Origin: Planctomycetota bacterium
Lineage (GTDB): Bacteria; Planctomycetota; Phycisphaerae; SM23-33
Length of the DNA stretch: 64,000 nt
NCBI GenBank assembly: GCA_030635145.1
Contig: DAOVZK010000005.1
Coordinates: 16,694-80,693, forward strand
Reading direction: 5' to 3'
This document shows positions 1 through 64,000 of the stretch, piece by piece. Within the stretch, counting starts at the first letter, position 1. The number at the start of each line of letters is the position of its first letter. The translations under genes and the position numbers were made by a program. Below the pieces are notes generated by a model. It made no database searches and was not told where the DNA came from. It saw only the letters and a list, made by a program, of their open reading frames with translations.

Positions 1-1152
1 TCGGTGTTGGAGGGCATGGTTATTGGTGCCTACGCTATCGGGGCCGACCGCGGTTATATTTACGTGCGGATGGAGTATCCGCTGGCGATTGAAAATCTTC
101 GAATCGCTATTGATCAGGCAACTCAGCGCGGGGTGTTGGGCGAGAACATACTCGGTAGCGATTTTAGCTTTAACGTGAAAATTTCGCGCGGGGCAGGGGC
201 GTTTGTCTGCGGCGAATCGACCGCACTGATGGCTTCTATCGAAGGGCTTACCGGCGAACCGCGTGCCAAGCATATCCACACCAGCGAAAAGGGCCTGTTC
301 GGTAAACCCACGAACCTCAACAACGTCGAAACCTGGGCTAACGTTCCGGTAATTATCGACAAGGGCGTCGAGTGGTACACGAGCATCGGCACGGAAAATT
401 CCAAAGGCACGAAGGTGTTTTCGCTTGTGGGTGCCATCAACAATACCGGGTTAGTCGAAGTGCCGATGGGCATTACGCTGCGGGAGATTATTTACGATAT
501 CGGCGGTGGGATTCCCAAGGGTCGTCCGTTTAAGGCTGTCCAAACCGGCGGGCCTTCCGGTGGATGCCTACCAGAAAACATGCTCGATTTACCGGTGGAT
601 TTCGATCAACTTACCGAGGTCGGGTCGATGATGGGCTCGGGCGGAATGATTGTGATGAACGACCACACATGCATGGTCGAAATCGCGCGGTACTTTACCG
701 ACTTTCTGCGGCGCGAGTCGTGCGGAAAATGCACACCCTGCCGCGAGGGCGTGCTGCGGATGTACGAAATTCTCGACAGCATCACAGCTGGGCGCGGAAA
801 GATGGAAGATATCGATCTGCTGGAGGAGATTTGCGGATACGTGCGGGACAACAGCATCTGTGGGTTAGGCAAGACCGCGGCGAATCCGACGCTCAGCACG
901 CTGCGATTTTTCCGCGATGAATACATCGCACACGTAAAAGACCACAAATGCCCCGCCGGGGTCTGCCAAGCACTGACAACATTCATCATCGACGAAAAAA
1001 CCTGCAAAGCATGCGGTGCCTGCCTCAAAGCATGCCCCGTTGAGGCAATTAGCGGCGGTGCGAAGAAAAAACCCGCGAAAATCGACCAGGACAAATGCAC
1101 CACCTGTGGCGCCTGCCGCGAGGCCTGCCTCTTTGATGCAATTATGACATAG
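1..1152 (+). CDS. NuoF-like NAD(P)H-binding flavoprotein subunit with a C-terminal 2x[4Fe-4S] ferredoxin domain (5' partial; probable electron-input module of a CODH, hydrogenase or formate dehydrogenase)
   Basis: The ORF runs off the window start. It carries NuoF/HoxF-type motifs (Gx[19 protein letters not shown]) and two CxxCxxCxxxCP ferredoxin motifs at the C-terminus. Confidence 0.8.
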
Positions 1153-1173
1153 ACGACAGTAACACAAGGAATT

Positions 1174-1407
1174 TTTAGACAGGATAACAAGATGAAAACT
1201 AAATCATGTTAATCCAAAAGAAAAAGAAGGTTCACCACAAAGAACACATAGATCGCAAAGAAAGATGTTTTTGCATGACGTTTTTCTTTTGCGTTCTCTT
1301 GCGGTGAATAATATTCGCTTACTGAAACCTGATTGCTGATAACTGAAAACTTAAAATAAATAACTATCCTGTGATCCTGTCAAAAAGATTCTTTTGATTA
1401 ACAGGAA
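1174..1407. repeat. Cluster of 'ATCCTGT'/'ACAGGAT' motifs (MITE-like element or operator array), copy 1
   Basis: Left end 'tttagacaggat' (1174-1186), right end 'ctatcctgtgatcctgtcaaaa' (1364-1385) and 'tgattaacagga' (1396-1407). The same motifs and an internal 'gatg(g)tgtttgca...ttttctttt' stretch recur at 26213-26377. Confidence 0.4.
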
Positions 1408-1426
1408 AAGGCCGTGAACAATCGAA

Positions 1427-2209
1427 ATGGACATGATAAAAACGACAATTGACGGGCGAGAAATAGAAGTTCAGCGAGACCGCTGGGCGCTGGAAGTCGC
1501 ACGCGAAATGGGTATAGAAATTCCAACGCTCTGCCATCACTCCGCCCTGGAACCCTACGGAGCCTGCCGCCTCTGCGTAGTTGAGGTTACCAAGGGTAAG
1601 TGGACGTGGTTAACGACGTCATGCGACTTGCCGATCCGCGAAGGGCTTACGATTCGCACCGACACACCCGCGGTAATCGCTGCCCGCAAGACGGCGTTGG
1701 AATTGATGCTAGCTCAGGCACCGGACGCCGAGGAAGTTCGCCAACTCGCCGAGCAGCTTGGCACGAAGTCCCCGCGATTCCCCGACCGCAATGAAAGCAA
1801 CGCGTGCATTTTGTGCGGATTGTGCGTGCGGGTGTGCAAGGTAGTGACGGGGAAGATGGCGATTTGCTTTTCCAATCGCGGTACAGACCGCAAAGTCGGT
1901 CCGCCGTTTGATCGCAGCTCCGACGAATGCATCGGGTGCAACGCTTGCGTGGACATCTGCCCGACGGGTTGCATCGAGTCGCGGGACGAAGCAGGGATTC
2001 GAAAAATTCCCATGCTTAAAACCGAGCTGAAATTGGCTGACTGCGAGGTCTGCGGAAAACCCTTCGCGCCGATCAGACAGCTGGAACATATGCAGGCTAA
2101 GCTCCGTGAAAAATTCGGAGACGATTTTGAGGCAGGGTGTATTTGCCCTGTGTGTAGACGAGAGCAAACGGCGGCGAGATTGCATAACGTCGCAGAAAAA
2201 ATTGGATGA
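1427..2209 (+). CDS. Fe-S protein with an N-terminal 2Fe-2S ferredoxin domain (NuoG/HndD N-terminal-like), two 4Fe-4S motifs and a C-terminal Cys-rich ribbon
   Basis: CHHSALEPYGACRLC 2Fe-2S motif; CILCGLCVRVC and CIGCNACVDICP 4Fe-4S motifs; CEVCGK...CICPVCRRE at the C-terminus. It lies between the NuoF-like gene and acsB. Confidence 0.7.
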   Translation: MDMIKTTIDGREIEVQRDRWALEVAREMGIEIPTLCHHSALEPYGACRLCVVEVTKGKWTWLTTSCDLPIREGLTIRTDTPAVIAARKTALELMLAQAPDAEEVRQLAEQLGTKSPRFPDRNESNACILCGLCVRVCKVVTGKMAICFSNRGTDRKVGPPFDRSSDECIGCNACVDICPTGCIESRDEAGIRKIPMLKTELKLADCEVCGKPFAPIRQLEHMQAKLREKFGDDFEAGCICPVCRREQTAARLHNVAEKIG

Positions 2210-2272
2210 ATTGATCTGACCGCTAAAAAGTGGTGAGATGTTGAAACAGTCTTTAGAATGGGAGACGCTGTT

Positions 2273-4453
2273 ATGTCACACGAGGTAATCTCGAGCGTTA
2301 TTCGCGGAGCAAACGTTTTCGTCGACGAGGCGGAGCAAAAATTGGCCGAGGCCATCAAAAGTAAGGGTGAGGATCATCCGGTGAGTTTTCCGGAGACGGC
2401 CTTTCAGTTACCGATGGTTCATGCATTGATGGGTCTTGAGGTTACGAAGGTCGGGCAGCTGAAAGATGTCGTCGCCCATGCCCGCGAGCTTGCTCCATCA
2501 CCACCGGCGGCAAAGTTATGGCTGCCGTACCTTGGCGACGGACTCGACGCCGGTATTGCGACGTTGCTGGCGCAGGAAGTTACGTGCGCACTGCGATATG
2601 TTAACGAAGAACCCATCGAGGAAGGGTTTACGGGATTTATTTCCGACACGATTCTTCGCGAGTTGGGCATTCAGTTAGTTGACGGGCGATTACCGGGCTT
2701 CGCCGCAATTCTCGGCCCTGCACCTACGGAAGAAATCGCCCTCAACACCATTCGCGAATTCCAGAAAAACAGCATCCTGACATTCATCCTCGCCAATCGC
2801 GACGGTGTGAGCATGCGCGACCAACTCGTCAAGCAGGGTGTCGAGCTGGGCTGGGACACTTATGTGGTACCGGTCGGCCGCGATACGCATTCGGCGATTT
2901 ATATTCTCGACTGGGCGATCCGCGGGGCACTTACGTTTGGCGGGCACAAAAAGGGCGACTGGGAATCCTGCCTGCGTTATTGCCGCGAGCGAATCTTCGC
3001 GTTCGGGCTGACGTTCGGCCCCATCCCCGACGACTGGTACGCCGTCGGCGCTGCCGCCATCGCCATGGGCTTCCCCGTAATTTCCGACCACGAATCTACC
3101 CCCGAAGTTCGCGCCACCGGCGTGACGACGTACGAAGCTCTCGTCCGCCAAACCGACCCCGAAAAACTCGTTGCCACCTGTATCGAGGTGCGCGGTGTGC
3201 AGGTCAAAATCGAAAACGTCGACATTCCGGTTTCGTACTCACCAGCCTTCGAGGGCGAACGCGTCCGCAAAGAAGACATGCAGGTGCAGTTCGGTGGGAA
3301 ATATTCCGGCGGCGTCGAGTTGCTCGAAACCGTTCCTGCAGACGATATCAACGACGGTGAAATTATCGTTAGCGGAAAAGATTTCGACGAAACCGAGGTC
3401 GGCGGCGTGCTCGATCTGGGAATTCTCGTGAAAGTCGCCGGGCGAAAAATGAAACAGGACTTCGAGGGAATTTTCGAGCGGCAGATGCACAGGTATCTCA
3501 ACGAAGCGATGGGGTTCATGCACACCGGCCAGCGGAATATGATCTGGTGCCGCGTCAGCAAAGCCGCCGTCGCCGCCGGGCTTCGATTAAAACACATTGG
3601 CACGATCGTCCACGCCAAAATTCACGACGAGTACGGCGGACTTGCCGAGAAAATTTCCGTTACCGTTACGACCGATCCCGACGAGGTCAAAAAGCTCGTC
3701 GAAAAAGCCCAGCCCGTCTACAGTGCCCGCGACGACCGCGTTGCTGGGATGACCGACGAATCAGTCGATACGTTTTATTCATGCACGCTCTGCCAGTCGT
3801 TTGCCCCGAACCATGTTTGCATGATCACCCCCGAACGCCTGGGTTTGTGCGGTGCGTATAACTGGCTGGACGGGCAGGCGGCGTACGAAATCAACCCCAC
3901 CGGATTCAATCAGCCGGTAACGAAGGGCAACTGCCTAAACGAGCGCACCGGCGAATGGGAAAACGTAAACAAATTTGTTTACGAGCATTCCAATCGCAGC
4001 ATCGAGCATTTCAGTGCGTATTCGCTGATGGAAAACCCGATGACGTCGTGCGGTTGCTTCGAGTGCATTTTGGCAATCGTGCCGGAGGCTAACGGCGTGA
4101 TGATCGTCAACCGCGAGTATCCCGGTGATACGCCGATTGGTATGCCGTTTTCCACATTGGCCGGTAGCGTTGGCGGCGGTGCGCAGACCCCGGGATTCCT
4201 TGGCGTCGGGCGATTGTATCTCACGAGCAAAAAATTCATCAGTGCCGAGGGCGGACTGAGTCGGCTGGTGTGGATGCCGAAGGAACTGAAGGAAAGTATG
4301 CGTGAGCGGTTGTCGCAGCGTGCAGATGAACTCGGGCTTGACGGGCTTGTCGACAAAATTGCCGACGACAGCACCGCGACGAGCTCCGAGGAGTTGCTGG
4401 AATATCTCGCAAAAGTCGAGCATCCGGCACTGGCGATGGAAGCAATGTTCTAA
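2273..4453 (+). CDS. acsB: CO-methylating acetyl-CoA synthase (ACS, A-cluster subunit) AcsB
   Basis: The 727-aa product is collinear with Moorella AcsB: HPVSFPETAFQLP, FEG..RKEDM, TFYSCTLCQSFAPNHVC, and the A-cluster motif SCGCFEC. The start at 2273 is chosen because a GGGAGA RBS sits 9 nt upstream; an alternative ATG lies at 2258. Confidence 0.9.
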   Translation: MSHEVISSVIRGANVFVDEAEQKLAEAIKSKGEDHPVSFPETAFQLPMVHALMGLEVTKVGQLKDVVAHARELAPSPPAAKLWLPYLGDGLDAGIATLLAQEVTCALRYVNEEPIEEGFTGFISDTILRELGIQLVDGRLPGFAAILGPAPTEEIALNTIREFQKNSILTFILANRDGVSMRDQLVKQGVELGWDTYVVPVGRDTHSAIYILDWAIRGALTFGGHKKGDWESCLRYCRERIFAFGLTFGPIPDDWYAVGAAAIAMGFPVISDHESTPEVRATGVTTYEALVRQTDPEKLVATCIEVRGVQVKIENVDIPVSYSPAFEGERVRKEDMQVQFGGKYSGGVELLETVPADDINDGEIIVSGKDFDETEVGGVLDLGILVKVAGRKMKQDFEGIFERQMHRYLNEAMGFMHTGQRNMIWCRVSKAAVAAGLRLKHIGTIVHAKIHDEYGGLAEKISVTVTTDPDEVKKLVEKAQPVYSARDDRVAGMTDESVDTFYSCTLCQSFAPNHVCMITPERLGLCGAYNWLDGQAAYEINPTGFNQPVTKGNCLNERTGEWENVNKFVYEHSNRSIEHFSAYSLMENPMTSCGCFECILAIVPEANGVMIVNREYPGDTPIGMPFSTLAGSVGGGAQTPGFLGVGRLYLTSKKFISAEGGLSRLVWMPKELKESMRERLSQRADELGLDGLVDKIADDSTATSSEELLEYLAKVEHPALAMEAMF

Positions 4454-4459
4454 TTAAGA

Positions 4460-4540
4460 AGGGACTAGGGAATAGGGACTGGGCACTAGAGCCTAATTCC
4501 TAACCTCTGATCCCTAGTCCCTAATTACAGGAGTTTTTTT
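4460..4540 (+). terminator. acsB-acsC intergenic 12-bp perfect inverted repeat (agggactaggga ... tccctagtccct) followed by a T7 run; candidate partial terminator or processing hairpin
   Basis: The arms lie at 4460-4471 and 4511-4522; the ttttttt run is at 4534-4540. Confidence 0.4.
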
Positions 4541-4617
4541 AAAAAACTATCAAGCGAGTTAGACGTTTAGCTTTTTAAGAATCATAAATCTTTAAATTTT
4601 AATATAGGAGTAAGGAG

Positions 4618-5961
4618 ATGGCACTGACAGGACTGGATATTTTCAAATCTCTTCCGAAGACGAATTGCAAGGAATGCGGCGTGCCGACATGTTTGGCGTT
4701 TGCGATGAAAGTCGCCAGCGGTCAGGCTGGGCTGGACGATTGTCCGAAGCTGACCGACGACGCCCGCTCGTCGCTAACCGAAGCCTCCGCACCCGCCCAG
4801 CGATTGGTGAAAATCGGCAGCGCCCCGCACTTAATCGAGATCGGGCAGGAAACGGTTCTGTACCGCCACGAAGAACGCTTCCATCATCCCACAGCTGTTG
4901 CGCTTACCATCAACGACACCATGAGCGAAGCGGATCTGACGCAGGCGTGCGAAAAATTCAAGGCGCTTTCGTTCCATCGCGTCGGAGAAACGCTTACCTC
5001 CGACATGGTCGCCCTGGTCAACGACTCCGGTTCGCCCGACAACATGCAAGCCGCCGCCGAAACCATCTACAACGCACTCGGAGTTCCGATGGTTCTGATG
5101 AGCGACTCGCCGAATACGCTCTCAACCGTCGCTATGGGGCCACTGTCTGGTGGTGCCGTGGTGCTGTACTGCACCGGCCCCGCCGAGGTCGTCGATCTTG
5201 TCGCCATGGTCAAAGACACCGACGCAAAACTTTGTGTTGACGGTACAATCGAATCCGTCGCCGGGCAGGTCGAGAAGCTAAACGAACTTGGGGTTAAGGA
5301 TATCCTTATTTCACCGGGTAAGGTGTCGGCGGGCGAGACGTTGGAGTTTCTGACCAAGTCGCGGCGAGGTACGCTTTTGAAAAAATTCCGCCAACTCGGT
5401 TGCCCCGTGCTGACGCTCGCGGTCGGAGACGATTCCGTGGCAGCTGCCCTCGATGCCTGTGCGTTTGTGTGCAAGTATTCCGGTATTGTGGTGTCCAACG
5501 CGTGGGAGGGGCACTTGCTGGCGCCGATTCTCACGACGCGACAGAACATTTACACCGACCCGCAGAAACCCGTGCAGGTTGAACCCAAAGTTTATGACGT
5601 CGGTGACGTGTCGGCTGACAGTCCGCTGCTGGTGACCACGAATTTCTCGCTGAGCTATTACTCCGTCGAGTCGGAAGTCGAAAGTGCCCGCGTACCGTGC
5701 CGCATAATCGCGGTCGATACTGAAGGCACGAGTGTTCTTACCGGCTGGGCGTCGGATAAGTTCAATCCCGAAACGATCACACAGGCGATGAAAACCGCGG
5801 GGGTCGATCAGTTGGTATCTCATCACAAGGTCGTTATTCCGGGTCACGTTGCGGTAATCGCGGCGCAGCTGGGGGAGGAATCGGGATGGAATGTTCTGGT
5901 CGGCCCGAAAGACGCGGGGGGCATAGGAGCGTATTTGAAAAACGACTGGAAGAATGTTTGA
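4618..5961 (+). CDS. acsC: Corrinoid iron-sulfur protein large subunit (CFeSP gamma) AcsC
   Basis: N-terminal CKECGVPTCLAFAMKVASG [4Fe-4S] motif, with a TIM-barrel remainder collinear with Moorella AcsC. An AGGAGTAAGGAG RBS precedes the start. Confidence 0.9.
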   Translation: MALTGLDIFKSLPKTNCKECGVPTCLAFAMKVASGQAGLDDCPKLTDDARSSLTEASAPAQRLVKIGSAPHLIEIGQETVLYRHEERFHHPTAVALTINDTMSEADLTQACEKFKALSFHRVGETLTSDMVALVNDSGSPDNMQAAAETIYNALGVPMVLMSDSPNTLSTVAMGPLSGGAVVLYCTGPAEVVDLVAMVKDTDAKLCVDGTIESVAGQVEKLNELGVKDILISPGKVSAGETLEFLTKSRRGTLLKKFRQLGCPVLTLAVGDDSVAAALDACAFVCKYSGIVVSNAWEGHLLAPILTTRQNIYTDPQKPVQVEPKVYDVGDVSADSPLLVTTNFSLSYYSVESEVESARVPCRIIAVDTEGTSVLTGWASDKFNPETITQAMKTAGVDQLVSHHKVVIPGHVAVIAAQLGEESGWNVLVGPKDAGGIGAYLKNDWKNV

Positions 5962-5994
5962 AATCAGGCAATAGGCAGTAGGGACCATGTATTA

Positions 5995-6063
5995 GTAGGG
6001 TCGGCCATTGCCGACCAATCCATTGACGGTATGCCTGAAAAGGTCGGCAGTGGCCGACCCTAC
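5995..6063. repeat. Twin hairpins (GGTCGGC-n4-GCCGACC, twice) nested inside a 12-bp perfect inverted repeat in the acsC-acsV spacer
   Basis: Hairpins at 5999-6016 and 6042-6059; the outer arms gtagggtcggcc and ggccgaccctac are exact reverse complements. Confidence 0.5.
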
Positions 6064-6080
6064 AAAACTTGGAAATTTTG

Positions 6081-8042
6081 ATGAGTAAAAAGTGCAAAGT
6101 ACATTTTGTTCCCGACGACATAACCGTCGAAGTGCCGGTGGGGTCTACATTGCTGGCTGCTGCCAACGCAGCTGGGGTTTACGTCAACAGTCTTTGCGGT
6201 GGGGACGGTGTCTGCGGGCGATGCCGCGTGATACTTCGCAGCGGAAAAACCACCGGTGAGTCGACGGAGTATTTCACCCACGACGAAATCCGCGCCGGAT
6301 ATATCCTTGCCTGCGAAGCCCGCGCAGAGTCGGACGTCGAAGTTGAAATCCCGCCCGAAACCCGCCAAACCCAAACTGCACCCGAGCACGAAAAACTCAA
6401 AAGCGAAGTTCCGCAACTAAAAGACCTTTCCCGGGGTGCGCAGCGGCAGATCAAACTCGCCCCGCTGATGCAGAAACACTACGTGGAGCTCCCGAAACCC
6501 ACGCTCGAAAATAACGTTTCCGATTTGCAGCGGTTAGAGCAGGAACTCCATAAAGTAGTCCCCGCCGAGGGTTTCCAGATGGGTCTGAAAGTTACGCGGC
6601 GATTACCGAAGATTCTTCGCGACGCTGATTGGAAACTCACCGCAATTACCGGGCATCGCGGGCCGTTGACGGAAATCGTTTCTGTCGAATCCGGCGACAC
6701 CCGCCGCCGCAACATGTGCATAGCAGTCGACATCGGAACGACCACCGTTGTCTGCCATCTCGTCGATCTTCGCGACGGGCAAACGCTCGGGCAGGAGGCG
6801 AAGTACAACTCGCAAGCCAACTACGGTGCCGACGTCATCCGGCGAATCATCCACGCCTCAACGCCCGACGGAGAAAAAGCCCTCCGCGAGGCGATTGTCG
6901 GTGACATTAACGAGCTGATTCACGGGCTTACGCGGCGGTATCATCTCACACAAAACGACATTTCGTTCATCTCGGCAGCGGGTAACACCACGATGCTGCA
7001 TCTGCTGCTGGGGTTACCGTCGGAGAACATTCGCAAGGAACCGTACGTCGGCGTGGCGTATCGGTTACCGGCGTTTCGGGCGGCTGAAATGGGGTTGCAC
7101 ATTAATCCGCGTGGGCTTTTGTATTGCCTCCCATGCGTTGCCGGTTTTGTCGGGGCCGACACCGTAAGCGGAATTTACGCTAGCGGAATGTGCACCAGCG
7201 ACGACGTGCGAATGCTCATCGACATCGGCACTAACGGAGAGATCGTCGTGGGCAACAAAGAATTTCTGGTTTGCGCCAGTGCGTCGGCGGGTCCGGCGTT
7301 TGAAGGTGCCGAGTGCAAATGCGGCATGCGAGCCACCGCCGGTGCCATAGACCATATCCGCCTGCACGACGCCGACCACGTGATGAGCTACTCGACCATT
7401 GGCTCGTCGCCGCCGTTGGGATTTTCCGGTACCGGATACGTAAACATGATCGCCGAAATGCTCCGCGCCGGTGTCATCGACAAAACCGGACGCATGAATC
7501 CCGACGCCTCGAAAACGCAGCTGCGAGAGAGCGAATTCGGCGAGCTGGAATATCTGGTGATACCGGCCGCCCAGACCGGCAACGGAAAAGATATTACCGT
7601 TTCGCAGGGTGACGTAAAAAACATTCTCCGCGCCAAGGCTGCCATTTACGCAGCTGCCACCGTTCTGCTACGTTCGCTTGATATGAGCTTCAGCGACCTG
7701 ACCGAAATCCTCGTGGCCGGTGCGTTTGGAAATTTCCTCAACGTCGACAACGCCGTCTGCATCGGCCTGCTGCCGGATATTTCGCCCGAGCGTCTGCGAT
7801 TTGTAGGTAACAGTTCGTTGGCGGGTGCGAAGTTGGCGGCGCTGTGTTGCGACTGCTACGACGAAATCTTCAATATCGCCGACCGCACCACCTACTTTGA
7901 ACTCAGCACGCAACCGGATTTCATGGACGAGTTCGTGTCGGCGAGTTTTTTTCCGCACACGAACACGGAATTATTCCCATCCGTAAATCTTTTTCCGAAA
8001 ATGCCGAAGATACCGAAAACACAATCCTCGCGAAAGGAATAG
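6081..8042 (+). CDS. Reductive activator of the corrinoid protein (RACo/AcsV-type; N-terminal 2Fe-2S ferredoxin plus ASKHA ATPase)
   Basis: N-terminal CGGDGVCGRCRV plant-type ferredoxin motif, then an approximately 600-aa body typical of the acs-cluster orf7/RACo proteins. The position between acsC and cooC is conserved in acs operons. Confidence 0.8.
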   Translation: MSKKCKVHFVPDDITVEVPVGSTLLAAANAAGVYVNSLCGGDGVCGRCRVILRSGKTTGESTEYFTHDEIRAGYILACEARAESDVEVEIPPETRQTQTAPEHEKLKSEVPQLKDLSRGAQRQIKLAPLMQKHYVELPKPTLENNVSDLQRLEQELHKVVPAEGFQMGLKVTRRLPKILRDADWKLTAITGHRGPLTEIVSVESGDTRRRNMCIAVDIGTTTVVCHLVDLRDGQTLGQEAKYNSQANYGADVIRRIIHASTPDGEKALREAIVGDINELIHGLTRRYHLTQNDISFISAAGNTTMLHLLLGLPSENIRKEPYVGVAYRLPAFRAAEMGLHINPRGLLYCLPCVAGFVGADTVSGIYASGMCTSDDVRMLIDIGTNGEIVVGNKEFLVCASASAGPAFEGAECKCGMRATAGAIDHIRLHDADHVMSYSTIGSSPPLGFSGTGYVNMIAEMLRAGVIDKTGRMNPDASKTQLRESEFGELEYLVIPAAQTGNGKDITVSQGDVKNILRAKAAIYAAATVLLRSLDMSFSDLTEILVAGAFGNFLNVDNAVCIGLLPDISPERLRFVGNSSLAGAKLAALCCDCYDEIFNIADRTTYFELSTQPDFMDEFVSASFFPHTNTELFPSVNLFPKMPKIPKTQSSRKE

Positions 8043-8045
8043 TTG

Positions 8046-8807
8046 ATGCCAGGAAAAATGATAGCGATGACTGGAAAGGGCGGGTCGGGTAAAACCACAC
8101 TCGCCAGTATGCTCATTCGCCAGCTGGTTCGCACAAAGCGAACCCCGGTGCTTGCTATCGATGCCGACCCCAACGCCACGCTCGGGCTGACGCTTGGTGT
8201 GGATGTCCCGTCGACGATTGGGGATCTTCGCGACCGCATGGGCGAGGCTGCTTTGGACGTAACAGAGATTCCCAAAGAGCGGTTAATGGATCAGTGGTTG
8301 AGCGACATACTTACCGAGGAAGTCGGGTTCGATTTACTTACGATGGGGCATCCCGAAGGGCCGAAGTGTTACTGCTACGTGAATAATCTGCTGCGACGCT
8401 ATCTGCAGATGCTTCGCGGGAATTATCCGTATGTGGTCGTCGACTGCGAGGCTGGGATGGAGCATCTTTCGCGACTGACGATTGACGATGTCGATACGCT
8501 TTTGATCGTCGCCGAGCCTACAGGGGTGGGAATGGCGACGGCGGCGCGGATTTCGAAGATCGTCGACACCCTGCCGCTCAAAGTTAACAACCGCATACTC
8601 GCGATCAACAAATCCGCTACCGATGAGCTACCCGACACCAGCAACATTGCCGCCGACAGCGTCATACGAATTCCGTTTGATAGCGACCTCGCCCAGCGAT
8701 CCGCCCGCGGTGAACCCGTCGACGACATCGCCGGTTGCGAAATGCGAGAAACCATAACCGAACTGCTGGATTTGTGCCTGAGGGCACCTCAAAACGCAAA
8801 CTCATAA
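8046..8807 (+). CDS. acsF: CooC/AcsF-type Ni-insertion ATPase (CODH/ACS maturation)
   Basis: MinD/ParA-type P-loop MTGKGGSGKTT and a CYCYVNN (CxC) metal motif. The start overlaps the RACo stop; an alternative start lies at 8058. Confidence 0.85.
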   Translation: MPGKMIAMTGKGGSGKTTLASMLIRQLVRTKRTPVLAIDADPNATLGLTLGVDVPSTIGDLRDRMGEAALDVTEIPKERLMDQWLSDILTEEVGFDLLTMGHPEGPKCYCYVNNLLRRYLQMLRGNYPYVVVDCEAGMEHLSRLTIDDVDTLLIVAEPTGVGMATAARISKIVDTLPLKVNNRILAINKSATDELPDTSNIAADSVIRIPFDSDLAQRSARGEPVDDIAGCEMRETITELLDLCLRAPQNANS

Positions 8808-8827
8808 CGAGCGAAGGAGATAACGAT

Positions 8828-9817
8828 ATGACAACTACTACAGATGTATCAATAGCGATCCCGGACGTTGCCGAAAAATGGGGCGGGGGGATTAACGAAG
8901 TTACGATTGGCGCGACGGCCGACAGCGGCGGGTCGCGTGGTAGCACCGTTACGATTGGCGGGAGCAAGGCCGTGCCGTTTATGAGCTTCGAAGGTTCGCT
9001 CGGTTGCAAACCTGCTATCGCCGTTGAGGTCTGGGACATTGCTCCCGACGCCTTGCCCCCCCAGCTGTCGGAAGCCTATGGAGATTCGCTGAACTCACCC
9101 GGGGCGTGGGCGAAAAAGGCTGTCGAGTTTGGGGCTGAGCTTATCTGCCTGCGACTGATGGGTGCACATCCCGACGTCGCCGACAAATCGCCCGACGACT
9201 GCGCCGCCGCCGTGAAAGAAGTCTTACAAGCCGTCGACGTGCCGCTGATTATCTGGGGGTGCGATGTCGACGAGAAGGATAACCAGATTCTTCCCGCGGT
9301 TTCGTCGGCTGCCAATGGCGAGAACTGCCTCATCGGTACCGCCAAGGAAAAAAATTACCGCACGCTGGTGGCGGTCTGCCTTGCCGACGGTCACAAATTA
9401 CTAGCCGAAAGCCCGCTGGACATCAACATCGCAAAACAGGTCAACATCCTCTGCAGCGACGCCGGGTACCCGCTGGAAAATATCGTGGTTTTTCCCACGA
9501 CCGGTGCGTTGGGATACGGAATCGAATACGTTTACAGCATTCAGGAACGCGGACGGTTGGCGGGGCTGAGCGGCGATAAGCAGCTGTCTCAACCCGTGCT
9601 GTGCAATGTGGGGTACGAGGCGTGGCGGGTGAAGGAGGCAAAGGATCCGCCGTTTGATTGCGTGACCGACGAAAATCGCGATCAGTGGGGCGTGATGTGG
9701 GAGGCATCGACTGGAGTGGTGCTGCTGCAGTCGGGTGTGGAACTGCTGGTGATGCGGCACCCCAAGGCGATCGAATACATCAACGAGGCTATCAAAAGAT
9801 TTTTGCCCGATAAATAG
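8828..9817 (+). CDS. acsD: Corrinoid iron-sulfur protein small subunit (CFeSP delta) AcsD
   Basis: Collinear with Moorella AcsD (GATKD/GATAD, FEG, GENCLIGTAKEKNY, PLDINI...QLNIL). A GAAGGAGA RBS precedes the ATG at 8828. The track ORF begins at 8735, inside the acsF/cooC coding region (8046-8807); that in-frame extension is rejected. Confidence 0.85.
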   Translation: MTTTTDVSIAIPDVAEKWGGGINEVTIGATADSGGSRGSTVTIGGSKAVPFMSFEGSLGCKPAIAVEVWDIAPDALPPQLSEAYGDSLNSPGAWAKKAVEFGAELICLRLMGAHPDVADKSPDDCAAAVKEVLQAVDVPLIIWGCDVDEKDNQILPAVSSAANGENCLIGTAKEKNYRTLVAVCLADGHKLLAESPLDINIAKQVNILCSDAGYPLENIVVFPTTGALGYGIEYVYSIQERGRLAGLSGDKQLSQPVLCNVGYEAWRVKEAKDPPFDCVTDENRDQWGVMWEASTGVVLLQSGVELLVMRHPKAIEYINEAIKRFLPDK

Positions 9818-9855
9818 AGTTAATTTCGCGGCATCAGAGGAAAGGATTTTGAAAA

Positions 9856-10644
9856 ATGTTCGTAATTGGAGAATGCATTAACGGAACGACTCCTGCTGTT
9901 AAGGAAGCGATTCAAAACAAGGACGCCGAGTTCTTTCGCGATCTTACGCGCCGACAAGAAGCCGCCGGTGCCAGCGCCATCGACGTAAACGTAGGCCCAG
10001 CTGTCAGCGACCGCAAGGCAGGACTGCTGTGGTTAGTCGAGGTCGTCCGCAGCGTTACCGATTTGCCGCTGTCGATCGACACGGCAAAATGGGACATCAT
10101 GAAAGAAGTCGTCCCGCAGGTTCCGGGTGAGATTGTAATCAATTCCACGAAGGCAGACCCCGAGCTGGTGAGTGACTACGTGGGGTTGGCTGTCGAGCAT
10201 AATGCACGGCTGATCGGGCTTACAATCGACGCCGACGGTGTGCCGAGCACGACGGAAAAACGCGTCGAGCTTGGTGCGCAGATTGTGGCGATGGCGATGG
10301 AAGGGGGGCTGGACATTGACCGCCTCTACATAGATACGATTATCCTGCCGGTGAATGTTTCGCCAAAAACTCCGCTGGTGTGCCTGTCGGCCATCTCGCA
10401 GATACGAATGTTTTCGGATCCGTCCCCGCACATGGTTTTAGGGTTGTCGAACGTTTCGCAGCGATGCAACAATCGCGGGTTGATCAACAGCACTTACCTG
10501 GCGATGGCGATGGGGCACGGCCTCGACGCGGCCATCATGGATCCGCTGGATACGGAACTCATGAACACCGTGATTACCGGCGACCTGCTGAAAGAAAAGA
10601 TGATCTATTGCGATTCGTATCTCGAAGCAGCGAGGGGCAGCTAA
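9856..10644 (+). CDS. acsE: Methyltetrahydrofolate:corrinoid/iron-sulfur protein methyltransferase AcsE
   Basis: 262 aa with a pterin-binding DHPS-like fold; MFVIGECINGT and DVNVGP motifs match MeTr. Confidence 0.85.
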   Translation: MFVIGECINGTTPAVKEAIQNKDAEFFRDLTRRQEAAGASAIDVNVGPAVSDRKAGLLWLVEVVRSVTDLPLSIDTAKWDIMKEVVPQVPGEIVINSTKADPELVSDYVGLAVEHNARLIGLTIDADGVPSTTEKRVELGAQIVAMAMEGGLDIDRLYIDTIILPVNVSPKTPLVCLSAISQIRMFSDPSPHMVLGLSNVSQRCNNRGLINSTYLAMAMGHGLDAAIMDPLDTELMNTVITGDLLKEKMIYCDSYLEAARGS

Positions 10645-10645
10645 G

Positions 10646-11275
10646 TTGCAACGCGACCCGCGAATTTCAATTCCCCCGTCACAAAACAACTACGCCGACG
10701 CGGTGCAGCACGCCGTTGCGCATTTGGGCGCTCAGGGTAGCTCTCAGCTGGAACTGTTGGGGGCCAAACCCAACGGAAATTTGTGGCAGCTGCCCGTCCT
10801 GAACGACACGTTTGATGTCGACACAAAAACCGGATGCGTGGGGGCAAGTTCGGGGCAGCCTGTGGGGTTGCCGTGGAGGATACTTACGTTGCATTATCTC
10901 GCAGTTCGCGGGAATGTCGAAAAGCAAATCCCGTCGGTAGGGTTTGCGGATATTTCGGCTGGGCGGAGTTATGCGGGGGTTTACAAAGCTCGCGTGATTT
11001 CGCGATTGTGTGCAACAGTCGGCCGCACCGCCGAAACCCTGTGCTCCGCCGCTGACAATATTGGTGGGGTTGCGATCGAAGATTCAGACCTCGGATACGA
11101 CTTTGATATTTTTCCGCAAATCACCCTTCGCCTGCTATGGTACGCCCCGGACGACGAGTTTCCGGCGTCTGCGTCGCTTTTATTGCCGAAAAATATTTTG
11201 TCATTTTTCAGCGTGGAGGATACAGTTGTACTTTCGGAATCGTTGATCGCCCGATTGTCGGGTAAAGATTTTTGA
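10646..11275 (+). CDS. Conserved hypothetical protein in the acs operon (possibly DUF3786-like)
   Basis: 209-aa ORF with a TTG start 1 nt after the acsE stop. No recognisable catalytic motif; its operon position is the only functional clue. Confidence 0.45.
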   Translation: MQRDPRISIPPSQNNYADAVQHAVAHLGAQGSSQLELLGAKPNGNLWQLPVLNDTFDVDTKTGCVGASSGQPVGLPWRILTLHYLAVRGNVEKQIPSVGFADISAGRSYAGVYKARVISRLCATVGRTAETLCSAADNIGGVAIEDSDLGYDFDIFPQITLRLLWYAPDDEFPASASLLLPKNILSFFSVEDTVVLSESLIARLSGKDF

Positions 11276-11313
11276 GCGAAACTTTCAACTGTGCTCAGTT
11301 ACAGGATAAATGT

Positions 11314-12408
11314 ATGAAACCTTTATTTATAGCCGGTACCCAGAGAGATGTAGGAAAAACCACACTTTCGGTGGGGTTGTTGCGGGCATTTCAGGATCGT
11401 GGCCTACGCGTTGCCTACGCCAAGCCGCTCGGGCAGCGAATCAATACGATTGAAGGGCAGGAATTGCACGACGATGCACTGGTAGTGTCGAAAATTATCG
11501 GGCAGGAGAAATCCGAACAAGCTGCGATGGTCATCGGGCTTGGTAAAGGCCGCGTCGAAAAAGAAATCTTCGACATGAAAACTCCGCAGCTCGTCGAAAA
11601 AGTGCGGAAGTTATGTGCCCGGTTAGAGCAGGAATATGACGCCGTTATCATTGAAGGAATGGGCCACGTCGCCATGGGGTCTTGCCTCGGACTTTCCTGT
11701 GCCGACACCGCCCGCGTCGCCGGTGCCAAGGCGCTGCTGGTTTCACCCGGTGGTATCGGAAGTACGATCGACGAAATTGCGCTGTGCTCGACGTTTATCA
11801 AGTCTCGCGGTGTGGAATTTCTCGGTGCCATCATCAACAAGGTGTGGGCAGAAAAATACGACCGGATCGATGCCGCCACCCGCAAGGGCCTGGACAACAT
11901 TGGAATCACGTCGTTCGGTACGGTTCCGTATGACGAGTCGATGGCGTGTCCGACGATGCGGCAGGTTGTGGAACTGATGGGCGGTGAGCTGGTTGCGGGC
12001 AAGGATCATCTGGATAACGTCGTGAAAAATACCATCGTTGCGGCGATGGAGGCACGCCATATGATTCGATACCTCAAGGAGGGCACGCTCATGATAACCC
12101 CCGGCGACCGGGCCGACAACGTGCTGGCTGCGATGGGCGCGAATCAGCTTGGGGATGCCTGCTCTCCTACGCTGTCGGGCTTGCTGCTTACGGGCGGTTT
12201 TCGCCCGGATGGCGTGTGTATGCGACTGATAAAAGAGTCCAATCTCCCCGTGATTCTCGTTAAAGGTGACACCTACGCCGCCGCCAGCCGCTTCCGTCAA
12301 AAAACGTTCAAAATCGAACCGTCCGACGAAGAAAAAATCGCCTCGGCTGTCGAACTCGTCGCCAAATACGTTGACGTCGACACCATCTTAAAAAGTCTTG
12401 CTGAATAG
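11314..12408 (+). CDS. Stand-alone phosphotransacetylase-N-terminal-like protein: BioD/CobQ-type AAA P-loop domain plus DRTGG domain, with no PTA_PTB catalytic domain
   Basis: MKPLFIAGTQRDVGKTT P-loop at the N-terminus; LMITPGDRADNVLAA matches the DRTGG motif. An alternative TTG start at 11272 overlaps the upstream stop (TTGA). Confidence 0.7.
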   Translation: MKPLFIAGTQRDVGKTTLSVGLLRAFQDRGLRVAYAKPLGQRINTIEGQELHDDALVVSKIIGQEKSEQAAMVIGLGKGRVEKEIFDMKTPQLVEKVRKLCARLEQEYDAVIIEGMGHVAMGSCLGLSCADTARVAGAKALLVSPGGIGSTIDEIALCSTFIKSRGVEFLGAIINKVWAEKYDRIDAATRKGLDNIGITSFGTVPYDESMACPTMRQVVELMGGELVAGKDHLDNVVKNTIVAAMEARHMIRYLKEGTLMITPGDRADNVLAAMGANQLGDACSPTLSGLLLTGGFRPDGVCMRLIKESNLPVILVKGDTYAAASRFRQKTFKIEPSDEEKIASAVELVAKYVDVDTILKSLAE

Positions 12409-12507
12409 CATCTTCCGCGTATCGCACTCATATCTCTAACAGGGGGGGGTAAAATGTCTCTGAATACGTGTTTTTGTAAAATTTTGTGAAGTTTTTCCCT
12501 CTATTTC

Positions 12508-12535
12508 TTGACATCTCGCCTACAGCCTGTATTAT
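12508..12535 (+). promoter_or_regulatory. Candidate sigma70-type promoter TTGACA-N16-TATTAT upstream of the FNT gene
   Basis: ttgacatctcgcctacagcctgtattat. It is followed by a tandem AACCTTAA(A)CTT repeat at 12538-12561 in the leader. Confidence 0.4.
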
Positions 12536-12579
12536 CTCCAACCTTAAACTTTAACCTTAACTTGTCAGGAGACAAAAAA

Positions 12580-13422
12580 ATGCCCAGTGTAAATTCATAT
12601 CACCCGAGTCTGAGTCACAAAGACGCAACCAAAACGATTGCCAAGCTGGGGGTCGATAAGGTCAAGCCCAAAGCTTGGCAGCTATTCCTGTTGGGAATTT
12701 TGGCTGGGTTGTACATTGGTTTTGGCGGGCAGCTGTTTATGGTTACCGTAGCTGCCGGAGCTGGTACTATACTGGCAGGGCTTGCTAAGGTTTTTGGTGC
12801 GATGCTGTTTAGCGTTGGACTTATTCTGGTCGTCGTTGCCGGAGCAGAACTGTTTACTGGTAACGTTGCAATTATTATCGGTGTCATGGGTGGTATTGTC
12901 ACCAAACGCCGTATGCTGAAAAACTGGGTTGTCGTTTACATCGGTAACTTTGTGGGATCGGTTATTTTTGCAGTGTTAATGGCCAAATCCGGGTTGTTTG
13001 GAGGCACTGATGCTCTCAATGCCCTGGGTGAGCTTGCAAGTAAAATTGCCGCTGCGAAAATCAGCATACCGTTCTGGGAGGCGTTTATCAGGGGCATTTT
13101 CTGTAACATGCTTGTTATCCTGGCGATTGTTATGGCGATTATATCGAAGGATGTTATTTCCAAAATCTTCTGCATCGTTTTCCCCATCACCTGCTTTGTA
13201 GCCTGCGGGTTCGAGCACTGCGTCGCCAATATGTACCTCATTACGGTTGGTATGCTGGTTGACGGAACACCACTCTGGGAAACTTATCCCATGTTTACCA
13301 ATCTGATTCCGGTAACACTGGGTAATATCGCTGGTGGGCTGGCGATTTTGCTGATTCACCCTAACAGAATCAGGCAGATCAGCGTCCTGCTGAAAAAGAC
13401 CCACAACGCTAACGCGAAATAG
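12580..13422 (+). CDS. Formate/nitrite transporter (FNT) family channel, FocA-like
   Basis: Six-TM FNT fold with the conserved FCIVFPITCFVACGFEHCVANM region. A GGAGA RBS precedes the ATG at 12580. Confidence 0.85.
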   Translation: MPSVNSYHPSLSHKDATKTIAKLGVDKVKPKAWQLFLLGILAGLYIGFGGQLFMVTVAAGAGTILAGLAKVFGAMLFSVGLILVVVAGAELFTGNVAIIIGVMGGIVTKRRMLKNWVVVYIGNFVGSVIFAVLMAKSGLFGGTDALNALGELASKIAAAKISIPFWEAFIRGIFCNMLVILAIVMAIISKDVISKIFCIVFPITCFVACGFEHCVANMYLITVGMLVDGTPLWETYPMFTNLIPVTLGNIAGGLAILLIHPNRIRQISVLLKKTHNANAK

Positions 13423-13450
13423 ACGCGCGAGTAACATAAGTAGATTATGC

Positions 13451-13486
13451 AGCGGGTGCGATTTTGCCCCGCTGCTTTTTTTTGCG
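13451..13486 (+). terminator. Rho-independent terminator after the FNT gene
   Basis: gcagcgggtgcgattttgccccgctgc stem-loop followed by tttttttt. Confidence 0.6.
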
Positions 13487-13512
13487 CAGATCCACCCGGT
13501 CTGATGAAACCG

Positions 13513-14382
13513 CTATCGCCGTTTGTTGTTATGATGTCTCGTGCGGGTGTAGTCGTCGTTGTCGTATGCCCCGTCGTGGGGTTTGGTTCCATCGACGCGG
13601 ATAAGTTCGCAGGCGGTGGCTTTTTTTGTGATGGTGTCGACTGTCGTAAGCAGGGCGTACATTCGGGGTGAACCGTCGGCCATATCGAATTTTTGGGGCA
13701 TTCCGGTCGACATGAATTTCAGCACGCGATCTTTTCGCCGCCCCAGCACGCTGTCGTACGGCCCCGTCATCCCAACGTCCGAAATAAACGCCGTGCCCCC
13801 ATCCAGCACCTCGCAGTCGGCTGTCGGTACATGCGTATGCGTGCCGAAGACAATCGACGCTCGGGAGTTACAGTACCAACCCATGCCGATTTTTTCGCTT
13901 GTGACTTCGGCGTGCATGTCGATGATGCTGATGACATCGCTGGGAATTTGCGCAAGGAAAGTATCCACAGCTTCCCACGGTGAGTTGCTGTTGCCCATAT
14001 TCACCTGCCCCAGCACGCAGGTCACGGCTACTTGCGCATTGCCGCTTTTCGTTGGCAAAATCGTCGATCCACGCCCAGCTGACGACTTGGGAAGATTCGC
14101 CGGGCGTACCAAGCGGTCGGATGAGTCGAGAACCGGAAAGATGTCCGACTTGCGATAGCAGTGATCGCCCAGCGTAACAACATCGACGCCGTAATTGATG
14201 ATCTTTTCGTAGATCGTTGGGGTTAGCCCGCTGCCACCGGCGGCGTTTTCGGCGTTGCAGACGACGAAATCGATATTTTTTGACTCGATCAGGGGTTTGA
14301 GATGCTCGGCGAGCACATTCCGCCCAGCCTTGCCGACAACATCACCAATACACAAAATATTAATAAGCATGTAGTGTTTCAC
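13513..14382 (-). CDS. YmdB-like metallophosphoesterase (2',3'-cyclic-nucleotide phosphodiesterase family, TIGR00282-type)
   Basis: ILCIGDVVGKAGR, NAENAAGG, GDHCY and GTHTHVPT motifs typical of YmdB. Confidence 0.8.
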   Translation of the reverse strand: MKHYMLINILCIGDVVGKAGRNVLAEHLKPLIESKNIDFVVCNAENAAGGSGLTPTIYEKIINYGVDVVTLGDHCYRKSDIFPVLDSSDRLVRPANLPKSSAGRGSTILPTKSGNAQVAVTCVLGQVNMGNSNSPWEAVDTFLAQIPSDVISIIDMHAEVTSEKIGMGWYCNSRASIVFGTHTHVPTADCEVLDGGTAFISDVGMTGPYDSVLGRRKDRVLKFMSTGMPQKFDMADGSPRMYALLTTVDTITKKATACELIRVDGTKPHDGAYDNDDYTRTRHHNNKRR

Positions 14383-14607
14383 TTTCTAGTGTTTACCCAC
14401 AACGGGTAACCGAGAGATTATAACACCACGCACGGGGCGAATTCCAGAACAACAAACGCAGCTGTGAGCAAATAATTCCCACAAATTCTCACTTGGCGTT
14501 GCAATATGGAAATCCGATGGTATAGAATACCCATAGTGGTTCCTGAAAATAGTTGTAGCTACTGCGGTGCGGATATTGTCCGGTTTCGCGGTATTCACGG
14601 AGAATTA

Positions 14608-14967
14608 ATGATGATTCAATGCAGCGAGTGCGAGTTTTTTAAACGTGGTGAAAACGGCGAGGTCGGGTTTGGTTGTGATCCGTTCAGCAATGTCAAGGAA
14701 CCCGAGTGCCTGGTCAAATGGCAGCTGATTAAAATCAATCAGATGGTCGCGGGGTATCAGGCGACTATGAAGTACAACGAGAAAATGGCTCCGCTTCAGG
14801 AAAAGGTATTCAACATGATGGAGCGAGAAATCGACGCTATAGACGAGACCGAAAAATGGAAAAGCGACGACGACGATGATGAATTTGATATTCTGGAAGA
14901 TTCTGGTGGCGACGATGACGATGGGGATGGCGATGGGGAATATGAGGACTGGCGAACCTCGCTGTAA
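14608..14967 (+). CDS. Small Cys-rich zinc-ribbon-like protein with a poly-Asp/Gly acidic C-terminal tail
   Basis: MMIQCSECEFF...C..C with a GGAGA RBS; the tail is DDDDDEFDILEDSGGDDDDGDGDGEYEDW. Confidence 0.45.
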   Translation: MMIQCSECEFFKRGENGEVGFGCDPFSNVKEPECLVKWQLIKINQMVAGYQATMKYNEKMAPLQEKVFNMMEREIDAIDETEKWKSDDDDDEFDILEDSGGDDDDGDGDGEYEDWRTSL

Positions 14968-15338
14968 TTGCAGCCAATCGATCCCGTAGGTTCTGCACAA
15001 ATGCTCGAAATTCACCGAGCGACAGCCCAAATGCGTGTGTTTCGAGAATAACCCTCGGGAAATGCAGGTGTTGTGAGTATTTTTAAAAAGATTCCAAAAG
15101 ATAAAAAATATCTTTTTTTTGCGTCCGATATGATAGGACAAGGGTTTCAAATATGAAGCAGATTTGGTGATGCGTACAGCTAAATCTGCTTTTGTTGACC
15201 ATATGATACCGTATAATGTACGGCCCTGAGTGCCGTGATGGTTACTGTTTGTTTTTGAGTTTTTGCGAGATTCATATTTCGGTAGAACCGAGTTTGGAGT
15301 ATCGAGTGAAGTTTTGTTTTGGATTGAATGCCTGTGGT

Positions 15339-18011
15339 ATGAAGCGGGTTGCGGGTAAGGCCCGCATGAGCGTACTGCTTTTGGGACTGATTGCCGGGTT
15401 ATGCACCATGCTGTTTGTCGGTTCGGCTTTGCAGGGTGATCCACCTACTACTCAACCAGCGATAACCACCGAACCTGCGTCTACGGTTTTAAGTGACGAG
15501 CAAAAAGCCGCCGACCTCTGTGATGCCGGGCTAAACGACGCCATTGCAGGGCGATTCACCGAAGCGATTCAAAAACTGAACAAGGCGCAAAAGCTCGACC
15601 CGGAGAATATGATTTCCGCTCATGCGTTAGGGCTTCTGAAGTCTTACACCGGGCGACAGGCGGAAATGCAGGCAGAACGCAAGGATGAGTACCAGTATGA
15701 AGTTAACCGGGTGAGTTATGCGTTTTTGGCCCAGGATTATGCAGAGGCCCTCAAGGCGCAGCCGTACTACAAAGAGTTTTCGATCCAGGTTCGCAAGAAT
15801 CTCCAGCAATTCTACAAGGCCATTGGCACAGCCCGAGGTTTCGAAGAAAGCACTTCAGTTACCGCCGCTGAAATGAAACACACCAGCATCAAAGAAATCG
15901 ATAAATGCGTGGCGGCTTTAAAAGCGGGTGTCGAGTTGCTGAAAGATAACAAAAGCGATTTCGCCGACGAATTCCGCCGCGAAGCCAAAATTCTCGACAA
16001 GTACTTCAAAGACTATCGCAGCATTTGGTCGCAGGTTGATCCCAAAACGACAAGAACTCGCTGGGAAGGTGCATGGAAACTTCGCAAAATCGAAAACGAC
16101 CTGCTGGATAAGCTCGCCGACGTGGAAACGCTGGCAGCCCGCAAACCCTGGAAAATCGCGATCTATCATGGGCGGTTGGCAAAGGAAATTGCACCAGAGG
16201 GTATCGACGTCGGGAAGCAAAAATGGTACCAGAAACTTCTTGCCGATGCGGAAACGCGTGGCAAAACAGCCATCGAAAACGCAAAGTGGTACGATGCACT
16301 CAGTGCCTACTACTCGCTGACGGAACTCGAGCCCGACAACAAAAATTTCGATGACCAGTACACCAAAGTCCGCCGCCACGTACGCGTTTTGCAACTATAC
16401 GGAAACGGCGATGACACGGACACCGATGAGGACGCCGATGTTTTAAGCGCCGACGAGCTTCAAGAGGATATCGTCGAGAAAAAGGACGATTCACCCTGGA
16501 AGGAGATCGTCCGCGGGGTCGACTCGAAAATGGTAACGTCGGCCATTAGAAAACTGGGTAGCAGCTACGTCAAGTCGGTGGACTACCGTAAACTTATCCG
16601 CGGTGCGCTGAACAGTATCGAGGTGCTGGCCAATACACCGCAGGCTGAAAAATCGTTCCCTGGATTGAAAGACGAGAAAAAACGCAAAGCCTTCCTCGCA
16701 GCCATCGCTCATGAGCTGCAGCAGATGAAAAAGCCCGACAGAATCGACCATCGGCATTTGCAGATGGCGCTTGAAGCGGTGAACTTAAGCTCTGAGTCGA
16801 CGGTGGAAATTCCTCTGAGCGTAATCGCCGTTGAATTTGCTGACGGTTTTCTTGGCGAGCTTGATCAGTTCAGCAGCATGATCTGGCCGTACGATGTGAC
16901 TAAATTTTATAAGTCCACCATGGGCGAGTTTACCGGTATTGGCGTCCAGATCAGCAAAGGCCGTGACAAATATCTCAAGGTTGTCTCCCCGCTGCTTGGG
17001 ACCCCGGCCTATAAGGCTGGTATGAAGGCCGGCGACGTTATCCTGAAAGTCCGCGACACCGAAGGTAACGACGTCGACACCCGTGAGCACAGTATCGACG
17101 CGCTCGTTAGGCTCATAATGGGCCCGCCAAACACGTTTGCGTATCTCACCATCAAACGCCGCGGAATTTCCGAGCCCTTCGTGCTGGAAGTCAAACGCAA
17201 AAAAGTGCTGATTCGCACAGTTAACGGCTGGGAGCGTGGCGAGGATGGCCAGTGGGCGTATATACTCGACGACGCCCACAAAATCGGCTATATCCGAATC
17301 AAGCAGTTTTCGGACATCACGCATAAAACCCTGAAGCAGGCATTGAAGCAAATGAAAGCCCAGGGCGTTATGTCGCTCGTGCTGGATTTGCGGTCGAATC
17401 CCGGTGGGTTGCTGCGAAGTGCCGCCGACGTTGCCGACGAATTTACGAAGCAGAAACGTCGCATCGTTTCAACGCGAGGCCGGCAGACGGCGAGAAGACC
17501 AATCAAGTCGCGCCGCCGCGGTTCTTACACCGAAGGTGACGGCGACCTCGTCGTACTGATCGACCAGAACTCCGCCAGCGCCGCCGAAATTCTCTCCGGT
17601 GCCCTGAAAGACTGGAATCGCGGATTGATCATCGGGCAACGATCGTTCGGTAAGGGTAGCGTGCAAAACGTTATTCCCGTGCGGAATGAAGCTGCGTTTT
17701 TGAAGCTCACGACGTCGTACTACTACCTCCCCAACGGAAATTGCCTCCACCGCGAAAAAAACGCCAAAGACTGGGGCGTCAATCCCCATATTTCGGTGTT
17801 TATGACGCCGAAACAATCACGAAGATGGATGTTGATTCGCGGGCGAACCGAATTGCTGCAGGAAGTTGTTCCCGACCTCTACGCCGCCGATCTGAAAAAG
17901 CAATACAACGCCGACCTTCAGCTCAACACTGCGGTACTCGTGCTGGAGCTTATGAAACTTCGCGACGAAGCAGAAACCGCGAAGAAAAAATGGGTCGCGA
18001 AAAAAAGCTAG
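15339..18011 (+). CDS. S41-family C-terminal processing peptidase (PDZ plus peptidase S41) with a long N-terminal TPR-like extension; secreted
   Basis: Signal peptide MKRVAGKARMSVLLLGL, a PDZ region, and S41 motifs VLDLRSNPGG ... LIDQNSASAAEI ... GQRSFGKGSVQ. Confidence 0.8.
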   Translation: MKRVAGKARMSVLLLGLIAGLCTMLFVGSALQGDPPTTQPAITTEPASTVLSDEQKAADLCDAGLNDAIAGRFTEAIQKLNKAQKLDPENMISAHALGLLKSYTGRQAEMQAERKDEYQYEVNRVSYAFLAQDYAEALKAQPYYKEFSIQVRKNLQQFYKAIGTARGFEESTSVTAAEMKHTSIKEIDKCVAALKAGVELLKDNKSDFADEFRREAKILDKYFKDYRSIWSQVDPKTTRTRWEGAWKLRKIENDLLDKLADVETLAARKPWKIAIYHGRLAKEIAPEGIDVGKQKWYQKLLADAETRGKTAIENAKWYDALSAYYSLTELEPDNKNFDDQYTKVRRHVRVLQLYGNGDDTDTDEDADVLSADELQEDIVEKKDDSPWKEIVRGVDSKMVTSAIRKLGSSYVKSVDYRKLIRGALNSIEVLANTPQAEKSFPGLKDEKKRKAFLAAIAHELQQMKKPDRIDHRHLQMALEAVNLSSESTVEIPLSVIAVEFADGFLGELDQFSSMIWPYDVTKFYKSTMGEFTGIGVQISKGRDKYLKVVSPLLGTPAYKAGMKAGDVILKVRDTEGNDVDTREHSIDALVRLIMGPPNTFAYLTIKRRGISEPFVLEVKRKKVLIRTVNGWERGEDGQWAYILDDAHKIGYIRIKQFSDITHKTLKQALKQMKAQGVMSLVLDLRSNPGGLLRSAADVADEFTKQKRRIVSTRGRQTARRPIKSRRRGSYTEGDGDLVVLIDQNSASAAEILSGALKDWNRGLIIGQRSFGKGSVQNVIPVRNEAAFLKLTTSYYYLPNGNCLHREKNAKDWGVNPHISVFMTPKQSRRWMLIRGRTELLQEVVPDLYAADLKKQYNADLQLNTAVLVLELMKLRDEAETAKKKWVAKKS

Positions 18012-18057
18012 GCCGTTAAGTTCGCCAAGTCGAAATTTCTCATAGCCTGGGATTATC

Positions 18058-18196
18058 TGTCATTGCGAGGAGCGTAGCGACGCGGCAATCTAAACGGCGG
18101 TGGTAAATAACTCCCCGCGGAGTGGGCGATGTGACCGTAGCCGATTATTGCTTCCGCTGCGAGTGGCGAGATTGCTTCGCTACGCTCGCAATGACA
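18058..18196. repeat. Palindromic 'TGTCATTGCGAG...' repeat element, copy A (two inverted arms around a roughly 70-nt spacer)
   Basis: Arm 18058-18097 and its imperfect reverse complement 18168-18196. The same arms occur inverted at 39231-39306. The element gives rise to the spurious '...RYARND...' ORFs on the track. Confidence 0.6.
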
Positions 18197-18246
18197 CGCG
18201 GGAACAGCCAGTCCCATTATTCGCTGATGATTTTTTCGGTCGTCTA

Positions 18247-20103
18247 TTACTTTTTGGCGTCGGAATCTTTGGTGGTATTGTCGGGGGAATCCGTTTCATC
18301 CGAGGCGTTGTCGTCCGGTTTCGATATGGCGTTTAGTGTTTGATCGTCCGGTGTGATTTTGGTTACGGTTTTTGCGTTAACCACCGACGTTCTCGCCATC
18401 ATATCGCCCAGTCGCTGATTGTATCGCGTCAGGATCGGGAATATCAGCATGATGACACCAAGTATCCCATAGAATGCCTGCGGTGCCGGTGAGAGCATAG
18501 AAAGCTCTATAAATTTTGTAACATTCCGCAATACGACTTCGCGAAACTTGGGTGCTTTTCCTTCGTCAGCAAGCACCCGCAGCCCTACGATACGTTTCCC
18601 AACCGTCCAGCCTAATCGCCACTCCATGATTACGCAGTAGATGATGTATGCAGTTGTGGCAGCCATGCTGGCATATAATTGCCTGTCAGAGTATAAAATG
18701 TCGGGAAATTTTGCCTTTGACGCTATAGACTTTGGGTCGTTAATAATATTGCGTAGCAACTCAAATATTTCTTGGTGTACGGAAAAAATAAACCATGAGG
18801 CGACAACAAATGGTAAAGAATCGATCAAAAATGCGACCACTCTCAGCAGTAGATTCCCGGGTTTTACACCTTCGGGTAGCAGGAAGGGTTTGGGAGCCGT
18901 TCGAGGCCGAGGCCAGAGGATGGCGATACCAATGACGATCATGATCCCCCAGAGGTAGTACTGCGATATTTCCTCGAGTCTTTCCATATCAGGCAGGGCG
19001 GCGAGGCTGTCGGCGAGATTTTCCTGCTGCAGCACTTTTCCCTGCAAATTCGATTCCGCCAGAATTTCGCCCTCGCCGGTTTTCCACAACATTGCGAGGT
19101 TCTCGCCACTTTGCGCAAATTTCGGCAGATCGGTGTTGGCCCACGTCAAATTCTTACCGTCCTGCTGTATGGGCGATGGGGCCGGTATTGTATTTTGTTT
19201 CGTATCGTAGGAATGCACTCCCAGCTGCAAAACCTGCTTCGCCGGATCAGCCCCGGGTTCGTTTGCAGTAGGCCCGGCCGTCAGCAGAAGCAGTTTGTCG
19301 TTTATCCCAATTATTCCGCAGAATTTTCCGCTTGGGGGATAGGTCGGTAACGGCTTGCCGGTGGGTTTTGGGGTTACCTCGACCCACGTCGTAAGATTTT
19401 CCAGCCGCGAGAGTTTGATGTTCTGCTTTTCGCCGTTTTTGCTTTGCCAAACATCAAGACGGAAGACCGACGCCCCGGCCTGAGCGAGATGTATCTTCGG
19501 TGGATTTAGCAGGTGCTCGCTGGGGATCGGCTGAATCGAGACCAGCTGCCATTGCGTCCCAAAATTTCGATACAAGGCATATTGCGGGACAGAAGGGGCA
19601 GTTAGTTTTGTTGCCGCCGCCGTTGCAATTGCCGGCGTCTTGGGAACCACCGCGGATGCCTCGACAGGTTTATCCGTCTGAACCAGCATAAGCACGCCCG
19701 CACCCTTGCCACCAGCAAAGTCGGCTGTCTCGCAAGTCGCCAGAATTTTGCCGGGAGCGTTTTGACCTTGATTGGGCCCAGCAGATTCGACCTCGAAAAT
19801 CTGATAGACACCACTGCTGTAGATCAGGTGCAGTTTGTCACCGGCAGCCTGCATCAGCAGCGGTTGGCCTTGGATCGATTGGGCGGCCGAGGAAAATTTA
19901 TCACCGACCTTGCGTGCGTAAATGTCGAAACTGGCTTTTTTATCTCCTTCTGCCGGATTCGTTTTGGTTATCCAGAGCAGCGTCTTGCTTCCGCTGATAA
20001 GCTCGGAAGATTGCGATGCCCGGACATATCCTGCAAAAAGGGTAAGGGTTAACAAAACTGCTGCGATTGTTGTATATTTTTTATTCACTGTCAGTTGATC
20101 CAT
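18247..20103 (-). CDS. RDD-family membrane protein with a large N-terminal periplasmic domain
   Basis: Signal/TM at the N-terminus; a C-terminal polytopic region with an RDD-like motif (GKRIVGLRV ... RLGDMMARTSVV). Confidence 0.6.
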   Translation of the reverse strand: MDQLTVNKKYTTIAAVLLTLTLFAGYVRASQSSELISGSKTLLWITKTNPAEGDKKASFDIYARKVGDKFSSAAQSIQGQPLLMQAAGDKLHLIYSSGVYQIFEVESAGPNQGQNAPGKILATCETADFAGGKGAGVLMLVQTDKPVEASAVVPKTPAIATAAATKLTAPSVPQYALYRNFGTQWQLVSIQPIPSEHLLNPPKIHLAQAGASVFRLDVWQSKNGEKQNIKLSRLENLTTWVEVTPKPTGKPLPTYPPSGKFCGIIGINDKLLLLTAGPTANEPGADPAKQVLQLGVHSYDTKQNTIPAPSPIQQDGKNLTWANTDLPKFAQSGENLAMLWKTGEGEILAESNLQGKVLQQENLADSLAALPDMERLEEISQYYLWGIMIVIGIAILWPRPRTAPKPFLLPEGVKPGNLLLRVVAFLIDSLPFVVASWFIFSVHQEIFELLRNIINDPKSIASKAKFPDILYSDRQLYASMAATTAYIIYCVIMEWRLGWTVGKRIVGLRVLADEGKAPKFREVVLRNVTKFIELSMLSPAPQAFYGILGVIMLIFPILTRYNQRLGDMMARTSVVNAKTVTKITPDDQTLNAISKPDDNASDETDSPDNTTKDSDAKK

Positions 20104-21106
20104 TTTTTGGTTGGCCCCGACCCATTAGATGAGCGTCGAGGCATTTGATTTTCGTGATGTTGTTATTTTTCAGATGATAGCGAAGGCTGTACGCCAGCGG
20201 GATATCTTCGGAGTCAATTTTCGTATCCGTCGTTGTCATTTTGTAGAGTTTCAGGTCAAGCTCGGCGCCGTCCTTTTCGCCGTCTTTCCATTTCAGTCGT
20301 ATATCCGTGGGCATTACCGGGAGCAGCTTGCGAATTTCCGGGTCGTTGTCGGAATCGTTGCCGGTTGCGATCGGCTGATAGTTGCTGAGCTTCGCCGTCA
20401 GTACCACAACACCTCGATTGTCCAGCAGTTCCACCTTAAATGGACGCGGTGGCTGCGTTACCGACCATGTGCAATGGATTCTTCGCGTGAAAAGCAGCTT
20501 ACCGGAAACCGGCTGACGTTCAACATAGGTCAGCACGTAGGCAGGGGGGGCAAGGCTTATCGTTTGCCCGACAAACGGCACCTGCGAAAAAACGCTCGGC
20601 AGTTCGCAGACCGTCAGCACGCTTAGCAGTTGCACGGGATTGATGCGGATATTCTCGAGGCCCTCCGCCCCGGCCAACGCCAAATGCCCCCAAACACAGC
20701 TGGGATTGTCGTCAACCTTCATCCACATGTAGTAGGCGCTTTCGCGGGTGGAAATTCCGACTCGCCCGAGTTCCTCGCCGCTTTTTTTGAAGATCAACGC
20801 AAAATCATGCACGCCGGTAACACCGGGGGTTTTGTTCAACATCAAGATACCATCGGCCCCGAGGGGAAACCCGCCGGGCTTTTCGCGAAACGTGATATCC
20901 GCCCTCGCCCAGAGCTGGGGAATTTTGGCGGCGTTGCGATTATGCTCAGCTACGATTTTGTCGACTGAAACCAGCGTATCCAGCGAGGGATGACTCGGAG
21001 GGCATCCGATCAGCATCAGCGACCCCAGCAGCAACACCAGCAGTAACCCTGTTCGCAGCTGTGCGTTCGATATGTTAGATGCCTTTGGTACTTTTGAAAA
21101 AATCAT
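20081..21106 (-). CDS. Lipoprotein of unknown function
   Basis: Signal peptide ending in a lipobox (LMLIGC). No recognised domain. Confidence 0.5.
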   Translation of the reverse strand: MIFSKVPKASNISNAQLRTGLLLVLLLGSLMLIGCPPSHPSLDTLVSVDKIVAEHNRNAAKIPQLWARADITFREKPGGFPLGADGILMLNKTPGVTGVHDFALIFKKSGEELGRVGISTRESAYYMWMKVDDNPSCVWGHLALAGAEGLENIRINPVQLLSVLTVCELPSVFSQVPFVGQTISLAPPAYVLTYVERQPVSGKLLFTRRIHCTWSVTQPPRPFKVELLDNRGVVVLTAKLSNYQPIATGNDSDNDPEIRKLLPVMPTDIRLKWKDGEKDGAELDLKLYKMTTTDTKIDSEDIPLAYSLRYHLKNNNITKIKCLDAHLMGRGQPKNGSTDSE

Positions 21107-21747
21107 TCGAAATCGCCCTCCATAATTTCGCCCAGTGATGCACTGACTTCGGATATCTGCTCTTCGTCGAGTTTCGGATCGATAACCTTATAAAATCGTT
21201 CCGTTCCGCGCAGCCGCATCTTCCAAATATCGACACCATCTTCCGTCGTCATTCCTTCGTAGTTCAGCAGGCGTTTCCGCATGAGAATCAACGTCAGCAC
21301 ATAGCGAAATTTCAGCTTGCTGAGGTCTTCATGCCCTTCGAGTCGCTCGAAAAAATTCACCAGTAACGCGTTGTCGATCAGAAGTTTTTTCTTTTCTTCG
21401 GGATGCGGAATATGCGTCCGCCAGACTCCCAGGACATTCGGGTCGTCCTGCGGATTTTCAAATTTTTCAGCCGTACTCTCCGCCGGTGCGTTGTCTTGAG
21501 GACTTTTGTTTACGGTCTCGGTTGACGTGTCTTCTGCCGTATCAACCGCCTCATCGCCCTGTGCATCAGCGATGGGTTCGGCAGGTTCACAGTCACCACC
21601 CGCCCAGCACCCCAGGTGAAAGTCCTGACGCTGGAGTTCTTCTGCCCCTGCACGAACGAGCGCAAAAATCTCCTCGCCCGGTTCGAGGGGTTGCTCGCAT
21701 TTGCTGCAAACACCTTGCGTTTTTGCTATTTTGAAATCTTTAGCCAT
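21103..21747 (-). CDS. Hypothetical protein with an N-terminal zinc-finger motif and an acidic linker
   Basis: CSKCEQP...HLGC; its start overlaps the fchA-like stop. Confidence 0.45.
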   Translation of the reverse strand: MAKDFKIAKTQGVCSKCEQPLEPGEEIFALVRAGAEELQRQDFHLGCWAGGDCEPAEPIADAQGDEAVDTAEDTSTETVNKSPQDNAPAESTAEKFENPQDDPNVLGVWRTHIPHPEEKKKLLIDNALLVNFFERLEGHEDLSKLKFRYVLTLILMRKRLLNYEGMTTEDGVDIWKMRLRGTERFYKVIDPKLDEEQISEVSASLGEIMEGDFE

Positions 21748-22376
21748 TAGTCCAAGTGTTCCTTGACTGCTTCTTCGATTTCAAGTGCCAGCCCCGCCGC
21801 CGCGAGGCGGTCCTTCGTGCTGCCCTCGCGAATTTCATTTGCCACAGCTTTGTCCGAAAGGCTGCGTGCGTTGATGCGAACGTTCATGTCGCACAAAACC
21901 GTAGTCCCCGACGCCAGTGCTGCCCCGGCGACCAGATCGCTGACGAGAAATCGATTAGAGCAGGTCGTCAGGGTTTTGATGTCCTGCATGACGGCGAGGC
22001 AGAGTTTTGCCATTTCGCGGGGCACGTTTATCGCAGCTGCCAACGCCAATTCCAGAGCGGCGTCTTTTTCTGCACCGTCAGGCAATTGGGTAGCTTCACC
22101 GTACATCGAATACGCGGTGATGTCGTCGGCGACGAGGTCGAGAAACATTCCGCGTGCTTTTTCGAGGCGGGAAGAAATGCTGGCGTGCAGTTCGGCAAAT
22201 TCGGCGTACTTTTTCTTACCGATAGTAAAGTTAAGCGCCATTTCCCCAAGGCCCGTGGCCAATGCACCCACCAAACCAGCTACGCTCCCACCGCCAGGTG
22301 TTGGCTGCTTTGCCGCCGTGGCAGCAGTGAATTCCGTAACTGACAATTTCAACATCTGTTTGCTATCAACCATCAA
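21747..22376 (-). CDS. Methenyltetrahydrofolate cyclohydrolase-like protein (formiminotransferase-cyclodeaminase family, FchA-like)
   Basis: PTPGGGSVAG ... TIGKKKY ... ADDITAY are collinear with Methylobacterium FchA. Confidence 0.75.
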   Translation of the reverse strand: MMVDSKQMLKLSVTEFTAATAAKQPTPGGGSVAGLVGALATGLGEMALNFTIGKKKYAEFAELHASISSRLEKARGMFLDLVADDITAYSMYGEATQLPDGAEKDAALELALAAAINVPREMAKLCLAVMQDIKTLTTCSNRFLVSDLVAGAALASGTTVLCDMNVRINARSLSDKAVANEIREGSTKDRLAAAGLALEIEEAVKEHLD

Positions 22377-22574
22377 ACTCGCTCCTGTTAATTGAGTTGC
22401 ATCTTAAAGCGTTGAAAATACACAGAAACTCCCCGACAAGCCAGCAAAAAGTCGACGTTGCCCCAAGTGCAGTTCATCCTAAAAAACGAAATTAAATTGC
22501 AGTTTGGCAGGGAAAAAGTTACAAACCCTGTTGGAATTTTGTTTAACAAGGCTAATTGCACGGAAAAGATAGAT

Positions 22575-23444
22575 ATGGAAGTTCGCCCCCACATTTTGTC
22601 AAAAATTTCGATGGATACTTTCACGCTGCTGGGATACAGCGTCGGGGGCGAGGAGTCTGTGGTTGTTGCCCCGGAGTTGGATGTTTGTTTCGATATCGGG
22701 CGATGCCCGCATGCGGCGCTGACGGCGAACAATGTTTTGCTGACGCACGGGCATACCGATCACAGCGTCGGGCTGGTGTACTATTTCGCGCAACGCGATT
22801 TTCAGGGTATCGAGGGCGGAAAAGCAATCGTGCCGAAGCGGTTAGTCGATCCGCTGGAAAATCTGATTCGTGCGTGGGGGCGTGTGGACGGGCAGATACC
22901 CCCGTATCATCTGATTCCGGTTACCGACGGTGACGACTACGAAATTCGTCGCGGACTAATCGCACGCTGTTTCGCCACGAAGCATGTCCCCGGAAGCCTC
23001 GGGTTTTCGGTTATCGATGTCCGCCACAAACTTAAATCGGAGTTCACCGAACTGACCGGCCCCGAGCTTGTCGAGCAGAAGAAAAAGGGCGTGGAAATCA
23101 CAAACCGCATCGAAGTACCGCTGGTTGCGTATCTGGGCGATACTGCTGCGGATAATTACTCCGACTTGCCCTGCGTTCGCGATGCCAAGGCGTTGCTGGT
23201 TGAGTGTACGTTTTACGAGAAGGATCATCTCGACCGTGCCAGGGCGGGGCGGCATGTGCATATCAAGGATTTGCCCAAAATTCTCGAGGGCATGAACAAC
23301 GAGCGGATTATCATCACGCACGTTACGCGGCGGACGCATATCGGGGCAGCTGCCAAGATGGTTCGCAAAATTCTGCCCGCCGAATTGCAGGAAAAAACCT
23401 GCTTCCTCATGAGCCGCGAATTTGCCCCCAAAAACGACGAGTGA
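22575..23444 (+). CDS. MBL-fold metallo-hydrolase, RNase Z/RNase BN-like
   Basis: HGHTDHSVG metallo-beta-lactamase motif with the following beta-CASP-less architecture. Confidence 0.65.
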   Translation: MEVRPHILSKISMDTFTLLGYSVGGEESVVVAPELDVCFDIGRCPHAALTANNVLLTHGHTDHSVGLVYYFAQRDFQGIEGGKAIVPKRLVDPLENLIRAWGRVDGQIPPYHLIPVTDGDDYEIRRGLIARCFATKHVPGSLGFSVIDVRHKLKSEFTELTGPELVEQKKKGVEITNRIEVPLVAYLGDTAADNYSDLPCVRDAKALLVECTFYEKDHLDRARAGRHVHIKDLPKILEGMNNERIIITHVTRRTHIGAAAKMVRKILPAELQEKTCFLMSREFAPKNDE

Positions 23445-23447
23445 TTC

Positions 23448-23610
23448 TAGAAGCTATCCCCAAACATGGACTCAGCCGAAATCGAGCGTTTTTTCGAGAC
23501 GCAAGGAAGAAAAACGGTTGCATATTTGTAGATATTCTAGCGTTTTTCTGACGCAGCAGCTCGGAAAACAAGCCGATTGTAGGCCAGTCAAGGTTTTGGG
23601 ATAGCTTCTA
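23448..23610. repeat. 18-bp inverted repeats (tagaagctatccccaaac / gttttgggatagcttcta) flanking a 127-bp spacer between two convergent stop codons
   Basis: The arms at 23448-23465 and 23593-23610 abut the RNase Z-like stop and the DJ-1 stop. Confidence 0.45.
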
Positions 23611-23611
23611 A

Positions 23612-24130
23612 TTACGCCAGCCCCTCGATGATCGCTTTGCAAAAGGCAGGGAGGTCGTCGGGTTGGCGGGCGGTGATGAGCTTCCCGTCGACGACGCATT
23701 GTTCGTCAACCCATGTTGCTCCGGCGTTGATTATGTCGTGCTTGATGGCGACGAAACTTGTGGCACGTTTTCCGCGTAGGGCGTCGGTGCAGCAGAGCAT
23801 CCAGCCACCGTGGCAGATGGCGGCGAGTACGATGTCGGCTGAGACGCATTGCTGCATGAAGCGAATCATTCGCTCGTCGCGCCGCATAAAGTCGGGACAC
23901 CATCCACCGGGGATGACAACGGCGTCGAAATCTTCTCCGCTGACGGTGTCGACGGAGTTTGTTGAAACGCACGGGTAACCCAATTTGGACATGTAGGTTT
24001 TACCGGCCTGCGGTGCGATGAATTCCACATGCCCCCCGGCCTCAAGAAAACGATAGTACGGGTACCAGACTTCCAACTCCTGATATTGCTCGTCCAACAT
24101 GATTGCGATTTTCTTACCGGTGATATCCAT
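23612..24130 (-). CDS. DJ-1/PfpI-family protein (class I glutamine amidotransferase-like)
   Basis: AICHGGW nucleophile elbow; 172 aa. Confidence 0.8.
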   Translation of the reverse strand: MDITGKKIAIMLDEQYQELEVWYPYYRFLEAGGHVEFIAPQAGKTYMSKLGYPCVSTNSVDTVSGEDFDAVVIPGGWCPDFMRRDERMIRFMQQCVSADIVLAAICHGGWMLCCTDALRGKRATSFVAIKHDIINAGATWVDEQCVVDGKLITARQPDDLPAFCKAIIEGLA

Positions 24131-24223
24131 CAGGTTCTCCCAAGTTTTGCGGAACCGCCGGCGGCGGCAAAATTACCGTACGTGTACCTTCTGCCTTTAC
24201 CGCCACCCCGGTTGCCTAAAAAA

Positions 24224-24296
<73 letters not shown>

Positions 24297-24413
24297 AGAA
24301 TACTCATTTAATTGTAACGCGAAACAATCGTCGCGATGTTGCTGTCCGAGAAGTATAGCGAAAACTTTCCGCATGAAAAGTGTTAATCGCCTCAGCTGTA
24401 AAAATACTCGCGG

Positions 24414-24860
24414 TTACTTCTCGTCGTGGAGTTCCGTAAGTGCCTCCAACGCCGAGATCGGATCCTCAATCGAAGACCCACCAGATTTGTCCGTCGGGAT
24501 GAGTTCTTCGTTGCCCTCGATGACGGGGCTGGAGGCGAAGGCCTCGCTGGCGGTGATGTCGGCGGGTTGTCCGTCGATTTGAACCGTCAATACGATCGGG
24601 CCGATTGTGATGCGGTCACCGGCGTGAAGCTCCGACTCGCTGACCTGGATGTTGTTGACAAACGTGCCGTTCGAGGAACCATTGTCGACGATTTTCAGGG
24701 CGTTGGAGTCTTTAACAATGTTGCAATGCTCGCGAGAACAGCTTTCGACGGGAATTCGGATATCGCAGCTGTTACCTCTACCGACGGTCATGACCGCTTT
24801 TTTCATCTCGATAGTTTTTTTGTGCCCGTTTGCGTTGAAAAATACCAGATTCACTTCCAT
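24414..24860 (-). CDS. FHA-domain protein
   Basis: TVGRGNSCDIRI ... SREHCNI ... DNGSSNGTFVN FHA signature. Confidence 0.75.
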   Translation of the reverse strand: MEVNLVFFNANGHKKTIEMKKAVMTVGRGNSCDIRIPVESCSREHCNIVKDSNALKIVDNGSSNGTFVNNIQVSESELHAGDRITIGPIVLTVQIDGQPADITASEAFASSPVIEGNEELIPTDKSGGSSIEDPISALEALTELHDEK

Positions 24861-24999
24861 AAGATAATTCCTGTATGTTCAGTTTTTGTGACAGTTTTTC
24901 AAGGACCCATGCTCCGCAACGAACGCAAAAAACTTTGCGTTGCGACCTGTCGGCCGAATTATCAGACGCAAAGAGTTGATTCTGCGGGGCGTTAACGCT

Positions 25000-26187
25000 A
25001 TGTATTCTAATATGCTAGAACATTTCTGCAAGCAAAATCATTCGCAAGTTTCCCGCAGCGTCGGAGCGTTATACGTTCACGTGCCGTTTTGCGTGCGCAA
25101 ATGTCGATATTGCGATTTTTATTCGCAGACCGACGGCCAGGCTGCAAAGCAGCGATACGTGGCCGCTGCCATCGGCGAGCTGAAACTTAAAGGCGACGTT
25201 CTGGCAGCCCCGGCGGCGAGCATTTTTGTCGGTGGGGGGACCCCGACATCACTGGAACCTGATCTGCTGGACGAACTTTTGGCCCAGCTGCACCGCTACG
25301 CCGATGGAGAGACAGAGTTTACCGTCGAGGCCAACCCCGGAACAATCGACACCGCGACCGCCGACGTGCTGGTGCGAAATGGGGTTAATCGTGTTTCGCT
25401 GGGCGTGCAGAGTTTTGATGCGAAGTTGCTGGATGTGCTGGGGCGGATTCATACTCCGCAGCAAACGCACGAGGCGTTGCGGATTTTGCGTGGCGCGGGG
25501 GTTGGCAATATTTCGCTCGATCTGATTTACGGCATCCCGGGGCAGAGCCTGGAGATGTGGTCGCGTGACCTCGACGAAGCCCTCGCAGCCGACACCGAAC
25601 ATCTCAGTGCCTACGCCCTGAGTTTCGAGGAAAACACCCCGCTGTGGGATGATCTCGAGGCCGACCGTGTCTCGCCCGTAAATGACGAGCTTCAGCGGGC
25701 GATGTACTATCATCTGATCGAGACCACCGCCAGCAGGGGGCTTGAGCAGTATGAGATTTCCAATTTCGCAAGGGCGGGGAGACGGTGCAAGCATAATATC
25801 ACGTACTGGTTAAACAAGGGATATCTCGGGGTCGGCCCGGCCGCGGCTAGCTACATAGGCGGGCGGCGCAGCGTCAATGCCCCCGACTTGCAGGATTATC
25901 TCGAGCGAATCGAAGCAGGAACGCCGCCGCAAGCCGAGTGCGAGCAATTGGTCGGCCGATCTGAAATGGGCGAAACCCTGATGCTGCAGCTGCGTTTAAC
26001 TGAAGGTGTAAAGATTGCTTCGTTCACCAAGCGTTTTGCGGTTAGTCCCACGGAGGCCTTCCCGCGAAGCATCGGCCGATATTTGCAGTCGGGAGCGTTG
26101 GTGGAAACAAAAACGCATATTCGTTTGAGCAGGGAGCATTTTTTTACCGCTGATACGGTATTGGCGGATATATTGGCGGAAGTCTGA
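25000..26187 (+). CDS. hemW: Radical SAM heme chaperone HemW (coproporphyrinogen III oxidase-like)
   Basis: HVPFCVRKCRYCDF radical-SAM CxxxCxxC motif with a HemN-like C-terminal domain. Confidence 0.85.
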   Translation: MYSNMLEHFCKQNHSQVSRSVGALYVHVPFCVRKCRYCDFYSQTDGQAAKQRYVAAAIGELKLKGDVLAAPAASIFVGGGTPTSLEPDLLDELLAQLHRYADGETEFTVEANPGTIDTATADVLVRNGVNRVSLGVQSFDAKLLDVLGRIHTPQQTHEALRILRGAGVGNISLDLIYGIPGQSLEMWSRDLDEALAADTEHLSAYALSFEENTPLWDDLEADRVSPVNDELQRAMYYHLIETTASRGLEQYEISNFARAGRRCKHNITYWLNKGYLGVGPAAASYIGGRRSVNAPDLQDYLERIEAGTPPQAECEQLVGRSEMGETLMLQLRLTEGVKIASFTKRFAVSPTEAFPRSIGRYLQSGALVETKTHIRLSREHFFTADTVLADILAEV

Positions 26188-26212
26188 TTTATTGTAACCA
26201 TTTACGCAAAAA

Positions 26213-26377
26213 TTTAGACAGGATCACAGGATAGAATATAGGCCTAAAAAATCCTGTTAATCAGGATTAATTTTCATAGCAACTTGTATTCGTTGCGATG
26301 GTGTTTGCAATTAAGAGAGCTTATATTCTGCTTTTCTTTTTAATAATTCGTGGCTAATCCTGTAATCCTGTCAAAAG
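26213..26377. repeat. Cluster of 'ATCCTGT'/'ACAGGAT' motifs (MITE-like element or operator array), copy 2
   Basis: tttagacaggatcacaggatag (26213-26234), the palindrome atcctgTTAATcaggat (26251-26267), and ctaatcctgtaatcctgtcaaaag (26354-26377). Shares motifs and internal sequence with 1174-1407. Confidence 0.4.
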
Positions 26378-26567
26378 AGGACTTTTTAATAAAAATTGGA
26401 TTTACAAGATAAAAAGCGGGAACGGTTACAATCTGTTGAGCCGCCGCCGAAAAAAAATACTGATTATGGCTAAAAGAACCGATACAAAACTAGAGCATCT
26501 CAATTTTTCAATGCTCTAGAAGTCGTTACAAAACCTTAGACTTGACTTATCTTCATGGGAGATTAAT

Positions 26568-27782
26568 ATGCAAAAAATGCAAAAAATGCGGAAATTACAA
26601 TTCATTCTGGCGGTGTCTGTTCTTTGTGGCGGGGTTTTATTTTTACCTGAGGCTTTCGGGCAAAAGAAAGCGGCCCCAAAAAAGGCAGCAAAGGTAGAGA
26701 AGGCAGAAAACGTTCCCAAGGATGTGTTCAAAGAGATCAAAGCTCAATTTCCGCCCCGAAACATGGATCCTGTCGCACAAAAGCGAATTCTACCTGCAAG
26801 GATGCAAAAAGTTCTGGAGCTGGGGAAGGATGCGGAAACGAAATATCCCAAGGCAGAGAATCTGTATCAGGTTCAGACGATTATGCTGCACGCGGCTGGG
26901 TATCTTGCGAGGCAAAAGAATGGCAAAGTAACCGAAAAGCAATATCAGGAAATTGCCGATAAAATTCTTACCTCAAATGCGCCCGTTGAAGATAAAGTGA
27001 ATACCGAGTTTATTGTTTTGTCCCGTGAGGTGCTTGCGAACAAAATGCCTGAGCAGCAGATGGGTAAAAAGCTCGAGGGACTGGTCAAAAAGTACGAAAA
27101 AACTCCAGTAGCTCCCAAGGTGCTCATCAACGCCGTGGTTCTTTCATATCAGACAAAAAATCAAGAATTGGCCGACAAATATCTGGATATCCTTAAGAAA
27201 AAATACCCCGACAATCCGGATACGAAAGAATTAATTGCGGCGATTGATCGTATGCCCAAAGCCGGTGGTAAAACAAGTGGGAAAATCTTTGAGGCCAAAC
27301 TCAAGACCTTAGACGGAAAAACGATTACTATGCCGAAAGATACTAAGGGCAAAATAGTCGTGGTCGATTTCTGGGCCTCCTGGTGTGGGCCTTGCCGCAG
27401 GTTAATTCCCCATCTAATAAAGTTTCACGACAAGTACGCCAAAAATGCGGATGTCATGATTATCGGGATCAGCCTCGATAAGGATGAAGCGGCTATGAAA
27501 AAATATATTAAGGACGCCAAAATTCCATGGGCAATCACCTATACGGGTAAGGGCTGGGGCGATCCGACAGTTAAAAAGTATGGGATTGACGGCATTCCGT
27601 CGGTGTGGATTATCGGGAAAGATGGAAAAGTTGTCTCGACTGATGCTGCGGGCAACGAAGATAAAATTGTTGCCAAGTTACTCGCGGAAAAACCTACGAC
27701 CCCACCGGATAAAGCCGGTAAACCAGGCAAGTCCGCGTCTGCAAAAACTCCGAATAAACCAGCAGCCGATAAGGATAAATAG
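26568..27782 (+). CDS. TlpA-like thiol:disulfide oxidoreductase (thioredoxin fold, WCGPC) with a long Lys-rich N-terminal extension; secreted
   Basis: Signal peptide; FWASWCGPCR active site and a C-terminal Lys/Pro-rich tail. GGGAGA RBS. AT-richer codon usage than the rest of the window. Confidence 0.8.
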   Translation: MQKMQKMRKLQFILAVSVLCGGVLFLPEAFGQKKAAPKKAAKVEKAENVPKDVFKEIKAQFPPRNMDPVAQKRILPARMQKVLELGKDAETKYPKAENLYQVQTIMLHAAGYLARQKNGKVTEKQYQEIADKILTSNAPVEDKVNTEFIVLSREVLANKMPEQQMGKKLEGLVKKYEKTPVAPKVLINAVVLSYQTKNQELADKYLDILKKKYPDNPDTKELIAAIDRMPKAGGKTSGKIFEAKLKTLDGKTITMPKDTKGKIVVVDFWASWCGPCRRLIPHLIKFHDKYAKNADVMIIGISLDKDEAAMKKYIKDAKIPWAITYTGKGWGDPTVKKYGIDGIPSVWIIGKDGKVVSTDAAGNEDKIVAKLLAEKPTTPPDKAGKPGKSASAKTPNKPAADKDK

Positions 27783-27811
27783 GCCTGCTCGAATTTGGAA
27801 AGGTGACCCTA

Positions 27812-28318
27812 ATGCGAATGCAAAAAATCTTGACGTTGTCGTTGATGCTGCTTCTTGTCGCTGTGATTTGCGCTGCGGGTGGGTGTAAAAAACAATCGAA
27901 GTATGCCGGGCAGGATTTTTCCGCTGATTTGACGACCCTTGATGGTAAAACGTTTAGCATTCCGCAAGATACTAAGGGCAAGGTCGTGGTCGTTGACTTT
28001 TGGGCCGCATGGTGCCCGCCTTGCCGCAAGCTGGTTCCTCATATGAAGCAGATTCACGAAAAATATAAGGACAAGGACGTCGTTATTGTCGGAATCAGCC
28101 TTGATGCCGACAAGGCGAAGCTACAAAAATTTATCGCCGACGAAAAAATGAACTGGGTGCAAACCTGCTCCTGGAAAAAATGGGAAGATCCGACTGTCCA
28201 AAAGTATGGGATTGATGGAATTCCCGCGGTGTGGGTTATCGGCAAGGACGGAAAAGTTGTTTCCACCGACGCTGCCGACGCCACCAGTGAAATTATAGAC
28301 AAGGCCCTGAAACAATAA
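27812..28318 (+). CDS. TlpA-like thioredoxin lipoprotein (WCPPC), paralog of the C-terminal half of the upstream gene
   Basis: Lipobox AAGGC; FWAAWCPPCRKL. The domain is collinear with 26568-27782 (LDGKT..PKDTKGK.VVVDFWA.WC.PCR ... YGIDGIP.VW.IGKDGKVVSTDAA). Confidence 0.8.
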   Translation: MRMQKILTLSLMLLLVAVICAAGGCKKQSKYAGQDFSADLTTLDGKTFSIPQDTKGKVVVVDFWAAWCPPCRKLVPHMKQIHEKYKDKDVVIVGISLDADKAKLQKFIADEKMNWVQTCSWKKWEDPTVQKYGIDGIPAVWVIGKDGKVVSTDAADATSEIIDKALKQ

Positions 28319-28369
28319 AGCCCGGCGATTGAGACGGGAAATAGATTTCGGCCGAAAGGATTTGTGAGA

Positions 28370-28822
28370 ATGAAATTTTTTGTATTGCCTTTGATTATGA
28401 TGCTCGCATTATCGGTCATGTTCGCTGGATGCGGCGACATGAAAAACAGCGGTAAGAAGTCCGAGAAAAAAACCGCAGCGAAGGCTGACGGCAAAACCGG
28501 TAATGAAATTGATGAACTACGATTTGCCAACCGCCAGCTGAAAAAGGAAAACGAAACTCTCAGAATCGCCAACACAGACATGCAGGATCGTCTGACGAAT
28601 CTGGAAAAACGAGATGAGCAGCTTACACAAAAGATAAGTAAGCTCCGGATTGACCTGAAGCAGCGAAAACTGCTCACTGACGGGCTGCTGGCAGATAAAA
28701 AGCAACTACAGAAAACCAACAAGGATCTTACCGCCCAGATCGAGAGACTTCAGAGAAATCCCGGTGTGAGTAAAAAGCCCCCAGCCCCCACAGCAGCAGC
28801 GAATTCGACAAAATCGCAATAA
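28370..28822 (+). CDS. Coiled-coil lipoprotein
   Basis: Lipobox MFAGC, followed by heptad-rich sequence. Confidence 0.55.
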   Translation: MKFFVLPLIMMLALSVMFAGCGDMKNSGKKSEKKTAAKADGKTGNEIDELRFANRQLKKENETLRIANTDMQDRLTNLEKRDEQLTQKISKLRIDLKQRKLLTDGLLADKKQLQKTNKDLTAQIERLQRNPGVSKKPPAPTAAANSTKSQ

Positions 28823-28953
28823 TTCGGCGAAATCAGCAACAAAGGGCGTTCTACGCAAAAAACCACCGCGTGATTTATCTGCTTGGATACGCTTGAACCC
28901 CTCGCCTCGGTTGGACAGTTGGTCAGTGCGAGACAGCACCCTTGGCAAGTCTA

Positions 28954-29172
28954 CTACCCCGTGATGATGTCATCGATTTCGGATTTTTCCACCATTTGCT
29001 GCGACAGCATCTCTTTTCCGAGATTATCACCGGGGAGCTTCGATTCATGCGACGATCCAGCGTCAGCGTTATCGATGATCATTGCGAGTTTTCGCACGTG
29101 TTTCGCTGCGATTTCAGCTAAAACGTCGTCGTCAGACACAAATCCCGAGATGATAGGGCTTATTTCTGCCAT
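28954..29172 (-). CDS. Small acidic hypothetical protein
   Basis: 72-aa ORF with an AAGGA RBS. No homology was recognised. Confidence 0.25.
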   Translation of the reverse strand: MAEISPIISGFVSDDDVLAEIAAKHVRKLAMIIDNADAGSSHESKLPGDNLGKEMLSQQMVEKSEIDDIITG

Positions 29173-29775
29173 GAAAAATCCTTTGAACCAATCTAAAAGC
29201 TTTTTAATTAACGTCCTGTGGACGAACGTTATCGCCCCTTCCTCAACGCGGGGGCAATAAATACAAATTCCTATACAATTGAAATATTATACCAGAAAAC
29301 CCGCTGAAAAAGGGGGGAATTTTTGTCCACATTCCCCGTGGTAGCTAAATGCAGCAAAAAATCCAGAAAACCGCAGCTACCCAAATAATTCCTACAACTA
29401 AAGCAATTGTGCAATCCAAGACCCAGTGCATAAAAACCCCAATCCGGTCACTACCCTTCGACCCTTACGCTTTATAGTAGGGCAGCGGCGGGGCGAAATC
29501 CAGCCCCAATAAGGAAAAATTTTCGCTCCCCATCCCCACCTTCCTGCCAGAAAAGCAGCCCGGGGGACAAATTGAGCGGATTAGGCAGATTTTCAAACGT
29601 TTTTTTAATAACGACTATTCAACTAAGTGACTATATCCCAGGCAGTTACGCGTTATGGCACTGCGATTGCAACAAGGTTTGACCGGTTGGGTTCTGCCCT
29701 CTGCCACCGCAGAGCGAGCTTTGCCCGATACTGATATTAAAAAATATTGAAAAATGCTGAAAATGGGTATTTGAG

Positions 29776-30204
29776 ATGGTTTTAGTGGCAGATTCTGACA
29801 ATCAGAGCAGCGATCCCTTTGAGCTGGTAGTTGCTGGCGAGGCAGAGGATTGGCTGCCCACGCTGGGGCGCGTAGTTGCCCAGCGATGGTTGCACGCCCG
29901 CAGGGTCGGCAGTGGCAGGGAGCTACTCGAAGTTGTCGATCGCGGTGAGATTGACGCTGCCGTCATCGACGACGCTTGCCCATGGGATACCGATGTGCTG
30001 GATTTGCTGCGAGTGGTTCGCCAGATGAACGATTCGCTTCCGGTTGTGGTGGTGACCAAGCATACGGATCGCCGTTGGCTGGAAAAGGCACTTGGGCTGG
30101 ACGTTTTCAGCGTGGTCGTAAAACCGCTGGAGTTTGAACCTTTTGTCCGCCAGATATACGGAATTATGGTTCGCTTAAACGAAGAATTGCGGCGGGGGAT
30201 GTGA
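29776..30204 (+). CDS. Stand-alone receiver-domain (CheY-like) protein, possibly atypical
   Basis: (beta-alpha)5 pattern with a VIDD phospho-acceptor position, a VVVVT Thr and a VVVKP Lys. The N-terminal acidic pair is non-canonical. Confidence 0.5.
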   Translation: MVLVADSDNQSSDPFELVVAGEAEDWLPTLGRVVAQRWLHARRVGSGRELLEVVDRGEIDAAVIDDACPWDTDVLDLLRVVRQMNDSLPVVVVTKHTDRRWLEKALGLDVFSVVVKPLEFEPFVRQIYGIMVRLNEELRRGM

Positions 30205-30353
30205 GTCGGCGACATAGACGCTAACCAACGAATTTGATAACGAAAAATACCTCCCGCACGGTGCGGTGGGTTGATATAGTTTTTTATATAGGAAAAAACC
30301 ACAGCAGCTGCACAGGGCAGCTGGGTGAATGAAACGAAAAGGAGCTACACAAA

Positions 30354-30674
30354 ATGGCAAAGCAAGCCAAAAAGGCAACGAAGAAAATCAAAGTCAAGCC
30401 CCTCGGAGAAAAAGTACTAATCAAACGTCTCGAGGCAGATACCATGACCAAGGGCGGAATCGTACTTCCTGACGCCGCCAAGGAAAAACCCATGCAGGGT
30501 ACGGTTCTGGCAATCGGCGACGGGAAACTCATAGATGACGGAACTCGCAGCAAGCTGCAGGTGAAAGTCGGCGAGAAGGTTCTTTTTTCCAGCTATGCCG
30601 GCACCGACATCAAAATCGACGGTGAAGAACTCATGCTCATGGACGAGTCCGACATCCTCGCGATCATCGACTAG
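30354..30674 (+). CDS. groES: Co-chaperonin GroES with an 11-aa Lys-rich N-terminal extension
   Basis: IKVKPLGEKVLIKR ... GGIVLPD ... GTVLAIGDG. Confidence 0.9.
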   Translation: MAKQAKKATKKIKVKPLGEKVLIKRLEADTMTKGGIVLPDAAKEKPMQGTVLAIGDGKLIDDGTRSKLQVKVGEKVLFSSYAGTDIKIDGEELMLMDESDILAIID

Positions 30675-30677
30675 TCA

Positions 30678-30755
30678 CAACTACAATTTTACGTTTTACA
30701 AATTTTACAGTTTTTACGGTTTTTACGGAAGCTACGTAAGCTACGGAAACAGGAG
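30678..30755. repeat. Tandem short repeats in the groES-groEL spacer (about 5 x TTTTACR followed by 2 x AAGCTACG)
   Basis: attttacgttttacaaattttacagtttttacggtttttacggaagctacgtaagctacgg. Confidence 0.5.
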
Positions 30756-30762
30756 ATAAAAA

Positions 30763-32397
30763 ATGGCAAAGAAGAATATTACATTTGATACCGAGGCCCG
30801 CGAAGCGATTCGTCGTGGTGTACAGCAGCTCACCAAAGCGGTAAAAGTTACGCTTGGCCCGACCGGCCGCGTTGTTGTGTTAGAAAAAAGTTTTGGCGCA
30901 CCTACCGTCACGAAAGACGGTGTCAGCGTCGCGAAGGAAATCGAACTCGAAGACGCAAACGAAAACATGGGCGCCCAGATGGTCAAGGAAGTCGCATCGA
31001 AAACTTCCGACGTTGCTGGTGACGGAACGACGACGGCTACGATTTACGCCGAGGCAATCTTCAACGAAGGCCTCAAAAACGTAACCGCCGGTGCCAAGGC
31101 CATGCAGCTGCGCCGCGGAATCGACCTCGCCGTCACCGCCATCGTCGCCGAACTCGGTAAGATGTCGAACCCCGTGCAGACCTCCAAGGAAATCGCCCAG
31201 GTCGGCACCTGTGCCGCAAATCAGGACGTCGAAATCGGCAAGATGATTTCGCAGGCGATGGACAAAGTCGGCAAAGACGGCGTGATTACGGTTGAAGAAG
31301 GCAAGGGCCTCGACACCTACGTCGACCTCGTCGAAGGTATGCAGTTCGACAAAGGTTACATCAGCCCTCACTTCGTCAACAAACCCGAAACGATGGAAGT
31401 CGATTTCGAAAAACCGTTCATTCTGATTTTCGAGAAGAAGATTTCGACCATCAAAGACCTTGTCCCGCTGCTGGAAAAAATCGCACAGTCAGGCCGACCG
31501 CTCGCGATCATTGCCGAAGACGTCGACGGTGAAGCACTCGCGACTTTGGTCGTCAATAAGCTTCGCGGTACATTCCAGTGCGTAGCCATCAAGGCCCCGG
31601 GCTTTGGTGACCGCCGCAAAGAAATGCTCAACGACATTGCCGTCCTCACTGGCGGCAAGGCCATCATGGAAGACATGGGCGTCACGCTCGAGAGTCTCGA
31701 AATTTCCGACCTCGGAACCGCAAAGCGTCTCCGCGTTGACAAGGAAAATACGACCATCATCGAAGGTGCCGGCGCCGAAAAAGACATCGTCGGCCGCATC
31801 GAGCAGATCAAGGCTCAGATCGAAGCGACGACCAGCGACTACGACTGCGAAAAACTCGAAGAACGCCTCGCCAAACTTTCCGGCGGCGTAGCCCAGATCA
31901 ACGTTGGTGCCGCCACCGAAGTTGAAATGAAGGAAAAGAAGGCCCGCGTCGAAGACGCCCTGCACGCCTGCCGTGCTGCCGTCGAAGAAGGCATCCTCCC
32001 AGGTGGTGGCGTTGCCGTTCTGCGAGCCATCAAGGTTCTCAATAAGGTCAAGTGCAGCGACGACGACATCAAAACCGGCGTCGACATCATTCGCCGTGCA
32101 CTCGTAGCCCCCATCAAGCAGATCGCCTCAAACAGCGGACTCGACGGTGCCATCGTCGCCGCCAAGGTCATCGACACCGACGAACAGAACTTTGGTTACA
32201 ATGCCCTTACCGCCAAGTACTGCGACCTTGTCAAAGACGGCGTTATCGTACCGACCAAGGTCGAACGTACGGCCCTCCAAAACGCCGCCAGCGTCGCCGG
32301 TTTGCTGCTGACGACAGATGCAATCGTCTCGGATATCCCCGAGAAAAACGCAGCCCCAGCTATGCCCGACATGGGCGGAATGGGCGGCATGATGTAA
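30763..32397 (+). CDS. groEL: Chaperonin GroEL
   Basis: Full-length 544 aa with an AAVEEG ... GGG-M C-terminal tail (GGMGGMM). Confidence 0.95.
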
Positions 32398-32435
32398 TAG
32401 CGAAATCCGCATAATGCGGGTTGACTGATACAGAA

Positions 32436-32488
32436 ACGGCGGGTTGTGGTTGCCTTCAATAGCTCCCACGGCCCGCCGTTTTTTTTGT
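32436..32488 (+). terminator. Rho-independent terminator after groEL
   Basis: acggcggg ... cccgccgt stem followed by a T8 run. Confidence 0.55.
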
Positions 32489-32543
32489 ACTGGTGCGCTT
32501 TTAAGTTCACACTATTGGTGAATTTGTCAGGTATGGATAATGG

Positions 32544-33152
32544 CTATTGGGGCGTACCTAATTCCGAAGCAGCAGATGTGTAGACTATCATTGTAAGTTC
32601 ACAATCTTTTAATGCTCGGTGAGCCCCTTTCGTTGATAGACCACCAGTTTTGGCTAAATCACCCAGTTTGTAACTTTTTAATCCCGGCCAAGCACGCCTT
32701 GCCATTTTTAAAGCACAAGAGCTTGGGTTATTAATTGTAAGGCCATAATTTTTTGCTGCTGTTTTGAGAAAGCTCATATCAAATTTAGCGTTATATGCAA
32801 CCAAACGTAGATCACCAAAAAATTCCATGAATTCCTTTATTACTGATTCGAGATTTTCACCATCTCTTTCAACCATTTCTTGGGATATGCCAGTAATCTG
32901 TGTGATCTCATTAGGAATTTTTTTACTTGGTTTTATTAGAGCATGAAGGGAGGTGTGGTTATCTGAATCGCGATTTACTTTTACAGCCCCGATCTCAATA
33001 ATTTCATGTTGTGTAGGATCAAGTCCTGTTGTCTCCAAATCAAGAACTATAAATTGCTTTGGGAGCATAGAGAAATTTGCTTTTCTTTTTTTAAATCGAA
33101 AGAAAAGATAAATTCCAGCTACTACCAAGACTAAAATAATAACCCATTCCAT
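32544..33152 (-). CDS. Membrane-anchored DnaQ-like DEDDh 3'-5' exonuclease
   Basis: N-terminal TM helix (WVIILVLVVAGIYLFF); Exo I VLDLETTGL, Exo II AYNAKFDMSFL, Exo III HRALKDCE. Markedly AT-rich gene. Confidence 0.75.
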   Translation of the reverse strand: MEWVIILVLVVAGIYLFFRFKKRKANFSMLPKQFIVLDLETTGLDPTQHEIIEIGAVKVNRDSDNHTSLHALIKPSKKIPNEITQITGISQEMVERDGENLESVIKEFMEFFGDLRLVAYNAKFDMSFLKTAAKNYGLTINNPSSCALKMARRAWPGLKSYKLGDLAKTGGLSTKGAHRALKDCELTMIVYTSAASELGTPQ

Positions 33153-33376
33153 AGTTTCTCCTTCGATCTAACGACAATTCAAGGTTGGTTAATTGATTTT
33201 ACTTTTTCTCCCGTTGGTTTGAGGTCACAAATTGCAACAATGGTATTGTCCTTTTTTACAGCGGGGAAAGCACGTGTTAAATGTGGTAAAATCCCGGCCG
33301 AAAGAAACGACAGGGGCATGGTTAACGCAAATCCGACGGCCATGAACGACCCACCCGCAATCTATGGGGCCTACGT

Positions 33377-34819
33377 TTACTTGCATTCAAGGATCTCTTT
33401 TCCGGAGACTGCCCTATAGAATGTTCTAATAACCGGATGTTCCAGATAAGCGGGTTTTTCGTCGCCCTTGAACTTGAACTCTAAGAGCGATTCGATGTTT
33501 TTATTCGTAAGCGTCTTGAGGAAGCCGTTCCACTGGGCAGCCTCGTCTACAGTCAATCCCTTCGACCAGGCGATATAAGTCATCAAGTCTTTACCGTTTA
33601 GAAAAACCTTCCCGAACTGTTTTTTCTGGATATTTTCGTTGGGCTCAACCCACAGGGCGTAGCAAATGGCGGGGGCTTGTAATTCGTTATTATGAACAGG
33701 AGCATTCCAGGCGATGGTTTTTTTATCTTCATACCATTTCCCGTTGGTGTACAGAGGTTCGGAGGGAACAGCGAGTGATGCGGTCAACTTGTCGGATACG
33801 CCAATGCCGAATCCTAAAGCTGATTGCATGATGTTACCTGTATACTCATTAATAATATCTTTGTCAGGGTTGGCAGAAAAATCTAATTCTTCTTTTTTCT
33901 TACGAAGATATTCTTTTTTGAATTCCGAAAATCCTTCAGTGGATTTTACCGCTTTTTGGAATGCCTCCTCCAAATTTTTTTCAGGATTTTTGATGCAATC
34001 GATCAGGGCAACGGTGAGCGGACCATCTTTTTTGAGGCCGACCTTATTTACCAGAGATTCTCGCAGCACCTCCGAGTAGAGTTTTTCCTTGGACGAGTTT
34101 GAAACAAAGGTATCGTATAGCAGAGGCGGAACCTTTTGGATTGAAACGTAGTTATGCCCAACAAGAAACTGTATCAGGCGGGCGCTTGCGGTGTTTTCCG
34201 GTTTGGGCACAATATCGCGAGCTAATTTCAAATTCTCAGACGATTCAGACACGGGTATGCCCGGTTTTGCTTCGGCGAGTTGATTTTGCGTCGTCCACAT
34301 AAGCAGCAGAAGGGTTTTGCAATCCTTTCGCAGCTGGGTATTGACAAACTTGTCGAGCTTTTCAAACTCGTCCATATCGGCGAATTTTTGCTTGAGAGTC
34401 AGCTGTAAAATATCGACGAGTTTGTCGCCCGCCTCCAGTCGCGTTTTGGCTTGCTCGTACAGATCGTCACTGCCGCCGAAATTTTCAACGTATCCCGTAA
34501 CTGATCCATACTGGCAGGTGTCGTAGGCAACACTACCGTTACCGCCGATATCATTAGGGGTTTTATCTGTGAACTGTCCCTCGAATGTTACTTCACCACC
34601 AACTTTTTTGAAGGCTTTGCGGTTGTAAAGTTTTGCGATGCGATTCGCAATTTCGAGACGTTCATTTTTCATTTTTACAAATTTAACCGTTAGTTTCCGG
34701 TTCAGCACATTGCCCTTGGTGGACATTGTAAGCGTGTATTCTTTGTGCGGACAGCCAGCCAGCAAAAAGACAGACACTGAAAGCAGCAGGGCAATAGCGA
34801 TGTGATGTTTTTTCATCAT
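33377..34819 (-). CDS. Large lipoprotein of unknown function (480 aa), AT-rich
   Basis: Lipobox LLAGC. No recognised domain. Co-located with the exonuclease in an AT-rich islet. Confidence 0.55.
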   Translation of the reverse strand: MMKKHHIAIALLLSVSVFLLAGCPHKEYTLTMSTKGNVLNRKLTVKFVKMKNERLEIANRIAKLYNRKAFKKVGGEVTFEGQFTDKTPNDIGGNGSVAYDTCQYGSVTGYVENFGGSDDLYEQAKTRLEAGDKLVDILQLTLKQKFADMDEFEKLDKFVNTQLRKDCKTLLLLMWTTQNQLAEAKPGIPVSESSENLKLARDIVPKPENTASARLIQFLVGHNYVSIQKVPPLLYDTFVSNSSKEKLYSEVLRESLVNKVGLKKDGPLTVALIDCIKNPEKNLEEAFQKAVKSTEGFSEFKKEYLRKKKEELDFSANPDKDIINEYTGNIMQSALGFGIGVSDKLTASLAVPSEPLYTNGKWYEDKKTIAWNAPVHNNELQAPAICYALWVEPNENIQKKQFGKVFLNGKDLMTYIAWSKGLTVDEAAQWNGFLKTLTNKNIESLLEFKFKGDEKPAYLEHPVIRTFYRAVSGKEILECK

Positions 34820-35077
34820 ATTTCTCCCGTTGGTTTGAGTTTGTAAAACTTAACGTATTATCTGTTTTGGCAGTAACGAATGCACTCAAAAAATGCAGGA
34901 TTGCCGCCGCCGTTTTTTGTGCCATCATAACGGCGATAAAAGCCGTAAATGTTGCTGGTTTACTGCTGGGAAATTTTGCGAAATGTGTTAAAATCCCAGC
35001 GATGAGATCGGCCGTAGTATAAATGGAGTTTTGAAATTGCCTCCAGGCCGATCAGGGGTTAAAACAGGGAGATAAAT

Positions 35078-35482
35078 ATGATTACCCAAGAATTCAGTAT
35101 CAGCACAACCAGTCACGACGCAATGGTCGACATCACTACGGAAGTCGCACGCATGGTAGCCGACAGCGGAATACGGGACGGAACCGTTACCGTTTATACC
35201 CCGCATACGACTTCGGCGATCACGATCAACGAAAACGCCGACCCGGACGTTATTCACGACGTTTTGATGCAGCTGGACAAGATGGTCCCGTGGCATCAGC
35301 CGTTCTACGATCACTGCGAAGACAACAGTGCCGCTCACGTCAAAAGCTCGATGATCGGGGCAAGCGAAACGATCCCTCTCAGTGCCGGGGAAATGACGCT
35401 CGGTGTGTGGCAGGGGATTTACTTCTGCGAATTCGACGGGCCACGCGGCAGAAGATTCATCGTCAACATAACCGGGCGATAG
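35078..35482 (+). CDS. YjbQ/UPF0047-family protein (secondary thiamine-phosphate synthase-like)
   Basis: VTVYTPHTTSAITINEN ... SAAHVKSS ... GVWQGIYFCEFDGPR. Confidence 0.85.
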   Translation: MITQEFSISTTSHDAMVDITTEVARMVADSGIRDGTVTVYTPHTTSAITINENADPDVIHDVLMQLDKMVPWHQPFYDHCEDNSAAHVKSSMIGASETIPLSAGEMTLGVWQGIYFCEFDGPRGRRFIVNITGR

Positions 35483-35808
35483 TCGTAGCACGACAGGCGA
35501 TAGTGGCGGTGGCAAAATAATCGCCGCGGTCGCACCGCTAGCACGACAGGCCGCGAGCCGCGGTTGCATTTAATAATAGCCTCCACCGCTGGTGAGCCTC
35601 CACCTCCAGTGCTACTGGTGCCTATCCCCTAATCCCTATTTCTGCTGGCGGCTCTTTGGTTCCATGAGTCGCATGTCAATTTGCGGCTGGATGGAGTTGG
35701 CAGCAACCAGGCCGGTGAAACCTATCACGCGAACAAGATCGGCCGTGCCAACTATCTTTGCATTAGCGGGAGATGTTACATAGTCAAAGAAACGTTTGAC
35801 GCAGGTCT

Positions 35809-36135
35809 TTGCTTCCTCATCAGGCTGAATGTTGGCGATGTACGGGTGTCCGGACGCAGTGTTCTGTTTTTAATGACGAAGGTGCGATTGCTGCGTATCG
35901 GGCGTTCCGCGACTTGTCGCTGAGTATTCCAGGTGATGTTGCGATTGTCGGCTGTAATGGTATAGAGGATACGGAATATCTGGATGTTCCTATCAGCACG
36001 CTAATGATGCCCTCGGATGAATTAAGCAGTGTGGCGTGGGACTTTATGGAACGGCGGATGTGGAACTCAGACGCTCCCCGCCAGGAAATGATATTAAAAC
36101 CCAAATTGGTTATTCGTGAATCTTCACAGGCATAG
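35809..36135 (+). pseudogene. C-terminal fragment of a LacI-family regulator (ligand-binding domain tail only)
   Basis: PGDVAIVGCNGIEDTEYLDVPISTL matches the LacI C-terminal consensus (PeDisvvGfDd...PpLTTv). No in-frame upstream continuation exists. Confidence 0.4.
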
Positions 36136-36286
36136 TATTTCGCATAGAAATGAAAGGCGATTGAAGGGTTACGACAAAAGAGGAGCCTGGAGATAGCTTA
36201 GGAGCAGACGGGAAAATCCGCTACCACAATTGCAATAGCCCACTCTGAAGATCAACGCGTTACAACAGCAGGTTCGCCGTAACGCT

Positions 36287-36898
36287 CTAGACTTGCCGGA
36301 TCACACCGATAACGACGCCCTGTACGGTAACATCGTCTACATAAATGGGATCGTATTTTTCATTCGCCGGTTGGAGGCGCACTCGCCCATCTTCGCGATA
36401 CATTTTCTTAAGCGTAGCATCCCCATCCGGGAGCAACGCGACGACAGTCTCGCCATTTCTCGCGGTATTACGCTGCTGGCAGATCACAAGATCGCCATTG
36501 CAGATATGATCCTCGACCATACTATCGCCGCTGACCTCCAGCACAAACGTATTACCATTGGCGGGGAACATATCTCGCAGGTCGATAGTCTCCGGCCGCT
36601 CAACCGCCTCGATTGGATTTCCCGCGGCAATCCGCCCAGCCAGGGGCAGCTTATTTTCCATGTCCTGCTGATCGGGAAGCTCTACGTCATCAGACAGCTG
36701 TAAAGAGCGAGCGCTGTGTTTGGCTCCCCGCGACAGCAGACCTTTTTTTTCTAGTGCTCCGACGTGCTCGAACACGGTTACCTTTGTTAGACCCAAGTGA
36801 TCCCCAATCTCCTGCATCGTCGGGGAATAACCGTGCTGCATCCGATAATTCTGTATCAGCTGTAAGATTTCGAGTTGTCGCGGTGTTACAGGTTGCAT
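36287..36898 (-). CDS. lexA: LexA repressor
   Basis: N-terminal wHTH (LTPRQLEIL ... GYSPT.QEIG) and a C-terminal S24 peptidase with the AG cleavage site and Ser/Lys dyad (GDSM ... KKM). The start at 36898 is preceded by a GGAGAA RBS. Confidence 0.9.
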   Translation of the reverse strand: MQPVTPRQLEILQLIQNYRMQHGYSPTMQEIGDHLGLTKVTVFEHVGALEKKGLLSRGAKHSARSLQLSDDVELPDQQDMENKLPLAGRIAAGNPIEAVERPETIDLRDMFPANGNTFVLEVSGDSMVEDHICNGDLVICQQRNTARNGETVVALLPDGDATLKKMYREDGRVRLQPANEKYDPIYVDDVTVQGVVIGVIRQV

Positions 36899-37412
36899 TT
36901 TCGTTCTCCTGTTGGTTTGCACTCGGATGCGTCTTTTTATCCAAGCTATCCAAGCTATCCAAAATGGGCATATCGCTCTCGACACGCTGCGAAGTTCGCT
37001 TTATCATAGCGACCTGTTCAACCGGGCACGACGCCTCGGCCAAAACGCAGGAACTGCTATGCTGCAGCGGTAGTGTCGCCAGTTTCGCGTCGGCAGCTGC
37101 AATCTGCGAAGCCACCAACTGCTCGTCGCTCATAGCAGCGGGACTAATGCGCCGCAACACATCCAGCACCGACTTGACAACGCCCTTGACCTGCGAAGAC
37201 TCTTCCTTCTTCCGCCAAGTCAAACCAGCAGCACTTGTGCTGACTAAATCCGGCTCCAGGCCGAGATCCGCCGCCAGCCGTGCAAAGCCTTTGCGTTTTT
37301 GCTCTTCTAAATCAACGTCATGTGGAATCACATCGCCCGACTTCGGCCAGGCCTTCCTGTAATCTCCACCCGAACCAAACTGGCATAATGGAGGGTTATT
37401 CATGGTATCCAT
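36899..37412 (-). CDS. Hypothetical ORF upstream of lexA (3' end uncertain; the reading frame runs about 200 nt into lexA)
   Basis: The track ORF 36690..37412 has no stop before lexA. The tandem TGGATAGCT repeats at 36941-36960 fall inside it (coding DSLDSLD). May be non-coding. Confidence 0.25.
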
Positions 37413-38004
37413 ACCTTTCGTTGCCTGCTACATCTTTGCCCGTCGAACACAAAACACCCACCGCCTTTGCGGTGGCACGAGAACGCTCATAAACTCTGCC
37501 ATCGCCGCAAACAGCCCTAATTCCATTCGCTGTCGCATCAAAAGCAATTTTTACAAGTTCCCGCAGTTTTTGTATCCGTCGGCCGTGGCAATTCCGATAA
37601 CCCAGATTCGACCAGTGGTATATCCTTAAAAGGTCACATATTTGGTTTTTGTTCGTACTCATTATGTCCTAACATCGTCCAAACGTCAAGCCCGACGTTA
37701 GGGATTTGTTAAAAAATTTTGACTTTTTTTTTAACGGTCTTTGGAGCATACATAGAGACAGACACCCGCAGAGCAGTGCGGCCCCGCCCTTCTACATTCT
37801 CCATTCCTCGATTCCCATACCCAAGATATTGAATAGCTGGGTTAGTGCAGACACTACCCATAGACAATTATCGGTAAGGGCTGGTTTGGAACTCCACTAA
37901 AAGTCGCAAAAAAATTCCCCGAAAATCCGCGCACAAAAAAGCGGCCTGATTTTCTCAGACCGCCTTTAATTGCATGTTCGTGCAGAGCGCACGCGCCGCC
38001 GGGG

Positions 38005-38298
38005 CTATGCCCAGCCGTTATTCGGGTCGGTATCTTCAGAATCGCTACCGCTCCGCGGTTCCGGTGGTCGCATCTCCAGCATCTGCCTCAGATACCGGTT
38101 CTCCCGATGCGACGCTTCCAGGTCGAACATGAGATATTTTATTTGCAGCCGAAGCTGGTCGGCAACTTCATCGATACCAGCGACACCCTGCGACACATAC
38201 ACCCCCGCCGAGCAAGGTTCGTCTTCCGGGGTATCGAAAGAAAAATCAATGATATTCGACAATTCGAGCAATTTGTCTTTTAATAATGCATCATTCAT
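38005..38298 (-). CDS. Small coiled-coil hypothetical protein
   Basis: 97-aa ORF followed by a rho-independent terminator on the minus strand at about 37934-37965. Confidence 0.4.
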   Translation of the reverse strand: MNDALLKDKLLELSNIIDFSFDTPEDEPCSAGVYVSQGVAGIDEVADQLRLQIKYLMFDLEASHRENRYLRQMLEMRPPEPRSGSDSEDTDPNNGWA

Positions 38299-38513
38299 TT
38301 TTGGTGCGTCCTCTCTTAAAACAACGTGAATTTATTATACCACATTTTTTTATTTCGTGGGTTTTTGTAGCAAATTTTTTTGCCTTTCCACGGCCGACGC
38401 CTCCGCTGGCGTCATCTGGCATCTATATAGTAAAACGAGCAGGTGCGCAAAATAGTTCATTTTTTCTGCCGAGAACCTGGAAATTTCTGTTTTTTCCCGC
38501 AAAATAAGGGGTT

Positions 38514-39197
38514 ATGGCGATTTTAGGGAGGGCTGTTTTTTGCCTCTGTCAGCCCCGGCGGCGCTATTGCAATCTTATCCGCAGAGGTTATCATCACAGC
38601 GTGAGCGATTTGCCAATCGATAATTTGCCCAAGCTGATTTTGGGGTCTTCCAGCCCGCGGCGGTGCGACCTGCTGACCGCGGCCGGTTACGAGTTTGAGG
38701 TTGTTCCGCCCCACCTTCCCGAACCAACCGACTTACCCGCACACCTGTCGCCAATCGACTACGCTCAGCAGCTGGCGCATTTCAAGGCGCGCTGCGTGGC
38801 CGAGTCGCACGGTGATGCGTGCGTGCTGGGGGCAGACACGGTTGTCGCCGTTAACGGAAAAATTATCGGCAAGGCCGACGACGAAAAACACGCCACCGAA
38901 ATTCTCACCGAACTTTCGCACACTCCACACAAAGTAATTACCGGGCTTGCCCTGCTCGGGCCGGGGAAAAAGTTCAGCCTCGCCGCCGAGACAACCGTCG
39001 TTACGATGAAGCCGATGACCACGCGCGAAATTCGGGGCTACATCGATTCGGGTGAATGGATCGGCAAGGCCGGGGCCTACGCCATTCAGGAAACCGCCGA
39101 CCGCTTCGTCGAAAAAATCAACGGAAGCTTTTCAAACGTCGTCGGCTTGCCATTAGAGCTGCTGGCGCAACTCCTCAAACTTTCCCGCCGGTCGTAG
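38514..39197 (+). CDS. maf: Maf-like nucleoside triphosphate pyrophosphatase
   Basis: LILGSSSPRR ... LGADTVV ... KP ... AGAYAIQ. The true start is probably the GTG near 38592. Confidence 0.8.
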   Translation: MAILGRAVFCLCQPRRRYCNLIRRGYHHSVSDLPIDNLPKLILGSSSPRRCDLLTAAGYEFEVVPPHLPEPTDLPAHLSPIDYAQQLAHFKARCVAESHGDACVLGADTVVAVNGKIIGKADDEKHATEILTELSHTPHKVITGLALLGPGKKFSLAAETTVVTMKPMTTREIRGYIDSGEWIGKAGAYAIQETADRFVEKINGSFSNVVGLPLELLAQLLKLSRRS

Positions 39198-39230
39198 CAC
39201 GACAGGCAATAATGTAGCATCATCCCTTCT

Positions 39231-39306
39231 TGTCATTGCGAGCAAAGCGAAGCAATCTCATTTTCAGCCGTTTAGATTGCCGCGTCGCTACGCTCCTCGC
39301 AATGAC
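39231..39306. repeat. Palindromic 'TGTCATTGCGAG...' repeat element, copy B (inverted relative to copy A, minimal spacer)
   Basis: 39268-39306 is the exact reverse complement of 18058-18097. It is preceded by a GTCGTAGCACGAC hairpin at 39191-39203. Confidence 0.6.
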
Positions 39307-39437
39307 AAAACAGTTATCGCTTAGAGTCGGCGGGTGCCGTGGTTGCGGTGTTTGCAACCACGTTTGATCTGGGTGGCCTTCTCTTCATATTATCATGGTT
39401 ACACCCAAGGATAGAAAGGAGCGGGCAAATGATAGTT

Positions 39438-39839
39438 TTACCGAGCAGAAGATCCGCAGTGAGGGCATTTTGCAGCGTGGCTAACATCCCTGGCTACTGG
39501 CACGAGAATCTTTTTTGCGGAGTAACATGCTGGGCAAAGGTATGTCCCTGCCTTAATTCCTCTGTAATCTTCTTTAAGGATAGTGCTTCCAGACGTAATT
39601 TCTATTATCTTACTAATATCCTCAAAGGCTTCAAGTTCCGCATTTCGTTGCTTCAAACGCACGATTTCTTCATTGGCGTCAGCAAGTTCCAGCTTGACGT
39701 TAGCCGCAGCACTAATGATGTCAGCCAACATGGCCTTCAATTCTGCTTGTTTAAGAGAGTCCGCAATTTTCTTGGCTTCTTTTGTAAGAGAGATGAGCGT
39801 ACTGGCTGTCTGTACGGCAGTTGCAATTTCTGGAATCAT
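39438..39839 (-). CDS. Coiled-coil protein with a C-terminal zinc ribbon (CPAC ... CPHC), AT-richer
   Basis: 133-aa ORF whose stop overlaps the start of the upstream membrane-protein gene (ATGA). Confidence 0.45.
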   Translation of the reverse strand: MIPEIATAVQTASTLISLTKEAKKIADSLKQAELKAMLADIISAAANVKLELADANEEIVRLKQRNAELEAFEDISKIIEITSGSTILKEDYRGIKAGTYLCPACYSAKKILVPVARDVSHAAKCPHCGSSAR

Positions 39840-41071
39840 ATTTTTGTCCCTTTCCGAATGCTAGTTGGCTGGAGGGTAATTTCTTCCTGTTCCGCCTGCT
39901 CCAACGCTGCTTCCATTTCGGCGGGCTTGGGGAGTTTCGGCCCGGTGATGGCCACGACCAGACCCGGGAGCGACCAGAGAATCGGGATGAAGCGTGCCAG
40001 CATCGCCAGCGCGATAATCGCACTTGCCCCGACCGTGACGCTCGCAAACGCCCCAACGTAAAGATTCTCGACGATCCCCACCCCGCCGGGTGTTATCGGC
40101 ACTGCCCCGAGAATGTAAATCAGCGGGAGGTACACGAGGAACGTCAGCATCGCCGTATCCATGCCCATCGCTCGGCCGAGAAATCCGATCGAGCAAAACA
40201 TGCACAGGTGCGCGACGAATGTCATGCAGACGGCGGCGACGAGCGAACCCGGCCGGCTGCGATAAACACCGACTGCCTCACCGGCGGCCTCGAAGTGATG
40301 CGCTATCGGTAAGCGTTTGTAAAATTTATCGAGATGGCACCAGCGGCGCAGCGTAGCCGAGAGCATGAACACCAGTCCCCCGCCGAGGAGTCCCCCGACA
40401 ATCACAACTGTGATGACGGCCGGCCGCATTTTCTCCATCGACTCGAATCCGCACAGCAACACGATGCACAACATCACCGCTGCGATTATCGCCATCGCAA
40501 TCAGCCCGAGTATGCGGTCGAGAAAAATGCTCACCAAAACCGGGGCCGTCTTATGCTCGTGCTTGCTGACGTACCACGCCTTGACCAAATCGCCCCCCAC
40601 CGTACCCGGAACGATGTTGTTGAAGAACAACCCCAGATACGCCAGTCGCAGGACTTCCCACAGCGGAATCTTCACGCCCAATACGCGCAGCAGATACCAC
40701 CATCGCAGCGAGACGATGATGTACGTGCACCCGAACCCGACAATCGTCAGAAGTATCCACGAAACGCGGATGTCTTCGAAGCTGTTTTTGATTCCGCGGC
40801 GGATGAGTTGCGCACCGGCGGCGTCGCAGGATTTGATTTCGGCGTATGGCACTGTGCGGGTTTGGCCCCACCAGAGCATCCCACGCGATACGGAAAACTC
40901 GGCGGCGGTGTCGCTTTGCCCGTCGGTCAGCGTCCATGTTTGGCCCCCGAACTCCGGTCGCAGCTGAACGTAGTCGTTCCAGTGTGCCTTGGACAGCACC
41001 CACACCAGCAGGCCTACCGCCAGAACGATTTTCCCAACCAGCAATACTCGCTTGAGTTTTTTACTTTTCAT
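39836..41071 (-). CDS. Polytopic membrane protein, lysylphosphatidylglycerol-synthase-TM-like (UPF0104/flippase-like)
   Basis: Eight or more TM segments with GxxGG motifs typical of the LPG_synthase_TM family. The start at 41071 has an AAGGA RBS. Confidence 0.6.
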   Translation of the reverse strand: MKSKKLKRVLLVGKIVLAVGLLVWVLSKAHWNDYVQLRPEFGGQTWTLTDGQSDTAAEFSVSRGMLWWGQTRTVPYAEIKSCDAAGAQLIRRGIKNSFEDIRVSWILLTIVGFGCTYIIVSLRWWYLLRVLGVKIPLWEVLRLAYLGLFFNNIVPGTVGGDLVKAWYVSKHEHKTAPVLVSIFLDRILGLIAMAIIAAVMLCIVLLCGFESMEKMRPAVITVVIVGGLLGGGLVFMLSATLRRWCHLDKFYKRLPIAHHFEAAGEAVGVYRSRPGSLVAAVCMTFVAHLCMFCSIGFLGRAMGMDTAMLTFLVYLPLIYILGAVPITPGGVGIVENLYVGAFASVTVGASAIIALAMLARFIPILWSLPGLVVAITGPKLPKPAEMEAALEQAEQEEITLQPTSIRKGTKI

Positions 41072-41379
41072 CAGCGTCCTTGTTTCGACCCGGATTGTCG
41101 CGATCATGTTCACACGTGGTTACAAACACCGCAACCACGGCACCGGCCGCCACGATAATGCAACCCGCAGATTATATCCCCACACCCCCGCAGCTGAAAG
41201 ATATTAACCGCAAAAAGCGGCGTGTGATCTTCAGTAGGCTGGCATCTTTCCCTGTGTTATTCCGGGCTTGACCCGGAATCCAGGGGACTTAGTGCGACAT
41301 GGGAAATTTCCCTGGATGCCCGATCAAGCCCCCAGCGGGGGTTGCAAAAGGCATGACAAAAAGAATCGCATGGGTTCCA

Positions 41380-43884
41380 TCACGCCACATTTTGCCATTT
41401 GCGGCGGAGGTACCATTCCGTTGTCAGCAATACCACGAACGCGATAAACAGTATCGGGAAATTATACAATCTTCGTGTGCGGGCGGCCTTGCTGGTGGAA
41501 ATTTGCGACGAACCATCAAGCCCGATACCAGCGACGCGGGTTTGCTTCGCGATGATCTCGTCGAGCAGGTCGGGGAAGGCTGCGATGTCGGCGAATTTCC
41601 CGCGGGTGGCGTAGGCGATTTGCTGCAGCAGTTTGTCGTTTCGCGTGAGGTTCGCCAGTTCACCCGACCCGGCAAAAACGCTGACCGGCAGGGCTGCGAA
41701 ATTCGGATGGATATCCACTGGTGCGCCGGTAAGTTTAACGACGTATCGCCCCGGACTTTTCGGCGTCCAGCTGCCTTTATACAACCCGCGTGATGCCCCC
41801 GGTTCAAGCGTAATCGTTTCGAAGGTTTTGTCACCAGCCAAAACGTCGCACGTAATTTTTGCATTCTCACCTGCCGGCGCGGCACTCGGGTCGCGCGTAA
41901 CCTGCACGGTAACACCAAGCGGTTCGGCACCGACGCGTGCATGATTGCTACTGACCCGCAAAACCGCTGCCCCGCCACCGCTTTTAGTTTTCGCATCCAC
42001 ACCCGCAACCCATCGCACCATCTGTCCCCAAAATCGAAAATACGGACTCTGTTGCCCCATCGATCGCATCGGGAGATACCACTTCCACGTGGTGTCGGCA
42101 GTGAAGGCAACGCTGCGTCCTGCCCCGAATTTTTGCACGGTGAGCGTCACGAGCGGGCTATTCGCATTGCTGTCGTTGGGATCGATGGCGAGTGTCTCGG
42201 CGGCGCGTTTGGCGCGGGTAACTCGCACGCATCCGCTAAGTGGTGGAAGCTTTGGCAGCGCCGCATCTGGCGCACGCCCGCCGGGGCCTGGAAAGAACCC
42301 CGCTATCCCCGCAAAAATCGGATGCGCCTCGCCAGCTGCCGTCAGTTGCGGAACAAACGCAACGGAACTCTGCTGATTACCGTCGTCGCGCGGCGGGATT
42401 TCTACAGGCAGTATGTCGGCTAGTGGCGTGGCGGCGTATCCACCGGCCCCGAAACTATTTCGCCCGCCGAGCATTATCACGCCCCCACCATCAGACACGA
42501 ATTTCTTCAGCCCCGCCAGCTGCGACTCGGTGAAAAACGAACTGTCGATATCCCCGAGGATAATCACGTCGAACATAGCGAACTGCTTATCATTTTGCGG
42601 CAACCCAGCCAGTTGCTTTCCGTCGATTGAACCCTGTGCCCAGAATTTATTTTCAGCCACCCGCACCAACCCAAAAAATTGCACATTGGGATCGCTCTGC
42701 AGCATACGTTGCAGGTATTTGTACTCGGGGCGAATCGTGCCCTCTACATAAAGCACGCCCAGCTGCGGGTTCGTCACGAGCATGTGCAATTCGCTGGTGT
42801 TGTCGGAGAGGTTCGTTTCCTGCGGGGCGGTGGTGGCGGAAATTCGCAACTTGCAAAGCCCCGGTTTGCCGGTGGTGGTGAAAATTCGCGGTGTCCATTT
42901 TAGCGTAGCGGTGAGGGTTTCGGAGTCGGCGGTAGGAGTGATGGTCGTTTCGGCGGTGGCCGTTGTGGCGTCGGCCTCGAAAAGCTTAACCGTGCACAGC
43001 TGACCCGCAAGATTCGTCGCCGCTAAATTAACGGTGAGTTCCGCAGCGTTATTCCCCGAAGCCGCCATCGGTGCGTCAACCCCGAGCAATTGCAGATTCG
43101 TTGCCCCACTCCCCGCGCGCGTCTGCTGCGACCCAACACCAAGCGTGTAAACCGGAACCTTCAGCTGGGTGCCCGCGGTGATGGGATCAGGGCCGTTGTT
43201 GATACCGTCGCTGATTAGCACGACGGCGGTGAGTCCTTCGGGTTTGGGATTGGCGATGACATCGAGGGCGGCGGAAAAATTCGTTGCCTCCGACCCGCCC
43301 CCGCTCGGTGACAGCTCGGCCAGTGCGCCGAAAGATTCGACCCTATCCGCCCCCGATCCAAAACCGTACCAACTCGTGCGAAAATTTTTCTCTATACGTT
43401 TCTGCTGCGAGCGGAGCATACGCAAACTTTGCGAGTATCGATCCGGGGTCGAAGGTTCGTCGATAACGCCCATCGAACCCGAGCGGTCGACAGCTATCGC
43501 GATCAGCCCGCGGGTATCGGTATCCCCAAGCGGAAGGATAATCGCGGGTTTAAGCAGAATCAGCAGCAGCGCGAAAATCGCAGCTCCCCGCAACAGCAAA
43601 AGCAGCGTCCATTTTTTCGGCCCAAGCGAAGAGTAGCTCGAAACGTAAACGCCCACCATAACGGCGAGCAGCTGAACGATCAGCACCGGAATTTTCGCAC
43701 CCGGAAAAAACGCTGACAGCACAATCAGCAGACCCGCCGCGAGCAATCCGCCGCCGCTGGCCCATCGCCGCCGTCCCATCTGCACCGAACCCAATGTGCA
43801 CAACACCAGCGACACCCCTATCAGGATCGTCCAGATAGGGACAAGCTCCCCGCCGCCGTGAAAATCCAACACCATTGCGATCAT
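41380..43884 (-). CDS. Large membrane protein with a vWA domain and a C-terminal ThuA/GATase1-like domain (BatA-like)
   Basis: N-terminal TMs; vWA DRSGSM ... SDG; C-terminal VIILGDIDSSFF ... GGGVIMLGG ... LADILPV. Confidence 0.6.
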   Translation of the reverse strand: MIAMVLDFHGGGELVPIWTILIGVSLVLCTLGSVQMGRRRWASGGGLLAAGLLIVLSAFFPGAKIPVLIVQLLAVMVGVYVSSYSSLGPKKWTLLLLLRGAAIFALLLILLKPAIILPLGDTDTRGLIAIAVDRSGSMGVIDEPSTPDRYSQSLRMLRSQQKRIEKNFRTSWYGFGSGADRVESFGALAELSPSGGGSEATNFSAALDVIANPKPEGLTAVVLISDGINNGPDPITAGTQLKVPVYTLGVGSQQTRAGSGATNLQLLGVDAPMAASGNNAAELTVNLAATNLAGQLCTVKLFEADATTATAETTITPTADSETLTATLKWTPRIFTTTGKPGLCKLRISATTAPQETNLSDNTSELHMLVTNPQLGVLYVEGTIRPEYKYLQRMLQSDPNVQFFGLVRVAENKFWAQGSIDGKQLAGLPQNDKQFAMFDVIILGDIDSSFFTESQLAGLKKFVSDGGGVIMLGGRNSFGAGGYAATPLADILPVEIPPRDDGNQQSSVAFVPQLTAAGEAHPIFAGIAGFFPGPGGRAPDAALPKLPPLSGCVRVTRAKRAAETLAIDPNDSNANSPLVTLTVQKFGAGRSVAFTADTTWKWYLPMRSMGQQSPYFRFWGQMVRWVAGVDAKTKSGGGAAVLRVSSNHARVGAEPLGVTVQVTRDPSAAPAGENAKITCDVLAGDKTFETITLEPGASRGLYKGSWTPKSPGRYVVKLTGAPVDIHPNFAALPVSVFAGSGELANLTRNDKLLQQIAYATRGKFADIAAFPDLLDEIIAKQTRVAGIGLDGSSQISTSKAARTRRLYNFPILFIAFVVLLTTEWYLRRKWQNVA

Positions 43885-44192
43885 CGTCAATACTTTCGCA
43901 TAAAGCGTCGATATCTGCACGAAAGTTTTCGGGAGGCTGGGAGATTTCGGGAGATTTGGGCATGTGGGGTAGAGGCCTGAGCGGCGAAAACGAAAAAAAA
44001 CCGACAACCCACTACCGCTGGGCATCCGGTAAGGTTAGAATACGTAGCTGGGTTTTAAATGTCACACGGGTTGAGGTATTGTCATGATGAAAATCTTTCT
44101 ATCGTCACAGGCCTGCAAATTGAGTTGTCGCACACATGGGCGGGTCAGCTTTGGGGTATCAATCGCAACACAGCTGCGCATTTTGGTGCAGA

Positions 44193-45470
44193 ATGTCGAG
44201 GGGGCCGATCGTGAGTAAATCTGATTCACTGAAAAATAAATACGCCAAGAATCTCAAGAGCGTCGCGAGTGAAAAAACCGACGCCGACAAAATCCTTCTG
44301 CTGTCGGATGAGGATCTGGCACGCGAGCTGGTTCTGCGTCTCGACGGTACAGAGCTGACCTGCGTTTGCAACGAAGACGAGGCGTTGGCGGAACTGTCGC
44401 GGCGGACGTATTCCACGGTTATGCTGGCGGCTAATCGCGAAAATCTCGAAGATATAACGGCGGCGATTCGCAAGCTAAACACTCACGCGAAGCTGCTGGC
44501 GATTTGCGAAACCCATCACGACCCAGCCGAGGGCTTGTCGGACTATTTCGACTTCGTTTGCAAGGTTCCGACGACGCGCGTTGAGGCTCAGAGATTGCTG
44601 CGCGAAATTGACGGTGATAAAGATGTGGCGCCATCGACAAATATCGATCTGGAACTTCCGCTGCTGTCGGAACTGATATCGGGCACGAGCGATACGGAAA
44701 GTCTCGAGGCGGCGATCATCAGCGTCCTTAAACGAAAACTCAACGCCGATCTGCAATGGGTAAAACCCGACGAGCTACCGCAAGGGGCTGCGGCGTTGCT
44801 GACGAACCCGGCGACGGAATCTTTGCTGATCGTCAACGCCCTCGCGAATCTGCCTGACGGTTGCGAAAAAATGCTCGACGATTTTCAGCAACTGCTCAAC
44901 CCGCTGTGTGCCGTAACCCGCCGCATGGAAGCACTGCACTGCCTCGCAATTACCGACTATCTCACCGGTGCTTACAACCGCCGCTACTTCTACTACCTCG
45001 TGGACAACATTCTTCGCGAGTCTCGCACGGAAGATTTTCGCGCAACGCTGCTGCTGTACGACATCGACAATTTTAAGCAGTACAACGACCAGTTCGGACA
45101 TGCCGTCGGTGATGAAATCCTTCGCGATACCGCCGCCATGATGAAAAGCATTTCGCGCGATCAGGATATCGTCGCCAGAATCGGCGGTGATGAATTTGCG
45201 GTGCTGTTCTGGGATCGCGGGCTGCGGTCACCAACATCAAAACAGTTAGAAGATGCCCTGGATCTTGCCGACCGCTTCCGCAAGGCCGTCGAGAGTTTGG
45301 AGTTTGAATCGCTCGGGCCCTCAGCCGGCGGTGCACTTACAATTTCGGGCGGGTTGGCAAACTTCCCGGAGCACGGGCAAACATGTCTGGAGCTGCTGCG
45401 GCAAGCCGACCGCGGGCTGCGAGACGCGAAAAAATCCGGTAAAAATAACGTTCGATTGGTTGGTGAATGA
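44193..45470 (+). CDS. GGDEF-domain diguanylate cyclase with an N-terminal receiver-like/sensory region
   Basis: YNRRYF ... DIDNFKQYND ... GHAVGDEIL ... RIGGDEFAV. Confidence 0.8.
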   Translation: MSRGPIVSKSDSLKNKYAKNLKSVASEKTDADKILLLSDEDLARELVLRLDGTELTCVCNEDEALAELSRRTYSTVMLAANRENLEDITAAIRKLNTHAKLLAICETHHDPAEGLSDYFDFVCKVPTTRVEAQRLLREIDGDKDVAPSTNIDLELPLLSELISGTSDTESLEAAIISVLKRKLNADLQWVKPDELPQGAAALLTNPATESLLIVNALANLPDGCEKMLDDFQQLLNPLCAVTRRMEALHCLAITDYLTGAYNRRYFYYLVDNILRESRTEDFRATLLLYDIDNFKQYNDQFGHAVGDEILRDTAAMMKSISRDQDIVARIGGDEFAVLFWDRGLRSPTSKQLEDALDLADRFRKAVESLEFESLGPSAGGALTISGGLANFPEHGQTCLELLRQADRGLRDAKKSGKNNVRLVGE

Positions 45471-46765
45471 TGCGTCGGTACATGTGTAGAGTTTACGTTG
45501 CAGTTTTTTCACTGGTTTTGGTGTGCTGTTTTGCGGATCGAAATCTTCGCGCTGCCGACTCCGACGACATGATTCGTATCCGCGCGAAGTATCACATCAT
45601 TTACACCGATATGCCACGCGAGATGATCTACGAAGCCATTGCACGCCTCAATGCGATGGCCGAGCAGTATAATCAGCGTACCAAGGGGTTCGGGGGCAAG
45701 ATTTCGCGGCGGCTATCGTTTTACATGTTCAGCACATATGACGGGTACCTCAACTCTGTCGGGCGACAATTTCGCGGATCGGTCGGAATTTACAACCCCA
45801 ACACAAAAACTCTCAAGGCCGCCGCCGACACCTCGAAATTTACCGAAGGGCAGATATGGCACACCATTCAGCACGAAGGATGGCACCAGTTTGCCAACAT
45901 GGTCGTATGCAAAAACAAACACCAGTTGCCAGTCTGGTTAGATGAGTCGCTGGCTGAGTATTTCGGCGAGGCCGTCTGGACGGGCGACCGTTTGGTTTGC
46001 GGTATAATAGACGTCGAGGGCCATCAGCAGAAAAGGGGCAACAAAATTTACATGGTTCCACGACGTTTGGGGCGGATTCAGAAGAATATCGAGGACAAAA
46101 AATTCCGAAGCTTTGCGGATATGATCGAAATGTCCCACAGCAGATGGAACAACGATATGAACGCCCAAAATTACGACCAGGCATGGTCGATGGCGCATTT
46201 TTTCATCCACGCGAAAGATGGAAAGTACCGCAAGGCGTTTCAGAAATACATCGAAGACATGGCTGGGGGTAAGCGGAAATCGCTACCGGCGTTTCGCAGG
46301 CGGTTCAAAACAAATATCACGACCCTGCAGCAGGAGTACAACAAATGGTGGACGGACTTAAAGGGCGATCCCACGGCGCAGCTGCGTAATGTAATCATGC
46401 TCGAGACGCTGATGGCGTTTCTCGGGCGGGCCGACATGCAGGGTATTCGGAATATTCGGGAAAAGAACTTCGAGACAGCTGACGAGTTTTTCTCCGCAGC
46501 ACGCGACGGAAAATGCGACCTGAATATAAACAATCGCAAAATTCGCGCGATGTGGCTACCCCGGTCGCTGCTCAAGCGAGCACTCAACAGAGTCAAGAAA
46601 CATCCCGAATGGAAGTGGGAGCTTGAAACAGACCGCAAGGGCAGACCGCAGCTGCAACTCACAACCCCCGACGGAACCGTCTACTTGTGCAAATACACAC
46701 CGAAGCTCGACAAAAAGGGTAAAAAAATCGGCGTCAATGCAGTGGTGGAAGTAACTGAGAAATAG
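45467..46765 (+). CDS. Secreted HExxH-motif protein (putative zinc metallopeptidase; resembles the planctomycete DUF1570 family)
   Basis: Signal peptide; HEGWHQF and a downstream E (DESLAEYFG). Confidence 0.45.
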   Translation: MMRRYMCRVYVAVFSLVLVCCFADRNLRAADSDDMIRIRAKYHIIYTDMPREMIYEAIARLNAMAEQYNQRTKGFGGKISRRLSFYMFSTYDGYLNSVGRQFRGSVGIYNPNTKTLKAAADTSKFTEGQIWHTIQHEGWHQFANMVVCKNKHQLPVWLDESLAEYFGEAVWTGDRLVCGIIDVEGHQQKRGNKIYMVPRRLGRIQKNIEDKKFRSFADMIEMSHSRWNNDMNAQNYDQAWSMAHFFIHAKDGKYRKAFQKYIEDMAGGKRKSLPAFRRRFKTNITTLQQEYNKWWTDLKGDPTAQLRNVIMLETLMAFLGRADMQGIRNIREKNFETADEFFSAARDGKCDLNINNRKIRAMWLPRSLLKRALNRVKKHPEWKWELETDRKGRPQLQLTTPDGTVYLCKYTPKLDKKGKKIGVNAVVEVTEK

Positions 46766-46899
46766 CGGCGACTCTCAAATTTCAATTTCGTCGATTTTCA
46801 TCCCCCGTCCTGCCGATAACTATGTAAGGATGATTCCCTGGGTGCGCGTGGGAAACATCCGTTAACATAAACGAACGATTATCCAGTGAAAGGTGCGTA

Positions 46900-48111
46900 A
46901 TGATGATTGGTACGTCGCGATATATTGCGATTATGGCTGTCGTGTTGGTTGCGGTTTTGGGCGGATGCAAAAAAAAGCCCCCACCGGCGCCACCGGGGCC
47001 TAAGGTTACGGTCGCGGTTCCCACAATCCAAACCGTCACACGTTATTACGAATTCACCGCCCGCACCCAAGCCGTCGCCACCGTCGAGCTGCGTGCCCGC
47101 GTCAAAGGATTCCTGCAATCGGTAAACTTCCGCGACGGTGCCGTCGTCAAAAAAGGCGACCTGCTATTTGTGATCGAACCCGAACAATATCAGGCGGCGG
47201 TGGATCAGGCACAGGGCAGACTCGAAAACTGTCAGGCCAAATACCGCGACGAAAAATTCAACTATGGGCAATACAAAAAGTCGTACGAGAAAAAAGTTGC
47301 GACCATAACCGAACTGATGAACGCCAAGACGGCCTACGAAACATCCAAGGCCAACGTCGACAGCGCCAAGGCCGACCTGGAAAACGCGAAAATCAATCTC
47401 AGCTACACCCACGTCTACGCACCCGTCGACGGAAAAATGTCCCGCCATATGGTTGACATCGGCAATCTTGTCGGCGACGGGTCGGCCACGCTGCTGGGAA
47501 CTATCGTCACGCAAAAACCGATCTACGCATATTTCTACATCAGCGAACCGCAATGGCTATCAGCGGCGGCGCACGCCGAGCAGCAGAAAATTAAGCTCAT
47601 CAAGGAAGGCAAACCACTCGAAAGCGAAAAAAAATATCCGGTCTCGCTACGAGTGTCGGATGAAGAAAACTTCCCGCATAAGGGCCATCTCGATTACCTG
47701 TCCAATCAGGTGCAGTCCAGCACGGGCACGATCCAGACCCGCGGGATTTGGCCGAACGAGGACGGGAAGCTAATCCCCGGAATGTTCGCCCGCGTCCGAA
47801 TTCCCATCAGCCACGACGAAAACGCCATGACCGTCCCCGAAGCTGCACTCGGGCGAAACCAGTTCGGGGCGTTTTTGCTTGTCGTCAACGACAAGAATAT
47901 CGTCGAGCAACGCCGCGTAAAAATCGGCCCGGTGGAAAAAGGCATGCGAGAAATCACCAGCGGAATAACCGCAAAGGACCATGTGATAATCGACGGGCTG
48001 CAACGCGCCCGGCCTGGGAATCCGGTGACCCCGGAACTGAAGCAACCACAACCGCCCGCCAGCGGCAACGATAAAAATCCCACAACGAATCCAACGACCA
48101 AACCCGCATAG
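46900..48111 (+). CDS. RND efflux periplasmic adaptor (membrane fusion protein)
   Basis: Lipobox LGGC; biotinyl-lipoyl-like, beta-barrel and hairpin regions typical of AcrA/HlyD. Confidence 0.8.
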   Translation: MMIGTSRYIAIMAVVLVAVLGGCKKKPPPAPPGPKVTVAVPTIQTVTRYYEFTARTQAVATVELRARVKGFLQSVNFRDGAVVKKGDLLFVIEPEQYQAAVDQAQGRLENCQAKYRDEKFNYGQYKKSYEKKVATITELMNAKTAYETSKANVDSAKADLENAKINLSYTHVYAPVDGKMSRHMVDIGNLVGDGSATLLGTIVTQKPIYAYFYISEPQWLSAAAHAEQQKIKLIKEGKPLESEKKYPVSLRVSDEENFPHKGHLDYLSNQVQSSTGTIQTRGIWPNEDGKLIPGMFARVRIPISHDENAMTVPEAALGRNQFGAFLLVVNDKNIVEQRRVKIGPVEKGMREITSGITAKDHVIIDGLQRARPGNPVTPELKQPQPPASGNDKNPTTNPTTKPA

Positions 48112-48123
48112 CAGAGTAAGCGA

Positions 48124-51100
48124 ATGTTAAGCAAATTTTTCATCAATCGGCCGGTATTCGCGATGGTCGTTTCCATCGTGATCGTAATCGCCGGGCTTGT
48201 CACAATGTTTACCCTGCCGGTTTCGCTATACCCGGATATCGCACCTCCGACGGTAACGGTTACCACAAGCTATCCCGGTGCCAGCTCGCAAGTTCTAGCC
48301 GACACCGTCGCTCAGCCGATAGAAGAACAGGTAAACGGCGTCGACCATATGCTCTATATGTCCAGCGTTTGTGCCAACGACGGGTCGTACAAGCTGACGG
48401 TTACGTTTGAAGTCGGCACTAACCTGGACATCGCCTCCGTGCTGGTGCAAAACCGCGTTTCCATCGCCTTACCCCGCCTGCCGCACGAAGTCCAACGTCA
48501 GGGCGTCGTCACGCTGAAACAGTCGACAGATTTCGTCGTTTTCATCTCCCTGTACTCACCCGACAAATCCATCAGCAAAATCGACCTCGACAACTACGCT
48601 ACCATCAACCTCGTCGACCCGCTTACGCGAATCAAGGGTGTTGGTAGCGTCGCGCTGTTGGGCGGAAACCCGTACGGTATGCGAGTCTGGGTCGACCCCA
48701 ACAAAGTCCAAAGCCTCGGAATGACCATCGACGACGTTGTCGACGCCATCCGTGCCCAGAACGTGCAGGTAGCAGCTGGTGTGATCGGGCAACCCCCCGT
48801 GCCAAAGGGGCAAGACTTCCAGTACAATATTTCGGTACTGGGGCGTTTGTCCGACCCGCAACAGTTCGCCGATATCATCATCAAAACCGGCAACGACGGG
48901 CAGGTAACTCGCGTCAAAGACGTCGGAACAGTCGATCTTGGTGCCCAAAACTACAACACGTATTCGGAGCTTAACAGTTCACCGGCCAGCGTCGTAGCTG
49001 TCTATCAACTTCCCGGTGCCAACGCCCTGGACGTCGCCCGTGACTCGCGCGCATTGATAGAAGACATGTCCAAAAAGTTTCCCGAGAACATGGAGTATCA
49101 AATTACCTACGACGCGTCGTGGTTCGTCAATGCCTCCATCGACGAAATCAAAAAGACGCTATTCATTGCGGTACTTCTCGTGATCGCAACGGTGTTCGTG
49201 TTTTTGCAGGACTGGCGGGCGTCGTTTATCACAGCCATTACAATTCCGGTTTCACTGATCGGAACTTTCGCGCTTATGGGTATGTTGGGATTTTCTATCA
49301 ACACGCTGACGATGTTCGGACTGGTACTCGCCATCGGCATTGTGGTTGACGATGCGATTATCATCGTCGAAAACTGTACGCGCAATTTAGCCGACCGCGG
49401 CGGGTCACCGCGCGAAGCCGCCATCGCCGCCATGAAAGAAGTCACCGGGCCCATCGTTGCAACGACACTTGTACTGATGGCTGTCTTCGTTCCGACCGGA
49501 TTCATGAGCGGAATCACCGGGCAAATGTACCGGCAGTTCGCTCTGACCATCGCCGCGTCCACGCTGATCAGTGCCATCAACGCTCTGACGCTAAGCCCCG
49601 CACTATGCGCCCTGCTGCTGCGAGTGCCCGACCCGAATAAGAAAAAGAATCTCTTTTTCCGCGGTTTTAACTTCGGGCTGGAAAAAACCCACAATGTTTA
49701 CATCGGAATAGTCAGCAAAACCCTGCGGCGTGGGGTAATGCTCGCAGTGCTGATGGGTGCGTGTTTTTTGATTACGGGTTGGTGTTTCAAAACTACGCCC
49801 ACCGGATTTATCCCGATGGAAGACCAAGGATATCTCATCGTAAACATTCAGTTACCCGATGCAACCTCGCTGGAGCGAACGCGTAAAGTCGTCGACAAGG
49901 TCACTGAAATCGCCCGCGAAATGCCCGCCACCGAAAACATCATTTCTATCGGTGGATATTCCATGCTCGACGGTACCTGCACCTCGAACTACGGGGCCGT
50001 CTACATTATGCTAAAACCGTGGGATCAGCGAACGAAACCTAAGGACCAGATCAAGGCCCTGATCAAGCACATTAACGAAAAGGCGCAGGAAATTCAGTCG
50101 GCCCAGATCGTCGTGTTCTCACCCCCGGCGATACCGGGATTGGGCATAACCGATGGTTTCCAGTTTCAGCTGGAAGACCGCGGATCGCTCGGGTCGCAGA
50201 TGCTGCAGGAATACGCCGAAGATATGATCGGTGCCGCCAACAGCAAACCCGCGATGTCGAATGTTTACACGACCTTCCGCGCAAATGTGCCGGAAATTTA
50301 CGTGGACATCGACCGCACGAAGGCCATGACGTTGGGTGTGGAGATGGACGATATTTTCGACACGATGCAGGCGTATATGGGTTCGCTGTACGTTAACGAT
50401 TTCAACAAGTTCGGGCAGGTGTATCAGGTGCTGATCCAAGCACAGGGTAAGTTCCGCAACAAAAACAGCGACATCGGTGCCCTCGCCGTCCGCAACCGCG
50501 ACAACCAGACGCTGATTCTCGACACGATGATAAAACTCGAGGAACGTTTCGCCCCGCAGGTAATCACGCGATACAACCTCTACCCCACCGCTACGATCAC
50601 GGGCGGGTCGGCACCGGGGTATAGCTCGGGGCAGGCGATTAAGTTGATGGAGCAAATCAGCAACGAACAGCTCCCCGACTCGATGGGTTATGAATGGTCT
50701 GGGATTTCGTACCAACAGATTAAGGCGGGGAATCAGGCGCCGTACATTTTCGCGTTGGGAGGTCTGTTTGTTTATCTTTTCCTGTCGGCCCAGTACGAAA
50801 GCTTCCGAATTCCGCTGGCCGTCATGCTCTCGCTGCCGTTTGCGCTTTTAGGTGCAATTGTCGGTACGATGATGCGCGGGCTTGACAATAACATCTACAC
50901 ACAGATCGGCATTGTGCTGCTGATAGGCATGGCGAGTAAAATTGCGATTCTGATTGTGGAGTTCGCCAAGACCCGACACGATGAGCATGGCGAGGATCGC
51001 TTCGAGGCTGCCAAGACAGCTGCGAGTTTGCGGTTCCGCGCAATTCTCATGACCGCATTCGCCGGACTGCTCGGATGGTCGCCCCTGCTGATTGCCACCG

Positions 51101-51264
51101 GTGCCGGGGCTGCGTCGCGACGAGCACTCGGCACGGCAATTTTCAGCGGAATGGTCGCCGCCACCGTAATCGGGCTTATATTCATCCCGGGTCTGTACGT
51201 TATCGTGCAGTTCTTCGGTGACTGGTTCGCCGCCCGAAAAGCAAACAGCAGCGACCAAACGTAA
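48124..51264 (+). CDS. RND efflux permease (AcrB/HAE1 family)
   Basis: 1046 aa with 12-TM AcrB architecture (MLSKFFINRPVFA ... VVDDAIIIVEN). Confidence 0.9.
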   Translation: MLSKFFINRPVFAMVVSIVIVIAGLVTMFTLPVSLYPDIAPPTVTVTTSYPGASSQVLADTVAQPIEEQVNGVDHMLYMSSVCANDGSYKLTVTFEVGTNLDIASVLVQNRVSIALPRLPHEVQRQGVVTLKQSTDFVVFISLYSPDKSISKIDLDNYATINLVDPLTRIKGVGSVALLGGNPYGMRVWVDPNKVQSLGMTIDDVVDAIRAQNVQVAAGVIGQPPVPKGQDFQYNISVLGRLSDPQQFADIIIKTGNDGQVTRVKDVGTVDLGAQNYNTYSELNSSPASVVAVYQLPGANALDVARDSRALIEDMSKKFPENMEYQITYDASWFVNASIDEIKKTLFIAVLLVIATVFVFLQDWRASFITAITIPVSLIGTFALMGMLGFSINTLTMFGLVLAIGIVVDDAIIIVENCTRNLADRGGSPREAAIAAMKEVTGPIVATTLVLMAVFVPTGFMSGITGQMYRQFALTIAASTLISAINALTLSPALCALLLRVPDPNKKKNLFFRGFNFGLEKTHNVYIGIVSKTLRRGVMLAVLMGACFLITGWCFKTTPTGFIPMEDQGYLIVNIQLPDATSLERTRKVVDKVTEIAREMPATENIISIGGYSMLDGTCTSNYGAVYIMLKPWDQRTKPKDQIKALIKHINEKAQEIQSAQIVVFSPPAIPGLGITDGFQFQLEDRGSLGSQMLQEYAEDMIGAANSKPAMSNVYTTFRANVPEIYVDIDRTKAMTLGVEMDDIFDTMQAYMGSLYVNDFNKFGQVYQVLIQAQGKFRNKNSDIGALAVRNRDNQTLILDTMIKLEERFAPQVITRYNLYPTATITGGSAPGYSSGQAIKLMEQISNEQLPDSMGYEWSGISYQQIKAGNQAPYIFALGGLFVYLFLSAQYESFRIPLAVMLSLPFALLGAIVGTMMRGLDNNIYTQIGIVLLIGMASKIAILIVEFAKTRHDEHGEDRFEAAKTAASLRFRAILMTAFAGLLGWSPLLIATGAGAASRRALGTAIFSGMVAATVIGLIFIPGLYVIVQFFGDWFAARKANSSDQT

Positions 51265-51281
51265 TTATTCGGCAAACGTAA

Positions 51282-52298
51282 TTATCCGGTCACTTCATTT
51301 CCGACTTTGCGGGCACGCACGGTTTCGTCCAAGCTGATACCGAGCGACACTCCGATCTCGACGAGTATGTTCCAACCGGCCGCGAGGAATACGTACGGCG
51401 TCATGACTCCGGCGTCTTCCACGAGAATCGTGTCAAACGGCGTGGGTTTTGTGGAGATCGCAACGACCTTCATCCCGACACCCTCGACGAGCACTTCCTG
51501 GAATTTCGCGATTTCTTCTTCGAACGGTTCGATGACGAAAACCACGTCGCTGGGATCCATGATTTCTTCGATACCGTGGACGGCGTAGGTTCCTTCGAGA
51601 TAGTCAGACGGTTTGCGGGTGATCTCGTTGGTTTTGAGTGTGAGTTCCTCGGCGACCCCGTCGTTATAACCGGCGAAGTAGATGGTTTTGGCGGCGACGG
51701 CAGCGGCGGTGATTTCGGGGGCAATTTCCTGCGTCAGTGCCGCCTCGACTTTGTCGCCGATGTTATCAAGGGCGCAACCGACGCATTTTCCGGCGATGTG
51801 GCAGAGGACGGCTTGGTAGATCAGGGCCTGCTCAACGACGCTCTTGGTGGCGGCGACGGCGTTTTCCCACCCGCAGTTCAGCACGAGGGTTTCGACGGTG
51901 TGGTTTTGCAACAGGTTGTCGGGCTTGGCACTGACACCAAAGAGATTCTTGTTGCCCTCGGCTTCGAGTTTTTGCAGGAGCTTTACGACTTCTTTCGTTC
52001 GCCCGCTGTTGGAGGCAGCCAGCACGGCGAATTTCGACAAGTCATACGTCGCCGCCTGTCGCGACCCATCGGTGACGATCTGAATGTCGACGCCGTCGGT
52101 TAGTGCTCTGCGTATCATGTTCTTAGCGGGGAAAATTCGCGACGATCCTTCACCGGTGGCGAAAACTCTTCCGACTTTTGCGATGGCGTCGGCGACGGAT
52201 TTTACGGAACCGGGATTAAAGTTGCGGATTACGTCGGGGGTTTCGAGCATTTCGCGGCAAAGCGAAAACTGCGTGTATTTTTTGTCGTTTGAATTCAT
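51282..52298 (-). CDS. SIS-domain sugar-phosphate isomerase/aminotransferase-like protein
   Basis: Two SIS repeats (ATGEGSSR ... AASNSG). Confidence 0.65.
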   Translation of the reverse strand: MNSNDKKYTQFSLCREMLETPDVIRNFNPGSVKSVADAIAKVGRVFATGEGSSRIFPAKNMIRRALTDGVDIQIVTDGSRQAATYDLSKFAVLAASNSGRTKEVVKLLQKLEAEGNKNLFGVSAKPDNLLQNHTVETLVLNCGWENAVAATKSVVEQALIYQAVLCHIAGKCVGCALDNIGDKVEAALTQEIAPEITAAAVAAKTIYFAGYNDGVAEELTLKTNEITRKPSDYLEGTYAVHGIEEIMDPSDVVFVIEPFEEEIAKFQEVLVEGVGMKVVAISTKPTPFDTILVEDAGVMTPYVFLAAGWNILVEIGVSLGISLDETVRARKVGNEVTG

Positions 52299-52381
52299 TG
52301 TAAATTCCTTTCGGTTTTAGTGTTCAGTCATCAGTAGTCAGTTGTCAGTAAGAGAGTTTGGTATCTTGATTTTCTTTCTGA

Positions 52382-53590
52382 TTACTGATTACTGACACCT
52401 GAATACTTTAAATTTGCGTACTCTGGAAGTTCCCCGACCAGCGGGCGGAGGTAGTCGAAGAACGCATCGGTTACAAAGTTGCCCGCGGCGTTGATAAATT
52501 CGTCGGGCATGGGTTTGGCACGGACGGCTACGTCGCAGAGCGGGGTCTCACCGGTAGTGCATTTGTAGGGATCGTTGCTCGTACGTTCGAGCGAAACCAT
52601 GACGCCGCTTTTGTTTTCAGCTGCCAACTTGACCGCCGCCGCTCCGCACATGTATGCTTCGTCGATGTCTTGCGCGACGGCTCGGTCGGCGGCACACATC
52701 GGCAGCGATTCGGTAATCTGAAACTCGCCTCTCCAGCTAAACTTGTCGGATATCATGCGGTGCAAATTCATCCCAACGCTTGTTCCGCCCATAGCTCCGA
52801 ATTCGATGTTCGCGAACTTATCTCGCGTTTCCGATGCCGACACCGGCACCCCATCGGCATACTTTAGGCCTTCACCGCAGGCGATTGAAACGAACCCGTA
52901 TTTGGCGTAAGCCTGCTCAACGTCAGATAGAAACTTGTCTTTATCAAAAACACGTTCGGGAATGTACAGCAGGTGCGGGGCTTCGCTTTCGTCGCGTTTT
53001 GCAAGGGCCGCCGCCGCGGTCAGCCATCCGGCGTCGCGGCCGATGCTTTGGTAGATCACGAACTGGTCGACCTTCTGCATATCGCGGGCCAGTCGCCCGG
53101 ACTGCTGCACGCTCAGTGCGGTAAACTTTGCCGCCGACGCGTAACCCGGCGTGTGGTCGGTGCCGAACAAATCGTTGTCGACGGTTTTGGGAATGCCGAG
53201 GCCGCACATTTCGTAACCCTGCGAGGCGGCGTATTCGGTGACGCGATGAATCGTATCCATCGTATCGTTGCCACCGATCAGGAAGAATGTTCGGATGTCG
53301 AATTTTTTCAGCTGCTCGAGAATCAGCGGCATGTCGGCGTCTTGAACTTTGTGGCGCGACGATCCCAGAATCGACGACGGTGTCTGTCGCAGCAGTTTCA
53401 CGGTCGCAGAATCCTCGGCCGACAGGTCAACAACGTCGCCCTTCATGAAACCCTCAATGCCCCACCGCATGCCGCAAACTTTATTGATATCAGCGACGTC
53501 GCGGGCGGTTTCGATGATTCCGGCGAGGCTGGAATTGATGACGCTGGTTGGCCCACCAGACTGCCCGATGATTACGTTTCCCTTTAACAT
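52382..53590 (-). CDS. 6-phosphofructokinase (probably the PPi-dependent type)
   Basis: GGPTSVINSS ... IGGNDT ... PKTVDNDL ... MGG PFK-A signatures. Confidence 0.8.
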   Translation of the reverse strand: MLKGNVIIGQSGGPTSVINSSLAGIIETARDVADINKVCGMRWGIEGFMKGDVVDLSAEDSATVKLLRQTPSSILGSSRHKVQDADMPLILEQLKKFDIRTFFLIGGNDTMDTIHRVTEYAASQGYEMCGLGIPKTVDNDLFGTDHTPGYASAAKFTALSVQQSGRLARDMQKVDQFVIYQSIGRDAGWLTAAAALAKRDESEAPHLLYIPERVFDKDKFLSDVEQAYAKYGFVSIACGEGLKYADGVPVSASETRDKFANIEFGAMGGTSVGMNLHRMISDKFSWRGEFQITESLPMCAADRAVAQDIDEAYMCGAAAVKLAAENKSGVMVSLERTSNDPYKCTTGETPLCDVAVRAKPMPDEFINAAGNFVTDAFFDYLRPLVGELPEYANLKYSGVSNQ

Positions 53591-53652
53591 TTTTTACTTC
53601 CTTAATCTTAAGCGAGTTGACAATTTCATCCGCGAACCTTACTCTTTCGTTC

Positions 53653-54450
53653 ATGATGAACAAACAACCATGTAAAAATTTCGGCGGCGGTGACGGTAAA
53701 AAAATCCTCTACGCCGGTGACACAACCCTCGACTCGGGGGCTGCGTATCTCGCGGGAATTCTAACCCATTACGGGCTGGATTTCGACTATCTCGCGAGCG
53801 ATCAGCCCATCTCCTCGGGGGAATGCCTAACGAACTACGAGTTATACATAATTAGCGACTATCCTGTCAACAACTGGAACGAAAAGGATTTCGCAGACGT
53901 CGTAAAATCGGTCGAAAACGGGGCAGGATTGATCATGCTGGGCGGCTGGGAGAGTTTTTACGGGCTGGGCGGGGAATATCACGACTCGCTGCTGGCCGAC
54001 GTGCTGCCGGTGACGATGCAAAACTCCGATGACCGTGTGCAGTCGGCCACGCCGTACGTAATTCAGCCGACCGGGCAGCATCCGATAACCGATGGGCTGC
54101 CGTTCGATCATCCGCCGATTGTCGGTGGATTCAACCGTATCGCACCAAAACCCGACGCCACGACCGTAATGCAAATGCGCCCGCTGGAAATTGATGCAGG
54201 AGCTGACGGAAAATTGTCGTTTACCCCCGGTGATCCCCTACCGCTGCTGGTGACGGGAACGTTCGGGACAGGCAGAACCGCTGCACTTGCTACCGATGTT
54301 GCCCCGCATTGGGTCGGCACGTTCGTCGACTGGGGCACACCGCGCATAAACGCCCAGGGGCCCGGCGCAAATGAAGTGGAAATCGGGTCGCACTACGCAG
54401 AATTTTTCGCCCGGTTAGTAAACTGGGTCGCCCATGGCAGGGGTTACTAA
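53653..54450 (+). CDS. ThuA-like/DUF1355 class-I glutamine amidotransferase-like protein
   Basis: YELYIISDYP ... GAGLIMLGGWESF ... LADVLPV. Paralogous to the C-terminus of the 41380-43884 gene. Confidence 0.55.
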   Translation: MMNKQPCKNFGGGDGKKILYAGDTTLDSGAAYLAGILTHYGLDFDYLASDQPISSGECLTNYELYIISDYPVNNWNEKDFADVVKSVENGAGLIMLGGWESFYGLGGEYHDSLLADVLPVTMQNSDDRVQSATPYVIQPTGQHPITDGLPFDHPPIVGGFNRIAPKPDATTVMQMRPLEIDAGADGKLSFTPGDPLPLLVTGTFGTGRTAALATDVAPHWVGTFVDWGTPRINAQGPGANEVEIGSHYAEFFARLVNWVAHGRGY

Positions 54451-54704
54451 TTATTTACATGCGGTGTTACCGCCCACCAGCGGTGGAGGCTAAATTACAT
54501 GCTACCTTACCTGTCGTGCGAAATTGTTCCATCTGGGATGAAATCCAGGGTAAAACACCACCCAGAGGACATGGGCTTGGCATCTCACCGGTAAATTGCT
54601 TCAAGATTTTGTTTTGCGTTTTTTCACGGCCATCCACTTCATTGTCGAAAAAAGTCTTTGCACCAATTCCCCATGTGTTTATAATGTCGCGACTGAAATC
54701 ACAC

Positions 54705-54778
<74 letters not shown>

Positions 54779-55201
54779 TAGGTTGCGGTTCTCTGTTTTC
54801 GCAGGGAGCCGCTTGTTTATGCATAGGCCTGCAAACAAAGGGTTTGCTCACATCGCGATTTTTTCCATGCGAACCAGTGCGAGCCGAAACGGCTGTGGAC
54901 TGCACCGGAAAATACACCGCTTTTTCAAAGTGATCTTCAGTTACCTGCAGATAATGCTTGGCTGCGACAGCTGGGCTCTTCCAGGCGAACGCACTTACGG
55001 ACATCTTCCATAAATTTGTAAATTCATATAATCAATCTCCACGTTCAATATTTGCCATCAAAACCTTCGACATCAATTGGATAACATCTAAACTTCTGGC
55101 TAAATTGAAACGAGGTTTGGCTTTTATTTCAAATTCCGATAACGACGAGAATCTACCTATCATCAATGCCTTCTTTGCACAAGTATAAGGCCATCCACTG
55201 T

Positions 55202-56074
55202 CTAAAGTTTATTTTCGATCAGTTCCATAAACTTTCGGCCGTAGCTGATGTAGTTCTCGTATCTAATATGCTCTTCGGACTCTACGCTGTCGTCATGGAA
55301 CACGACGGCCAGGTGAGGCTCCATTGAAATCCCGCCATCATAGCCGTTGTCGAGGAGGTCCTTGACTATTCGTTTCACATCACCGTCGCCCTCACCGGCA
55401 AAGGTAAACGCGCATTTGTTTTCTTCAGCATTCCACACACCATCCTTGATATGAACATAAGCGATATGCTGTTTTACGTTTTTATAAAACTCCCAGGCAG
55501 ACTGCTTAGGATAGGGTTGAGGTTTGGTGCGGTCGTCAGTGAAGACGGGATTACCTGTGTCGAATACAAGTTTCAGGTCGGGGATTTTCTCAACGAGTTC
55601 CAATGTATATGTCCACCCCATCCCCCCGTAATTCATGCAGTTTTCGTGGACGGGCAGAATACCTTCGTCAGTGAACATTTTGCATACTTCACTGACACGT
55701 TTGACACGTTCGTCAAACATTTGGTCATCAGGGCTGCGATCCGGAAGGACGGCGTAGCTCATAATGCGGACGAGTTTGGTTCCGAGTTTTTTCATGCGAG
55801 GAATGGCACGGCCGACTTCTTCAAGCGAAGTATCGTCCTCGAGTTTGTCTATGTGCTTGCCCCAATTACAAATAGTCGAGCCGAAACAGTTAACCTTCAC
55901 CCCGGCATCGGCTAGCTTTCCATAGACAACATCAAACTCTTCGTCCGAAATATCCGTAATGTTTTTCCCGTCAATATTGCGAGATTCAATATTGTTCCAA
56001 CCAAGCTCGAGGGTGGCTTTGATCTGAATATTTATGCTGCTTCCAGCTTCGTCGGCAAATCCTGTAAGGTACAT
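55202..56074 (-). CDS. Sugar-phosphate isomerase/epimerase (xylose-isomerase-like TIM barrel)
   Basis: AP-endonuclease-2/XylA-like TIM pattern. Lower-GC gene. Confidence 0.7.
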   Translation of the reverse strand: MYLTGFADEAGSSINIQIKATLELGWNNIESRNIDGKNITDISDEEFDVVYGKLADAGVKVNCFGSTICNWGKHIDKLEDDTSLEEVGRAIPRMKKLGTKLVRIMSYAVLPDRSPDDQMFDERVKRVSEVCKMFTDEGILPVHENCMNYGGMGWTYTLELVEKIPDLKLVFDTGNPVFTDDRTKPQPYPKQSAWEFYKNVKQHIAYVHIKDGVWNAEENKCAFTFAGEGDGDVKRIVKDLLDNGYDGGISMEPHLAVVFHDDSVESEEHIRYENYISYGRKFMELIENKL

Positions 56075-56106
56075 TTAATTCTCCAATAAACGATTATGAA
56101 TTTCGT

Positions 56107-57270
56107 TTAGTAGGTGCCTTTTGTGTCCAGCACGTTATTTTTATTGGGATCTTTATCAGCCTTCGAGTTTGCGATCTTTTCCTGTAGTATCGAGAAGAAC
56201 AGGTCGTCGTCAAAGCTCTCCAGTTCAATCATTTTATCAGTCCATGATGAAAGAAGCATGGCATTTGAAAGCATCAGACTATTAAGCCCTTCGGTTCCGG
56301 GAGCCAGCAGTTTGCTGCCAGTATTGATCGAATCTACCCAGTTTTGAAGGATTGTTTTGTGCTGCTCAGGATTTATTCCATCAACGGGAATTTCACACTT
56401 CCAGCACTCTGGCGCCCCGAACCCGCCAGTGAAGGTTTTGTTAAATTTGCGTTCTGAAACACGGTTTCGCCAGAATGTTATTTTTCCGTCTTCGAACACT
56501 AGCTTTCCGTTGTCTGCAGCAATTTCAAATCTGTTTGAACCTGGGGCTTCGCCAGTCGCACTAATGAATACTCCCGTTGCTCCGTTTTTGTATTCGACAA
56601 ACGCCGTCACATCGTCTTCGACTTCAATATCATGATATTTACCAAAGGAGCAATGGGCTCTGACTGTTGCAGGCATCCCGCACATCCACTGCCACAGATC
56701 AAGTTGGTGTGGGCACTGGTTGAGTAAAACCCCGCCGCCTTCACCTTTCCATGTCGCACGCCATCCACCGGAATCATAATAACTCTGAGGGCGATACCAG
56801 CTGGTTATGATCCAGTTGGTACGTTTGATTTCACCAAGTTCACCCGAGTCGACCAGATCTTTAATTTTCTGATGAGCAGATATCGAACGCTGGTTGAACA
56901 TGATCCCGAAAACCTTGCCTGACTTTTCGGCCGCCGCGTTCATCTCTCTGACATGCTTCGTATAAACACCGCTAGGTTTTTCGATCAACACGTGTTTGCC
57001 TTTATCGAAAGCCTTTATCGCCATCTCAGGATGAAAATAATGTGGTGTGGCAATCAGTATCGCATCAAGTTTCGCACTGTCAAGCATGGCGTCAATATGA
57101 TCAAACACATCAACTTCCGAGCGGAGTTCCTTGTTAAACAATTCCAACTTTTCCGGTGCGATATCGGACACCGCCACCAGTTTTCCGCCTTCAATTGTTT
57201 TGATGTTGTCGGCATGAGTTTTGCCCATGTTGCCGTATCCAACCAATCCTATTTTTACTTTTTCAGACAT
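56107..57270 (-). CDS. Gfo/Idh/MocA-family NAD(P)-dependent oxidoreductase
   Basis: N-terminal Rossmann fold (IGLVGYGNMG) and a C-terminal alpha/beta domain. Confidence 0.85.
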   Translation of the reverse strand: MSEKVKIGLVGYGNMGKTHADNIKTIEGGKLVAVSDIAPEKLELFNKELRSEVDVFDHIDAMLDSAKLDAILIATPHYFHPEMAIKAFDKGKHVLIEKPSGVYTKHVREMNAAAEKSGKVFGIMFNQRSISAHQKIKDLVDSGELGEIKRTNWIITSWYRPQSYYDSGGWRATWKGEGGGVLLNQCPHQLDLWQWMCGMPATVRAHCSFGKYHDIEVEDDVTAFVEYKNGATGVFISATGEAPGSNRFEIAADNGKLVFEDGKITFWRNRVSERKFNKTFTGGFGAPECWKCEIPVDGINPEQHKTILQNWVDSINTGSKLLAPGTEGLNSLMLSNAMLLSSWTDKMIELESFDDDLFFSILQEKIANSKADKDPNKNNVLDTKGTY

Positions 57271-57307
57271 TTTCGTTCCTAATTTACATAGTTTATATTG
57301 ACGTGTA

Positions 57308-58087
57308 TTATTTTAATCCTTTGGATGCCAAGAAATTATAGCTGCTGGCCAGACACTCGAATGGATCTCGGCCGTAACATTCATCCTGCTCTATGAGATA
57401 CCATCTGCAATTGCTTTCGGCGGCGGCTGGGAGAATTTCATCCCAGTCGAGATTTCCCTCGCCAATGGCAGCCATCCTCTGCTCTCGTTTAGTACCGTCA
57501 AAAAATATCGACATATCCTTGAGATGGAACAGCGGCTGGCGATTGGGATATCTACGCACCCATTCAGCCGGGTTTCCACCACCCGCCTGCACCCAATACG
57601 TGTCAATTTCGGCTTTGAGCATTTCAGCAGGCGCTGTTTCGTAAAGCGATTCAAGCCATAACTTACCGTCGTATTTCACGAACTCATGGTTGTGGTTGTG
57701 GTATGAAAAATCAAGGCCGGCCGCCGCAAGTTTTTCCGCTACTGGTCCGAGTTGATCAACAAAACGCTTTATAGCATCAAGCCCGATCCAGTCCGCGCCA
57801 AACAGCCCGCCGATAGCAGCGTGCTTGCAACCCCATGTCAAATGCTCTTCGATTACGGCGTCGGTCTCGTTGAGAAAACGATCCCATGCCATGTGTGTAC
57901 CAGCTACGGTGATTTGATTATCCTGGCAAATCTTCGCCACATCCTGGGGGTCGAGCGGGCCGATTGCGGATATCTGCACAGCGGTATAGCCCATCGCTGC
58001 GATTTTTTTGATCGTTTGCTCAAAGTCTACCAATGTCTGCGTAAATTTACGCACCGTATACAATTGAACGCCTAGTACATTTTGCAT
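57308..58087 (-). CDS. Sugar-phosphate isomerase/epimerase (xylose-isomerase-like TIM barrel)
   Basis: TIM pattern with a GGAGA RBS before the ATG at 58087. Confidence 0.7.
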   Translation of the reverse strand: MQNVLGVQLYTVRKFTQTLVDFEQTIKKIAAMGYTAVQISAIGPLDPQDVAKICQDNQITVAGTHMAWDRFLNETDAVIEEHLTWGCKHAAIGGLFGADWIGLDAIKRFVDQLGPVAEKLAAAGLDFSYHNHNHEFVKYDGKLWLESLYETAPAEMLKAEIDTYWVQAGGGNPAEWVRRYPNRQPLFHLKDMSIFFDGTKREQRMAAIGEGNLDWDEILPAAAESNCRWYLIEQDECYGRDPFECLASSYNFLASKGLK

Positions 58088-58248
58088 TTGCAAGATTCTC
58101 CAAAGTTTGGTATTGAACAAGAGATAAAGGCAATACCCAAGCACTTAAACTAACCTATTAATGGAAATATTTCTAATCTCTTTTAATCAAAAACTTGCTC
58201 AAAATGATCATTGTGCTTTTTGCAATTCTTGTTAAACTGAAGCATATC

Positions 58249-59031
58249 ATGGCTGAATATCCTATCAATGTAATAAGCTTCAATATAAACAGTGCAGGCA
58301 AGGATTATTGTGTCCCGCCGCATAGACATAATTTTTGGCAGTTCTATTACTTAAAAGATGGTGATGTAGAAATGACGGTTTCCGAAAATAAGTTTTGTCT
58401 GACAAACGGCAACAGCATCCTCATTCCACCAAGAGTTATACGTTCGCCAAAATGTATTGGTAAGCCTCCATATTACATGTTCGTGTTATTCAAAAATATT
58501 TGCCTTGATATCGATGGGATGCGCGAAAAAGTACTTCATGCCCAATCCGAACAGCAGGATCAGGCCCAAAAAATATTTGATGAAATCAAAATGCCAAAAG
58601 ATATGAATTCATCGTACCTCCTGACTTCCACTCTGATTAATTTGCTTATTGAGTTGCGGCGGATGCTGGAGCAGAAACAAACTTTCAGCGAGGAGTATTA
58701 CGACGAAATCGTCTCAAAAGTAGACATGTACATGCGAAGTAATCTTCACTTACCGCTGCGGCGAAAGGATATTGCACATATTGCTCATGTCTCTCCGCCA
58801 CATCTGGCCAGAATATTTCATCATGTTCTGGGAATGCCACCCCTGAAAAGGCTGACACAATTGCGGATGCAACACGCCAAGTTCCTCCTCAGCCAAAGCA
58901 CCCAGCCCATAACAACAATTAGTGCGAATGTTGGATATGAATCGATAAGCCATTTTTCGCGATTGTTTCGAAAACACTCAGATAAATCTCCACGCCAGTT
59001 CCGAAAAGAGTTTTTCGAAAATTTAACGTAG
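58249..59031 (+). CDS. AraC-family transcriptional regulator (N-terminal cupin plus C-terminal HTH)
   Basis: The C-terminal helices IAHIAHVSPPHLARIFH and ISANVGYESISHFSRLFRK match the AraC HTH signature. Confidence 0.8.
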   Translation: MAEYPINVISFNINSAGKDYCVPPHRHNFWQFYYLKDGDVEMTVSENKFCLTNGNSILIPPRVIRSPKCIGKPPYYMFVLFKNICLDIDGMREKVLHAQSEQQDQAQKIFDEIKMPKDMNSSYLLTSTLINLLIELRRMLEQKQTFSEEYYDEIVSKVDMYMRSNLHLPLRRKDIAHIAHVSPPHLARIFHHVLGMPPLKRLTQLRMQHAKFLLSQSTQPITTISANVGYESISHFSRLFRKHSDKSPRQFRKEFFENLT

Positions 59032-59182
59032 CCCCAGCAAGACATAGTGCCATTTTTTAATCTGTCAATCCGAGGGCGAGAGTTTAACGCAGATAGAATA
59101 ATTCTGAAAGGAAGAAGAATCGCAAAAAGCATCACAACCAATAGCGATTTACCTATCCTGGTTCCATGATGATTAATGTCCC

Positions 59183-59254
59183 TGACTCCTCGAGTAGGAC
59201 TCGAACTTACAACCTAGCGGTTAATCAGCCTGCGGCTGACTCGCTCTACCAATT
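59183..59254 (-). repeat. Degenerate duplicate of the 3' two-thirds of tRNA-Asn (att-like direct repeat of 60122-60197)
   Basis: 59183-59254 aligns base for base with 60122-60190 apart from about 6 substitutions and a 6-nt insertion, then diverges where the tRNA 5' acceptor strand would be. Confidence 0.6.
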
Positions 59255-59439
59255 TTTGCATCCAGCCACTGGCGTCCGGCACCGGATTTAAGCCATTTTT
59301 CACGGGTCATAGCTTCAGCTCGGGTTTGATACTCTTCTGAATGGGCCAATTCCCATGTACCCGAATATTTGCTGGTGAAACGGAGAGCTTCAGAGAGTTT
59401 TCGTTCCGCAAATGGGGATTCTGTGGCAGAGCGTGGAAA
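59221..59439 (-). pseudogene. C-terminal fragment of a GIY-YIG (UPF0213/YhbQ-like) nuclease; no start codon
   Basis: ...KYSGTWELAHSEEYQTRAEAMTREKWLKSGAGRQW matches the GIY-YIG C-terminal consensus (ELVYSEEFETRSEALKRE.QIK). The frame opens just after a stop, and its 3' end runs into the tRNA-Asn fragment. Confidence 0.4.
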
Positions 59440-59538
59440 TCACACCGCCAGAATAGAACGTCAGAGAGCCAGCGAGAAGGTGGGGGAATCGCCCTAAGTC
59501 TTTGATAACATTGGGACTTTAACTGGTCTCGATTGTAC

Positions 59539-60039
59539 TCATTCAGCGTTAAGTTGTTTCAGTCCATTCGAGACGGCGTCCAACAGTATACCAAGAACCA
59601 GTTCTCCCCCAAGGATCAGGCGATTGTTGTCCGAGTCTACATGAATTCCATGAGATAATTTGTTCCAATCAATCTGAACGGCATACCCTGTTTTATTGTC
59701 AAGTTCCAGTTGATCACCTTCGTGTACGAGTGGATTTCTTAGAAATTTGTAAAGGATTTGCTCAAATGGCAAAATTTCCCCCGTGTTGGGAACTTGAATA
59801 TTATGAACTTGAGATCTTCCTGGCCTCCGCATTTGTTTCTTCAAAAAATCTTCGAAACGAACTCCAACCTTTTTTTCATTTGGAAAGTGTTGTCTTGCAA
59901 GGGCATCAACGGCACACAGGAGCAGGAGCATGGCACTATATTTCCGTTGGAAATTCAGAAGGCCAACGGCATCCTGAAGCATCCACCCTACATCATTATG
60001 AGGTAGTTTTATCTCAGAGTCAGACATCGGTATCTCCAA
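59539..60039 (-). CDS. Hypothetical protein (166 aa, AT-rich) inside the tRNA-Asn-bounded remnant
   Basis: Intact ORF with visibly lower GC than its surroundings. No recognisable domain. Confidence 0.45.
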   Translation of the reverse strand: MEIPMSDSEIKLPHNDVGWMLQDAVGLLNFQRKYSAMLLLLCAVDALARQHFPNEKKVGVRFEDFLKKQMRRPGRSQVHNIQVPNTGEILPFEQILYKFLRNPLVHEGDQLELDNKTGYAVQIDWNKLSHGIHVDSDNNRLILGGELVLGILLDAVSNGLKQLNAE

Positions 60040-60121
60040 ATGACAAAAAGCCTGCCTGATTTTTCAGACAGGCTTTTCGCCGTTAACTTTAACAGGGCGT
60101 TTTTACGCACCTGATTGATTT

Positions 60122-60197
60122 TGGCTCCCCGAGTAGGACTCGAACCTACGACCTAGCGGTTAACAGCCGCTCGCTCTACCAATTGAGCTATCGGGGA
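60122..60197 (-). tRNA. tRNA-Asn (anticodon GUU), CCA encoded
   Basis: TCCCCGATAGCTCAATTGGTAGAGCG ... CTGTTAA anticodon loop ... GGTTCGAGTCC ... CTCGGGGAGCCA. Confidence 0.9.
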
Positions 60198-60556
60198 AAA
60201 CTCCACCAACTCTGAAATTGAGGGACAGTACAATTTAGTGATTCACGGGGAAATGTCAAGCGATTTGGGATACTTAAGGGATTTTTTTTCGGTTTACGGG
60301 CGGTAACACTGCTTGTTTTTAAAGTTGTCGGTTATCTGTATTCAGCGTGCAGAAAGACCTATGAGCACCAAACCCTAGAGCAATTAACGATTAAGATGTG
60401 GGATGCCGCCGCCGCAGCCAGCATGAACCCCGCAGGTCAAGCGTTAATTGCCCTAATATCCAGAAGAACCATCGGCAGGCGGAATTCATTGGGAATTGGG
60501 AATTGGTCATTTTCTATCCCGGCCGATGCCACTTACCACGGGATAAAATCCTGCCC

Positions 60557-61477
60557 TTACTTGCCTTTGGGTTTCTGAAGCACCTGCAGTTCCGGGGACT
60601 CCTGAATGACTAAGCTGTTCGGGGCGACGGATTCGAGGATGTACACGTTACCACCGATCGTCGAGCCTCTACCGATAACCGTTTCGCCGCCGAGAATCGT
60701 GGCGTTGGGGTAAATGGTGACGTTGTTCTCGATCGTCGGGTGCCGTTTGGTGCCCTTAATGACGCGGCCTTTGGCATCCTTCGGGAAACTCTTGGCCCCG
60801 AGCGTTACGCCCTGATAAATCTTCACGTTGTTCCCGATTTTCGTCGTCTCGCCGATGACAACACCGGTGGCGTGGTCGATGAAGAACCGCTCACCGATGT
60901 TCGCTCCCGGGTGAATGTCTGCACCGGTAATGCTGTGGGCGTGCTCGCTCATAATTCTCGGCATGAGCGGAACGTCCAACGCCAGCAATTCGTGCGCGAT
61001 GCGATAAATGGTAATCGCGTAGAAACCGGGATAGCAGTAGATGATCTCGTCGTGATTTTTGGCCGCTGGGTCGCCGTCTAAAAATGCATCCGCATCCATT
61101 GCAAGCGCGGCGCGGATGTCGGGGAGTTTCGCGAGAAACTTTCCGACGATGCGGTCGGCTTCGGGGTCGGAGCGGACACCTTTGTGGCAGTTGAGGCAGG
61201 GGCTTTTGGCGAGGCAGTTGAAAATCTGCTCGGCGAGCTCTCGACCTGTGCGGGCAAGGAGGTTACCGATATGATATTGCAGATTTTCCTCCGTCAGTTC
61301 CTTGTGTCCGAAGTATCCCGGAAACAGCAGCTGACGGATTTCTTCCACAACCGCAACGATCCTCTCGTGCGACGGTAGGCACGCCTCGTCAACACGCTGA
61401 ATGTGCTGATGCTTGCGATAACTTTTTTGCAGCTGTTTCGTAAGGTCGCTTAGTTGTTCTTCAAATTCTGCATTCAT
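60557..61477 (-). CDS. cysE: Serine O-acetyltransferase
   Basis: N-terminal SATase helical domain and C-terminal hexapeptide repeats (GADIHPGANIGERFFIDHATGVVIGE). Confidence 0.85.
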   Translation of the reverse strand: MNAEFEEQLSDLTKQLQKSYRKHQHIQRVDEACLPSHERIVAVVEEIRQLLFPGYFGHKELTEENLQYHIGNLLARTGRELAEQIFNCLAKSPCLNCHKGVRSDPEADRIVGKFLAKLPDIRAALAMDADAFLDGDPAAKNHDEIIYCYPGFYAITIYRIAHELLALDVPLMPRIMSEHAHSITGADIHPGANIGERFFIDHATGVVIGETTKIGNNVKIYQGVTLGAKSFPKDAKGRVIKGTKRHPTIENNVTIYPNATILGGETVIGRGSTIGGNVYILESVAPNSLVIQESPELQVLQKPKGK

Positions 61478-61546
61478 GATATTTCCCGCAAATTAACGGT
61501 TTGTGTTGGCGTTCAACGCAGCGTCAACAATTGCCAGTGAATGACG

Positions 61547-62047
61547 CTATTTGATCTCAGAAAATTTGTTACCGGGTACGTGGCAGATCGGGCATTTTTC
61601 CGGCGCGGCGCCTTCGACGGTGTTACCGCAGACGGGGCACACGAAAATCGGCGTAGCTGTCAGATCGCCTCCGCCTTTAACGGCGTCGAGTGCCTTGGAG
61701 TATAACCCGTGATGGATTTCTTCGACAGCCATCGCATTCTGGAACGATACTTCCGCCTGCTTATTGCCTTCTTGCTGTGCCTCTGCGATGAACTTCGGAT
61801 ACATTTCCTGGAACTCGGCGCCTTCACCGGCGACGGCGGCTTCGAGATTTTCGGTAGTGGTTTTGACTCCGCCCATCACGCGAAGGTGTGCATGTGCGTG
61901 AACGGTTTCGGCAGCTGCGGCGGCACGGAAAAGTTTCGCCACTTGCGTTAGTCCGTCGGTGTCGGCTTTCTTGGCGAAGGCGAGATATGTGCGATTGGCT
62001 TGGCTTTCACCGGCGAAGGCTTCCTGAAGATTTTCCATTGTGCTCAT
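61547..62047 (-). CDS. Rubrerythrin (ferritin-like di-iron domain plus a C-terminal rubredoxin-like CxxC ... CxxC)
   Basis: E ... ExxH di-iron ligands; CPVCG ... CPICH. Confidence 0.85.
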   Translation of the reverse strand: MSTMENLQEAFAGESQANRTYLAFAKKADTDGLTQVAKLFRAAAAAETVHAHAHLRVMGGVKTTTENLEAAVAGEGAEFQEMYPKFIAEAQQEGNKQAEVSFQNAMAVEEIHHGLYSKALDAVKGGGDLTATPIFVCPVCGNTVEGAAPEKCPICHVPGNKFSEIK

Positions 62048-62182
62048 TTGATGTCATCCTTTCGGGATTTGTAGTCTCATTTTGGGCGCGACACAACCTT
62101 CGCCCCGTCCGCCGCCAATCCTATGTCACCCCGCCGCTAATATCAATAGTCTATTTGGTTTGCTGGGGGCGGAAAAAAACGC

Positions 62183-63529
62183 CTACGCGAAGAAATGTCG
62201 CATGCTGCTGGCGATGGAAAAGAAAATCAGGATGCTGGAAATGTCCATGAGGCAGGATATAAACGGGCCTGACGTGACAGCTGGGTCGATGCCGATGCGT
62301 TTGAAGATAAACGGCAGCATCGATCCGAGAATGTTCGCCAACGTCACAGCTGCGATCATCGCGATGCCGACAGCCAGCGCGATTCCGGGTTCATGAGAAA
62401 ACACCATCGCGATACTACCCGCCAGCACCGCCAGCACCACGCCCATGACAACTCCGCGTGACGCTTCACGCGTAAGCACTCGCAGCCAGTCGCCTAAGCT
62501 GATTTCGTTTACGGCGAATCCGCGAATCATAAGCGTTGAGATTTGTGCCCCGGTATTACCGGCCGCGGCGTTAATCAGCGGCATAAACATCACGATCAGC
62601 ACGAGCAGTTCGGCAAACCCGTCCAGCAGCATCACCGCGAAAGTTTCCACGAGCAGCAGCAAAAGCAACCAGGGCAGACGCTTTGTCGCCATCCGCATGA
62701 ACCCGGTGGCGAAGTAGCTTTCGTCCATGACCACGAGTGCCGCCATCTTCTGCATGTCCTCGGTGGTTTCTTCTTCCTGAATGTCCATGATGTCGTCGAC
62801 GGTGACGATGCCCACCAGCGTACCTCTTTTGTCGACAACGGGCAGCACGAGGGCGTCGTACTTTTTGAATTCTTCGACGGCGACTTCCTGGTCGTCGGCG
62901 GCATCGAGGCTTGAGACCTGATTGTCCATGATGTCCGCGACGGTCTGGTCGGGTTCGGCGAGTACGATGTCTTCCAGCTGGATTTCGTCGAGCAGCTTCC
63001 AGTGGGCGTCGACAACATAGATGACGTTGAATGTTTCGCGCGTTTTGGCAAGCTTGCGAATCTGTTGCAGAACTTTTTCGATCGTCCAGTCTTCGCGGAC
63101 GGCGATATAGTTGGGCGTCATCAACCGCCCGATGCTGTCTTCGGGATATCCCAGCAGGGTCCGAGCGATTTTCAGCTGTTCACCACGCAGCTGGTTCATT
63201 AACTTCTGCACCATTTCGCCCGGAAGTTCTTCAAAGAGTTCCGTCCGGTCATCGGGGGGCATTTCGTTGATGATATCGGCAACTTTTTTACCGGACAGCC
63301 TCGTCAGCAAATCTTCCTGCTTGTCGAGTTCCAATTCGCCTAGAATTTCGGCGGCCCGTTCGGTGGGTAAAAGACGAAACGCGATGGGGAGCTCATTTTC
63401 CTCGTCGAGTTCAGCGAGAACCTCGGCGAGGTCATGGATTTCCATTTCGCCCAGTTCAGACTTGAGCTTGAAGAATTCACCACCTTCAATCAATGATTTG
63501 ATATCGAGTTGTGAGGTTTCTTCAATCAT
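62183..63529 (-). CDS. mgtE: Magnesium transporter MgtE
   Basis: MgtE_N domain, two CBS domains and a C-terminal 5-TM region (PLINAAAGNTGAQ). Confidence 0.85.
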   Translation of the reverse strand: MIEETSQLDIKSLIEGGEFFKLKSELGEMEIHDLAEVLAELDEENELPIAFRLLPTERAAEILGELELDKQEDLLTRLSGKKVADIINEMPPDDRTELFEELPGEMVQKLMNQLRGEQLKIARTLLGYPEDSIGRLMTPNYIAVREDWTIEKVLQQIRKLAKTRETFNVIYVVDAHWKLLDEIQLEDIVLAEPDQTVADIMDNQVSSLDAADDQEVAVEEFKKYDALVLPVVDKRGTLVGIVTVDDIMDIQEEETTEDMQKMAALVVMDESYFATGFMRMATKRLPWLLLLLLVETFAVMLLDGFAELLVLIVMFMPLINAAAGNTGAQISTLMIRGFAVNEISLGDWLRVLTREASRGVVMGVVLAVLAGSIAMVFSHEPGIALAVGIAMIAAVTLANILGSMLPFIFKRIGIDPAVTSGPFISCLMDISSILIFFSIASSMRHFFA

Positions 63530-63582
63530 GATATTACCGGGGGCTTTGTAGTAACTGATGTTCGTGTTTCAAAAATACTGGC

Positions 63583-64000
63583 TTACTGGAAAGAATTTTT
63601 CCACCATTCGACAAAAATTTCGATTCCGCGTTTGAACTTTACTTTCGGTTCGTACCCGAGGAGTCTTTTTGCTTTTTTGATATCGGCGTAGGTTTGCTGG
63701 ACATCTCCAGGTTGTTGCGGAAGGCGTTTGATGTTGGCGTTGCGTTTCGTGACCTGCTCGATGGTCTTTATCATTTCGTCGAGCGGGATCGGCGTTTCGC
63801 TTCCGAGGTTTATGATTTCGAATCCTTCGCAGCGTTCGATGGCGGCGACGGTTCCGTCGATTACATCAGAAATATAGGTGTAGTCGCGGGCGGAATCACC
63901 AGCACCGAAAACTTCGATAGGTTCGTGGCGCAGGATGTTCGCGGTGAACTTGTGTATCGCCAGGTCCGGGCGTTGCCGCGGGCCAAAAACCGTAAAGTAT
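63583..64000 (-). CDS. NAD-dependent epimerase/dehydratase (3' portion; continues beyond the window end)
   Basis: C-terminal ... LLGYEPKVKFKRGIEIFVEWW motif typical of GalE/RfbB-type SDR proteins. The frame stays open to position 64000. Confidence 0.6.
   Translation of the reverse strand, partial: YFTVFGPRQRPDLAIHKFTANILRHEPIEVFGAGDSARDYTYISDVIDGTVAAIERCEGFEIINLGSETPIPLDEMIKTIEQVTKRNANIKRLPQQPGDVQQTYADIKKAKRLLGYEPKVKFKRGIEIFVEWWKNSFQ

What the first reader, a model, noticed from the sequence alone, without database searches (positions are those of the whole stretch)
1..13422. Bacterial-type CODH/ACS (Wood-Ljungdahl) cluster with an unusual NuoF/NuoG-like electron module, in a high-GC, possibly planctomycete background
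The gene order seen is NuoF-like flavoprotein, a 2Fe-2S/4Fe-4S NuoG-N-terminal-like protein, acsB, acsC, RACo, acsF/cooC, acsD, acsE, a hypothetical protein, an AAA/DRTGG protein and an FNT channel. The catalytic CODH subunit (acsA/cooS) is not in the window and is expected upstream. A NAD(P)H-binding flavoprotein and a NuoG-like ferredoxin sitting directly in front of acsB suggest a pyridine-nucleotide-linked or bifurcating electron route to the CODH. The surrounding genes are typical of an aerotolerant heterotroph (rubrerythrin, RND efflux, PPi-PFK, BatA-like protein, DUF1570-like protein). The GC content is far above that of anammox planctomycetes, so if the host is a planctomycete this would be a non-anammox lineage carrying the carbonyl branch.
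Basis: partly seen in the sequence, partly recalled or inferred. Interest (0 to 1): 0.6.

Follow-up and report, generated by a model that had tools for sequence, protein, structure and literature searches.

The report
Acetyl-CoA synthase operon with bifurcating module
A sediment planctomycete that is not an anammox bacterium carries the Wood-Ljungdahl acetyl-CoA synthase operon with a HydABC/Bfu-type flavin "electron-splitting" module inserted in front of acsB, which suggests that NADH and ferredoxin are both wired to CO2/CO conversion.

Summary
Window 1-13422 encodes, all on the + strand: a NuoF-like protein (cut by the window edge), a 260-aa 2Fe-2S/4Fe-4S protein, acsB, acsC, RACo, cooC/acsF, acsD, acsE, DUF3786, a Pta-N-terminal-like protein and an FNT channel.

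The two "Nuo-like" proteins are not complex I parts. They are BfuB and a short WorA-type BfuA of the HydABC/Bfu electron-bifurcating family. The signature His/Cys site, the C-terminal ferredoxin domain and the WorA fold (TM 0.81/0.85) are all present.

cooS is not in the window and could not be recovered for this genome. All 9 relatives that carry the full bfuC-bfuB-bfuA set also carry cooS, and cooS-cooF-bfuC lies upstream of bfuB in the 7 with this gene order.

The host is Phycisphaerae, order SM23-33 (cold-seep MAG). GC is about 52 %, which is not high.

The module is optional. Sister clusters with 77-78 % identical AcsB lack it.

Best reading (inferred, not shown): CooS-CooF-BfuABC couples CO2/CO to NAD(H) plus ferredoxin inside CODH/ACS.

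A "Codh-Bfu" class was predicted in 2022 for Firmicutes without ACS, so this is a new variant of a known kind. Interest is moderate.

The parts
1..1152 (+). bfuB (NuoF/HydB-like flavoprotein). This is the 3' 383 codons; the N-terminal ~235 aa lie outside the window. It holds part of the FMN/NADH domain, SLBB, the B1 4Fe-4S, the B2/Zn site (C224, T262, H311, C317, C322) and the C-terminal 2x[4Fe-4S] (B3/B4).
   Evidence: Pfam and NCBIfam. PDB best hits are the bifurcating HydB 7q4v_B (8e-163), 7t2r_B and WorB 9mqx_B, against complex I Nqo1 at 1e-84. The signature residues are invariant in 108 clade members.
1153..1426 (.). A 274-nt AT-rich (34 % GC) spacer between bfuB and bfuA. It contains the motif TATCCTGTGATCCTGTCAAA at 1365-1384. 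No + strand terminator was predicted.
   Evidence: Relatives have only 10-60 nt here. Public contigs L001 and L002 both begin inside it.
1427..2209 (+). bfuA: a short WorA-type adapter subunit of 260 aa. It has a [2Fe-2S] A1 (C36, 47, 50, 66), two [4Fe-4S] A2/A4 (C127, 130, 133, 137 and C168, 171, 174, 178), no His-ligated A3, a Cys4 zinc-finger-like site (C206, 209, 240, 243) and a C-terminal helix at 241-259.
   Evidence: PDB 9mqx_A at 8e-43 over the full length. Invariant Cys. AF2 pLDDT 88. Foldseek top hit 9mqx_A with TM 0.81/0.85, against HoxU at 0.57/0.63.
2273..4453 (+). acsB: acetyl-CoA synthase, 726 aa (the ORF is open from 2258). It has the N-terminal CODH-docking domain and the A-cluster motifs C504xxC507 and C593-G-C595.
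   Evidence: NF040764, 978 bits above the 800 cut-off. Pfam. PDB 6ytt_A at 3e-196. Motifs. Gene start from public calls.
4618..5961 (+). acsC: corrinoid iron-sulfur protein, large subunit.
   Evidence: NF003195, 478 bits above the 306 cut-off; PF04060 and PF03599.
6081..8042 (+). RACo/acsV: ATP-dependent reductive activator of the corrinoid protein (the ORF is open from 6069).
   Evidence: PF00111, PF17650, PF17651 and PF14574. NF040756 scores 626 bits, below its 800 cut-off. Gene start.
8046..8807 (+). cooC/acsF-type P-loop Ni-insertion ATPase.
   Evidence: PF01656 and PF13614. Its position is conserved in all syntenic loci.
8828..9817 (+). acsD: corrinoid iron-sulfur protein, small subunit.
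   Evidence: NF003376, 381 bits above the 280 cut-off. Start from public gene calls.
9856..10644 (+). acsE: methyl-H4folate:CFeSP methyltransferase.
   Evidence: PF00809. NF005719 scores 241 bits, just under its 259 cut-off. Conserved position.
10646..11275 (+). DUF3786 protein, a conserved accessory gene of these clusters with unknown role.
   Evidence: PF12654 at 4.7e-31. Present in loci L033, L086, L088, L090-L093, L175 and L176. No solved relative.
11272..12408 (+). AAA_26 + DRTGG protein. It resembles the N-terminal regulatory half of class II phosphotransacetylase and has no PTA_PTB catalytic domain.
   Evidence: Pfam. NF004167 matches only profile positions 2-372 of 708. Conserved in L033, L086, L091 and L175.
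12508..12535 (+). Sigma-70-like promoter site: TTGACA-16-TATTAT, 11 of 12 matches.
   Evidence: This is a consensus match only.
12580..13422 (+). FNT-family channel, FocA-like (formate most likely). The probable start is the ATG at 12580, preceded by GGAGA. It may be a separate transcription unit.
   Evidence: PF01226 at 1.9e-70. TIGR04060 FocA scores 190 bits, below its 290 cut-off. Start codon.

Best explanation
Window 1-12408 is the downstream two-thirds of a planctomycete (Phycisphaerae, order SM23-33) CODH/ACS operon. Its full form in relatives is cooS-cooF-bfuC-bfuB-bfuA-acsB-acsC-RACo-cooC-acsD-acsE-DUF3786-(Pta-N-like).

The 'NuoF-like' and 'NuoG-N-like' genes are BfuB and a short, WorA-type BfuA. 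Together they are the core and the adapter of a Type-2 BfuABC (HydABC-family) flavin-based electron-bifurcating module.

Proposed mechanism, by analogy with the solved WorABCSL enzyme:
- The CODH (CooS/AcsA), docked to AcsB, exchanges electrons with a HycB/WorS-type polyferredoxin (CooF).
- CooF passes them through BfuA clusters A4-A2-A1 to the FMN of BfuB.
- There they are split or merged between NAD(H), at the FMN, and ferredoxin, at the C-terminal B3/B4 domain: 2 CO2 + NADH + Fd(red, 2e-) + 3 H+ <-> 2 CO + NAD+ + Fd(ox) + 2 H2O.

CO is a tunnelled, very dilute intermediate of CODH/ACS. The effective CO2/CO potential can therefore lie between NADH and ferredoxin, which is the condition a Bfu enzyme needs. 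In a fermenter without a respiratory chain, this would let the carbonyl branch re-oxidise glycolytic NADH and PFOR-derived ferredoxin together and would halve the ferredoxin cost of acetyl-CoA synthesis.

Shown: gene identities, Bfu signature features, WorA-type fold, conserved synteny, host lineage and the optional nature of the module.
Inferred: physical attachment to CooS via CooF, bifurcation/confurcation itself, and the physiological direction.
For: Gene identities.

BfuB:
- It is 61-66 % identical over 380 aa (counted for 7q4v_B and 7t2r_B from the alignments), including the C-terminal ferredoxin domain, to subunits of experimentally bifurcating enzymes. These are A. woodii, T. kivui and T. 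maritima HydB, A. mobile NiFe-HydB, WorB, NfnB and StnB, at E 1e-140 to 1e-163. Non-bifurcating Nqo1, NuoF and FdsB score about 1e-84 and align only to residue ~315.
- The His/Cys 'B2/Zn' site that Schut et al. report as present in virtually all BfuB and absent from non-bifurcating homologues (PMC9304861) is present. C224, H311, C317 and C322 are invariant in all 108 sequences and T262 is Thr in 98 of 108.

BfuA:
- It aligns over its full length with WorA of the bifurcating WorABCSL (9mqx_A, 8e-43). It shares WorA's lack of cluster A3 and its Cys4 zinc-finger motif.
- The AF2 model (pLDDT 88) gives TM 0.81/0.85 to WorA.

Partners in relatives:
- CooF-like is a 16-17-Cys polyferredoxin matching HDCR HycB3/4 and WorS over its full length.
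- CooS is closest to the ACS-bound CODH of C. autoethanogenum (6ytt_B, 1e-208).

Synteny:
- All 9 loci with the full bfuCBA set place it between the CODH genes and acsB.
- There are two different gene orders. Type I is cooS-cooF-bfuCBA-acsB (L033, L084, L086, L088, L090, L091, L092). Type II is cooF-bfuCBA-cooS-acsB (L064, L093).

Specificity: BfuA relatives below ~50 % identity sit in bfuCBA units without CODH/ACS.

Host: SM23-33 is described as fermentative and lacking an ETC.
Against: - cooS, cooF, bfuC and the 5' third of bfuB are not in the window. They could not be recovered for this genome, so completeness here rests on synteny in relatives.
- No Codh-Bfu has ever been purified. Schut et al. 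themselves note it is unclear why a -520 mV substrate would need bifurcation.
- The module is dispensable. L175 (cooS-cooF-acsB) and L176 (cooS-acsB) have 77-78 % identical AcsB without it, and L095 keeps only a BfuA-like gene.
- In this genome a 274-nt AT-rich spacer separates bfuB from bfuA, so co-transcription of the two halves is unproven.
- Gene adjacency does not prove a physical complex.
- The rest of this organism's redox inventory (Rnf, hydrogenases, methyl branch) was not seen.
Confidence: 0.6

Rival explanations
1. Simple, non-bifurcating NAD(P)-linked CODH. The NuoEFG-like proteins act only as a diaphorase, like HoxFU or the CooS-CooF-FNOR systems, passing CO-derived electrons to NAD(P)+ (or NAD(P)H electrons to CO2) without involving ferredoxin.
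For: CO at -520 mV can reduce NAD+ directly (table in PMC9304861). NuoF/NuoG-type domains are detected. CODH-FNOR clusters are a known precedent (PMC13240472).
Against: BfuB keeps the features that distinguish bifurcating from diaphorase-type homologues. These are the C-terminal B3/B4 ferredoxin-binding domain and the His/Cys B2/Zn site, invariant in 108 sequences, and the N-terminal B5 domain in its closest relatives. HoxU is a poorer match than WorA (NF005745 at 105 bits against a 333 cut-off; TM 0.57/0.63 against 0.81/0.85). In the reductive direction NADH alone could not drive CO2 reduction.
Confidence: 0.15
2. The Bfu module is co-regulated with ACS but serves another partner. Examples: supplying low-potential electrons to RACo/CFeSP reactivation, feeding a methyl-branch enzyme (MTHFR, FDH), or acting as an operon-encoded NADH/ferredoxin balancing hub not bound to CooS.
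For: The short BfuA has no catalytic domain and needs some partner. RACo needs a low-potential donor. FDH-like and MTHFR-like genes, and second NuoF copies, lie near several clusters (L088, L092, L093). BfuA relatives pair with many other modules.
Against: In both gene orders bfuCBA is sandwiched with cooF and cooS, not next to RACo or methyl-branch genes. In the Bfu-less cluster L175, cooF stays next to cooS, which ties cooF to the CODH. L142 has cooF-cooS-bfuCBA without any ACS/RACo genes detected in the ~10 kb held on either side of bfuA.
Confidence: 0.17
3. Chance adjacency. The NuoF/NuoG-like genes belong to an independent operon that merely abuts acsB in this genome.
For: A 274-nt AT-rich spacer with a repeated motif separates bfuB from bfuA in this genome.
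Against: bfuA lies on the acsB side of the spacer, 63 nt from acsB, and all genes are co-directional. The arrangement is conserved in 9 independent loci from at least three labelled lineages and in two gene orders. No + strand terminator was predicted in the spacer.
Confidence: 0.03

Closest known systems
WorABCSL (Wor-Bfu) of Acetomicrobium mobile, PDB 9mqx (PMC12318220)
   Same: It has a BfuBC bifurcating core and a short BfuA adapter (about 250 aa; A1, A2, A4; no A3; Cys4 zinc finger; C-terminal helix). That adapter docks a 4x[4Fe-4S] polyferredoxin, which wires a separate catalytic subunit. The window's BfuA matches WorA over its full length (8e-43; TM 0.81/0.85). The relatives' CooF matches WorS over its full length.
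   Different: The catalytic partner here is a Ni-CODH docked to acetyl-CoA synthase, not a tungsten aldehyde oxidoreductase. BfuA is only 36 % identical to WorA. Stoichiometry and nanowire formation are unknown. Nothing has been shown biochemically.
Predicted 'Codh-Bfu' (Type 2 Bfu) of Schut et al. 2022 (PMC9304861)
   Same: bfuABC genes are interleaved with cooS and Fe-S subunit genes. BfuA lacks A3/A5. It is proposed to couple CO/CO2 to NAD(H) and ferredoxin, and it is uncharacterised.
   Different: It was described from 4 sequences, Firmicutes only, as a CO-oxidising or detoxifying enzyme with no mention of ACS. Here the module sits inside a complete CODH/ACS operon directly in front of acsB. 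It is found in Planctomycetota (plus a Myxococcales-labelled MAG) and in at least 120 distinct 90 %-identity BfuA clusters. Whether BfuB falls in their clade 49 was not tested.
Bifurcating [FeFe]-hydrogenase HydABC (A. woodii 7q4v, T. kivui 8a6t, T. maritima 7p5h)
   Same: These give the best sequence matches to BfuB (A. woodii 7q4v_B 66 % identity, E 8e-163; T. kivui 8a6t_B E 6.5e-154; T. maritima 7p5h_B E 1.7e-140). The cofactor-binding residues are the same.
   Different: HydA carries the H-cluster domain and cluster A3. The protein here is truncated to the N-terminal Fe-S domains and has no hydrogenase domain.
Anammox (Kuenenia) and classical acetogen CODH/ACS clusters
   Same: Bacterial-type AcsB with an N-terminal CODH-docking domain, plus AcsCDE, RACo and CooC. 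AcsB matches the C. autoethanogenum, C. hydrogenoformans and M. thermoacetica proteins at E about 1e-192 to 1e-196.
   Different: In Kuenenia, acsA (kustd1546) and acsB (kustd1545) have consecutive locus tags (PMC3482989). The Bfu-less Phycisphaerae cluster L176 likewise has cooS directly before acsB. Here cooF-bfuCBA is inserted between them.
Respiratory complex I N-module (NuoEFG) and the HoxFU diaphorase
   Same: They share the ancestry of the FMN/NADH domain, the N3-type 4Fe-4S and the N-terminal Fe-S domains of NuoG/HoxU.
   Different: Scores are below all NuoF/NuoG/HoxU equivalog cut-offs (373 against 559; 92 against 470; 105 against 333). BfuB has an extra C-terminal ferredoxin domain and the B2/Zn site. 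There is no NuoG C-terminal domain and no membrane-arm genes in the window.

Membership tests
BfuABC (HydABC-type) electron-bifurcating family | BfuB C-terminal domain with two [4Fe-4S] clusters (B3, B4; the ferredoxin site) | tested here: met
   Two CxxCxxCxxxC motifs at residues 335-345 and ~366-376 of the window fragment. Pfam Fer4 families. Aligned to HydB and NiFe-HydB through residue 381. All 8 Cys are invariant in 108 sequences.
BfuABC (HydABC-type) electron-bifurcating family | BfuB 'B2' site (A. mobile C438, C476/Thr, H525, C531, C536; a Zn site in most structures), reported absent from non-bifurcating homologues | tested here: met
   Window C224, T262, H311, C317 and C322 align to these positions. 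C, H, C and C are invariant and Thr occurs in 98 of 108. The definition comes from PMC9304861 and PMC12318220.
BfuABC (HydABC-type) electron-bifurcating family | BfuB N-terminal thioredoxin-like [2Fe-2S] domain (B5) and a complete FMN/NADH site | not testable with these tools
   The N-terminal ~235 aa lie outside the window, and no full-length copy of this protein is in the database. The closest relatives (79-89 % identical) have a 4-Cys N-terminal domain, and L033 BfuB hits PF01257. The window fragment covers PF01512 positions 56-149.
BfuABC (HydABC-type) electron-bifurcating family | BfuC (NuoE-like [2Fe-2S] subunit) encoded with BfuB | not testable with these tools
   It would lie upstream of the window. 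A PF01257 gene directly precedes bfuB in L033, L064, L084, L086, L088, L090, L091, L092 and L093, and a tblastn BfuC hit does so in L094.
BfuABC (HydABC-type) electron-bifurcating family | Tightly coupled reduction/oxidation of NAD(H), ferredoxin and a third substrate | not testable with these tools
   This needs enzyme assays. No Codh-Bfu has been characterised.
Type 2 Bfu / WorA-type BfuA adapter | BfuA with clusters A1, A2 and A4, lacking A3 and A5, with no catalytic domain; the Cys4 at the A5 position forms a zinc finger, followed by a C-terminal docking helix | tested here: met
   16 invariant Cys in the pattern 4 + 4 + 4 + 4, and no H-x3-C-x2-C-x5-C motif. Full-length alignment to 9mqx_A. 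AF2/Foldseek TM 0.81/0.85, with a modelled helix at 241-259. Zinc occupancy and docking themselves are not testable.
Codh-Bfu (Schut et al. 2022) | cooS and Fe-S subunit genes interleaved with bfuABC in one cluster | tested here: inconclusive
   This cannot be seen in the window, because cooS and cooF would be upstream. It is met in all 9 loci that carry the full bfuCBA set.
Codh-Bfu (Schut et al. 2022) | BfuB belongs to their clade 49; the class is restricted to Firmicutes | not tested
The taxonomic restriction clearly does not hold here (Phycisphaerae).
Bacterial CODH/ACS (AcsABCDE) | AcsB with an N-terminal CODH-docking domain and A-cluster ligands | tested here: met
   NF040764 at 978 bits (cut-off 800) and PF18537. 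C504xxC507 and C593-G-C595. PDB 6ytt_A at 3e-196.
Bacterial CODH/ACS (AcsABCDE) | Corrinoid Fe-S protein AcsC/AcsD, methyltransferase AcsE, activator RACo and maturase CooC/AcsF | tested here: met
   AcsC NF003195 at 478 (cut-off 306) and AcsD NF003376 at 381 (cut-off 280). AcsE (241 against 259) and AcsV (626 against 800) fall just below NCBIfam cut-offs but have all Pfam domains.
Bacterial CODH/ACS (AcsABCDE) | Catalytic CODH subunit AcsA/CooS | tested here: not met
It is expected upstream by synteny. This reflects the window edge and is not evidence of absence from the genome.
Respiratory complex I N-module (NuoEFG) | NuoF/NuoG equivalog-level similarity, a full-length NuoG and linkage to nuoA-N | tested here: not met
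   TIGR01959 at 373 (cut-off 559) and TIGR01973 at 92 (cut-off 470). The protein is 260 aa, against ~600-900 aa for NuoG. There are no nuo membrane-subunit genes in the window.

The most novel reading that the evidence does not exclude
CooS-CooF-BfuABC forms one supercomplex with acetyl-CoA synthase and confurcates NADH plus reduced ferredoxin to drive CO2 reduction at the C-cluster. CO tunnelling to the A-cluster keeps the CO2/CO couple in the mid-potential range. This would be the first pyridine-nucleotide-linked acetyl-CoA synthase. It would let respiration-less fermentative Phycisphaerae use the Wood-Ljungdahl pathway as a direct NADH sink without Rnf or hydrogenase. It would also be an optional 'plug-in', gained and lost among otherwise near-identical operons.
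Probability: 0.35. Interest if true: 0.8.

Novelty: new variant of a known kind. Interest (0 to 1): 0.55.

Why it matters
Energy budgets for the Wood-Ljungdahl pathway assume that CO2 reduction at CODH costs reduced ferredoxin.

If a Bfu module inside the CODH/ACS operon lets NADH supply half of those electrons, ATP-yield calculations would change for a large, uncultured group of sediment planctomycetes. The same would hold if, in reverse, acetyl-CoA or CO oxidation yielded both NADH and ferredoxin. It would also explain how fermenters without Rnf or a respiratory chain can run the pathway.

It would give the first physiological rationale for the puzzling 'Codh-Bfu' class: a dilute, channelled CO intermediate.

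The natural Bfu+ and Bfu- sister operons offer a ready-made comparative test.

Finally, the finding documents CODH/ACS as common in non-anammox Phycisphaerae, which a recent genome survey of the class did not discuss.

Tried and rejected
1. Extending the contig upstream. The exact-protein look-ups found only L001 and L002 (both begin in the bfuB-bfuA spacer) and L083. No full-length copy of this BfuB exists among 5.8 billion proteins; the best hit is 89 % identical. cooS therefore could not be shown for this genome.

2. tblastn of AcsB against plasmids gave one irrelevant hit.

3. The genome-contig scan with BfuB returned 80 loci at 60-71 % identity, mostly Dehalococcoidia, Thermodesulfobacteriota and others. 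Only L033 and L064 had CODH/ACS. BfuB alone is therefore a poor marker.

It returned mainly distant BfuA (36-49 % identity) without CODH/ACS. This was useful as a contrast but not for counting.

5. Rfam found nothing in the cluster or the spacer.

6. Complex I N-module and HoxFU readings were rejected on equivalog scores, protein length, extra domains and fold ranking.

7. A separate, divergent operon was rejected: all genes are co-directional and the synteny is conserved.

8. Literature searches for NuoEF/Bfu inside CODH/ACS clusters of planctomycetes found only passing mentions. These were PMC6305446 (nuoEF near CODH/ACS in NPL-UPA2), PMC6344411 (COG1034/1894/1905 in WLP-context CODH clusters) and PMC13240472. 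Adam et al. 2018 (PMC5819426) is not held, and the 2026 eLife CODH-context paper has no relevant terms.

9. PDB searches for DUF3786 and the Pta-N-like protein were uninformative.

Full report
**1. Observation**

Pfam and NCBIfam identify them as follows.

- 1-1152: a NuoF-type flavoprotein fragment. It is in frame from base 1, so the window edge cuts it. It has part of PF01512, SLBB, PF10589 and a C-terminal 2x[4Fe-4S] domain.
- 1427-2209: a 260-aa protein with a 2Fe-2S domain (Fer2_4) and two 4Fe-4S motifs.
- 2258/2273-4453: AcsB (NF040764, 978 bits against a cut-off of 800; CODH_A_N, CdhC and ACS_CODH_B_C).
- 4618-5961: AcsC.
- 6069-8042: RACo/AcsV.
- 8043-8807: a CooC/AcsF-type ATPase.
- 8828-9817: AcsD.
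- 9856-10644: AcsE.
- 11272-12408: an AAA_26 + DRTGG protein that matches only the N-terminal half of class II phosphotransacetylase.
- 12508-13422: an FNT channel.

Gaps between genes are 274, 63, 164, 107, 0, 20, 38, 1, -4 and 99 nt. AcsB has the A-cluster motifs C504xxC507 and C593-G-C595.

GC is about 0.53-0.56 in the cluster and 0.42-0.58 across the window. That is moderate, not high. No cooS (Prismane family) gene occurs anywhere in the 64 kb.

**2. What the two 'Nuo-like' proteins are**

*The flavoprotein.* It scores below every NuoF equivalog cut-off (373 against 559 bits). Against solved structures, its best matches are all subunits of experimentally electron-bifurcating enzymes:

- A. 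woodii HydB (7q4v_B, 8e-163)
- A. mobile NiFe-HydB (7t2r_B, 1e-158)
- WorB (9mqx_B)
- T. kivui and T. maritima HydB
- NfnB
- StnB (8oh5_B)

Each aligns through residue 381, including the C-terminal ferredoxin domain. Complex I Nqo1/NuoF and FdsB reach only about 1e-84 and stop near residue 315.

Schut et al. (PMC9304861) define the BfuABC family by an invariant BfuBC core. Its BfuB carries a C-terminal pair of 4Fe-4S clusters (B3/B4) and an unusual Cys/His 'B2' site. That site is a Zn site in most structures (PMC12318220) and is missing from non-bifurcating homologues. In the alignment to A. mobile HydB, window residues C224, T262, H311, C317 and C322 fall on C438, C476 (Thr in most BfuB), H525, C531 and C536.

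In an alignment with 107 full-length relatives (70-89 % identical), the B2/Zn C, H, C and C, the four B1 cysteines and all eight B3/B4 cysteines are invariant. Thr occurs at the fifth B2 position in 98 of 108 sequences.

The N-terminal B5 domain lies outside the window. The closest relatives have a 4-Cys thioredoxin-like N-terminus.

*The 260-aa Fe-S protein.* Its best match over its whole length is WorA (9mqx_A, 8e-43, residues 2-251 against 3-241). WorA is the BfuA subunit of the tungsten aldehyde oxidoreductase WorABCSL, which is experimentally bifurcating. According to that paper, WorA has these features:

- It has clusters A1, A2 and A4.
- It lacks A3.
- It has a Cys4 zinc finger where other BfuA bind A5.
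- It ends in a helix that docks the polyferredoxin WorS.

The window protein and 62 relatives have exactly 16 invariant cysteines: C36/47/50/66, C127/130/133/137, C168/171/174/178 and C206/209/240/243. They have no His-ligated cluster motif.

An AlphaFold2 model (pLDDT 88.3; helix 241-259) hits WorA first in the PDB, with TM 0.81/0.85 and rmsd 2.8 Å over 254 columns. HoxU gives 0.57/0.63. By the criteria of PMC9304861 this is a Type 2 BfuA: an adapter that needs extra subunits to reach a third substrate.

**3. What lies upstream: evidence from relatives**

Public contigs identical to the window (L001 from SRR13892605; L002 = JAGLOU010000003.1) both start inside the bfuB-bfuA spacer. No full-length copy of this BfuB exists in the protein collection; the best hit is 89 % identical. 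The window therefore seems to begin at an assembly break, and cooS cannot be shown directly for this genome.

Relatives fill the gap.

- *Genome scan.* L033 (a 'Ca. Brocadiia' MAG) has cooS-cooF-bfuC-bfuB-bfuA-acsB-acsC-RACo-acsD-acsE-DUF3786-PtaN. L064 (a Myxococcales MAG) has cooC-acsD-cooF-bfuC-bfuB-bfuA-cooS-acsB-acsC.
- *Sampled BfuA homologues.* The BfuA protein has 3137 homologues at E <= 1e-20, and the top 120 are 56-78 % identical. All six whose context I sampled (56-64 % identical) sit in the same cluster: divergent cooC, then cooS-cooF-bfuC-bfuB-bfuA-acsB-acsC-RACo-cooC-acsD-acsE-DUF3786(-PtaN) (L084, L086, L088, L090, L091, L092).
- *Closed genome.* A closed 5.84-Mb 'Phycisphaerales' genome (L093, CP070678.1) has the second order: DUF3786-cooC-cooF-bfuC-bfuB-bfuA-cooS-acsB.

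In these relatives CooS is closest to the ACS-bound CODH of C. autoethanogenum (6ytt_B, 1e-208). The CooF-like protein is a 16-17-Cys polyferredoxin resembling HDCR HycB3/HycB4 and, over its full length, WorS.

**4. Specificity and controls**

- Among the 80 best BfuB loci in species-representative genomes, only L033 and L064 carry CODH/ACS.
- In a metagenome scan, BfuA relatives at 36-49 % identity sit in bfuCBA units without CODH/ACS. The exceptions are L142 (cooF-cooS-bfuCBA, with no ACS genes detected in the ~10 kb held on either side), L110 (bfuA-acsB) and L095 at 58 % identity.
- L095 is a variant with cooC-cooF-ACT-domain gene-shortened bfuA-cooS-acsB and no bfuBC.
- From the AcsB side, I deliberately chose two clusters because their contigs were absent from the Bfu hit lists. 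Both lack the module, although their AcsB is 77-78 % identical to the window's. L175 is cooS-cooF-acsB... and L176 ('Phycisphaerae bacterium') is cooS-acsB....
- On a rough NJ tree of AcsB, these Bfu-less clusters nest among the Bfu+ ones.

The bfuCBA set, with cooF, is therefore an optional insert. It always sits between the CODH genes and acsB in an otherwise conserved operon. That pattern argues for a functional tie to CooS and shows the module is not essential for CODH/ACS.

**5. Host**

JAGLOU is MAG RS_7.bin.51 from reduced sediment of the Site-F cold seep in the South China Sea. It is 81.6 % complete with 7.4 % contamination, 52.5 % GC and 2.09 Mb. GTDB classifies it as Planctomycetota; Phycisphaerae; SM23-33; SM23-33; B1-G9 (PMC9357000 supplements). 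GroEL from the window is also in this MAG.

NCBI labels the exact BfuA '[Phycisphaerae bacterium]'. The 120 nearest AcsB (72-89 % identical) that carry names are almost all Phycisphaerae, Planctomycetota or Pirellulales MAGs. Named near-BfuB hits are mostly the same.

A 2024 survey of Phycisphaerae genomes describes SM23-33 as strictly fermentative and lacking an electron-transport chain. It does not mention CODH/ACS (PMC11266412).

In Kuenenia, acsA (kustd1546) and acsB (kustd1545) have consecutive locus tags (PMC3482989), so the anammox cluster is of the Bfu-less kind.

**6. Mechanism (inference)**

By analogy with WorABCSL, the proposed electron path has three steps.

1. CooS, docked to AcsB through AcsB's N-terminal domain, exchanges electrons with CooF.
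2. CooF passes them via BfuA A4-A2-A1 to the FMN of BfuB.
3. There they are bifurcated or confurcated between NAD(H) and ferredoxin (B3/B4).

Schut et al. list CO2/CO at -520 mV, Fd at about -500 mV and NADH at about -280 mV. They note that bifurcation would make sense only at very low CO. In CODH/ACS, CO is a tunnelled intermediate. This is established knowledge for the Moorella enzyme; it is my inference that it applies here.

Each tenfold drop in CO raises the couple by about 30 mV. Steady-state CO in the pascal range would then put it midway between NADH and ferredoxin.

In the synthetic direction the enzyme would consume one NADH and one reduced ferredoxin per two CO. That suits a fermenter producing both from glycolysis (a PPi-PFK is present in the window) and from pyruvate oxidation. 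The reverse direction (acetyl-CoA or CO oxidation) cannot be excluded.

The adjacent FocA-like channel, and a PFL-like gene next to L175, hint that formate feeds the methyl branch. This is speculative.

**7. Comparison with what is known, and novelty**

- 'Codh-Bfu' was predicted in 2022 from 4 Firmicute sequences, as a CO oxidiser and without reference to ACS.
- Inoue et al. 2019 listed COG1034/1894/1905 among genes in WLP-context CODH clusters.
- A paper on candidate phylum NPL-UPA2 noted nuoEF near CODH/ACS.
- None of the papers I could search interprets a Bfu module inside the CODH/ACS operon, reports it in Planctomycetota, or notes that it is optional.

I therefore rate this a new variant of a known kind. 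It is not categorically new, and it is not proven biochemically.

**8. Caveats**

- The upstream third of the system is inferred from relatives.
- MAG taxonomy depends on binning, although 64 kb of physical linkage and the protein neighbours agree with it.
- The 274-nt AT-rich spacer between bfuB and bfuA is unique to this genome and may carry a promoter or a small repeat.
- The frequency of Bfu+ against Bfu- clusters was not measured rigorously.
- The NJ tree has no support values.

Noticed in passing
window 1365-1384 (+), 26214-26233 (-), 26356-26375 (+): A 20-nt motif, TATCCTGTGATCCTGTCAAA (tandem ATCCTGT half-sites), occurs three times with 0-2 mismatches and 0 expected by chance. One copy is in the AT-rich bfuB-bfuA spacer and two are in the AT-rich gap upstream of a thioredoxin-like gene. 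It may be a regulator site or a small repeat. Both public identical contigs break inside the first spacer.
   Followed up: partly
L175 7351-12181; L176 8037-12181: Sister CODH/ACS operons with 77-78 % identical AcsB lack bfuCBA. L175 keeps cooF between cooS and acsB, and L176 has cooS directly before acsB. They nest among Bfu+ clusters on an AcsB NJ tree, which implies repeated loss or gain of the module.
   Followed up: partly
L095 1817-8624: A variant cluster: cooC-cooF-(ACT-domain protein)-N-terminally shortened BfuA-like gene-cooS-acsB. It has no bfuB or bfuC, so it is either a degenerate form or an alternative regulatory form of the module.
   Followed up: partly
window 10646-11275 and 11272-12408: DUF3786 and a stand-alone Pta-N-terminal-like (AAA_26 + DRTGG) protein are conserved at the 3' end of these operons, in Bfu+ and Bfu- forms alike. 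Neither has an informative solved relative. Their role in CODH/ACS is unknown.
   Followed up: partly
window 12508-13422: An FNT channel lies directly after the operon. It is FocA-like but below the curated cut-offs, and it has its own strong promoter-like site. Its true start is probably the ATG at 12580. It is not conserved at this position in relatives. It may link formate exchange to the methyl branch.
   Followed up: partly
L093 3822-6299 (-); L176 19317-22181 (-): Next to the clusters lie unusual methyl-branch or redox genes. L093 has an 825-aa MTHFR-DUF5981-Pterin_bind fusion with NAD_binding_1/DHODB and a molybdopterin protein. L176 has DUF5981 + FlpD + a 1502-aa HdrA/GltD-like protein.
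   Followed up: no
L090 5172-6937: cooS is called as two ORFs (172 + 415 aa) in this 295-kb contig. This could be a frameshift, a pseudogene or an assembly error.
   Followed up: no
BfuB relatives P0124, P0130, P0135: The N-terminal [2Fe-2S] (B5) domain of ACS-linked BfuB comes in two subtypes. One has the motif ICGGTGC...TGCHGFCE (4 Cys). The other has GTCGLANG...TGCVGFCE and seems to lack one of the four cysteines.
   Followed up: no
L006, L009-L011, L015, L018 etc.; P0238: BfuB proteins 66-71 % identical to the window's occur with ~245-aa short BfuA in Dehalococcoidia, Thermodesulfobacteriota and Thermoplasmata-labelled MAGs without CODH/ACS. One 70 % relative is labelled Ca. Methanoperedens. 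Their third-substrate partners were not examined.
   Followed up: no
window 21747-22376 (-): An FTCD_C/FchA-like (methenyl-H4folate cyclohydrolase-type) gene scores only 102 bits against a 275 cut-off. It sits in an operon with two ORFs of 214 and 341 aa that match no family, plus an RDD protein.
   Followed up: no
window 24224-24296 (-), 54705-54778 (+), 60125-60197 (-): Three tRNA genes are the only Rfam hits in the window.
   Followed up: no

Follow-up and report, generated by a model that had tools for sequence, protein, structure and literature searches.

Two segments beside CODH/ACS-linked and TlpA-linked genes of a Phycisphaerae genome as probable gene-less copies of a hairpin-shaped repeat found in many phyla

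The window considered here is the whole stretch of 64,000 nucleotides (64 kb) that was analysed from a Phycisphaerae (Planctomycetota) MAG. A CODH/ACS cluster (CdhC, CdhD) lies at 1427-13400, with genes for NuoF-like and 2Fe-2S subunits before it, and the NuoF-like/2Fe-2S/CODH/ACS gene order is the same in several relatives. Two intergenic regions, one following the NuoF-like gene and the other lying between a HemN/HemW-like gene and a TlpA-like gene, had been singled out in a sequence-only reading by a common cluster of ATCCTGT motifs, taken there either as a small MITE-like element or as a shared operator. Each region holds one element, whose ends are those of cassettes carrying a gene for a GxxExxY protein; the features of both are given below in window positions.

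4..1152, + strand: NuoF-like flavoprotein/4Fe-4S subunit gene, flank of element 1 (Pfam NADH_4Fe-4S, Complex1_51K)
1156..1424, no strand: element 1, whole; gene-less GxxExxY-type cassette derivative filling the NuoF-like/Fer2 junction
1156-1165 / 1414-1424: outer termini of element 1, ACAGTAACAC / GTGAACAATCG, placed by their resemblance to the termini of element 2
1172..1193, + strand: left end of element 1, TTTTTA followed by GACAGGAT-A-ACAAGAT (array in reverse-complement form)
1178-1193, - strand: match to ATCCTGTRATCCTGTC in the 64-kb window scan
1201..1215, + strand: leader box of element 1, AAATCATGTTAATCC, which aligns with ATAAATCCAGTTAATCAAAA of full cassettes
1366..1386, + strand: right end of element 1, ATCCTGT-G-ATCCTGTC followed by AAAAA
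1366-1381, + strand: match to ATCCTGTRATCCTGTC, same scan
1392..1406, + strand: TTTTGATTAACAGGA, degenerate extra left-end piece or reversed leader box outside the right array (from reading the sequence)
1427..2209, + strand: 2Fe-2S/4Fe-4S (Fer2) gene, flank of element 1, first before CODH/ACS
26191..26432, no strand: element 2, whole; gene-less GxxExxY-type cassette derivative between the HemN/HemW-like and TlpA-like genes
26191-26207 / 26416-26432: outer inverted repeat of element 2, ATTGTAACCATTTACGC / GCGGGAACGGTTACAAT, 17 nt, 82% complementary
26213..26232, + strand: left end of element 2, TTTA followed by GACAGGAT-C-ACAGGAT
26217-26232, - strand: match to ATCCTGTRATCCTGTC, same scan
26250..26268, + strand: leader box of element 2, AATCCTGTTAATCAGGATT, a small hairpin
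26357..26376, + strand: right end of element 2, ATCCTGT-A-ATCCTGTC followed by AAAA
26357-26372, + strand: match to ATCCTGTRATCCTGTC, same scan
26398..26410, + strand: GGATTTACAAGAT, additional, incomplete pair of left-type heptads lying 3' of the right array and before the outer terminus (from reading the sequence and a heptad scan)

When ATCCTGTRATCCTGTC was searched through the 64-kb window with up to two mismatches, it matched four times, as two inverted pairs and nowhere else in the window, against no match in 100 shuffles, which confirms the motif cluster common to both regions; clusters of degenerate heptads, scanned for over the same 64 kb, were found in these two regions only. The heptad arrays of each region form an inverted pair pointing outwards, and the terminal inverted repeats proposed earlier are borne out by arms of 31 nt with 77% complementarity in region 1 (1163-1193/1366-1396) and of 20 nt with 90% complementarity in region 2 (26213-26232/26357-26376). 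The palindromic cctgttaatcagg site is likewise real, lying at 26250-26268 with AAATCATGTTAATCC (1201-1215) as its region 1 counterpart and a reverse copy at 1392-1406. The internal likeness that had been read as gatgtttttgca...ttttctttt did no better than chance, because the interiors exceeded shuffled sequences in local alignment only at AAATC[A/C]TGTTAATC (score 23 against 16.3 +/- 2.6, a value reached by 13 of 500 shuffles), and the global alignment of the two regions was poor. Elements 1 and 2 are not recent copies of each other, since their interiors share almost nothing.

The two elements have in common inverted arrays in which at least two ATCCTGT heptads, repeated every 8-9 nt, end in GTC-WAAA, as well as outer inverted termini of the form ATTGT(A/T)(A/C)C. 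Inside the left array both contain a leader box, ATCC(A/T)GTTAATCA, kept in the position that it occupies in full cassettes (ATAAATCCAGTTAATCAAAA), and 3' of the right array both bear a degenerate extra left-end piece; the layout around TTTTGATTAACAGGA, in which a right end is followed by a short spacer and a new left end, is also seen in the tandem arrays of loci L003, L043 and L096. The outer termini place the boundaries at ~1156-1424 and ~26191-26432, so the earlier estimate of 165-210 bp was too small: the elements measure ~269 bp and ~242 bp, are non-coding, and fall within the size of MITEs (<~500 bp). No GxxExxY coding remnant was detected in either of them, even with the HMMER filters off, and no GxxExxY gene was found within the 64-kb window; being gene-less, the window copies are derivatives and not complete members of the cassette family. 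Elements 1 and 2 are probably copies, without the gene, of a hairpin-shaped repeat element that is widespread.

Element 1 begins 3 nt after the stop codon of the NuoF-like gene and occupies a gap of 274 nt between that gene (4-1152) and the 2Fe-2S/4Fe-4S gene (1427-2209). The orthologous gap in five relatives, with protein identities of 78, 75, 72, 65 and 61%, measures 16, 5, 25, -4 and 14 nt, respectively, leaving a junction too short for an operator site, and the upstream gene in these relatives ends in a C-terminus clearly orthologous to that of the NuoF-like protein. Because the same junction spans only -4 to 25 nt in relatives that are 61-78% identical in protein, the 274-nt spacer is an insertion of element 1 into a tightly coupled gene junction, which at ~1156-1424 leaves ~5 nt of original spacer. 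The element is most likely transcribed within the operon, as a stem of ~25-40 bp between the NuoF-like and the Fer2/CODH-ACS genes.

Element 2 follows the stop codon of the HemN/HemW-like gene at a distance of 3 nt. A search for a strain-level empty site at this position yielded none, the other assemblies being either identical or broken inside the element. Contig JAGLOU010000003.1 of assembly GCA_023138805.1 begins exactly at window position 1172, and a Logan contig of the same organism begins at 26288, inside element 2; breaks of public assemblies at such places are as expected at repeats. Two further features were noticed around element 2, namely an exact 10-nt direct repeat (TATTGGCGGA, two copies 12 nt apart) at 26159-26180, in the 3' end of the HemN/HemW-like gene before the element, and a perfect 10-bp stem at 26498-26527, CTAGAGCATC...GATGCTCTAG (CTAGAGCATCTCAATTTTTCAATGCTCTAG), which lies outside the element, before the TlpA-like gene, and could be a hairpin native to this locus, with a regulatory or terminator role.

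The fold of element 1 is a single long hairpin (dG -55.8 kcal/mol, z -4.5), and so is that of element 2, with its outer ends paired (dG -67.7 kcal/mol, z -4.4). Over the wider family, the spacer base between heptads is complementary across the arms in 40 of 62 cases against 25.7 expected, and the outer WAAA flank displays no co-variation. Familiar functions for such a structure were examined and set aside. TTGACA, resembling a -35 box, occurs inside 47% of ends and is accompanied by a properly spaced -10 box in 14%; with the -10 box so uncommon, a promoter role is not general, and the promoter reading was rejected as a general one. The scan of both window regions returned no promoter through or out of the elements, giving nothing in region 1 and, in region 2, a weak minus-strand match (26260-26233) and a site at the downstream start codon. 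An intrinsic terminator was rejected on account of its reverse polarity, the flanks being T-rich before and A-rich after the stem (TTTW...WAAA), and the terminator scan did not report the long stem of the heptad arrays. Rfam models recovered only three tRNAs at gathering score from the whole window, nothing in element 1 at E<0.2, and no match in ten related loci. ACAGGAU resembles the CsrA consensus; CsrA-type sites were dropped, as were PhoB boxes, given that equal arrays of the motif lie on either strand, that its period is 8-9 nt, and that it also occurs in taxa not known to have CsrA.

The motif proved not to be confined to this genome. A scan for ATCCTGTNATCCTGTCWAAA in one genome per species returned at least 118 loci, against ~9 chance matches by our own estimate under uniform base composition; the genome of the window was not among the matches listed. 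These matches covered Desulfobacterota, Planctomycetota, Verrucomicrobiota/Kiritimatiellia/Lentisphaerota, Nitrospirota, Nitrospinota, Acidobacteriota, Bacteroidota, Zixibacteria and FCPU426 (more than 10 phyla in all), and the genome scan also placed the array in the isolate Spirosoma fluviale (Bacteroidota) and in the archaeon Methanoperedens. Stacking of 175 occurrences gave the triple-heptad consensus ATCyTGT-NN-ATCCTGT-N-ATCCTGTC-WAAA(A), with nothing conserved beyond it; the heptads form a direct repeat of fixed 8-9 nt period and are nearly invariant across phyla. The arrays are nearly always intergenic, the gene end that they face is a 5' end in 75 cases and a 3' end in 72, and they occupy co-directional, divergent and convergent intergenic classes in proportions that match the background (convergent, 13% vs 18%). 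Most of them form inverted pairs with 6 to ~600 nt between, and this intergenic, orientation-neutral and paired arrangement is that of a dispersed repeat element and not of an operator.

The motif-selected set comprised 32 short hairpins, 27 mid-size elements and 82 solo arrays, as opposed to 5 gene-sized elements, and the ratio of gene-less to gene-carrying copies is ~10:1. Two copies lie within the 64 kb of the window, and multiple dispersed copies are present in other MAGs. One MAG holds gene-less copies that are alike over ~140 nt at different loci; in one MAG, too, some cassettes have clearly decayed in place, so that the lack of a gene does not imply movement in that gene-less form. At three loci (L003:1-640, L043:1-760 and L096:4700-5100) gene-less units are repeated in tandem, the unit order being right array, ~40-nt spacer, left array and ~100-nt interior. 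In L003, from a Deltaproteobacteria MAG, six 112-bp units stand directly 5' of a 2-oxoacid:ferredoxin oxidoreductase-like gene, and the units of L043 and L096 are ~187 bp long, those of L096 adjoining a GxxExxY gene. Just outside the heptad arrays of some MAGs of FCPU426 and Nitrospirota, TAACCCGGACAAGCCGGAA(CC) or its reverse complement was encountered (L002:5820-5850, L051:2840-2870, L045:3020-3050 and the downstream flank of L172), a module that may be another part of the ends in some subfamilies. Viral contigs contained only 6 motif matches and no relative of the GxxExxY protein, and a phage origin was rejected on these grounds. In the openly searchable literature the motif strings appeared in no paper, and a keyword search for repeats in Planctomycetes retrieved nothing relevant.

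Clustering of all ORFs from the motif-selected loci was used to find recurrent neighbours. One recurrent neighbour emerged between the inverted arrays, an ORF of ~125 aa, and the other cluster, a generic ABC-transporter ATPase, lay away from them. The ~125-aa ORF encodes a GxxExxY protein (Pfam PF13366 PDDEXK_3, 7.8e-41; NCBIfam TIGR04256, 1.2e-41). It was present wherever paired arrays enclose 390 nt or more, and was the only cargo seen; no transposase was found between or adjoining the arrays in ~200 loci, the GxxExxY gene being the only one that is recurrently enclosed. The complete cassette, a unit of ~0.5 kb, reads from the left as an outer inverted terminus, the array TTTWG-ACAGGAT-n-ACAGGAT-nn-ACAnGAT, the leader box and the ~125-aa GxxExxY gene, followed on the right by the array ATCnTGT-nn-ATCCTGT-n-ATCCTGTC-WAAA and the other outer inverted terminus. 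Truncated remnants of the gene are retained in some mid-size elements (L082, residues 1-56; L004, residues 92-123), and others contain nothing recognisable; the shorter copies are internal-deletion derivatives of the gene-carrying cassette.

The GxxExxY family is very large, amounting to 21,410 clusters at 50% identity (E <= 1e-3), with 7,971 of 8,000 scored candidates for a single clade at E <= 1e-10, and many members lie on very short contigs. Residues D67, E77-x-K79 and Q91 are invariant among its members and Y95 is nearly so, a pattern that corresponds to the RecB/Cas4-type catalytic signature of PD-(D/E)XK enzymes. The cassette protein has a Cas4/RecB-like nuclease fold of the PD-(D/E)XK type, and no solved structure matched it by sequence. 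Some representatives of 250-270 aa (P0241-P0248, P0280 and P0323) contain two tandem GxxExxY domains, and may have arisen by fusion of neighbouring cassettes or be genuine two-domain proteins. In the literature searched, PDDEXK_3 is described as a family of unknown function with many inter-domain transfers (PMC3424549). The openly searchable literature, to which the search was limited, contained no description of a flanking repeat system around GxxExxY genes, mentions of the family being incidental.

The association was also tested in the reverse direction, on 80 metagenome loci picked solely by GxxExxY similarity (58-80% identity). Within 250 nt 5' of the gene, ACAGGAT occurred 164 times in the expected orientation and 23 times in the opposite one, and within 150 nt 3' of it ATCCTGT occurred 157 and 47 times, respectively, against a background of 74 heptads in both orientations over 199 kb located more than 400 nt away. 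Heptads are thus ~25-fold enriched around the GxxExxY genes of these 80 loci, with orientation as expected; two or more were present upstream in 53/76 loci and downstream in 56/74, and divergent members carry ACAAGAT/ATCTTGT in place of the usual heptads. Gene and heptad arrays go together, whichever of the two is used as the starting point.

A second GxxExxY clade, 43% identical, was found through a representative search and a third homologue search (L212-L216), and has the same layout built on a different repeat, ATCCGTG. Its flanks consist of inverted arrays, ACACGGATGA... upstream and ...ATCCGTGTTC downstream, with AAACCTTTGGAAC as outer inverted repeat; at L212-L216 the arrays were also noted as ACACGGAT/ATCCGTGT and the outer inverted repeat as GGCAGTAAACCTTTGGAAC. 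In four taxa, the gene of this clade is bordered on either side by a BPD_transp_2 (livH/livM-type) permease gene, at a site that recurs across genera. The cassette architecture is a property of the GxxExxY family, and the change of repeat with protein clade argues that protein and repeats belong together.

Target-site duplications were sought by longest-common-substring and fixed-offset k-mer comparison in 62 elements and in the window copies, where the sequence-only reading had suggested looking for them, and no direct repeat was found at any offset or k, the exceptions to this negative result being tandem arrays and one special insertion site. At that site, represented by the metagenome loci L127, L129, L142 and L153, a GxxExxY cassette lies between a gene ending in ...NGYALHCKRVS* and rpsP. 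It is flanked by a direct duplication of 15-16 nt, AAACGNGTTYCGTGA, whose lineage-specific variants are common to both copies in four organisms, and the right copy is the left arm of a hairpin upstream of rpsP; in contrast to the other elements, this cassette may have inserted site-specifically and with a long duplication. Neither a transposition event nor a strain-level presence/absence polymorphism was observed.

On balance, elements 1 and 2 are probably non-autonomous representatives, lacking the gene, of a widespread family of palindromic nuclease cassettes, and their movement would be due to the cassette nuclease. As such they can be classed as MITE/REPIN-like offshoots of a nuclease-associated cassette family that appears not to have been described before. 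Under this scheme, the Cas4/RecB-like nuclease would recognise the heptads and thereby act on the ends of the element, the enzyme being supplied in trans to gene-less copies, and its substrate would probably be the hairpin or cruciform formed by the inverted arrays. Nuclease action might then drive copying into new intergenic sites without target duplication, by analogy with the reliance of REPINs on RAYT, and the window elements would be passengers rather than marks of a common regulon. Recognition is favoured indirectly, in that the repeat co-varies with the protein clade, the spacer base co-varies between the arms, and one MAG has, at separate loci, gene-less copies that resemble each other over ~140 nt. 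Against the scheme weigh the absence of a general target duplication, the cassettes that decayed in place, the dissimilar interiors of the two window copies and the absence of a GxxExxY gene from the 64 kb searched; nor is any PD-(D/E)XK nuclease known to serve as a sole transposase. A more general proposal, to which we would give slightly less than an even chance, is that GxxExxY/PDDEXK_3 proteins are putative nucleases of unrecognised selfish palindromic elements, which are delimited by clade-specific inverted arrays (ATCCTGT, ATCCGTG and others), spread without target duplication into intergenic and intra-operon sites, generate REPIN-like gene-less copies, and have crossed more than 10 bacterial phyla and archaea, with two of them in the window.

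A cassette operating at the RNA level is a partial rival, compatible with nuclease-driven movement rather than exclusive of it, and improbable as the account to be preferred. The arrays would pair in the transcript, so that a promoterless GxxExxY gene is cut out of the host mRNA, e.g. by RNase III, or insulated within it, and the window copies would have lost the gene in place, their stems now only processing or stabilising mRNA. The long stems closed by the arrays in both window elements are consistent with this, as are the complementarity of the spacer base beyond what composition predicts, the position of cassettes inside operons (livH/livM-type genes; NuoF-like/Fer2), the decay in place seen in one MAG, and the matched -10 box at only 14% of ends, by which many cassettes may be without their own promoter. 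A stem alone, however, leaves the near-invariant heptad sequence and the fixed 8-9 nt direct repeat unexplained, just as it does the arrival at new sites, and partnerless solo arrays are common (82). Classical MITEs, that is, deletion derivatives of an ordinary IS whose mobility depends in trans on a heptad-binding transposase of the DDE or another known type, with GxxExxY as passenger cargo, are decidedly unlikely. Terminal inverted repeats with multi-copy subterminal repeats do recall the ends of Tn7, Mu and IS21, and the elements are small, intergenic and multi-copy; yet the ~200 loci offered no transposase and only GxxExxY as recurrent enclosed gene, target-site duplication was absent at every tested offset, and a repeat that changes with the GxxExxY clade is predicted of a cognate protein, not of cargo. 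The earlier suggestion of a MITE-like element was thus right in kind, in that the segments are non-coding, have inverted repeats and belong to a dispersed family with longer, gene-carrying members, segment 1 being absent from the corresponding junction in five relatives; what does not stand is the classical form, given the missing target-site duplication and a parent that encodes a GxxExxY PD-(D/E)XK nuclease and no recognised transposase.

The other half of that suggestion, in which a host transcription factor bound to the ATCCTGT repeats co-regulates the CODH/ACS operon and the TlpA-type thiol-redox genes, finds no support and is highly improbable, notwithstanding that both window copies lie upstream of + strand operons and that direct repeats resemble response-regulator sites. 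The motif flanks unrelated genes in more than 10 phyla, arrays face 3' ends as often as 5' ends, and convergent placement is near its background; in each window copy a mirror-image array faces the end of the upstream gene, and the 8-9 nt period misfits helical phasing. Upstream of the orthologous acs-linked gene, the five relatives have no array and no spacer to accommodate one. The operator reading was rejected for the orientation-neutral arrays, the unrelated neighbours and the absence of the site in relatives.

Reading the segments as gene-less cassette derivatives removes a false regulatory link between CODH/ACS and thiol-redox genes in this genome, and identifies the long spacer of the acs-linked operon as an inserted repeat at which public assemblies break. 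It also ties the very large family of 'GxxExxY proteins' to a cross-phylum DNA context of clade-specific inverted arrays with many gene-less derivatives, and supplies a first testable idea for their function, namely a nuclease that would recognise its own flanking repeats and drive a REPIN/MITE-like element. If true, this would place a PD-(D/E)XK-based system among the few palindromic repeat systems of bacteria. Wide horizontal spread is indicated by heptads that are nearly identical in Planctomycetota, Verrucomicrobiota, Desulfobacterota, Nitrospirota, Acidobacteriota, Bacteroidota and Methanoperedens.

Among known systems, the elements resemble REPIN-RAYT and MITEs in behaviour but depart from both in features that define them. 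With REP/REPIN-RAYT they share short intergenic palindromic repeats, mostly arranged as inverted hairpin doublets, many gene-less copies per gene copy, a small nuclease-type gene flanked by inverted repeats, and the lack of target-site duplication. The protein is of the PD-(D/E)XK (Cas4/RecB-like) type, whereas RAYT is an HUH/Y1 (IS200-like) enzyme, and an array of directly repeated heptads takes the place of the GTAG-containing stem-loop of REPs; these are lineage-specific, while the present repeat is nearly identical across phyla and its gene occurs in many copies and clades. Bacterial MITEs such as Correia/NEMIS, ERIC, RUP and Nezha are likewise non-coding sequences of 100-300 bp with terminal inverted repeats, located between genes or within operons, co-transcribed, hairpin-forming and derived by internal deletion from a longer element that carries a gene. 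The present family does include longer members whose ends are the same, but these encode only the GxxExxY PD-(D/E)XK nuclease; unlike in MITEs, there is no target-site duplication and no recognised transposase in the parent, and the ends are made of tandem heptads. Several direct copies of a short motif in inverted arrays at both ends are also typical of Tn7, Mu and IS21, and TnsA of Tn7 is a PD-(D/E)XK nuclease taking part in transposition, although the present elements have no TnsB-like DDE partner, no 5-bp duplication and no TGT...ACA termini. Homing endonuclease genes and the ORFs of 23S rRNA intervening sequences offer a parallel in their small selfish nuclease gene, carried as a compact unit in transcribed regions with pairing flanks, but the present cassettes involve no defined intron, intein or rRNA host site, and homing endonuclease genes have no dispersed gene-less copies. 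The enclosed gene itself clearly belongs to the GxxExxY family (TIGR04256/PF13366).

Follow-up and report, generated by a model that had tools for sequence, protein, structure and literature searches.

Bacterial MITEs, such as the Correia elements of Neisseria and MITEAba12, are the described systems closest to a repeated element that occurs twice in the window, the whole stretch of 64,000 nucleotides that was analysed. Like MITEs, the element is small and non-coding, has terminal inverted repeats, and belongs to a multi-copy, intergenic and variably present family in which some copies are flanked by target duplications and a longer relative has the same ends. Unlike those of MITEs, its ends consist of a 7-nt unit repeated with a period of 8-9 nt and are spread over many phyla; near-perfect foldbacks and tandem arrays (as in locus L021) are frequent among the copies, and the only product of the longer relative is a PD-(D/E)XK nuclease of 125 aa, which is no known transposase. 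Insertion sequences of the IS66 family offer a second comparison. Their inverted repeats start GTAAGCG and yield 8-bp direct repeats (PMC11946415), an example of an end beginning GTAAGCGTCCGG is on record (PMC12888890), and IS66 relatives that carry passenger genes have been described. The subfamily in the window has outer ends that begin GTAA(G/C/T)(C/A)G and resemble those of IS66 over a short stretch, and related copies have 8-bp target duplications; the candidate duplication in the window itself has decayed. Unlike IS66, the element has no tnpA, tnpB or tnpC, the last of which encodes the DDE transposase.

Two further systems combine short repeats with small genes. The REP/BIME repeats associated with RAYT proteins are likewise short, palindromic and intergenic, are tied to one small nuclease-type gene family, and, as appears to be the case here, co-vary with the protein between lineages. 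In contrast to REP sequences, the ends of the present element are direct ACAGGAT repeats rather than palindromes and have no GTAG head, the associated nuclease is of the PD-(D/E)XK and not the HUH/Y1 type, the repeats flank the gene itself, and nearly the same repeat is found in distant phyla. Integron cassettes resemble the gene-bearing relatives in having a single small ORF and, after it, an imperfect palindrome that is conserved at its ends and varies in the middle, and in forming runs of adjacent units (L208, L230, L021). Unlike attC sites, the repeats have no RYYYAAC...GTTRRRY core sites, their ends being GACAGGAT...ATCCTGTC, and unlike integron cassettes the units lie dispersed over the genome and are not collected in one array. 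Around the locus, the called genes included no integron integrase.

A 2012 survey of PD-(D/E)XK nucleases listed the function of GxxExxY / PDDEXK_3 proteins, the family tied to the element, as unknown and noted 'multiple transfers' between divisions. In the literature that was searched, the 16-mers of the element appear in no paper, PD-(D/E)XK genes are linked to MITEs in none, and GxxExxY proteins receive only passing mentions. The heptamer-array / GxxExxY system is without description in the searchable literature, and such a parent cassette is unusual for a MITE or foldback element. The second copy in the window (copy 2) is probably a MITE-like, non-autonomous and gene-less foldback element of ~236 bp that comes from this family of heptamer-array nuclease cassettes.

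Structure of the element and its insertion sites

The core of copy 2 (26217-26372) is bounded by the inverted 16-mers GACAGGATnACAGGAT and ATCCTGTnATCCTGTC, which lie 124 bp apart; with their immediate flanks, the left side reads TTTAGACAGGATCACAGGATAG and the right side CTAATCCTGTAATCCTGTCAAAAG. As terminal inverted repeats, the 16-nt arrays show no mismatch at either end (15 of 15 specified bases). A scan of the window for the pattern ATCCTGTNATCCTGTC, allowing up to three mismatches, returned four matches (1178-1193, 1366-1381, 26217-26232 and 26357-26372), against 1.17 in shuffles, and all four are ends of copy 1 or copy 2. The exact heptamer ACAGGAT/ATCCTGT occurs 12 times in the window, where 5.06 are expected and none of 100 shuffles reached 12; eight of these 12 fall within the two elements.

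These results bear out most of what the initial annotation had reported of the locus. The motif cluster at 26213-26377 is indeed a second copy, the first lying at 1178-1381; the palindrome ATCCTG-N5-CAGGAT is present (ATCCTG at 26251-26256, TTAAT, CAGGAT at 26262-26267); and the distance of about 190 bp to the tlpA gene agrees with a right array that ends at 26372 and a tlpA start codon at 26568. The coordinates given there describe the core correctly; they leave out a 43-nt arm past the right array as well as the inverted repeats at the outer ends (26194-26207 and 26416-26429). Comparison of copy 2 with copy 1 and with a related locus, L199, reveals homology beyond the arrays, and the whole copy is about 236 bp long (26194-26429; Table 1). 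Its outer 14-nt inverted repeats match at 11 of 14 positions, and the arm past the right array contains a degenerate inverted heptamer pair, TTGGATTTACAAGAT, at 26396-26410. The octamers that flank the whole unit, GATTTATT and AATCTGTT, are the same at five of eight positions and differ by three transitions, a resemblance that is weak on its own.

Table 1. Features of copy 2, its flanking genes and copy 1 (window coordinates).
Feature	Position	Strand	Remarks
Upstream flanking gene, radical-SAM HemW/HemN-like, outside the element	24940-26187	+	Pfam Radical_SAM and HemN_C
Candidate left target-site duplication, GATTTATT	26186-26193	.	Overlaps the hemW stop codon TGA (26185-26187)
Outer terminal inverted repeat, left, GTAACCATTTACGC	26194-26207	+	Pairs with 26416-26429
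Left array of heptamers and its T-rich flank, TTTA-GACAGGAT-C-ACAGGAT-AG	26213-26234	+	
Leader remnant, AAAAATCCTGTTAATCAGGATTAA (holds the palindrome 26251-26267), then TTTTCATAGC	26246-26281	+	Aligns with 5' leaders of GxxExxY cassettes
Interior filler, non-coding	26282-26354	.	Position of the nuclease gene in full-length relatives
Right heptamer array, CTA-ATCCTGT-A-ATCCTGTC-AAAAG	26355-26378	+	Predicted to pair with the left array on folding back
Long arm past the right array	26379-26415	+	Homologous to the arm of copy 1 (1382-1414) and to L199 1480-1535
Outer terminal inverted repeat, right, GCGGGAACGGTTAC	26416-26429	+	Reverse complement GTAACCGTTCCCGC
Candidate right target-site duplication, AATCTGTT	26430-26437	.	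Compared with GATTTATT
Downstream flanking gene, TlpA/redoxin family, outside the element	26568-27782	+	
Copy 1, same element, same orientation	1159-1414	+	Arrays at 1178-1193 and 1366-1381

As single-stranded DNA, the 236-nt unit is predicted to form one long foldback of -34.7 kcal/mol, against -18.4 ± 3.4 kcal/mol for shuffles (z = -4.8). Stop codons occur throughout all six frames of copy 2, which contains no ORF of at least 30 aa (the longest internal ones have 20-27 aa), and a GxxExxY profile search of the window copies detected no remnant of the gene (best E = 1.1). Copy 1 carries a leader motif, AAATCATGTTAATCC, at 1201-1215. At first sight its interior cannot be aligned with that of copy 2, and neither a clear right end nor a convincing target duplication was found for copy 1.

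Each locus can be compared with its counterpart in relatives that have the same neighbouring genes. Relatives whose TlpA proteins are 57-59% identical to that in the window retain the order FHA gene, hemW, tlpA, tlpA2, response regulator, groES. The spacer between hemW and tlpA, which measures 380 bp in the window and holds copy 2, is 97 bp long in L198, where the element is absent, and 76 bp in contig P0002, which is too short for an element. In L199 the spacer measures 409 bp and contains an element in the opposite orientation with an interior like that of copy 1 rather than copy 2, so this copy is an independent insertion into the same spacer. At the locus of copy 1, the junction between the NuoF-like and 2Fe-2S genes is 5 bp in L281-L283 (75% identity), 25 bp in contig P0244 and ~275 bp in the window, and alignment with the operon junction of the relatives resolves copy 1 as a clean insertion of ~265 bp. 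As judged from these aligned sequences, the relatives without the element show it to be an insertion at both window loci. Copies are thus found at unrelated loci, as the two in the window, and are present or absent at orthologous sites, as the empty sites in L198, P0002, L281-L283 and P0244 demonstrate.

These empty sites indicate that the repeated element was acquired by insertion. The initial annotation had raised the possibility of an acquired segment with its edge at the element. It is hardly credible that the element is the border of a horizontally acquired, AT-rich TlpA island. The G + C content does fall at the element, from 0.577 (25001-26000) to 0.414 (26001-27000), as had been reported. 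Against a border, hemW and tlpA keep their order, and the same kind of contrast is seen whether a relative lacks the element (L198, 0.459 in tlpA against 0.519 in hemW) or has it (L199, 0.458 against 0.502). The tlpA genes of the relatives also lie below hemW in G + C content, so the step is a property of the genes and not of an island border. The comparison that had been proposed as a check, namely whether the TlpA block exists in related genomes without the element, gave a positive answer in L198, a 5.3-kb contig that has the block and no element upstream of it. Within the block, the C-terminal part of the 404-aa TlpA gene (27305-27677) and the next gene, for a TlpA of 171 aa (27934-28303), share 73-76% identical DNA and form a tandem pair of paralogues.

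In this lineage, all three insertions (window 1150-1159 and 26185-26194; L199 1473-1482) start 3-7 nt past the upstream stop codon, which may reflect a target preference. Elements insert a few bases past stop codons, and even inside operons; copy 1 stands between two subunit genes next to acetyl-CoA synthase. In the window the element would at most have brought a hairpin and possibly promoter-like sequence to the region upstream of tlpA and into a Wood-Ljungdahl-linked operon.

The array family and its GxxExxY cassettes

The hallmark of the family, which the window copies fit, is a pair of inverted ACAGGAT arrays of two to five copies with a period of 8-9 nt and a T-rich outer flank; 110 ends yield the consensus T-T-T-(A/T)-G-ACAGGAT-n(1-2)-ACAGGAT. 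When one genome per species was scanned for exact matches, at least 119 loci were identified, all of them, among the matches listed, in metagenome-assembled genomes. The listed loci belong mainly to Phycisphaerae/Sedimentisphaerales, other Planctomycetota, Verrucomicrobiota, Lentisphaerota, Kiritimatiellia, Acidobacteriota, Desulfobacterales and Nitrospirota. The raw number of loci proves nothing, because by estimate ~1,100 chance matches to the 15-base pattern are expected in 596 Gb. Most array matches bear additional features of the family, namely the T-rich outer flank, a third repeat or a partner, and a left end is followed by a right partner 14-440 nt away for 45 of 130 ends. The interiors vary in sequence and in length (14-440 nt), and short members are near-perfect hairpins with two to five heptamers per arm. 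In a contig from a Deltaproteobacteria metagenome-assembled genome (L021, 1-620), at least five copies of a gene-less 112-bp unit, composed of an array, 54 nt, an array and a 26-nt junction, are arranged in tandem.

Among the matches listed, the sites of the family are intergenic and show no bias of orientation or context, and no common neighbouring gene family was found around the at least 119 loci. The two arms of an element share their variable spacers in 25 of 55 cases, where 11.6 are expected by chance. Such agreement fits a hairpin intermediate or homogenization of the ends, and selection for a base-paired RNA or DNA structure could also produce it. Long interiors contained no convincing ORFs, the fetched loci contained no ends 0.7-9 kb apart around a transposase as an autonomous partner would, a BLAST search of plasmids with a clean element gave no match, and no further copies were present in an additional 6.7 kb of the source genome. 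A phage origin was considered and rejected: 75 viral contigs match the 16-mer, which by estimate is about the level of chance, and the additional family features accompany 10 of 95 viral ends compared with 67 of 145 ends in genomes.

Some copies have retained the marks of their insertion. In L023, perfect 8-bp duplications enclose an element whose inverted ends start GTAA (GGGCTATT, then GTAACAGTTCAGC ... GGTGAACTATTAC, then GGGCTATT), and the same is true of L066 (GTCCTTTT, then GTTACTATTCAGGTAT ... its inverted counterpart, then GTCCTTTT). Of 67 elements, 13 are flanked by exact 8-mers, where shuffled pairings gave 4.1 (maximum 12). An outer end of the type GTAAnnGTTCAC is present in L199, L023, L069, L072, L221, L240, L244 and L250; it starts GTAAGCG in L199, whose outer end reads GTAAGCGTTCACG, GTAACC in the window and GTAATAG in L023, L069, L072 and L221. 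These outer GTAA...GTTCAC ends define a small subfamily (~8 of 294 array ends), and most elements of the family have no inverted repeat outside the arrays.

The small gene that abuts the arrays in L041, L079 and L018 encodes a protein of the family PF13366 PDDEXK_3 / TIGR04256, the 'GxxExxY protein'. The association was also analysed from the side of the gene, in 80 metagenomic loci that encode GxxExxY relatives (the best 80 of at least 580). Exact heptamers lie within 250 nt of the gene in 77 of these 80 loci; per kb, ACAGGAT occurs 6.7 times upstream and ATCCTGT 8.0 times downstream near the gene, compared with 0.64 farther off. The layout array-gene-array is present in 44 of the 67 loci with enough flanking sequence. 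In this main layout, the ORF is preceded by a T-rich flank, GACAGGATnACAGGATnnACAGGAT and a leader of ~40-60 nt that has a ribosome-binding site; 10-40 nt after the ORF come ATCCTGTnnATCCTGTnATCCTGTC and an A-rich flank. Full-length members measure ~0.5 kb and carry one gene, for a GxxExxY / PDDEXK_3 nuclease of 120-130 aa with a Cas4-like fold, between their arrays. Other layouts account for about one third of the gene-bearing loci, with the gene enclosed by two complete hairpin elements or by direct repeats; in these, the gene directly adjoins the right array belonging to a gene-less element upstream and precedes a hairpin with a conserved loop and another right array. Hairpins with the conserved loop (T)TCATCCGGAA were observed in L211, L213, L215, L220, L222 and L243, with stems that differ in sequence yet stay complementary. 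They sit downstream of GxxExxY genes as well as in upstream gene-less units and are followed by an A-rich linker and a right array; the hairpin may be a structured part of the cassette.

The leader of these cassettes connects them to the window, both copies of which align with it. The leader remnant of copy 2 aligns with the leaders of L244, L250 and L221 (TAAATCCAGTTAATCAAAA...TTATCAyA), its palindrome at 26251-26267 corresponds to the cassette leader motif AAATCCnGTTAATCA, and TTTTCATAGC corresponds to TTATCATAGCC in L253, where it stands immediately before the ribosome-binding site. Furthermore, the cassettes L221, L240, L244 and L250 bear outer GTAAT(A/C)GTTCAC ends like those in the window. 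Both the aligned cassette leader and the lack of any ORF trace argue that the window copies are deletion derivatives, and the absence of a detectable GxxExxY remnant places them among gene-less derivatives rather than full cassette members. No GxxExxY gene was found in the ~71 kb of the source genome that were read, and a search for related viral GxxExxY loci found none.

The GxxExxY family is very large. A search returned 6,962 matches at E <= 1e-10, many of them on contigs shorter than 1.5 kb, and a profile search at E <= 0.001 returned 23,907 clusters at 50% identity. The residues E27, D66, E76 and K78 are invariant in 46 sequences; an AlphaFold model of the protein is confident (pLDDT 91.6), and a sequence search of the PDB gave no match. 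Compared with the Cas4 and RecB-like PD-(D/E)XK nucleases, the protein is a minimal core of 125 aa without the Fe-S cluster module and without a CRISPR context. Proteins of ~260 aa with two GxxExxY domains in tandem were also observed (P0361, P0362, P0364 and others).

Records of isolates show arrays in the same layout as in the ACAGGAT cassettes and with a spelling that depends on the lineage. The GxxExxY gene is flanked by inverted TTCACC-(ACAGAGGAC)x3 arrays in Bacteroides finegoldii, by a (CGCGGATn)x3 palindrome in Gemmatirosa, by inverted ACACGGATTCG in Treponema saccharophilum, by 45-nt direct repeats that end TAATCCGTGyACC on a Fusobacterium plasmid, and by AATCC arrays in Persicobacter; a GGAT/ATCC core is common to most of these lineage-specific arrays. 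Since the spelling of the repeat changes while its position around the gene stays the same, comparison of these sequences suggests that the arrays are recognized by the cassette's own protein. In the interior of copy 1 (1232-1313) we observed a nested degenerate foldback, TTCACC-ACAAAGAAC-ACATAGATC-GCAAAGAAA ... TTTCTTTTGCGTTCTCTTGCGGTGAA, which resembles the TTCACC-(ACAGAGGAC)n arrays beside the GxxExxY gene of Bacteroides finegoldii (L289); similar sequences are found in L059, L204 and L033. Copy 1 also contains a run of four to five 7-nt units of the form nCTGAnn (1318-1350), and a similar run in the relative L198 (55-92) adjoins a tRNA-like sequence.

Proposed mobilization and alternative explanations

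In the mechanism that we propose, the element would be moved in trans by a protein that recognizes the arrays or the outer ends, with a staggered 8-bp cut made at the target during insertion. The window copies would have kept both ends and the 5' leader of a GxxExxY cassette and lost its gene. The likeliest mobilizing partner would be the family's own GxxExxY nuclease, with an IS66-like transposase as the alternative. The longer relatives with the same arrays and leader, of which L221, L244 and L250 also have the outer ends, encode a GxxExxY protein that can be called a putative transposase at most. That this protein is the sole mobility enzyme, acting as a transposase or a homing nuclease, is a tentative idea with the odds somewhat against it; no PD-(D/E)XK nuclease is known to carry out complete transposition. 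If it were true, GxxExxY mobility would define an unrecognized class of mobile cassettes of ~0.5 kb, in which the protein recognizes lineage-specific arrays or their hairpin and also spreads the far commoner gene-less copies. The link between GxxExxY genes, flanking arrays and abundant gene-less copies that are polymorphic for insertion provides a testable idea of function for a huge family, with Bacteroides finegoldii, Gemmatirosa kalamazoonensis and Treponema saccharophilum as named cultured carriers.

A second enzyme has to be weighed at this point. An IS66-like transposase is a candidate because IS66 ends start GTAAGCG and the insertions generate 8-bp repeats, and the subfamily in the window could be an IS66-type MITE, in which a DDE transposase encoded elsewhere in the genome acts on the GTAA ends while the arrays and the GxxExxY gene are passengers. 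The outer ends GTAAGCG, GTAACC and GTAATAG and the perfect 8-bp repeats of L023 and L066 would all be accounted for in this way. However, the likeness to IS66 stops at ~10 nt (in the window ends GTAACCATTTACGC and GTAACCGTTCCCGC it covers the first 7-10 nt or so), GTAA ends are absent from most members of the family, no IS66 or recurrent transposase is found near the at least 119 loci, and the gene-bearing units with GTAA ends carry only GxxExxY (L244, L221 and L250). Furthermore, the TTCACC of the outer end is also the terminus of the second array type beside the Bacteroides finegoldii gene, and since it recurs there the outer end may belong to the cassette system itself. We consider an IS66-type origin of the subfamily unlikely, although it deserves to be taken seriously.

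Readings that place the function of the element in RNA or in regulation account for part of the data. Transcribed together with its neighbours, the element could act as a structured RNA or as a hairpin for RNA processing or stability, in which the arrays form a long stem that is a substrate of RNase III or shields the mRNA. Such a role would explain the strong foldback potential, the agreement of arm spacers above chance and the co-varying stems of the conserved-loop (TCATCCGGAA) hairpins after many GxxExxY genes; copy 1, being inside an operon, must also be transcribed. This reading is improbable: the window region and 17 related loci gave no Rfam match and only sub-threshold matches to microRNA hairpins, neither the sequence nor the length (14-440 nt) of the interiors is constant, the palindrome favours neither strand, orthologous sites lack the element, and target duplications and inverted ends are the products of events at the level of DNA. 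More improbable still is a role of the arrays in the regulation of tlpA, in which a regulator would use them as operator or promoter sites, such as direct repeats for DNA looping. Tandem 8-bp repeats do recall operators of the MetJ type, the element stands upstream of tlpA, and its outer ends, TT(G/A)GACA, resemble a -35 box. The empty orthologous sites largely refute such a role, for L198 lacks the element and keeps a promoter-like block (AAATTTGACTGG...GGTAAACT) that in L199 lies downstream of the element; in addition, the same element adjoins unrelated genes without a bias of orientation, and a promoter scan showed no enrichment.

Several more specific candidates were rejected. ACAGGAU resembles the CsrA consensus, and a CsrA-binding decoy RNA was discarded since the GGA motifs are paired in the foldback and the Fusobacteria variant has the complement on the coding strand. 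A sigma-70 promoter formed by the TTGACA-like ends would have the wrong spacing to any -10-like hexamer, and the scan was without enrichment. DnaA boxes were excluded because TTATCCTGT differs from TTATCCACA in the last three bases, which are critical. An invertible promoter switch is at odds with interiors as short as 14 nt and with the L199 copy, which differs outside the repeats and is therefore not a simple flip. Scans of the element with Rfam and with promoter and terminator models returned nothing relevant at its position. Elements of this type can pass for regulatory sites or island borders, and the many family members on contigs shorter than 1.5 kb may be a sign that they break metagenome assemblies.

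Other repeats in the window

The window contains other repeats besides the heptamer arrays. A second, unrelated palindromic family consists of inverted pairs of the form TGTCATTGCGAG...GCAATCT at 18058-18196 and 39231-39307; one 41-nt arm is 100% identical between these sites, which lie 21 kb apart, and the core TCATTGCGAG also occurs in loci of other phyla (17 matches against 3.3 expected). Inverted repeats of 40 nt at 39328-39367 and 41110-41149 are 93% complementary, with ~1.7 kb between them, and possibly delimit another mobile element. In the stretch of lowest G + C content in the window (0.39-0.46, at 55-60 kb), a 42-nt sequence repeats the 3' part of tRNA-Asn with 90% identity (59183-59224 compared with 60122-60163), 939 bp from the real gene, and this partial copy looks like the footprint of a tRNA-integrated element.
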